DNA of 34,431 nucleotides from Diploschistes diacapsis (taxonomy: Eukaryota), in the NCBI GenBank assembly GCA_023645945.1, contig JALAIB010000083.1, forward strand, positions 1 through 34,431. Direction: 5' to 3'. Positions within the stretch are counted from its first letter, which is position 1, and the number at the start of each line of letters is the position of its first letter. A program made the translations under genes and the position numbers. The notes under the pieces are model-generated. The model was not told the origin of the DNA and did not search any database. It saw nothing but the letters and a program-made list of their open reading frames with translations. This document shows, piece after piece, positions 1-34,431 of this stretch.

Positions 1-144
1 TCGAGCGCTTCCATATTTGTACGAAGCTAAATCTGTTCTCAACTACACTACCCCGTTCTTCGGCCTTTAAGAAATACATTTTACGAAGGTGCAGGGATTG
101 TGACCCGCTTCGTGGTGTGACCCGTTTCCTGGTGAAACACGTTA
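1..144. mobile_element. Right end (terminal inverted repeat) of a Fot1/pogo-like Tc1/mariner DNA transposon or MITE, truncated by the window edge
   Basis: Reverse complement of 100-144 reads TA|ACGT-GTTTC-ACCAGGAAACGGGTCAC-ACCACGAAGCGGGTCAC: a TA target site (143-144), an ACGT terminus and two imperfect 17-bp direct repeats (100-116, 117-133). This is the architecture of fungal Fot1/Tan1/Vader-type TIRs. The partner TIR is not in the window. Confidence 0.6.
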
Positions 145-565
145 CACTTCAGGCATGAAAGAGAGGGGGGGCTCTAGGTCAGCTCGAAGGATACGCTTCT
201 ATAGACGACGATGAGGTTGCTAGGAAGCTATGGAGCACGCGCTACAACCGGAGCGATACCGACAAGGGGGTGTTCAGCAAAGACGCTCAAAGGGTGACTG
301 GATGTTGCCGAAATTCTTGCCTTGGATAGAAAGACTGCAGATTTATCAAGCCGATTGTAATCTCCCTCTGCTGGGGGAAGTTATCTCACGAATGCTGTCT
401 AGTCATGAATATCAGACTGTGCAGCTATCCTGAGCTGGGATAGAATGGCCCGTCGACGTCCAGACTTGAAATCAAGCATTTGGACGAGCGCTGATAGTGA
501 TGGGAGAGCAGTGAACTCTAATACACAACAATAAGCGGCAACAAGAATTCACATCCGAGACAGTA

Positions 566-2806
566 ATGGCCCAGATGGCTCGCAGTGATCAGGCGGACCA
601 ACGACGTACTCAAGAGGCCTCTCTTGAGGAAAAGCTGCGGAACGAGCAAAAGAACATGGAGGAATCAAGCAAGCAGGAAGGGAAGAAATCGAAGTTCAGA
701 GTTTCTCGTTTTATGCTTCTCGCAGCCCAAAGAGATGCCTTTAATGAGTAGGCTAGTGCGCAGGACACCAACTATCAGTTTCGATGAACGGTCATAACAC
801 GCGAATATCCGCCTTCACCACATACCTTCGAGGATTTCATGCCTGTCATGCCAGATGACCTTCGTGTGGAAACTGTCCACAGCGAGAACTATGTGGTACT
901 CAAGTACGATTCACCTAAGTTTTGGAGAACGGAGAACTAGCATCGAATCTAGAACCACTTCCAAGGCCCTTCGTAGAACAGCACTATCCGTCGTGATGAA
1001 AGACAGACACAGAACAGCAGACCTCTTGTCCTCGTACAACATCAATATCGGCCTTGATGATGAGCTGTTCCTGCCTCCTGGCACTTTCCTGGCCATACGT
1101 GCACCATATTATAAGTGGAGTGCTGGCGGCAATTACACTCTACGTGCAGACCATCCGTCTGACGTGGTTAAGCTGGACAACCCTCACCCCTTTGTGATGA
1201 CATTCGATTTATCTTAACGTGTGATCAAACAGCAGAACCCACCGAGCTTCATTGTAGTAAAGGCAGCGAAGATCGTTTCTGGCACAGGACGGATCCTTGA
1301 GACTGAACAATACCTAATGACCTTGAAACGAGATGGTAATAACCCTTTCTAGAGCCAGAAGTGTCATGCGGCTTTCGAAAAGTACAGCAAAGCCATACGC
1401 TGCTCAACTCTTGAAGCGGGCTTAGAGCTATGGAGAACGCTTTATTTGCAACAGAGCTGTCGTTCGCCTCCACATGTCTCAATTCGATGGAACCATTCCG
1501 GAGTGAAACAGCGGAGAATTTGATTGCAAGGAGACGGAGCTGAAAGCTAAGGTGGCAAAACATCCGCGTCTCGACTATGCGGACTCTGTTGGTCCGGTCA
1601 AGATTCGACAGTGCGATCCCTCATCCAGGGGAAGGGGCTTGTTTGCCACACGATATATTGACCAAGGCGAGCTAGTGATTTGCCAAAGGCTTCTATGGTT
1701 AGATATGCAGGCAAGAAAGAGAGGCTCATGTCCATCATATTACACATAGAGAAAAAGCGCTTCTACCGTGGCCCAGACACGTGCTTGCCGTCCAAGGCCA
1801 TGCAACTGCTAAACGATAGCCCGTCATTAGCTCTTCGATTTCTAAGTCTCCACTCTGGCGATCATTCTACATCAACGCAAGCGTTGTTAGTGACAGCCGA
1901 AGGTAGCCCCCAATCATATCTGCATTCACGATTTTTGGTGTTTGGGGCTACAATGCCTTCTGAAGCCGAACATACCGTGAATCAGCATTGGAAGATCACT
2001 GTTGAAGACGAACCGGATGTCTTCAGCAGCACTGCCGGTCTCTGGGTCCAATCTCATACATCAACCACAGCTGCATAGGCAATATGGATCGCACCTTCAT
2101 TAGCTACTTTATGATAGTTCGCACTTCACGCTCCATCAAAGGTGGCGAAGAGTTTGCTCTGCTCATACGTAATGCCACTCAACCCGATCAAAGAGAAGGA
2201 ACGAGTATTCCAAAAATTCAGCTTTGCCTGCGCCTGCGAGCCCTGCACTTGGGAACGATGGATCCCGGCAAGAGAGCGTCAAGCTCGCGATAGAGCGGTG
2301 CAGAATTTTGACGAGTTTGTGGAGCAGCAGCTGCAAGCTGGGCCCGACATTACTTGCGAATCCACACACGCTATCTCGACTTCGAAAAACTGAGCAAAGC
2401 CGTTCTCAAAACGTACAGCAATCCTGGTTTTCTGCGCCGAGCTCATGGAACCATACACGGTCCTGTTTCAGGACGCTGCATACTGCTGGCATGAAGCAGG
2501 ATTGCGTCGGCGCTCTCCGAAAGATCCCTACGCTTGGCACTGGCGCAGATACCGAATCTTTGAAGAGCTTTCGAGCCGGTGGTGTGGTGCCCAGAGATGA
2601 TGATTTACCTGCTCAGTGTATGCATCGTTCTTGAGGAGGCTGCGGAAAGATGGGAGGCGCAGAAGGCGAGGGATATTGCTGCTTCATTCTGGGGGAAACT
2701 TTGTCTGGGGTTGGGAAAGAGAATGTGGACATTGGAGAAGTCCTTTCACAAGTACGAGACGGGAGTTGTTCCAAGGGGGCACATGATGTCTTCTACAGGA
2801 TCCTAA
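566..2806 (+). pseudogene. Degraded fungal SET-domain (TPR-SET type) protein gene
   Basis: Collinear family motifs are split across frames: LRVET..., FLAIRAPYYK...LRADHPSDVV (855-1217), GPVKIR...RGRGLFATRYIDQGELVIC (1552-1749), GLW then a frameshift to YINHSC (NHSC at 2063-2074), IVRTSRSIKGGEE, then a frameshift to Y...FACACEPC (post-SET). Several frameshifts and stops are not explained by introns. Boundaries are approximate. Confidence 0.75.
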
Positions 2807-5108
2807 GCGATGGAGATGATGGAGTTAAGTTGCTGGAAGGTATGGATTGCCGAGATAGGATAGATCATCATGGCACTCGATATCTACATTTGCTCGTGTT
2901 AATCACTGTTCGCCTAGCCTTTGATACATCGATGAAATCACTCGCTGTGTTGTTATAAGTCATCAACAAGTCCGGAATTCCAGTGGAAATTCGACCACGG
3001 GACATCTTGTTCAAAGCGGCGGACATCATCCTTTGTTCCGGGAGAGTCTCTTCCATTCCAAGGCCTATCAATGTGGCAGACGGGGACTCGACGGGGGCGG
3101 GACGAAGTAGAGGGCTCGGGAAAGGGAGACGATCTGTGCTGTTGCCGGACGACGGTGGGAAGCAAGTCCCGCTGGAAGAATGTGCTCGTCAGAGGTGCTG
3201 CCATTTTCTTTTCTTTTCTTCTTCTTTTTTCCCCTCCAATTATACATAAGCCAATGCTTAGCCTCCATCCGTTTCTTTGGACCGATTTTCGGCTGGCCAG
3301 AGAGGCAGGGTAAGCGCACATGGACCAACAGCTTGGTGTGTCGAAGAAAGTAATGAAGAATAATTCAACGGCAGCTCACTGCAGTTGATACGGATTATAA
3401 AGCATTTTATCGACGTTATAAATTTTCGTGCTGGAACCAAGTCGAATGCTCATCCGTATCTAGATCGATCAGGTGACACATATCAGATGATCTGAAGCGG
3501 AGCTCACGGAGCTGCTCCTTCTTGGGTTTAACGACCTCGATTCGGCTTAGTCTCGACGTTACTATCTCTAGAAAACCGCCGTCCTAATCATTAGATGTCG
3601 ATCTTGTGTATTTGTTTGCTTTTTTTAACGGTAATACCCTAAGAGACTCCCAGCAATATCCTCCACAGGGAGGGAACTCTGTAAGTACATGCATGATTGG
3701 TGTACTAAGAGTTTTGTCGTAGAGGTAGGTGTTCTACCTGCTGAGTTGAAGAGTTATGTAGTTGGTGTGATTCAGCACATGTCCGTCTTAAACGTTTGAA
3801 GCGTTTCAAGATCTGCATGACCTCATTGCACCCGCATCATGGAAATGCGCTCGTGGATACTTACGCACCTGGCCTCTGCTGTCATTGGAGCGGAATATGC
3901 GTCTCGACCAAGCAAGGAGAGGCTAGTGAGGCATTTGCGGGCTCATTGCTCCGAATGTGAGGCGGAGCGGCACGATGATAGATAAGGGGGAACGGGAGAT
4001 CTGGTCCTGGAGGGTCTCCACGTATCTGCCACTGCGGCAGGCACACACTTAATGACTCATGGCACGGTTGCCGTCCTAGCGGTGGATGGGGCAGATAGGC
4101 TTTGCGCTTGCAGGTATCGGCTGCTGCTGCCTGCATGTTGTCAAGTGTTGGTGAAACTCCGAAACATATTTGACGGGCTGAGTGCCAAAGGAATGTTGGT
4201 TTAAGAAGTCGCCATTCCGTGAGCTAGCTGGATAATTAACTTTTAAGCGAGCGATCCAAATCGCGTTTATTAAGTTTGAATCGCTATATCTTTTTTATTG
4301 AATCAGTTCATTTCGAATTAATCGTATATTCGAAAAGACCTGCTCCAAAGAGCTATATATAATTATACATAATCGGGGCGCAAAAACCAGCCACTTTCGC
4401 ATATGATCTCTTGTTTAATATTATCCACAATCGCATGGCCGGTCGTACAAACGTGAAGTTACTTTACTCAAAAACAACACCCATGTAATTGGATTATCAC
4501 CTCTGAATCGTGAAACTGGACGGCAAGATCGATAAGGGACGGCGGTTCAGGAAAGTGCACGGTCCTGCTGCGGCTATTATTAGTAGGGATGTAAGGATCA
4601 CGGATCGCTGCGAATGTGAATTAAAGCTGTACCACTTGCTGCGAGGCAAATTTGCATACATGAATGCGTGGACATGATACGCTGCAGGCGGTCCAGTATA
4701 CACATCGGCGGCTCGAAACCCATTAACCTGAGGGATTCGGATGTCAGTGGAAAGCCTGGTGGACTCCAAACATCGGAGAGGTCTAGAACCTAGCTTCAGA
4801 CAGATATGCCAGTCTTCAGGGAGAAAACAACCTATCGGGATAGATGCCTGTCGGCCTAGGCTTGGGTCTGATTGATCCGGTTAAATGCTACAACATGGTC
4901 ACCTCGAGGCAGTGCATGGGACGCATGGGCGCTGTCGATGGTTTACACCTGTGGAAGAACCTGGCAAGGTCCTTTGAATATATCATGTATGGGCGCACCT
5001 TCGTCGTAGTTACAGAATTGCATCTGATCCAGAACTGAGAGTCTTTTTGATCAGTTCGCTTTCTCTAAATCACCATATCCCGACTGCAAGCACATACTGT
5101 TATGTAAT

Positions 5109-6632
5109 ATGCGTTCCTCACTCTGCTCTGTCCTTCTTGTACTCCTCTTTATCTCTTTCAGGCTCGCGGCGACAGGAGGCGCACACAAGTCATTTGGTAA
5201 AGAGTTGCTCACGACCGTAGCTAGGCATGCCGCAAATAACGCGAATCAGGTCAAAAGTGAGAATGTCGATTACTGGGAGGGGGACAAAGACATCAAGGGC
5301 CTCCAGCATGCCCAGCAGGTAGTGGCGGCGAAAGATGAATACGATCAAAACCGGCACACAGCTCAACAGGTCAACAAGGCTTTAACGACACCCAGACACG
5401 GTCCATTCCAGGAAAGAGCGCAAATGGGATTTGGGACGAGAGCGGAAAAAGCGCCCAAAGTGGTAGCTCAGCAGGCAGCCCGTGAAGGCATAAATTTCGA
5501 GGCCCTAGGTGGTGTGCCCAACGCTTATAAGACGACGGACAACGACTGGAAGGACTTACATCCTCACGAGACATTCCGCAAATTCGTTGGGGCGGGGACA
5601 TCCGGGGCATCGCAACCGTCCAAACAGAATAAAAACCAGAAGAGGTCGGGCCAGTCAGCTCCGGTGAAGAAGGAAGGACTGAAGCATGTGACAAAGGATC
5701 AAGGCCCAATCAACAGAGAAGTGCTCCAGGTGATAGCTAAAGAGGCCTCCAACAGGGCCAAACAATTCAAGCCCTCAAATAGCATGCCTTTCCCGCAACT
5801 GATGGAAGAGACACAGAAGTACCTACACAATGCGGAATTAGCCGGCAAAATTAACTTGGCGTTGAAAAAGACAACAACGTCTCAACCAAACAACAATGAG
5901 AAAAGATCGGATCATTCGGATCAGCGGGTACAGAAACAACAGAAAACTGCCGTGGCAGCGCTGAAGGTCGTGGCCAAGGAAGCCGCAGTCGCTGGTCGTC
6001 GTGTCAGAAACCATAAGGACTTTGATCTGACCCATCCTTTGTGGACCAATAAGCAATTTCAGGAGGTGTTGAACAATAGAGTGAACTATCAGCAACATAG
6101 AGAGACAGCTCTGAAGATCGAATCAGCCCTGAAGTCGCCGAGAAACAAAGAAAACCAGAAGAGATCAGAGACCTCGAGTGATGCAGAGAGGGAGCAGAAA
6201 CAGCAAAGCACGCAGCAAGCGTTGGATGTTGTTGCTGAGCATACCACTGGAAGTGGTAAAAAGGGCTTTAGCGACTGTAGCCTTCGGGCAAAACCTCTCA
6301 TATCGAAAAGATCTGGAACATCGAAAGAGGATGGGGCCGGGATCCAAAAACAACAGGAAACTGCCAAAGCAGCGCTCAAGGTCGTAGCTCAGCAGGCCGC
6401 CAAGAACGCCCAGCAGGCTAAAAGGGAGAATGGTCTTTATTGGGCCGGATGGAAGGCCACCAAGGACAGCGAGCACACCAAACAGGTCGAGCAAGGGAGA
6501 CAGAAATACAATCACAACATGCAGACATTGGCAACCCTCAACACGGTCCTGAAGACAAATCAGCAGGCCACAACCCGGCAGAAATCGGGGCGTTCGAAGT
6601 GGGCAGCCGGTCATGCTCGGCATAGATATTGA
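5109..6632 (+). CDS. Secreted 507-aa repeat protein with dibasic KR sites (Kex2-processed repeat protein-like), function unknown
   Basis: Intronless ORF with a hydrophobic N-terminus (MRSSLCSVLLVLLFISFRLAATGG) and about 6 degenerate Q/K/A-rich units sharing (A/V)LxV(V/I)AxxAA. KR-S sites occur at 5640, 5901, 6159 and 6306. Confidence 0.8.
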   Translation: MRSSLCSVLLVLLFISFRLAATGGAHKSFGKELLTTVARHAANNANQVKSENVDYWEGDKDIKGLQHAQQVVAAKDEYDQNRHTAQQVNKALTTPRHGPFQERAQMGFGTRAEKAPKVVAQQAAREGINFEALGGVPNAYKTTDNDWKDLHPHETFRKFVGAGTSGASQPSKQNKNQKRSGQSAPVKKEGLKHVTKDQGPINREVLQVIAKEASNRAKQFKPSNSMPFPQLMEETQKYLHNAELAGKINLALKKTTTSQPNNNEKRSDHSDQRVQKQQKTAVAALKVVAKEAAVAGRRVRNHKDFDLTHPLWTNKQFQEVLNNRVNYQQHRETALKIESALKSPRNKENQKRSETSSDAEREQKQQSTQQALDVVAEHTTGSGKKGFSDCSLRAKPLISKRSGTSKEDGAGIQKQQETAKAALKVVAQQAAKNAQQAKRENGLYWAGWKATKDSEHTKQVEQGRQKYNHNMQTLATLNTVLKTNQQATTRQKSGRSKWAAGHARHRY

Positions 6633-6795
6633 TGACAGAGTTGGTAAAATCAACTATTCAAAGACCTTACAAATAAACCTGGTGAATAACATCTGTAGAG
6701 GCCATCTTGCCATCCGAAAACGGATGACTTGGTGGCTGTCTTACGAAGGTGAACTCCATCTCGTTGCTTTGAGGCTATGCAGTACTATTGGAGTT

Positions 6796-9700
6796 CTAAC
6801 TAGCAACCGCAGTGACGGATGCTGGCAACAGTTTGCTCTTGCCCACGATGTCTGCCGACAGCTTCGACAGTGCCTTATTCGCCATCAACTCCAGGATCGA
6901 CACGGTGCTGTCCATCTCGCGGAACAGCCAGTTTCGCATTTCCACTGCGACGAGAGAATCGATACCGTAGTCCGACATGGCCTTTGACGCAGAGATCTCG
7001 TCCTTCGAGATCATGAGCAGCGACGACATTTTGGCAATAATACAGGCGCAGACTTTCTGGGCGGCATCGCCGATCGATGTGACCGTCTTCAGCGCATCAC
7101 GCAATTTGATCCCTTGTCCGCCGCCGCTGCTCTCTCCTTCCGACCCTGGTGCATGGGTGAACATGCGCCTGAAGTGAGAGAAGAGCGGATACGAATAAGC
7201 TGGTTGCGAGCCATCTGCGCGCCAGGTTCCCAGCCCGGTGATTGTCTGCCCGCTGCCAACCCGGTTGCGGAACGGATAGGCTATTGCATGCTGAATCATC
7301 GCCATGAGTTCTCGTTCGGTAGTCCCCTCAAAATTTTGTTTCTTGAGTGCCTTCATCAATTTCTCGTTCTCGGCTACGTAACCGACATCTAGAATAACAC
7401 CGAGGTCGAGCGAAACGGCTGGCAATCCAAGAGTGTTACGGTAGTTAGCAAACGCATCGAGAAATGTAGATGCAGCCGCGTATTGAGCTTGGCTGGCGTT
7501 TCCAATGATGCCGCTGGTCGAAGATAGCATGATGAAAAAATCCAAGTCTTTGGGAAGGAGGTTGTGTAGGTTCCAAGTACCAGCAACCTTAGGCCGGGTT
7601 GTTGCATTGTAATCGCTTAAGGTCATGTTTTGGAACAGAGAATCCTAAAGAGTATTTAGCTCGAAGAAACCCCAGGCTCTGGCGAATTCTACATACTTTC
7701 AGAACCATAGCCCCTTGGATGACACCTCGAATGGGGGCCATCTCGTCCTTGTTATGAGATAACAAGCTCTCGAGCTGCTTCGCGTTGCTGACATCGCAGC
7801 TGTGGACTTTGACTCTAGCACCTTGTGACTCGAGATACTTAACAGCGTCTTGTGCGCTTCGCCTTGCAAGACCGCTACGCGAGGCAATGACAACATTCTG
7901 CGCGCCGTGCCGAATCATCCAGGTAGCCAGTGCACGCCCTATACCGCCAAGACCACCGACTAAAAGATACGAGGCGTCTTTTCGAAATAATCGATCACTG
8001 TTATTGTGAGGTAGAGTCTAGGATAATTAGAAGTGGACGTATACGATCTTTGAGGAACCGACCTTGACCATTTCATTTTCCTTGGCCATCAAGACTAGCT
8101 TTCCAATATGCTTGCCCGCCTGCATGATACGCAGAGCCTTTTCAGCTTCTGCCATTCCATATATGGTAATCGGCTGCGGCGGCTTCACGCTGCCACTACG
8201 AATCAAATCCATGGTAGCAGCCCACAATTTTGCTGTCTCGACGGGCCGGTCTTTGCAAAGGTGGATGAAGTCGACGGCGCTAAAGCTTACGTTCTTTGCG
8301 AAACGGCTCATCTCAAGACGCGTGTTGTTGGCGAAGTCGCGTTTCCCTAGTTCAATGAAGCGTCCGAATGGCGCTATACATTCCCAGGTTATTCGAAGAG
8401 CATCCCCTGCGACAGAATTCATAATCACATCAACACCGTTACCTTTAGTCATTCTCATGATTCCTCCTGCAAAAGTACTGTCTCGGCTGGAGAAAATATG
8501 GTCGTCAGGAACGTCGTAAGTCTTCATCAAGAAGTCCTTCTTTTCTAATGACCCGCAAGTTAGGAATACTTCTACACCAATCATCTGGCAAAGCATGATG
8601 AGGGCCTGTCCCAAGCCCCCTGACGCGGCGTGGATTAGACACGTTTCTGCTTTCTTCAGGCGAGCAGATATAAAGACCGACTGATAAGCAGTGCAGAGAA
8701 TGATAGGCAGAGTTGCGGCAACCTCCATGGGCATATCATCCGGAATAGGCTGCACAGCCTGAGCCTCTTGACGCACGTAGTTGGAGAAGGTTCCATGCCC
8801 GTAGGTCACCACTCGATCACCAGGCTTGAGGTCAATCACGTCACTTCCAACAGCAGAAATGATACCACTGCATTCACCACCAAGATTTTCAATCTTGATT
8901 TGTCCCATAGCCATCATCACGTCTCGGAAGTTGACACCAGCTGCTTTGATCTCGATCTCAACCTCATTGGCAGGTAATGGGTCATTCATTCGCTTGTCGT
9001 CCACGAATCGTAAGGTATCGAGTAAACCGGGGCTTTCTATTTCTAAGGCCAAGGCTCTTCCTGTTTGGAAGAAAGGCTGTTCTTCAGGAATAGCTGTAAT
9101 GAACTTGTTCATCTTCGTATCTTCAATTAGTCGGGGGATTTTAATGTGGCCATCTCTTTGGGCATATTCAACGTCGCGAACTGCTTCGTTATCCCCGTTA
9201 AGAGCAAACTTCGATCGAAAAACATCAAGAATAGCATTTGGTATGCTTTCATCTGAGATCTCAGATTGCGAATCGAGATCTAGCACGACAAAAACGGAGC
9301 TGCCGCTCTCAGACCTGATTGTTCTTGCGAGGCCTGTAATCATATTGGAGGTAGGTGCATCCGAGTTGATGCTTGCGCCGCGGACTATCCAAAGAACCGC
9401 TCCAGAATTAAGCATAAGCTCCTTGGCGCAAGCAAGTTCCTCTTCAGATGGATTCTGAAGAATTGGTTTCGTAAGCTCTACAAGGACAATACTAGTTCGT
9501 CCATCGGGCTTTGAATCGAAGAACTTCGAGACTGATGTTTTAGCTCCAATTCTCCTCAATGAGCTTTCCAGCCGCGTGACCAAACCTTCAGGAGTCCGCT
9601 CGTCCGTGACGATGTTGACATCGTTGTACTGCGGAGCATTATCGGCAATGGCGGATGATATAATCATCGAGCCCTGATGATAAGCTTCGCTTGGAATGTC

Positions 9701-12700
9701 CCATACTGCCGCATCGACTCCTGAGTATCCGCTCTTTTGGAGAAGAGCGTGCCATTCATCTTCGGTCATGAGTGGTCCTTTCTGCCGTGTTGGTTCTTCG
9801 CCAGCCCACCAACCTGGGAGAGTGCCGAACACAGTCGATGTCATCATTCTTTCGCGGGTAAGTTCAACCAGGCATAGCTTCCCCGATGGCTTCAGGAGCC
9901 TCCGTACATGTTTCATGGTCTTGTCCAACGAGCTAGTAGCATGGAGCACATTTGCAGCTATGATGAGGTCGTAGCTTCCTTCGTCAAAGCCCTGAGTTAT
10001 TGGGTCCTTTTCGACATCCAGCTTTTTGAAATTCACAAGGTTTTCCCAAGGCTTAGTCTTCTTGGAGGAGCTCTCAAAGAATCCAGCGGAGATATCGGTG
10101 AAATCATACCTGGAGAAGCGTGGAAGAGTGCCGTTCGCACCACCAAGGGCTTGCAGAATCGGGAATGTGCATCCTCCAGTCCCTGCCCCAATCTCGAGGA
10201 CATTAAGATGAGGGTTCTTATGAGCAAGAAGATCGATGTAACGAGCGGCAAACCTATAATTTTGGCTCATCCGGACGTTGTTTGCGTAGTAGTTGTCAAG
10301 CCGATTGCCTTCCATCATGACAGACAGAGCCTCGACCTTCTGATTAAGTATGTCCGGAAGGCGCTGGCCAACATGACATAGCAAGCTGCCTTCATCATTC
10401 TGCGCACTTACTCGAGCTAGGTGTTCGGTCTTCTCCGCCTCTGGAACATTGGTCCATGATTTAGTTGCTAAAGAGAGGGATCCTTCGTGAACCGCTTTGG
10501 TAAAATGCTTCATGCAGGTATACAACTTCTTGTGATAGCCTGTGAACTTCTCCACTTCTTCAGGAGTGATGACATCCAAAGCCTTCTCCATAAAATAATA
10601 TCCTGCACGCTCGATGGCTTCAATACGCAGCTGTTCGCCTGGCGGTGCCACAATATCAACACAAAGCGCTTCTATCTGTTTGGAAGACATGAAGTCGACG
10701 TCAGGTCGCCAATCCATCTGGTAGCAGAGTTTCTTGGCTTCCATTCCAGCGTGAAGACCTCGATCACTAGAGATTTTAGTGCAGGTCAAACCACGGATAT
10801 TAATCACGGGCTGGGAAGCTCCAAGAGATTCCTCAAAAACAAGCATATCTACTTTATGCTGACGGTAGTCTGCCGGTCGTGCACTCGCGTAGATCTTAAG
10901 TTCGTGTCCGGCCTTGTTAGTGATGTCTCTAGCCACGTCGATTTGCTCAATATAAATTGGAACTATTGGACTCTTTAGCGGCCCATCTGCCGCAGCGATT
11001 GCAGAGAAAAGAGGGTGGAAGCAAGAGTCGAGTGTAGAAGGATGCAGAATGAAGGGGAATTCGAACTGTTCCGGCATGACAGCGGCAGTGTCTGAAATGC
11101 GAATGCAGCCAACAGCCTCATTGGGTAAAGCTTTGATGCTAGTCAAGTTGGCAAAGGTTGGGCCGTACTCCAACCCTATTTCATGAAGATTTTCGTAGAA
11201 TTCTTCAATGCTTGCATCTGTGTAAGTCTTTGCTTTCGAGTCGCTGATCAGCTGAGCATAGGATTCGACGTCTGCTTGCGCCTGTTTCCCGCCATCAACT
11301 TCAGTATGCCTAGACACTCTCTGCACAGAAATCAACCCGCGACAATGCTGGGTCCATGAATCATCCTCTGTAACAGAGAATATGCAGAACTCGTCCCAGA
11401 TATCTGATGTGCTCCTGGTCCCCTCGTTGTATGGTCTCAAGGTAATCAAAGTTTCAACCTCAGGTTGATACTCAGGAATTAGAAGCGCCGCACCAACTGT
11501 GATTTCACGGAGAGTGAAACCGGAAACCTCTACCGACCTATCCAAGGCACGTTGATGTGCTGCTTCGATTGCCATTGTCACATACCCTGCGGCTGGGTAA
11601 ACGATGTTAGATTGAACCTTGTGATCGCGAACCCACGGAATCTCAGATGGACGAATAACGTTGCGCCAGCGTGGCTCGAGAGCATTAGAATTTTTGTCTA
11701 TAACTCCCAGTAAGTCGGTACGAGGATACTTGCGATTGCGGTAAGCTCGACTAAGGCGCGATTCTGCCCACAGAATCATGGAGTGGTTCCAAGCGTAAGG
11801 AGGCAAATCGACTAGAACCTGATTGCGCTCACCATTGGCACGATTGATTGACTCGAAATTAAATCGGTGGCCTTTCAGGTACAGTTGGCCAACGAGCTTC
11901 AACATAGTGTCTATAGCATGAGTGTCTCTTGCCAACACCGAGCCATAACGGATGACCCCGTTTGTGGATGGCTCGGCCTGTAGGATCTGCTTTATTGGAC
12001 CTGCAAGAGCGGGATGTGGACCAACTTCTATAAGCATGTCTACTTCAGGATTGCCTAGCTTCTTGCGACGCTTTTTCCCAACGGTGGCTTCAAGACACAT
12101 CTTTCGCAATGAATCCGAAAACTTGACTTCTGAAATCATATTCGCAACCCAGTACTTGGCGTTAAGGTCTTGCACATCAGCTTGTTCGCCAGTGACCGAA
12201 GAAAAAAACTGGATACCATTGGATTTCTGTAAAGTCAACCCGTTCAATGAGTTGAAGTAGTCATCGGCAACCGTTGCCATGTGATGAGAATGGTAAGCCA
12301 CCTCAACGACAAGCCTGCGAGCAAAAGTTTTCTTTTCTTTTAGGATCTGCATGAGCTCTGATATGGCGGACTCATCTCCAGAGACTGTTATGCTTGACGG
12401 ACTGTTCTCGCATGCTATTTCCGCCTTACCTTCCTTCAATCCTTGGATCAGGGGTAGAGCGTCGGCTTTTGCCATTCCGACAGCCATCATAGCACCACAG
12501 TACCCACCTTTAGACTTGACGGTGGTGCTCACCTTCCCTCGGAAGTATGCAACAGCAATAGCGGCTTCGTGAGTCAGAGCACCAACCGTATACGCAGACG
12601 CAATTTCGCCGCTTGAATGACCGGTGACTGCAATGGGGCGAATATTGAATGAAGCTAGTAGATCCACCAGCGCAATTTGCACGACTGTGCATAAAGGCTG

Positions 12701-14971
12701 GCTCAAAGCTGCTTCATCGACACGTGAATTTGTAGCATCTTTTGATAATTCCTCTGCGAATATGGTTAGCATGCCACAATGCTTTAGAAGATCGCAACCA
12801 TACCCAGCAGATCCCATGGAGCTCCAATTGCCCGAAGATGGCGTGAGGATTGCTCGATGGACTTGCGATAAACAGGGTAGGCAGCAATCAATTGACGTCC
12901 CATAGCATTCCATTGTGCGCCTTGGCCAGTAAAAATAAAAGCTACGGTCGGTGGCTTTGAAGATTTTGAGAACTCCACGTTCTCGTCCTTCAAGAGCGAG
13001 ACCAACTCATCTATTGAACTAGCAGAGACCGCAGTCTTCCACGGGAAAACGGTACGGCGCTCGTTCAGCGTAAAAGCTAAATCGTCTAGCATTTTGCTAC
13101 TAGCAATGTCGTGGCGCTCCTCAAGGTACCTAGCAATGTTTTTCGCTTGTTGTTTGCCAGCCTTTTCATCAAATGCGGAGATTGTGAACAACCTCTTCTT
13201 TAATAAGGCGTCCTTCGTAGTTATCATGTCATCGTTTACATGACTGATTGCAGTCTTTAGCGACTCAGACAACAAAGAAGGGATCTTTCGGTGGAGAGCA
13301 GGAAGGCTTCGAGCCTGCAGATAATGTAATGCATCGTCAATGATGGCGTGAGCGTTCGTGCCTCCATAGCCGAAGCTGTTGATCGATGCTCGCCTAATAC
13401 CTTCAACGCCCCATTCCTCGATCGAAGTAGGAACCTACGAAATCAGATATCTAAAGCGGGATCTGAAGGCAAACAGGCCATCATACCTTCAACTTCCAGT
13501 CCTCAAATGGAATATGAGGATTGCCCTTCTCGAAATTACGGTTAGGCAGAATCAAGTCATTTTCAAGCATTAGAACGGTCTTGACCAGGCCAGCGAGGCC
13601 ACTGCAGCCCTCCAAATGACCCATATTGGATTTGATGGAACCAATTCGGAGAGGTTTGTCGCCTGGTCTGCCTGGCGAGAACACTCCAGCTAAAGCAGAG
13701 GCCTCCAATGGGTCTCCGGCAGGAGTACCGGTACCGTGGGCTTCGACATAGCTTGTGTCAACCGGATCCAGCCCAGCAGCATTATAGACACTCTTAATGA
13801 GTGCTTGCTGAGCTTCTTTGCTGGGCAAGGTGATGCCGGCCGTCTTTCCATCTTGATTAACGCCTGTCTGACGTAACACCGCTCGAATGGTGTCACCGTC
13901 CTTGATGGCGTCTTCCAAAGATTTAAGAACAATGCAAGCTGCACCTTCCCCACGAGCATATCCATTAGCTCGGTGGTCAAAAGAATAACATCGTCCATCG
14001 GGAGACAAAAAGCTTGTCGTTTGTTTAGTCAGCCAGTCACGTGGCACAAAAGATCTAAACCACAAATTTTCCTGTGATGAAAACGGGGCACTTACCGCAT
14101 CATATTCATCGTAATCATGATTTCGTGGCTCAGAATAACATTGGAACCGCCGACAATAGCTGCCCTGCTTTCTCCAGACCTGATTGTTTGGCAGGCCAGG
14201 TGAAGAGCCACAAGACTGGCAGAGCAAGCCGTGTCGACGCTGACACTCGGGCCCTTGAGGTCGAAAAAGTAAGAAAGTCGATTGGACAAAAACGCTAGAG
14301 AAGGGCCACCTCCAGTCGCCTGATAGACTGGCAGGGTTTCTGTATCTCGCAACTGGATGTCCGTGAAGTCGCGACAGAACGACCCAACGAAGCAAGAAGT
14401 ATCGCTGCCAACGAGCTTATCCATCGGGATGCCGGCTTCAGACGCGTGTCAGCTCGCGCTTCATCAAAGAAGATACGGAGTGACTAACCATTTTCAATGG
14501 CCTCATAACAAGTTTCTAGCAGCAGCCTTTGTTGGGGATCCAGGACGGCAGCTTCGTTGCTTGTTATATTAAAGAAAGGGGCGTCGAAGACAGCACGGTC
14601 TTCTTTGAGGTAATGGCCGCCACGAATGTTAGACTTTCAACTTGGTCAGGCTTGAGCGCTCGGTATCTCGTTGTACTTACTGTTCCATTCCTAGCAGTAT
14701 CTGGATGGTAAAAAGCTTCCACGTTATATTTACTCTTTGGCATTTGGCTCCAAGCTTCTCGTGCTTCCGACACCATGCGCCATAAGTTCTCAGGATTGGT
14801 TGCGTCACCAGCGCAACGACATCCCATACCTATAATGGCAATGGGCATACTCTTGTCCCACTGCTGAGGAATACCATTGGGTTGAGCGTCCATTGTTCTA
14901 GGTTGTCCGTCGACAGCATGGAACGCAGTGGATCCTGCTGCGGACCCTGTTGACGCAGCATGAGGGGCCAT
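6796..14971 (-). CDS. Highly reducing iterative type I polyketide synthase (KS-AT-DH-cMT-ER-KR-ACP), about 2597 aa, 8 exons
   Basis: Motifs: [52 protein letters not shown]; c[59 protein letters not shown]. Inferred introns 14634-14680, 14436-14488, 14013-14095, 13435-13486, 12754-12803, 8018-8062 and 7645-7696 give a continuous frame. Confidence 0.97.
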
Positions 14972-15803
14972 GATATTCGAGACTTCGGCGACCAAATTTC
15001 ACATTCAGAAATCAGTAAGTGAAGCTCTCAATTCGAAACGTTGAAGTTTTAAGATTTGATGTTGAATGTTCAAGAGCCTAATACGCTGTGGATCTTGTTG
15101 AAGGAAAGTTGCTTCAGTAATGCGACTCTCGATACCGATCTTGTTACCAGGCCTCCCACAGCGCAGTCACCGCTTTCTTTCAGCCTCCAAGAGTTGCTGC
15201 CTTAAAGATAGCGATGGTGCAGCAGTCTACGATCCAAATGGTAAGCACATACTTTACTACCTATGGGAAGCATAACTTATATCAGGAAACTTTAAGGTTC
15301 ATTGACAATTTCTACGGCCTCTCAGATATGTTGTCTAATATTACTGTCAAATATGATTCGACCTCGAACCTCGCTCGAATCGAGCGTGAATGGTGATTGA
15401 TGCATGAGCCGTCCGAGTTCCCCGACCTTGAAGGTTCTGCTGTTGCGGCTAATGTTACCCTACTCAGTAGTAAAGTTGCAATCGAGTATCTTTTCAAGAG
15501 TATGAAGACTGAATTCATGCTTATTCTCTTTGGGGACATTTGCCAACGCATATCCTATACCTTTCCAGGCCATTTACTGGATTCGGGATTTCCATCGAAG
15601 CTATTTTATTTCCTCAACTCTAAGGCTACTTTACAGCTTACGTTAACCTATTGTCTGGGTAATAAACACCTACACTAGTGCTTAGTGTAAATTTCCGATC
15701 TGTATCATGTATCCATACGGCACATATAAGACATGGTGTTCCATGTTGCTTCAGCGCCGGCTTGCAGAGCATTGTCAGATGTTTCGCTCAGCTTTGACCC
15801 ACA
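14972..15803. promoter_or_regulatory. Divergent promoter region, PKS / alkylcitrate dehydratase
   Basis: Non-coding interval between two head-to-head start codons. Specific sites were not identified. Confidence 0.6.
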
Positions 15804-17343
15804 ATGCCAGCCAACGATAAGAACCACACTGACTGGGATCGAGTCTTTGTTGACATCATAATTTATGTCTACCGGTTCCAGATCGATAGCCTCTCAGCAT
15901 GGACACTTGCCAGGACTGCAGTGCTGGACGCTCTGGGATGTGCGATCGAAAGCCAACAGGCTAGTGTCGGGTGCAGAAGCTTGCTAGGCCCTAACGTCCC
16001 TAATACCCATGTGCTCAATGGTTGCAGGCTCCCGGGAACTGCATATCAACTGGATCCGATCAAGTGTGCATTCGATCTTGGCGCGTGTATCCGCTATCTG
16101 GATCACAACGATGCTATTGGAGGTGCCGAAGCTGGCCATCCATCAGGTATTTGGATATGCTCGTGGGTTGTCAGGCAACGATCTGACTTCCAAAGATAAT
16201 CTGGGCGCTATACTTGCTCTCTGCGATTGGCTCAGCCGATCAGATTCTAGGCCACCAACAGCGCGTAGCATATCTCCGATTACCATTCGCACTGTTCTTA
16301 TGGCGTTGGTTAAGGCTTATGAGATCCAAGGCTGCTTCCAACTACGCAACGCCTTCAATGCTTATGGCCATGATCATACTATCCTGGTCAAACTCGCATC
16401 CACCGCCGTATCTGCCTGGATACTAGGCCTCACCGAAGAGCAAGCTCTTACAGCTATCTCTCACGTCTTCATGGATGGTAGCCCCCTGCGTGTGTTTCGA
16501 AACGCACCAAATACCATCCCGCGCAAAGGTTGGGCAGCAGGAGATGCGTGCTCCCGAGCCCTCCAATTAGTCTTTTTAGCGCGTAAAGGGCAACCTGGAG
16601 GCCGCACAGTGCTGACCGCGCCGCGCTGGGGCTTCTATGCTAACCTGTTTGGGGGTCAGAGCTTCGATCTTCCTCGTGCGTACGGATCATGGGTCATGGA
16701 GAATATTTTTTTCAAGTGCGTCCCCGCCGAGGGCCACGGCATCTCAGCCATCGATGCAACGCTGCAACAGGCCCAGCGTCTGCGGACACGGGGCTTGAAC
16801 CCTGCCACGAGCATCGTAAGGATTCGCCTGCGCACCCACGCGGCCTGCATTCGCATCATCAGCAAACGCGGAGTCCTGTGCAATGCTGCCGACCGTGACC
16901 ACTGCGTGCAGTACATGATCGCCGTCACTCTACTCAAAGGCCGCCCGCTCGAAGTCGGCGACTACACCGACGCAAGCCCTTGGGCGGCCAACTCGGAGGT
17001 GGATGCGCTGCGCGAGCGGATCGAAGTCTTCGAGGACGCGGCACTGACACGGGACTACCTGGACCCGGAGGTCAAGACAGCCGCGAACGCGGTGAGCATC
17101 GAGCTGAGGAACGGCGAGGTGCTGGACGAAGTCATGATGCGCCACCCCCTCGGCCACGTGGAGCATCCGGACACTGCGAAGGCGGTGCGCGAGAAGTTCT
17201 GGCGCAACATGAGTCTCAGGTTCAGTCGGCAGGAGGTCGAGCGGATCCTGGAGGCTTTTGAGGAAGAAGACACGAGGGTGTGCGACTGGGTGGACTTGTG
17301 GGTTCGAAACGATATCCCACGCGCCGGGGAGATTCGGCTTTGA
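15804..17343 (+). CDS. MmgE/PrpD family 2-methylcitrate dehydratase-like protein (alkylcitrate dehydratase), about 496 aa
   Basis: RYLDHND...GHPS/DNLG joined over intron 16147-16195; KAYEIQG, RKGWAAGDA, ENIFFK, AEGHG, ADRDHCVQY. Divergent from the PKS. Confidence 0.93.
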
Positions 17344-17936
17344 GATAACACACGCTCAGTACTATGTGCTGTTTTCACCGCTAGAATAAAAAATTCCTTT
17401 TCTAGAAGAAGCAAAAGACCCGAGGGACGGGCATTGGCTTTCGTAGCAGGGTCCATAGGAATCGCCAGGACATTTTGTGCAAGGGCGTCCCCCTGCTGTT
17501 CTTCGTTCGCTACGGCCATTTCTTTTAGAAATATTTTGGGCTCTTGCTGCCCCGAGATCTACCTTCTGCCTTGAGATGCGGGGTATAACATACCAGTGTA
17601 GATGCTCACGCTTTGGTGGGATCGATGCGGTGATGGTACAAAGCTAGAAGGCTCTGAGCTCTTGATTACTAAGAAGTGCTTCTTCCACGTCTGACTGGTG
17701 CATTGACATTTATTGAAGCCTGCGAGGATTCATCACTCCATGAACACGACGAATGGGATCAGGAAACTAAGAGAGCTTCGAGTGCCCCCGAACGGTTTTG
17801 GGAGTGCTTTACTCGTCTAGTGCGTGATTGCCCACTGAAACTAAACCCTAAAACAGCAACCGAAACGTTGTTCTTGTACTCTGTATACCGTGTGCATGTC
17901 TATCTCCATGCATACTTCCTTCCCCGAGAGAGTGCC

Positions 17937-19262
17937 TCATAGATGCTTCGTGCTGTATGCTCCATCAACCCACTGTAGTCAGTTGAACGGCGGCAGTTGG
18001 AACTCACAAGAAATCCGCAACGGCAGCATATCCTTTCTCGTAATCTGCCTTGGCCTTCGGGTCGGACACGTCCCCACTAAGCACACAGTCAAAGCATTAG
18101 TCTCCATTCGGTTCACAAGTGCTCTGTTCCGCGGAAGTTCATTCAAATCAGTGGCATCGCTGTTTAAGTAAAGAACAAGAGGGGTTTTCCTGCCTTTCGG
18201 CATCAAAATAAGAGAGGCCCATTTACCGAGCGCCCATCCACCCATGAGGCATGGCAGAGTACGTCTCCGTAAACTTTGGCCCCTTCAGACTGTCCACGAA
18301 GCCTTTGACCTCGCCAGCATCCTCGTCTCCGGACGCGAGGACACAGTAGGGAATGGAGATGGCGGCTGCGTCCTTGGAGTCGATCATGGACGGATGTGCA
18401 GCGGCAGCCACGGTCCAGAGAGTGCCCTCGCCAGCCGTTACGGCAACAATCTAAAATGAGTTAGTATCAGTTGTCAAGCCTCGCAGTCCTGCGGCTTTCG
18501 ACTGGACTGATAGGTTGCGCAAGTTGCTATTTACCTTGGCGCCCCAGCAGAGACCAAGAGCAGCAAGCTTCGTCCCTGGCTCGCTCTTTGTCGCTAGCTC
18601 CTGGACGAGGCCGTGGAGATTTGGGATGGCCGTTCCCGGATTGGCGGGGCCGCCGAAAAACGCCCCCATCGCGCCCTGCTTCTCCTCATTGTCCGGCGGA
18701 AACCACGAGGGAGAGGCGTAGGAGCCCTTGAGGAAATCTGGGATGTAGACGGTCGAGCCGTCTTTGACGTGACTAAGAAGGTCGGCGCCCTGGGTGGAAA
18801 AGCGGAGCATTAGGCACGGAAGAGAACTGGGAAGGAAAGGATGATGAGCGATGGGTCATGGGACCAAAGATTTTACCTGGATAGTCTGAGGAGCAAAGCC
18901 GAAGCTGTCGAGCGCATCAGCGGTTCATGTTCCGTGCGGCAAGAAAGGGAGAAATTCTCACATGTCGTAGACAAGGACTATAGCTGTCTTCGCATTCGCT
19001 GGACCAGTCTTGTCTGCATTGAAGAATGGAAGTCAGACCATAGCCACCGCTTCGGCGCTTCTTCTGAAATTGCAAGCCGGAAAGAAGCACAAACAGGTCT
19101 TCAATCCATTGATCTCAACGTACTCTCCCTTGGGAGTGTAGTTGGCTTCCGCCGGTGGCAATGAGCAACAAGCCTTGAGTATTCATCAGAGGAACCACTT
19201 CCGAGCATTATGTGAATGAGTTCAAACTCGCGCAGTACCTCGCTGTGTCCGCCCGTTGCCAT
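17937..19262 (-). CDS. Dienelactone hydrolase family protein (multi-exon)
   Basis: Spliced reading MATGGHSE/ACCSLPP...YTPKGEYVEINGLKT...YDIFGFAPQTIQGADLL...YIPDF...GLCWGAK (Cys nucleophile)...AAHPS...PHGWMGAR/GDVSDP...ADFF/TKHL*. It has many short GT..AG introns. Confidence 0.88.
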
Positions 19263-19830
19263 TATTGACGCTTTCTGCGAGATCTCTGTGAACTATTTGT
19301 GAGAGATTGATGCGAAATCTCTACCAAAAGACTTAGTATCGCCGAAATTCTTCTTGAAGTGACTTGGAAATTGCAAAATAAGAGAAGTAATCACGTAAAA
19401 GCTGAACTATATTGGAAGAGCCAAGCCGAGGTGGGAATGCATCGGAACAAAGGGAAATAGTGATCGGGAGGGTTACGGGAGGGTTACGGAATCTTGATCT
19501 TGTTTACACGACTCTCGGTAAAACGAGTGGAAAGGCTTAAGCCACCTGCATGTTTTCATTGTGAGTCAAGATGGGATCAATTCGATCTACTGCAGCCAAA
19601 TTGCAGTTTCACAGCAGCTTTGATAACCACTGCCTCGGCCCAAGATTTTGTCCATGAGATCCATGCTAATTCTCGTGACGGTTGCGTTGCAGCGCATTGA
19701 ATGTTAACACCCCCCAATGGAACCATCCATGAGACCATAAGCTTAAAGCGGACAGTGCTTGCTGCATGCGGAAGATGCATCCTAAACTCATAGCGCATTC
19801 ATCCACCACCCTCCATATCTATGTGTGACC

Positions 19831-21527
19831 TTACACCGCCCGTCTCGCACAGAGCTTCACCCATAGCGCAGGTTTGTCCCACATGAAAAATGTCCTCTGG
19901 TTGGTCCATCTTTCGCTTTCATCGCAAAGAGCGATATCGAAGTTCAGAACAAGCCGTGCGAGTATACTTCGCATCTCGGCGTATGCAAGGCTGCGTGGGA
20001 ATTAGCAACCAATAGAATCGGAAAGGGAGTATCTACCCACGTTTTTCCTATGCATCCTCGAGGGCCGATCGAGAAGGGTTGGACGACTCCAAGCTCGTCG
20101 TACTTGTATCGCGCATCGTTTAGCCATCGCTCTGGCACGAAAACCTCCGCATCTCGGAAATTGCTTTCGCTGTGGTTGGCCGCCCATTGATTGACACCAA
20201 CCGAGACCTGTTTCGGATTAGATTTTATTTGCTGAGAAGATAGTTAGTAGGTTGTAGCTTACCCCTGGAGGAATTTTATGACCACAGATTAGATTACCCT
20301 GAGGTCCAGTGCGTCGTGGAAGCGTCGAGGGAACGGGAGGGTATAGTCGAAGAGCCTCTTCCAGAACCGCCTGCAAATACGGTAGCTGTGTTACAGAGGT
20401 CAAAGTGATCTCATTATCGGTCTTGAAAGTCCCGCGAACCTCGTCCAGTAGCTTTCTGAGCTTTTCGGGATTTTGGAGCAAATAGTAAGTGCAGCCTGAC
20501 AGGAGAGTAGCTGTGGTCTCCGAGCCTGCCAGAACCAGCACCTTGGAAGTCTGCTTTATCTCAGACAGGGTCATGCCTTTCTCGTCTCTGTGTCGTAAGA
20601 TGTAGGACATGAAATCCTTTCTGTCCGTTTCCAATGTCATGCGTTTGCTGGCGGCTTGTGCGCTGTATTGAGCATGCTGGATTCTTGCTTCGTTAGCTTT
20701 GGGGAGGAGACCGTCCCTCATGTTCGCTGCCCATTGGATGGGGGGATATGCGTTGGCAACCCGATCCAACTGGGCTCTCTTGAGAGCCTTGAAGATGTTT
20801 GTGATCCAGAAATGACATTCTCCTGCTTCGAGACTGCCGAATGGCTGGCCGAAAGCCAAATCCCCAATCATATCAAAAGTGGTACAGTTGTACCATTTCA
20901 CAATGTCAACCTTACCTTTCTCAGGGCCGTTCACTTGCTGGCGCAGCTTTTCAATCAAAAGCTTGAAATAGCCGGTCATAAGGTCCTCTTGTTCCTTGAG
21001 GGCAGTGTTGGAAAAGGCATGCGCTAAGTTTCTTCGCATGCGGCTATGGTCCGAGTCATTGGAGATGAAGATGGAGCTTCCGGCTTTTTGTTGAAGATAG
21101 AAGTCAGGATCTTTCTGAAGTTGCTGTTTACCCGACTGAATGCCATAGATGTCTTTCCAAGCTTGCGTGGTGTTGAAGGACAGCGCATCTGGCCTTATTC
21201 GCACAATCTCGCCATAACAATCGTGGGCATCTTTGATTTTGAAGGACACATTCCCTGTCCACATACTCCAATAGTGGGGAACAGATGATGCTGCCCATGT
21301 CTTCGGCCCTGGATGTCTTGCTAATGGATGGAAATAGATGTTATATGTAGCCTTTACAAAGATCCAAAGCACCAGCTGGTACCATGATCAGCCCATAAAA
21401 TCCGCTGCATTTCGGATCGTATATTCATGCATACCAACGTAAGCCCTCCAGCAATCGTGCACATAGTATATGAACCCGAAAACAGGCTGATGCCGTTCGA
21501 GAGATCATCCATGATTGACAAAACCAT
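19831..21527 (-). CDS. Cytochrome P450 monooxygenase (CYP65/Tri11/AvnA-like)
   Basis: YFHPLARHPGP, I-helix AGSETT, EEALRLYPP (ExxR), PERW and heme motif FSIGPRGCIG. Three introns lie near 21400, 20240 and 20015. The start could alternatively be 21512 or 21605. Confidence 0.93.
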
Positions 21528-22666
21528 CTTACGTGTTGGGATGTATACAAAAGAATTCTTTACGTTCTTGATAGATGGATGGGCTGTTGAAATAATGCTT
21601 GTCATATAGTCATGATACTAGGTCGTGATAGCCACCCTCAGGCTACCGATACTCTAAAAGACTCCTTTCGGAAGGGTAAGAGTGACGTATATAAAGAGAT
21701 ACTGCCCAAGCTAGTTTAAGCCATGAAATGCATCTCGATTCATTATTAGTATAGGGATGATAACAGTCTCTAATAAAAACTTTAATTATTCATGCACGTT
21801 CTGTTCTGACGTTGACTAGTCAAATATTGATATGAGGGACCGTTGGGTACGGTGGAAGTTAGTGGGAGCTGCTCGTTGGTCGTTTGGTCGAAGTAATAGG
21901 GTATGAATAGAGTGCGCGATTTCTTCCCGGGGCGATTCGATTCCCCTCCGGTTCCAGGTTGTATTGGGTGGGCATTAGTCCTATTCCGGAGCAAATTGCT
22001 TTCTTACACTGAAATCACGACCGTAAGTAAGTAGCCACACTGCAAACAACCGAGACATGACTGCCATTGCTTTATGCGCAAACAAACGCCACCACCACCG
22101 CAAGCGTACCCTCCAGCGTTGTGCTGAAGGCAGCAAATCTGTGCGAGGGGCCCGGTGGTGAAAATTATTCAGTTACTCAAAATGGGTATCTAGCGTAATT
22201 AAACAAGAAAAAACGACCGCTGACGGATCTTTTAAAATCATAAATTAAATTCTTATTATTAATACCGAGTACTTTTTATTCCACGGTTAATACTTTAATT
22301 TAATATTTTAATTACTTTTGAATTGTCTTTATTTTATATTATGGTTGTAATTAGCTTTGTTACTAACTTTTCGTTATTCTTAAGCTGCTTTGGCTATTTA
22401 TGTAACTATATGAATATTTACTACAGGGCTGAGCGGGCAGCCGGGGCGTTGCCGATTCATTTCCTACAATATACGCCACCTATCTCAATGCGATCGAGGC
22501 TGATATTTCGAAAACGTGCGAAGGCAAGGTTCATGGACCCCTGGCCCTCTGCACGTCCTTTCAAGCTTTCCACAAACGCTCTCCCGGCGATTGTCAGGCA
22601 CCTTCAAGTAACGAGGTCAAACCCACTCCTGCCCTCCCTAGATACCCAAACAGCCCAATATTCGCC
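21528..22666. promoter_or_regulatory. Divergent promoter region, P450 / MFS transporter
   Basis: Head-to-head genes. A TATATA element lies near 21688 and an AT-rich island at about 22195-22422. Confidence 0.55.
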
Positions 22667-24294
22667 ATGTCCATTCACACGCCTACATTTGAGCTTACCA
22701 CGCGCGAGGATGGAAACACTCGAGATATACCACTACAACCAGCAGAGATCGACCAAGACAAAGCAGAGGTAATGGATGAAAAAACCGTTGTCCGGCATGA
22801 AAGCAAAAATCCAAGCCCTGAAAAGAATCCGAACATTATCAGCTGGGAGGGTCCTGATGACCCCGAGAATCCCAAGAACTGGGCTAAAGGAAGGAAATGG
22901 GCTGCGACTTTGGTAATCCATCTACTCTCTTTCCTATGCCTCCAAGCAATGAAGTTGACTCCAGCCTCCAGGTGGTTTCGATCTTCACTTTCATGTCCCC
23001 TGTTGCGTCTTCCATGGTCGCACCTTGTTTACCTCAGATCTCTGCAGAATTCAACATTACCAACTCTGTGGAAGCGCAGATTATCTACAGTGCCTTCGTT
23101 CTGGGCTACGCCTTCGGTCCTCTATTTCTAGGTCCTTTATCCGAAGAATATGGGCGGCCTATCGTCATTCAGCTGGCTAATCTCTTCTTCTTTATTTTCA
23201 ACACAGCGGCTGGCTTCAGCAGGAACAAAGAAGAGATGATCGTCTTCCGTTTCCTCTCTGGCCTCGGTGGAAGTGCTCCTATGTCTATTGGAGGCGGAGT
23301 TGTTGGCGATGTCTGGCCCAAAGAAACAAGGGGCGCTGCAATGTCGCTCTATTCCTTAGGCCCTCTACTCGGCCCGGCTGTTGGACCCGTCGCCGGCGGC
23401 TTTGTCGCGCAGTATACGACATGGAGGTGGACGTTCTGGGCCACTTCAATCGTGGACATTTTTGTACAAGTACTGGGTTTGTTCTTTCTGCAGGAGACCT
23501 ACGGTCCCAAAGTACTTCAGAATAAGGTCAAGAGACTGCGCAAAGACACCGGCAACCAACATCTCATGACCGAATTCGATAAGGCCGGGACCTCACTCGC
23601 GGTGAAACTCAAGAGATCCATGGGCCGTCCCTTCATTCTAATGGGCAGCCAGCCGATCGTGCAAGTCCTGGGTCTGTACATGGCATATCTTTATGGGTTG
23701 ATCTATCTTGTGCTTGGATCCTTTGCCCCTCTATGGGCCGGTACCTACAAGGAGAAGCCTGGCATCGCTGGGCTAAACTACATTTCAATCGGCTTAGGTT
23801 GTTTCCTTGGAGGTCAAGTTGCAGTTCTTTCCAACGACCGTATCTACAAGTACCTTAAGAATCGATTCAACGAAGATGGAAGACCAGAATTCAGACTACC
23901 CCTTATGTTTCCTGGTTGTATTTTAGTACCAGCGGGCTTACTCTGGTATGGGTGGAGTGCCGAAGCTAAACTGCACTGGATCATGGTCGACATTGGCACC
24001 ACGATATACTCCATGGGCGGTATCATTGGATTCCAGTGTATCCAGATCTACCTAGTGGATACCTACGCGCGATATGCCGCGTCAGCTATTGCTGCAGCGG
24101 CCTTTCTACGCAGCCTCTTCGCCTTCGCCTTTCCGCTCTTTGCCCCCGATCTGTATGATACTCTTGGAGATGGATGGGGCAACAGTGTTCTGGCCCTGTG
24201 CGCCCTTTGTCTCGGTCTCCCATCGCCTTTTCTCTTCTGGAAATTCGGGGCAAAGCTGAGGGCTAGAAGCCCCTACGCGGCCGGTATAGAGTAG
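22667..24294 (+). CDS. MFS multidrug transporter (DHA1 family), about 522 aa
   Basis: WEGPDDPENPKNW, GPLSEEYGR, RFLSGLGGS, GPAVGPVAGG, ETYGP, PEFRL and about 12 hydrophobic segments. Intron 22913-22971. Confidence 0.95.
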
Positions 24295-24821
24295 AAGAGC
24301 CGGGGAGCTCACCCCAAAGAGCTGGAAAGGTTGAGACATCCTGCAAGCATCTTTATTTTCTCGGAGGCACAGTATTTGGGTCATTTCATTGCTTTGGACT
24401 ATTCTTGTCTGCCTGGATCGACGCCGCATTATTGGGGCGTTAGTATCATTGGAGCTGTATCACAAAACCTACTGTCTCAAACGTATTCTCCGGCAACTAT
24501 CTCTTTTCCAAGATAGAGAACTGTTTGGGTCCAGGCCGCCGTCAGCCTCAGGTTGGCCCGATGATCCAAATGTGCCACAGTAAAACCAAGCCATCGGTAC
24601 CACCAACTCCTTTTCATTTCTCTCGAGCCGAAGGCTGCTTTGATGAAAAGAATCACGAGGCAAAGCGGTTGTCTATCAACGGACTATAAATGAAGCATTG
24701 TCCAACGTTACGGTATTAGCAGCAACAGCTCGTGGCCGATCTGCAATATCTTATTATTTCTCTACATCTATTTTCAAGCTAGACAATATTCCTCTCGGCA
24801 ATTTTTAAGGGCTCCTTCGTC

Positions 24822-25835
24822 ATGCATGTGTGTTGCTGTGCAGCCGTTGTGGCGTTGACTGGAGTTTTCTTGAGCCTATCATCGGTTGTTGCACAGCCCA
24901 TCAAGGCTCGCGATGATACCGTTGCTGCGAGCGCCCCTCAAGCAAGCGTAGTCTGGACGTTTCCTCAAGACACGTGGGTGGAGAATCTTGCTGTCCGGTC
25001 CAATGGGCAAATTCTCGCGACCTTATTCACGTCACCGCAGCTATACCAAGTTGATCCAACGGGCAACTCACCGGCCTCGCTAGTCCATACCTTCCCTCAA
25101 CAGACATCTTGCCTCGGGATCGCAGAGCTGGGCACAGATATCTTCTATGTCGTCGCAGGGAACGTATCTCTCACGACCTTTGCGTCCGTGCCTGGCTCGT
25201 TCAATGTATACAAGGTCGACATGACCGGTTACAGTCCTGGTGGAAACCCGTCAGTCTCGAAGGTGGCCAATTTCCCTCAAGGCAAGGAGCTCAACGGTAT
25301 GACCGTCCTGAATGCGGCTCAGGATCTCTTAGCAATTGCAGACTCAGCCGCCGGGTCCGTTTTCAGCCTGAACGTCAACACTGCAGCTGTCTCCCCAGTC
25401 GTGGACGACAGTACGATGAGCCCCAATTCCAATATAGCACCGATAGGCGTCAACGGCGTGAAGGTTCACGGCAACAAAATCTACTTCACGAACACGAACA
25501 GAAACACATACACTTCTATCCCCATGAACTCAACCGGACATGCTATGCGATCGGCATCGACCCTCTCCACGACTACAAGTCCCGACGACTTTACGTTTGA
25601 CAGCAACGGTCAGGCGTACTTCGCCGGTAACGACGCCGTAATGAATGGTCCCGTTACTGGGGGGAATCTTTCGGTGTTCTCAAACTCGCCGTTAGTCAAA
25701 GGGTCCACAGCTTGCAAATTTGGCAGGACTGCATCCGACTCTGGAACGCTGTATGTGAGCACAAACGGGGGTTTAGACCAGTACCTCACTGGCAGCTTTA
25801 CCAACCCCGGCAAGATAGTTGCGATTCCCAACTGA
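24822..25835 (+). CDS. Secreted six-bladed beta-propeller protein (SMP-30/gluconolactonase-like; lactonase- or AsR5-type cyclase-like)
   Basis: Intronless 337-aa ORF with a signal peptide. WVENLAVRSNG, LNGM, IADS, GVNGVK, YFTN and PDDF supply the E/N/N/D residues typical of Ca-binding propellers. Confidence 0.8.
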   Translation: MHVCCCAAVVALTGVFLSLSSVVAQPIKARDDTVAASAPQASVVWTFPQDTWVENLAVRSNGQILATLFTSPQLYQVDPTGNSPASLVHTFPQQTSCLGIAELGTDIFYVVAGNVSLTTFASVPGSFNVYKVDMTGYSPGGNPSVSKVANFPQGKELNGMTVLNAAQDLLAIADSAAGSVFSLNVNTAAVSPVVDDSTMSPNSNIAPIGVNGVKVHGNKIYFTNTNRNTYTSIPMNSTGHAMRSASTLSTTTSPDDFTFDSNGQAYFAGNDAVMNGPVTGGNLSVFSNSPLVKGSTACKFGRTASDSGTLYVSTNGGLDQYLTGSFTNPGKIVAIPN

Positions 25836-25976
25836 CAAAATGAAGATACTTAGGGCACAGCGTGTTATAGATGGAAGCAGTAATTTTCATGTACAAAATA
25901 GAGGTGATAATTTTCATATATAGAGAGAATAGATGATTCGAAAACCATTCCTTTTGCGACAACTAACTTGAATAGT

Positions 25977-26949
25977 CTAGAGTTTCTCGAACGTTGGCTT
26001 CCGTCTCTCGATGCCGGACAACACGGCTCGCTTCACGTCTTCCGATTGCACGTACGCAGCATTCCATACTTGTGTATATCGCAGACCTATCTGTGCGGTA
26101 AGTAGACCTTCGAGCAAAACAGTCGGATGGGAAGGATCGATTTACTTACTATTATCTACTCCGTGATCCCTGCTGTAATTGAGCAACTCTTTAGTACCCT
26201 GGACTGCCACAGGGCTCTTGCTTGCCAAGAGCTCGGCCAGTCGAAGAGCCTCATTCAACGCCTCCGTTTTTGTACGGACCGTCTTGGTCGCAAAGCCAGA
26301 CTGCAAAGCTTCGTCCGCCCCAAATACCCTGCCCGTCATGCAGATCTCCTTGACCCAGCCCGAGTTGCCGACAATTCGCGGCAGACGGTTGAGAGAGCCC
26401 AGGTCTGCGGCCAAGCCGATATCGACTTCTCGGACCGAGAGCTTGACGTCCTGCGTACAAATTCGAATATCACAGGCCGAGGAGATATCAATGGCGAGCC
26501 CAAAGGAGTATCCGTGAAGTATGCATACGACCGCTTTGCATGCGCTCAGCTTCAAGCCAACAAAGAGTGGAAGGAGCTGAGTCTGGAAGGAACTCACGCT
26601 TTTCACACCTCTCCACGCAGCTTATGCAGTACTGGATGTCTCTCACATCCCTACGGATAGTGTTTGCGAGCCTTCCTGCATCGATATTCTTTCGGTCCGC
26701 CAGGATTCCTTCTTCGACGGCTTCGTGGACATCGAGACCGGCGGTGAAGGCTTTCTCTCCAGCACCGGAGAGGATGATCACTCGCACGTCCGGATCTCTG
26801 GAGAGCTTGTCGAAGATGGTAGACAACGCCGTCCAAGTCGCTCTGAGGAAAGCATTCAGCTGAGCTGGCCGGTTGACCTCGACGTGTGCTATGAAAGGCT
26901 TCGGACTGTAGATGTTGAAGTCTTTGTGCTTCTCTGAAATATCGTCCAT
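25977..26949 (-). CDS. Crotonase-family enzyme, delta3,5-delta2,4-dienoyl-CoA isomerase (ECH1-like), about 281 aa
   Basis: NRPAQLNAF, AFTAGLD, VREVDIGLAADLGSLNRLP, SPVAVQGTKELLNYSRDH and C-terminus PTFEKL. Introns 26534-26597 and 26087-26149. Confidence 0.9.
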
Positions 26950-27881
26950 ATTGACCGTGAGCGAAGAATTTAGCTTAGTTAGACGACGCAACGGCTTGGA
27001 GGTATTCGAATCAGTGTTGATTTTCAGAAGCTCTTGCTTTCGTTCTTCTTGGTTAGACTGTCTAAGCAAAAAGTCTTTCTCTAAAGCACCTCTTGGATAC
27101 TCTGTACCTTACGCCGAAACACACAGGCATGAACAATAAGAACCAATAAAGTCAAAGCTCTAAGGGGAAGGAATGGCGCCGAAACGATTTCCAGAATAAT
27201 CTAACTGCCCCGAAATCCTGTGACATCTACACAGCGTCGACATGCGGCGGATCAAGCTTGATCGTCTAACGATTCCCTATGGTTGCGGACACTACTCCAT
27301 CAGCTGGCACGAGAGATCAGGGGCCATCTCGTCATCCCTCGACGAAGGTTTGTATTACTAGAGCTTTTCGTCTCCATGCAGATTCTCATTTGGCCCAGAA
27401 CTATGGCGATGTGCCTCAAGTCAGAGTCTGCTTTAATGTTACCGAAAAGTTGTTCCCAATATTATGCTGACACACTATCACTGTTTTCTACAACCTTGTA
27501 AGAAAGATATCTTTGGAACGAGGACTTCTGCTGATATGATTCGGTCCACGTTTTTGCAGTGAGCTCTGGACCGAGATTAGTTTCAGCCATTTAACTATAA
27601 ACAACTGATTCTCGGTCTTCTTGGCATGCAACAGGATCAGTGGCTTCCTATACAAGTCTATGGGTCGATTGGGGGCTCTTCCCTGGTTAGAAACTTCGTG
27701 CAATACCTAGCCAATGTCTTTTGGGTTCACCATCTATATATCATGTTGGCATACCTGAAACCCGTTCTCTGTTCAGTATCCAAGGTCTCTCACATATCCT
27801 CGTGCTGCACCAACCTCCAAGGTTGGTTGCCGCTACTTTTTTCCCAAATCTTGGACCTAGCGTCACGGCGCAGTTATAAAG
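26950..27881. promoter_or_regulatory. Divergent promoter region, dienoyl-CoA isomerase / hydrolase
   Basis: Head-to-head genes. Four CCGAAA copies occur near 27114, 27179, 27210 and 27442. Confidence 0.5.
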
Positions 27882-28884
27882 ATGAAGTTCTTATGCCTGC
27901 ATGGTGCCGGTACCAATGCCGACATTCTGCAAACTCAATTAAGTAGGCCATTAAGCAACTCATCGCCAACAGAGCCTTCCTCCTTAGTGGCGTGGACTAC
28001 ATGAAGCTGATGATTTGAATGCAGTGCCTCTTCATAATGCCCTCGGCAAGGAGAATACCGCCGAGTTTCATTTCATAGAAGGCGAATGCGAGACTGCGCC
28101 GGTGGAAGGAATCACGCAATTCTACCAAGGTCCCTACCTATCTTTCTATCCCTGGCCACCCCGCATGGAAGAGGCCGAGTATAACAAGGCAAGAGAGCAG
28201 GCTTACGAACTCATCTACGAGGCGATCGAGGAAGATGGGCCCTTTGATGCAATTCTAGGCTTCAGCCAAGGCGCCAGCCTAGCCTACCTCTTCCTGCAAC
28301 AGCACGCCCGTAAATGTCCCTACGATCCTCCGTGGAATCTGTTTCGCTGCGCAGTCTTCATTTGCGGCATGCCTCCTTTCAGGATCGAGGATTCCCGGCC
28401 CGCGTCACAACGCAAGCCTTCGGCTTCTCTCGGACATTCGGTGGACGCGCAGGAGCTATCCAATTGCTTGTCCTCGATGGCTTCCAGGCCCTCGCTGCGT
28501 TCGGAAGCGTCAAGCAGCAGCAGCAGCGAGCTAAGTTTATCGACGCCCGATTCGGCGTTCTCGAAAGAAGCACCGTTGATCGATTCCCCGGCCTCGTCTA
28601 CGACGTCGATGGGCCCCGAAGTTTCGTCGTTTACGCTTGAATCGGACGATTTCGATCTTGTCTTTGACGAAGACTTCAAAGCGCTTCGGATACCGTCGGT
28701 GCACATTGGCGGCAAGAGCGACAAGGTTTACAATCTTACGAGGAAGCTGTACGCTGGCATGGATAAGGATAATGCGCTATGGATCGAGCACGAGTTGGGC
28801 CACACCATCCCCTGGGATAAGAAGAACACGCAGGCGTTTGTGGATGTGATCAGACAGTTGGAGAGAAGATCGGTGTTGACGTAG
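27882..28884 (+). CDS. FSH1/DUF341 serine hydrolase (trans-acting PKS release esterase, LovG-like), about 306 aa
   Basis: Exon 1 reads MKFLCLHGAGTNADILQTQL, followed by intron 27943-28024. GPFDAILGFSQG (Ser), HIGGKSD (Asp) and GHTIP (His) form the catalytic triad. Confidence 0.92.
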
Positions 28885-29114
28885 TAGAAAGCTCAGCAGG
28901 GTGGTGTGGTACGGGAACAAGGACGATAGCATTTTCAGCCAGGCGTTGGGGGCTGTAGATCGCCGCAGCTACCTCGGTATAGAGCGTCACATCTTTTCCT
29001 GTGAAATAAATAGCCAGTAGCCGATTGGGGTTCAATGCGAGATATTGTCTAAGCTTAGCAACCACCGGGGGCTCCGTGGGGCCAGATTCGACGCTGTATC
29101 TATCAGCTAGTTTG

Positions 29115-29115
<1 letters not shown>

Positions 29116-29148
<33 letters not shown>

Positions 29149-29150
29149 TC
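29116..29150. repeat. (CT)n microsatellite
   Basis: Run of ctctct... followed by a degenerate ctttct tail. Confidence 0.9.
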
Positions 29151-29463
29151 TCGTTGATCTACCGGCATATCTATGATGCTGCCTGCCCATGTTGCCGTCA
29201 CGGGTGCCCGCCCCCACGCCATAGTCAAGCCCTAGCTTAGCCCTTACCTCTCTCCCCGTGGGTTGCTGAGTAGAATAAAACATAACTCTTTTTTGGGGCT
29301 ACGGAAAGGAGCAGGGCCGACGCGCCGTGCCGTGCGGTGCCGTCTTGGAAAACAAAACACTAACGATAAAAGACGAGGTTAGTTATCATTGGTCAGCCGT
29401 CTCATCTTTTCGGCCCCCATATTCTTTCATTCTTCCACCTGTTTGTTCCATCTCGCTGGATCA

Positions 29464-29514
29464 TGGACCATATGGACCATGTGGATGGACCATAGACCAT
29501 AGACCATAGACCAT
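29464..29514. repeat. Short tandem repeat of GACCAT(A) units
   Basis: tggaccata tggaccatg tgga tggaccata gaccata gaccata gaccat. Confidence 0.8.
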
Positions 29515-29809
29515 TCGTTCTCAGCCTGGAGCGCCGTGGCGTTGCAACGTCGAGCATTAAGTCGCGATAAACCGTTGCCTTCTTATCTTTGCTGTCTAGG
29601 CCCTACCGCCCGGTTTTAAGCCCCCACAGCCTACAGCCACAAGATGCTGGGATCTTGCTTTGCTTACCATGCATGAAATCAGTGATCAGTGGCGGCTTCC
29701 TGCCCACGCAGATTGAATTGCCTCCTCCCAGGTAGATCTTAGCGCTTACACATCCCAAGTTTTGCTTGCTTTTTTTGTGGTGGAGAAAGACAGAGTAAGC
29801 GCTAATGTT

Positions 29810-29827
29810 GACGACGACGACGACGAC
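29810..29827. repeat. (GAC)6 microsatellite
   Basis: gacgacgacgacgacgac. Confidence 0.8.
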
Positions 29828-29992
29828 CGCATAAGCCTCGTGAGCTTGTTTTTCTTCTTTTCTCAACTTTGAGCCCAAAGATCAAGCCACCATCGTTACT
29901 CGGAAAAAGCGCGCGTGGTGTGGGTTGCATTGCATATTTCCTGCCGTTTGTAACAACAAGTAAGATACGGGTAATTTTTCATCCGTTTTTCG

Positions 29993-30013
29993 ACTCGTCT
30001 CGTCTCGTCTCGT
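29993..30013. repeat. (CTCGT)4 pentanucleotide repeat
   Basis: ctcgt ctcgt ctcgt ctcgt with slight overlap/offset. Confidence 0.7.
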
Positions 30014-30669
30014 AACATACAACGTAGACACTAGTTTCCCACAATCCTTCAGGAAGGGCAGAATCCCGTGTGTAAAGTTGTTTCAGCCGGTTTCTAGTTT
30101 CCAGATCTCATACTACCTAATCTCGGACTTGTCTCATTACTAACAGTTCCCTTCCTAGTCAGCAATCATGATGACACTTTCCATCGCTCTGGCAATCACC
30201 ACGCTAGTGAACCAGCTGAGCTTGACTGAAACTAGCTGGCTTGCGCAGCTTGTGGATATTAAGCGAGCAGACAGCTCAAAGCACGTTAACCATACTGAGC
30301 AGGTAAAGCACTCCAGATTGACCTGCTCGACTGCAGTGCTCTGATATTCGAGGCTCTTGGCCATCAGAAGGCTTGGGAGGTGAATGCAGCTGGCTGGCCT
30401 TCCCCTCCCCAAGAGGGTTCAGGGTTGGCAGCTTGCCCACCCTTTTTCCTCGAAGCTCAGGTCATTGTTGCTCGACTTTCCTTTCTCAGGAGTCTAAATT
30501 ACAGGTGGAAGTGTGAGAAGGCTGATCTAACAAGTCCCGTTTGACTCGAAAAAATCCTTTTACCTTGCAGACTCTCCTAAAACCGAGGAGCTGTGTCGTA
30601 AAATTATACGAGGAATCAAGCTGGCACTACCATGTGGCAGAACCTTGCTGGCTTTTTAATCATATAAAA

Positions 30670-32231
30670 ATGTCCGAAGGCACACTCTACGTTACAGATT
30701 CAAGAACCTCCTCAAAGTATGAGATACCCATACATCGTAACAGCGTCCCAGCAAGCAGCTTCAAAGCGATCAAGGCACCCAGAAATGGAAATCTCGCAGT
30801 CGATCAGGTGGAAAACGGCCTCCGTCTCTTCGACCCGGGCTTAAAGAATACGGCAGTGTCGGAGTCCAAGATCACCTTTATGTAAGTTTCCCCTGGCATA
30901 AGTACGGAAGATAGGAATCAACTCTGGAATTCTCAGAGATGGAAAACGAGGGCGGCTTCAGTACCGAGGACACCGGATCGAGGATCTGTGGTACGACATG
31001 GAATATGAAGACCTACTATGCTTATTCGTTTGGGAGCACTTTCCTTCTCCGGAAGAGAAGTCAAGAATCCGACAAGATCTAGCTGCCGCAGCGCGGAACG
31101 TGCCCCAGACCGTGATCGATACCATCCGCTCATTCCCGTAAGTCAACGAACCGATTCGGGGCATTTATCCACCCTAACAACGCGGATCCAGTGCAACAGC
31201 AACGCCAATGCAGATGGTGATTGCCGGTCTGGCTGCGTACCTGGGATCCGACCCGACCATAATACCCACGCACAGCGGTGGGAATATTTACCACGGGAAC
31301 ACGGAAATGATCGACCAATCCATCATCCGCACGCTCGCGGCCTTGTCGGTCTGCATCGGCCTCGCCGCTAGTCACCACTCCGGCGTCCCGTTCACGCCGG
31401 CCGATCCCAGCAAGGGCTTTCTCCACAATCTTCTCCTCATGATGGGCAAGGTCGACAAGGCCACTGGGAAGGCGGATCCGAAGCACCTCGCCGCGCTCCA
31501 GCACACGTGGGCCCTCGGTGCCGAGAACGGCCATACAAACTCCACGTCGGCCATCCTTCTGGCCGCCTCGACCCTTTCGGATCCCATATCCTGTCTCATC
31601 TGCGCTTTGTCGTCCGGATACGGCCCCCTCCACTTCGGCGCCATGGAGGTCTCCTATAAGGTGATGACGGCGGTCGGCAGGCCGGAGAACGTCCCGGCGC
31701 TGATCGAGAGCGTCAAGCGCGGCGAGGCCCGCCTATTTGGCTACGGCCACCGCCTGTACGAGACTGAAGACCCGCGTCTGCGCTTCTCGAAGCAGATCCT
31801 TCAGGAACTCGGCGCCGACCATCCGCTGCTCAGCGTCGCGATGGAAATCGACCGCATCGCGAGCTCGGACGAGTATTTCGTCCGGCGGAACCTGCACGCC
31901 AATGCCGACCTGTATGGGGTTTTCATTTACATAGCGCTGTGAGTGGAAAGGCAATGGGGAACCCTACGGGGCCGAGCGTCTGCAGCTGGCTAACGAGCGT
32001 TTGTGCAGCCAATTTGAGCCGGGCCTTGTCCCAGTGATGATGATGGCAACGAGGTCGGCTGGCCTGATGGCGCACTGGAAGGAGGCTATGTGTGAGTCGT
32101 TCCCAAAAAGCCATGTGTGGCGCACAATGTACTGACCCGGGCACGCAGCGAGACAGAACCATCTGTGGCGGCCGCCGAATTTCTATACGGGGGAGCTTGA
32201 CGTAGACTACCCGGTAAAAGCGACTTTGTAG
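30670..32231 (+). CDS. Citrate synthase-like protein (alkylcitrate synthase), about 441 aa, 5 exons
   Basis: GLRLFDPG...ITFIDG..G.LQYRG, GPLHFGA, LFGYGHRLY...DPR, NADLY, AHWKE, WRP...YTG. Introns 30882-30936, 31138-31191, 31939-32008 and 32092-32148. No mitochondrial presequence is evident. Confidence 0.94.
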
Positions 32232-32785
32232 ATGTAGTGGCCATCATTCGCTGTTCTTGCAAATGGCAGGAGGAGCTTACATCGTGACTCTTGCGCCGAT
32301 TTACACCGGAGGCAGTTTTTCGAGCATTGTAGGTCCGTCGAAGGATCTCGAACGCTGGAAAGAATATATCAGAATGGAGCCAAAAGGGTTTCTTCGACTA
32401 CTCTGGATCGAATTCTACATAAATATGAGGATCTCTCCGAATAGCTGGTGCACGGAGCGACTACCTAGCAGTTGCTCAGTAGCCACTGGTCAACTACTAC
32501 ATATCCAATAAAAAGCATTCCCGTCTAGTAATGCGGCCTTTAAAGCGCACATAGAACCGTTAAACCACTTTGGTTGCAACAGTCATCATACGTGGAACAA
32601 CTCCTACGCCTGCACAAAACGAGCAGACTCGGCTATCGAAGTACTGCGGACCAGCTCGTAGGCAGAGAAAGTGTAAAATGGTGATCAAAACTATATATAT
32701 CGTTCCCCGACATCCGTGCCTCTCTACCTCTGGGTAGCTTCACCTTTCTCAGGGACGCTTCAGTTATAAAGCCGCACTCGGCATT

Positions 32786-34431
32786 ATGACCGACCACTCC
32801 AGCGTTGAAACCAGAACCGACCCATTCGCCCATGGAAACCCCAGTGGCAACAGCCCCGACCGCTCCGTCGGCGCTTTCTCCACCGCGGGCAAGATCCTCG
32901 TCGTCACGGGCGGCGGGTCCGGTGAGTCTCCTCTTCCTCCTCTTCCATCGCAAACATTCCCTCTCCTCCCATTTCCCCCACAACAATGGACACATAAACA
33001 TACATCATCGCCCACGCCCCGACCTATTCTTACTCTCTGAAACGCCCCAGGCATCTGTCTCTCCTTCGCCCAGCTTCTCGCCGCCTCTACTTCCGCATCG
33101 GGATCCAGCGCGCCGCCTCTTCCGCCCACGCGCATCATCCTCGCCGACCTGCGCCTGACGCCAGAGGCAGAGGACTTCGTGCGGGAGGCGAACGGCGGCA
33201 GCAGTGGTGGAGTGAGAGTGGTGTTTGCGAAGACGAACGTTGCGAGACGGGCCGAGCTCGAGGAGTTGGTGCAAGTCAGTCTGCGCACCTGGGGCGATGT
33301 GCCGGATGTTTGGGTGGCGGGGGCAGGGATATTCGAGCCGGTGAGTTTGAAGGGGAAATGACGAGAAAGCATGAGGGATGGGTCTCGTGGAAGGGGTCTG
33401 ATGCAGAATTTTCATTTTTGGCCCGCCCTCCCCCTTCCCTCCTAACTTTCCCCTTTTCCCTCTTTTCTGGTTGATGCTCTCCCATGCAGTCTTTTTTTTT
33501 TCTTTATATTCCTTGAGCGAAAAAGTCAAAAGCTGAGGGTGGCATCTTCAGAAATGGTCGTCGTTCTGGGAAGACAGCGAGGAAGACGGATACGAGACCT
33601 TGAACATAAGTAAGACACTCTACATTCCAGTTTCCTTTTTTCTTTCCCCTCAGATGTAGGCCGATTTTGGACCCTCTCTTAACACAATCAATCCCTGTCG
33701 CGTTTCTCGGAGTGTACCCACCCCCCTCATCCCCCGAGCAAAAAACGCTCCGAAAAAGAAAAACATCCAGCGTTCCCCGTGTATGTTGCTGATTTGCTTT
33801 GCTCCGCGCAAGACCTCGCCCACCCGATCAAGCTCGCCCGCCTCGCGATCAAGACGCTGGTGGCACACGACAAAAAGGGCGTGGTGGTGGCAGTCGGCTC
33901 GACGACGAGTCTAACGAAGAACTACGCGCGGCCCATCTACTGCGCGTCCAAGGACGCCATCAACAGCTTCGTGCGCAGCATGGAGCCGGCGGACAAGCTC
34001 GAGGGGGTGAAGGTCGTGTGCGTGATGCCAGGGTGAGTTATAAAATATCCACCTATCTCCATTCTGTCACCGCTTTTCCCTTCCCGACCCTCGTAAACCC
34101 CCACCACCAAAAACCTATCCACTCGAACACTCACACACGACCAGCATAGTCTCCACCCCTCTCTGGCTCTCCCCAACCTCCCCGGACGCGGCCTCCGCCC
34201 GCACGCAATTCTCCTACACGTCCGACGTCGCCATCGCGCCGTCCGAAGTCGCACGGACGATGCGGGAGCTGGTCGAGAGCGGCGCATATCCCGGCGGCAC
34301 GGTGCTGAGAGTCGACCGCTCCGGGCAGGCCGTGCTGCCGTTCGAGACGCGGAAGCGGGTGGGCGTCGATGAGCAACGAGCGCGCGAGATTACGGAGAGG
34401 AGCTGGGGGCCCGTGAGGGCGATGCTGGGAG
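32786..34431 (+). CDS. Short-chain dehydrogenase/reductase (15-hydroxyprostaglandin dehydrogenase-like), 3' end truncated by the window
   Basis: VVTGGGS/GI Rossmann motif across an intron (about 32922-33050), IILADL, VAGAGIFEP, catalytic S and YCASK, VCVMPG/IVSTPLW. Four introns inferred; no stop before the window end. Confidence 0.88.

What the first reader, a model, noticed from the sequence alone, without database searches (positions are those of the whole stretch)
6796..34431. hrPKS-based alkylcitrate cluster with an unusual tailoring set and no dimerising cyclase in view
Seen: ten contiguous genes (hrPKS, PrpD-like dehydratase, dienelactone hydrolase, P450, MFS, beta-propeller, ECH1-like isomerase, FSH1 hydrolase, citrate synthase, SDR). 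Established: hrPKS + DUF341 hydrolase + alkylcitrate synthase + alkylcitrate dehydratase make the maleic anhydride monomer in byssochlamic acid, rubratoxin, cornexistin and phomoidride pathways, which also need KSI-like dimerising cyclases and usually PEBPs. The lactone-forming alkylcitrate pathways (sporothriolide, oryzine) instead use FAS plus SMP-30-type lactonases and a dioxygenase. Inference: this cluster combines the maleidride-type PKS front end with lactone-type tailoring (P450, propeller, dienelactone hydrolase, SDR). It may make a monomeric hydroxylated alkylcitrate/alkylaconitate lactone or anhydride (paraconic-acid or butenolide-like). I do not recognise this exact gene set as a characterised cluster.
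Basis: partly seen in the sequence, partly recalled or inferred. Interest (0 to 1): 0.85.

Follow-up and report, generated by a model that had tools for sequence, protein, structure and literature searches.

The report
Lichen-fungus maleidride-type alkylcitrate gene cluster
This is a fungal gene cluster from a lichen sample that should build an alkyl maleic anhydride from a polyketide and oxaloacetate; its gene set resembles published orphan clusters, and the contig ends before one can tell whether two units are joined.

Summary
All ten genes are present and intact at 6796-34431: hrPKS, PrpD-type alkylcitrate dehydratase (ACDH), dienelactone hydrolase (DLH), P450, MFS, six-bladed propeller, enoyl-CoA isomerase (ECI), FSH1 hydrolase, alkylcitrate synthase (ACS) and SDR.

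- The "unusual tailoring set" is already catalogued for maleidride clusters (PMC8851701). DLH plus propeller occur in the cornexistin cluster. The orphan clusters of the lichen Imshaugia aleurites and of Talaromyces borbonicus have both, plus ECI and P450. ECI is in half of maleidride clusters.
- No NTF2-like cyclase or PEBP was found in the window. However, the window is a whole 34,431-base lichen-metagenome contig that stops inside the SDR gene, so absence cannot be concluded.
- No direct search with a cyclase sequence could be run.

What is new: in the PKS and ACDH trees the cluster falls in a separate lineage with Thelotrema lepadinum. The PKS tree adds Lachnellula suecica and Circinaria calcarea. 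This lineage sits beside, not inside, the characterised maleidride clades sampled.

The propeller is closest to the hetero-Diels-Alderases PycR1 and EupfF.

Best reading (0.5): an orphan maleidride-type cluster cut by the contig end. Main rival (0.33): a cyclase-free pathway to a monomer. Interest is moderate.

The parts
6796..14971 (-). Highly reducing PKS, 2597 aa, KS-AT-DH-CMeT-ER-KR-ACP. Exons 14971-14681, 14633-14489, 14435-14096, 14012-13487, 13434-12804, 12753-8063, 8017-7697, 7644-6796.
   Evidence: Pfam. Splice sites set by homologues. Motifs [33 protein letters not shown] and GIDSL are present. Best-HSP identity: 79% to T. lepadinum MMC10_000666 (over the first 1346 residues), 63% Lachnellula suecica, 62% Circinaria calcarea, 54.5% Cadophora DSE1049, 51.5% ScyPKS, 47% phiA.
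15804..17343 (+). Alkylcitrate dehydratase (MmgE/PrpD family), 496 aa. Exons 15804-16146, 16196-17343.
   Evidence: Pfam. Model. 85-74% identical to unnamed relatives; 54% to the P. fulvus and P. divaricatus enzymes, 53% to ScyR7. It is the only PrpD-family gene in the window.
17937..19262 (-). Dienelactone hydrolase, 248 aa, 8 exons: 19262-19239, 19173-19095, 19013-18962, 18904-18877, 18789-18535, 18450-18227, 18076-18008, 17952-17937.
   Evidence: 10 of 10 homologues hit PF01738; 48.8% identity over 242 columns to P0366, which UniRef names a DLH-domain protein of Letharia lupina. The reading of GLCWG as the Cys elbow and HGW as the catalytic His is from recall.
19831..21527 (-). Cytochrome P450. 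Exons 21527-21435, 21375-20263, 20207-20041, 19990-19831. An upstream ATG at 21605 is less likely.
   Evidence: Pfam 2e-43. Model. One- and four-base indels at 21549 and 21574 in the relative X2 argue that this stretch is 5'UTR. By eye, the N and C termini resemble the I. aleurites cluster P450 printed in the supplement.
22667..24294 (+). MFS transporter, 522 aa. Exons 22667-22912, 22972-24294.
   Evidence: Pfam MFS_1 1.8e-45. Model.
24822..25835 (+). Six-bladed beta-propeller, 337 aa, single exon, with a hydrophobic N-terminal helix (residues 4-21) read as a signal peptide.
   Evidence: PDB sequence hits PycR1 6.4e-21 and EupfF 7e-18. AF2 pLDDT 91. Foldseek: PycR1 and EupfF TM 0.81, putative SMP-30 lactonase 2p4o TM 0.76. 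71% identical to T. lepadinum MMC10_000663. The signal-peptide reading is by eye.
25977..26949 (-). Enoyl-CoA isomerase/hydratase (crotonase fold), 281 aa. Exons 26949-26598, 26533-26150, 26086-25977.
   Evidence: Pfam ECH_1. Hand-built model without stops, with GT..AG introns of 64 and 63 nt.
27882..28884 (+). FSH1/DUF341 (AlnB-like) serine hydrolase, 306 aa. Exons 27882-27942, 28025-28884. It carries a Ser-rich insert of roughly 90 aa.
   Evidence: Pfam FSH1 2.5e-23 in two stretches. Model. GFSQG, GKSD and GH motifs line up by eye with the I. aleurites hydrolase in the supplement.
28885..30669 (.). Gap without a convincing gene. It contains a (CT)18 microsatellite at 29116-29152.
   Evidence: No Pfam hit among its ORFs of 40 aa or more. 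The best ab initio model is a 104-aa product scoring 17, against 33-89 for the complete neighbouring genes (the open-ended SDR scored 11.4). The relative X3 has deletions of 164, 169 and 54 bases here. The codon-usage test was inconclusive.
30670..32231 (+). Alkylcitrate synthase, 441 aa. Exons 30670-30881, 30937-31137, 31192-31938, 32009-32091, 32149-32231.
   Evidence: Pfam Citrate_synt 1.6e-47. Model. PDB citrate synthases at 1e-31. The YGPLHFGA and FGYGHR...DPR motifs match BfL2 and PvL6 as printed in the supplement.
32786..34431 (+). Short-chain dehydrogenase, at least 330 aa. Exons 32786-32921, 33051-33340, 33552-33609, 33813-34032, 34145-34431. The frame is still open at the contig end.
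   Evidence: Pfam adh_short 3.2e-11. Model containing TGGGSG and YCASK.

Best explanation
This is an orphan PKS-based alkylcitrate (maleidride-type) biosynthetic gene cluster of a lichen-forming fungus. Steps inferred from close family membership: the hrPKS makes a reduced acyl chain; the FSH1-type hydrolase releases it; after CoA activation (no ligase gene is in view) the ECI sets the enoyl-CoA geometry; the ACS condenses it with oxaloacetate; the ACDH dehydrates the alkylcitrate to an alkyl-aconitate that closes to an alkyl maleic anhydride monomer. Steps inferred only from cluster membership: the P450, the SDR, the DLH and the apparently secreted PycR1/EupfF-like propeller modify that scaffold, and the MFS protein exports it. 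My most likely reading is that this is a cluster of the cornexistin / Imshaugia aleurites kind, whose dimerising cyclase lies beyond the contig end, so the product would be a tailored maleidride. The monomer-forming part I hold at about 0.85. The whole statement, including dimerisation off-contig, I hold at 0.5.
For: All four monomer-forming genes are intact, with their family motifs. The ACS shares the ACS-specific YGPLHFGA motif with BfL2 and PvL6. The PKS lineage is sister, at SH-aLRT 98, to a 12-row clade holding ScyPKS, phiA and the Cadophora orphan maleidride PKS. The accessory set DLH + propeller + ECI + P450 is listed for the orphan maleidride clusters of I. aleurites and T. borbonicus, both of which have a cyclase; I. 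aleurites also lacks a PEBP (PMC8851701). Deleting the ECI in the scytalidin and zopfiellin producers lowers titres before monomer formation (PMC12231587, passages). The left border is visible: a secreted repeat protein and a SET-domain gene lie left of the PKS. So anything missing must lie to the right, where the contig ends inside the SDR. The set is conserved. In T. lepadinum the ACDH, propeller and PKS orthologues carry locus tags 000659, 000663 and 000666, with three tags between ACDH and propeller as here. By equal contig length, PKS, ACDH and propeller homologues share at least 3 other contigs: 30332, 2186755 and 90263.
Against: No NTF2/SnoaL or PEBP family hit was found in 98 of the 130 ORFs of 80 aa or more. 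The 32 ORFs not scanned lie inside gene bodies in other frames. None was found either in 124 intergenic ORFs of 40-79 aa. Ten genes in a row without a cyclase is unusual for published maleidride clusters. The ACDH, with its T. lepadinum orthologue and 4 unnamed relatives, forms a 100%-supported clade. That clade lies outside the clade (SH-aLRT 96, 24 rows) holding every characterised maleidride ACDH sampled: BfL3, ScyR7, and the zopfiellin, cornexistin, Bipolaris and T. stipitatus enzymes. Pfam may not recognise maleidride cyclases; the paper assigns them only to an NTF2 superfamily signature. A direct search with a cyclase sequence was not run.
Confidence: 0.5

Rival explanations
1. The cluster is complete, or nearly so, and has no dimerising cyclase. 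It makes a monomeric product: an alkyl maleic anhydride or alkylcitrate that is hydroxylated (P450), reduced (SDR) and opened or lactonised (DLH, propeller).
For: No cyclase or PEBP was found in 34.4 kb, including 6.8 kb of left flank. The ACDH and PKS belong to a lineage beside, not within, the characterised maleidride clades sampled. The closest named relatives are mostly lichen-forming fungi: 13 of the 19 organism-named propeller hits, including all 12 best. From recall, lichens are rich in monomeric alkylcitrate-type acids, while only one lichen maleidride, homoheveadride, is mentioned in PMC9890510 (passage).
Against: The contig ends inside a gene, so absence is not shown. The known monomeric lactone pathways use a cis-aconitate-decarboxylase-like enzyme, a dioxygenase and FAS (PMC8162735, passages). 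None of these is here; there is a single PrpD-family gene. The same accessory genes occur in clusters that do have a cyclase. Two literature searches found no paper linking a lichen aliphatic acid to such a cluster.
Confidence: 0.33
2. The PycR1/EupfF-like propeller itself couples two units by a pericyclic or related intermolecular reaction on the diene-bearing anhydride monomer, replacing the NTF2-type cyclase.
For: The best sequence and structure matches in the PDB are the two hetero-Diels-Alderases: 6.4e-21 and 7e-18 by sequence, TM 0.81 by structure, ahead of lactonases. PMC8851701 notes that AsR5, a homologue of PvL7, has hetero-Diels-Alderase activity. The PKS-propeller association recurs on at least 5 contigs by equal contig length.
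Against: Identity to PycR1 and EupfF is only 23-25%. The next structural hit is a putative lactonase (TM 0.76). Active-site residues were not compared. The same propeller type sits in clusters that also carry an NTF2 cyclase (cornexistin, I. aleurites). Fold likeness does not show the reaction.
Confidence: 0.07
3. The locus is not a working unit as assembled: either a metagenome misjoin at the microsatellite, or a cluster in decay.
For: In the run that may be the source, no Logan contig bridges 29105-29161, the (CT)n repeat. A gap of 1.8 kb holds no gene. The hydrolase carries a long Ser-rich insert.
Against: All ten reading frames are intact. In the relative X3 one contig joins 29022 to 29187 across the repeat, with 160 bases on the shorter side. 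Of the 12 small indels listed for the relatives X2 and X3 (170 more were not shown), all fall in introns, intergenic DNA or the presumed P450 5'UTR under these models.
Confidence: 0.05

Closest known systems
Orphan putative maleidride cluster of the lichen fungus Imshaugia aleurites (CAJPDT010000158.1; Williams et al. 2022, PMC8851701)
   Same: It has hrPKS, AlnB-like hydrolase, ACS, ACDH, six-bladed propeller, DLH, ECI and P450, and it has no PEBP. It too comes from a lichen mycobiont.
   Different: That cluster also has a dimerising cyclase, an AusD-like methyltransferase and a SnoaL-like gene, none of which is seen here. This window adds an MFS gene and an SDR. The gene order differs. A short ACDH stretch printed in the supplement looks, by eye, no closer to this ACDH than other maleidride enzymes are. 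No computed comparison was possible.
Cornexistin cluster of Paecilomyces divaricatus (pv genes)
   Same: Core monomer genes plus a DLH (PvL11), a six-bladed propeller (PvL7) and a P450. The ACDH is 54% identical.
   Different: Cornexistin's cluster has a cyclase, a PEBP, an alpha-ketoglutarate dioxygenase, a transketolase and more. Its P450 is in a different clade from the orphan-cluster P450s. PvL7 and PvL11 were not among the best 120 propeller hits or in the DLH lists, so no identity values could be given.
Scytalidin and zopfiellin clusters (ScyPKS, ScyR1-R7)
   Same: ScyPKS is the closest characterised PKS (51.5%). These clusters also have the hydrolase, an ECI-type enoyl-CoA hydratase, ACS, ACDH and MFS genes. 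The scytalidin cluster also lists a unique oxidoreductase, ScyL3.
   Different: They carry a cyclase, PEBPs, an isochorismatase and an AsaB-like dioxygenase, and they have no DLH, propeller or P450.
FAS-based alkylcitrate lactone pathways (sporothriolide, oryzines; PMC8162735)
   Same: ACS plus ACDH chemistry on a long acyl chain. Lactonase-type tailoring is conceivable.
   Different: Those pathways use FAS alpha/beta, a cis-aconitate-decarboxylase-like SpoK, the dioxygenase SpoG and the lactonases SpoH/J. Here there is a PKS, a single PrpD-family gene and no dioxygenase.
PycR1 / EupfF hetero-Diels-Alderases (PDB 7x2n, 7x36)
   Same: These are the best sequence and fold matches of the propeller.
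   Different: Identity is 23-25%. They act in tropolone-sesquiterpene pathways. Catalytic residues were not compared.

Membership tests
Maleidride biosynthetic gene cluster (core set of Williams et al. 2022) | hrPKS with KS-AT-DH-CMeT-ER-KR-ACP | tested here: met
   Pfam domains; motifs; intact 2597-aa model.
Maleidride biosynthetic gene cluster (core set of Williams et al. 2022) | PKS groups with maleidride PKSs | tested here: inconclusive
   In a tree of 42 rows the 4-row clade (window, T. lepadinum, Lachnellula, Circinaria) is sister, at SH-aLRT 98, to the clade with ScyPKS, phiA and Cadophora. The byssochlamic acid, cornexistin, zopfiellin and rubratoxin PKSs were not among the best 120 hits, so they are not in the tree.
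Maleidride biosynthetic gene cluster (core set of Williams et al. 2022) | AlnB-like (FSH1/DUF341) hydrolase | tested here: met
   Pfam FSH1 2.5e-23; model with Ser, Asp and His motifs.
Maleidride biosynthetic gene cluster (core set of Williams et al. 2022) | Alkylcitrate synthase | tested here: met
   Citrate_synt 1.6e-47; intact 441-aa model; motifs as in BfL2 and PvL6. No ACS tree was built, because no ACS homologues were stored.
Maleidride biosynthetic gene cluster (core set of Williams et al. 2022) | Alkylcitrate dehydratase within the maleidride ACDH clade | tested here: not met
   The family is right (PrpD). But the window's 6-row clade lies outside the 24-row clade (SH-aLRT 96) that holds all characterised maleidride ACDHs sampled. 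The tree is unrooted and has no primary-metabolism or FAS-pathway outgroup.
Maleidride biosynthetic gene cluster (core set of Williams et al. 2022) | Maleidride dimerising cyclase (NTF2-like, PTHR31779:SF6) | tested here: inconclusive
   No NTF2/SnoaL hit in 98 ORFs of 80 aa or more, nor in 124 intergenic ORFs of 40-79 aa. Pfam may miss this family, no cyclase sequence could be used as a query, and the contig ends at 34431 inside the SDR.
Maleidride biosynthetic gene cluster (core set of Williams et al. 2022) | PEBP-like protein type 1 | tested here: not met
   No PEBP hit in the same scans. This is not decisive: three orphan clusters, I. aleurites among them, lack it.
FAS-based alkylcitrate lactone pathways (sporothriolide/oryzine) | Dedicated FAS alpha and beta subunits | tested here: not met
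   The only synthase is a type I iterative hrPKS.
FAS-based alkylcitrate lactone pathways (sporothriolide/oryzine) | cis-Aconitate-decarboxylase-like enzyme (second PrpD-family gene) and an alpha-ketoglutarate dioxygenase | tested here: not met
   A PrpD-family query hits one place only by tblastn. No dioxygenase family appears.
Cornexistin-like subset of maleidride clusters | Dienelactone hydrolase and six-bladed propeller together in the cluster | tested here: met
   DLH; propeller. Orthology to PvL11 and PvL7 themselves was not tested.
PycR1/EupfF-type hetero-Diels-Alderases (for the propeller) | Six-bladed propeller fold closest to PycR1/EupfF | tested here: met
   TM 0.81, Foldseek E 1e-22; phmmer 6.4e-21.
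PycR1/EupfF-type hetero-Diels-Alderases (for the propeller) | Catalytic pocket residues and pericyclic activity | not tested
   No residue-level comparison or assay was done.

The most novel reading that the evidence does not exclude
The window, Thelotrema lepadinum, Lachnellula suecica and Circinaria calcarea share a separate lineage of PKS-based alkylcitrate clusters that lacks the NTF2-type cyclase. In this lineage a secreted PycR1/EupfF-like propeller and a dienelactone hydrolase would process an alkyl maleic anhydride. The outcome would be either a monomeric product, a possible genetic entry to lichen aliphatic acids, or a product coupled by the propeller instead of the usual cyclase.
Probability: 0.3. 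Interest if true: 0.65.

Novelty: new member of a known kind. Interest (0 to 1): 0.4.

Why it matters
Maleidrides and alkylcitrate-derived anhydrides include herbicidal and antifungal leads. Lichen fungi are almost unexplored for them: two literature searches found one orphan lichen cluster and no gene-to-compound link for lichen aliphatic acids. This contig adds a well-annotated second lichen example. It belongs to its own PKS/ACDH lineage and is conserved in at least one other lichen fungus. That gives a concrete ten-gene set for heterologous expression. It would become much more interesting if the lineage truly lacks the dimerising cyclase.

Tried and rejected
- **Whole genome.** None is held for this window, so nothing beyond 34431 could be read.
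- **Related metagenome loci.** Of 3 loci, 2 carry a PKS 48% identical. One has an FSH1 hydrolase upstream; the other has only an amino-acid transporter downstream. This says nothing about cyclases.
- **Earlier findings of this scan.** Three look-ups returned nothing.
- **RNA evidence.** No RNA holder was listed.
- **Codon-usage log-odds as a test for hidden genes in the gaps.** Inconclusive. Gap ORFs score 0.12-0.19 per codon, within the range of real exons, and several of my test frames were mis-set.
- **First ab initio gene finder.** It over-spliced. It was replaced by a stricter run and by hand-built models.
- **Suspected frameshift at the ACS 3' end.** Rejected: two more canonical introns restore a normal C terminus.
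- **Suspected loss of a catalytic His in the ACS (AENG in place of ADHE).** Rejected as a defect: BfL2 has CDNG at the same place.
- **PDB sequence search with the DLH exon.** 0 hits.
- **PDB search with an SDR exon.** Only a generic polyol dehydrogenase at 0.0019.
- **A second propeller on this contig.** This was suggested by the equal contig length of cluster P0148. Rejected: tblastn finds one locus only.
- **Not done.** Sequences of cyclases, PEBPs, PvL7 and PvL11 printed in the paper's supplement were not used as queries. No direct tblastn for a cyclase was therefore run, and no identity to the I. aleurites proteins was computed; likenesses to them are by eye.

Full report
**What the window is.** It is fungal DNA with short GT..AG introns. 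It is a complete contig, not a slice of a larger one. The database entry for the window's own propeller protein gives a longest contig of 34,431 bases. In the run that may be its source, labelled a lichen metagenome, the Logan contig also stops at 34431. No whole genome is held.

The nearest named relatives are mostly lichen-forming fungi.
- Propeller: 71% to Thelotrema lepadinum. Of the 19 hits with organism names, 13 are lichen-forming, including all 12 best.
- PKS: 79% to T. lepadinum (over the first 1346 residues), 63% to Lachnellula suecica, 62% to Circinaria calcarea.

**Checking the observation.** The 32 ORFs left out lie inside gene bodies in other frames.

I built spliced models, using homologues where I had them.
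- The PKS has seven introns. One is 45 nt, in frame and carries two stop codons (8018-8062). The protein is 2597 aa with KS, AT, CMeT, KR and ACP motifs.
- ACDH, P450, MFS, propeller and hydrolase models came from a stricter ab initio run.
- ACS, ECI, DLH and SDR were built by hand.
- All are intact. The SDR frame is still open at the last base.

The DLH needed extra support, because its exons are small. A search with its 85-aa exon found 225 relatives at E of 0.001 or better. All 10 of the 10 full-length relatives that I scanned hit Pfam DLH. The 248-aa model aligns over its whole length with them.

The propeller has no Pfam hit. It folds with pLDDT 91 into a six-bladed propeller, whose best PDB matches are PycR1 and EupfF at TM 0.81.

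Close relatives in two other runs give an independent check of the models. All 12 small indels listed lie in introns, intergenic DNA or the presumed P450 5'UTR (170 further rows were not shown).

The relative X3 carries 164-, 169- and 54-base deletions there. My codon test could not settle the point.

**What it is.** The hrPKS, the FSH1/DUF341 hydrolase, the ACS and the ACDH are the monomer-forming core of maleidride pathways. This is set out in PMC8851701 (sections 7, 12, 13, 17, 18 and 22 read; passages of others) and PMC8162798 (passages). The ACS carries the ACS-type motifs seen in BfL2 and PvL6.

The literature says otherwise.
- The cornexistin cluster encodes a dienelactone hydrolase (PvL11) and a six-bladed propeller (PvL7).
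- The orphan clusters of the lichen fungus Imshaugia aleurites and of T. borbonicus have homologues of both.
- ECI genes are in 50% of maleidride clusters, I. aleurites included.
- The I. aleurites P450 belongs to an orphan-cluster clade.
- Supplement Table S2 lists, for I. aleurites: propeller, DLH, PKS, ACDH, ACS, AusD-like methyltransferase, SnoaL-like protein, hydrolase, P450, ECI and a dimerising cyclase, and no PEBP.

Eight of this window's ten genes therefore have counterparts in one published orphan cluster.

The marks of the FAS-based lactone pathways are absent. Those are FAS, a second PrpD-family decarboxylase and a dioxygenase (PMC8162735). They are not seen here.

**The cyclase question.** I found no NTF2/SnoaL or PEBP family hit anywhere: not in the 98 long ORFs, nor in 124 intergenic ORFs of 40-79 aa. 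This includes 6.8 kb left of the PKS, which holds a SET-domain gene and a secreted repeat protein and looks like the cluster border.

Three things keep this from being a finding of absence.
- The contig ends inside the SDR.
- The paper assigns the cyclases only to an NTF2 superfamily signature, so Pfam may miss them.
- I could not run a direct search with a cyclase sequence.

**What is distinctive.** Two trees agree.
- ACDH tree: 48 rows, made of the window, 46 of the 120 listed hits and the T. lepadinum orthologue. The window groups at 100% support with T. lepadinum MMC10_000659 and four unnamed proteins. This group lies outside a 96%-supported clade of 24 rows containing every characterised maleidride ACDH in the sample.
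- PKS tree: 42 rows, first 1500 alignment columns. The window plus T. lepadinum, with Lachnellula and Circinaria, form a 100% clade. It is sister, at 98%, to the clade holding ScyPKS, phiA and the Cadophora orphan PKS.

Both trees are unrooted and lack several characterised enzymes. They show a separate lineage, not exclusion from the family.

The unit is conserved. The T. lepadinum orthologues carry locus tags 000659 (ACDH), 000663 (propeller) and 000666 (PKS). Three tags lie between ACDH and propeller, as in the window. Homologues of PKS, ACDH and propeller share three further contigs, judged by equal contig length. That is contig-level evidence, not proof of adjacency.

**How it most likely works.** These steps are inferred from close family membership:
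1. The hrPKS builds a reduced chain.
2. The hydrolase releases it.
3. An unlinked ligase makes the CoA ester.
4. The ECI adjusts the enoyl geometry. Its deletion lowers titres before monomer formation in two maleidride producers (PMC12231587).
5. The ACS adds oxaloacetate.
6. The ACDH dehydrates, giving an alkyl maleic anhydride.

The roles of the P450, SDR, DLH and propeller are inferred from cluster membership alone. The paper only predicts a role for PvL7 and PvL11 in removing one anhydride ring.

I put 0.5 on a cornexistin/I. aleurites-like maleidride cluster whose cyclase lies off the contig. I put 0.33 on a cyclase-free monomer pathway, 0.07 on coupling by the Diels-Alderase-like propeller, and 0.05 on a misjoined or decaying locus. 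Against the last, a contig of the relative X3 bridges the microsatellite.

**Verdict.** This is a real, intact, orphan cluster of a known kind. What remains interesting is the separate, conserved, largely lichen-borne lineage and the open cyclase question, both of which are directly testable. Interest 0.4.

Noticed in passing
window 5028-6629 (+): A 534-aa open frame with a hydrophobic N terminus read as a signal peptide. It has Lys/Gln-rich internal repeats (recurring ALKVVA..EAA and QKRS stretches), no Pfam hit and strong A-over-T skew. It lies just outside the cluster border.
   Followed up: no
window about 515-3310 (+): A SET-domain gene in several exons, with weak Pfam SET hits at 1507-1746 and 2006-2290. 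It is probably the first non-cluster neighbour on the left.
   Followed up: no
window 8018-8062 (-): A PKS intron of only 45 nt, a multiple of three, carrying two in-frame stop codons between ER and KR. A naive ORF reading makes the PKS look broken.
   Followed up: yes
window about 28400-28700 (+): The FSH1 hydrolase carries a Ser-rich, low-complexity insert of roughly 90 aa between the nucleophile region and the Asp motif. The I. aleurites hydrolase printed in the paper's supplement lacks it. I did not settle whether it is protein or an unusual intron.
   Followed up: partly
window 29116-29152: A (CT)18 microsatellite at which the Logan contigs of the probable source run break. One contig of a relative joins across it with a 164-base deletion.
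   Followed up: partly
window 32149-32231 and 25977-26086: The ACS ends in ...KATL. Many maleidride ACSs in the paper's alignment end in -SKL, -AKL or -ARL; the reading of these as a peroxisomal signal is from recall. The ECI ends in -EKL. Localisation may differ from that in known pathways.
   Followed up: no
window 32922-34144: The SDR introns are long for this locus: 129, 211, 203 and 112 nt, against 45-87 nt in most other genes here (one DLH intron is 150 nt).
   Followed up: no
Thelotrema lepadinum proteins P0326, P0153, P0013: T. lepadinum seems to carry a second, paralogous set: ACDH MMC10_003282 (53%), propeller MMC10_003285 (45%), and a 51% PKS on a contig of the same length as the ACDH's. 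PKS-ACDH-propeller clusters may be a small family in lichen fungi.
   Followed up: no
ACDH tree: A 13-row clade (SH-aLRT 95) joins ACDHs of black aspergilli (A. awamori, A. sclerotiicarbonarius, A. ellipticus) with several lichen fungi (Letharia, Lecanora helva, Xanthoria, Gyalolechia, Icmadophila). From recall, the aspergillus members may belong to the FAS-based alkylcitric acid cluster; this was not checked.
   Followed up: no
L002 847-1626 (-) and 2258 onward (+): A soil-metagenome contig with a PKS 48% identical to this one has an FSH1 hydrolase divergently upstream. The PKS-hydrolase pairing recurs there.
   Followed up: partly
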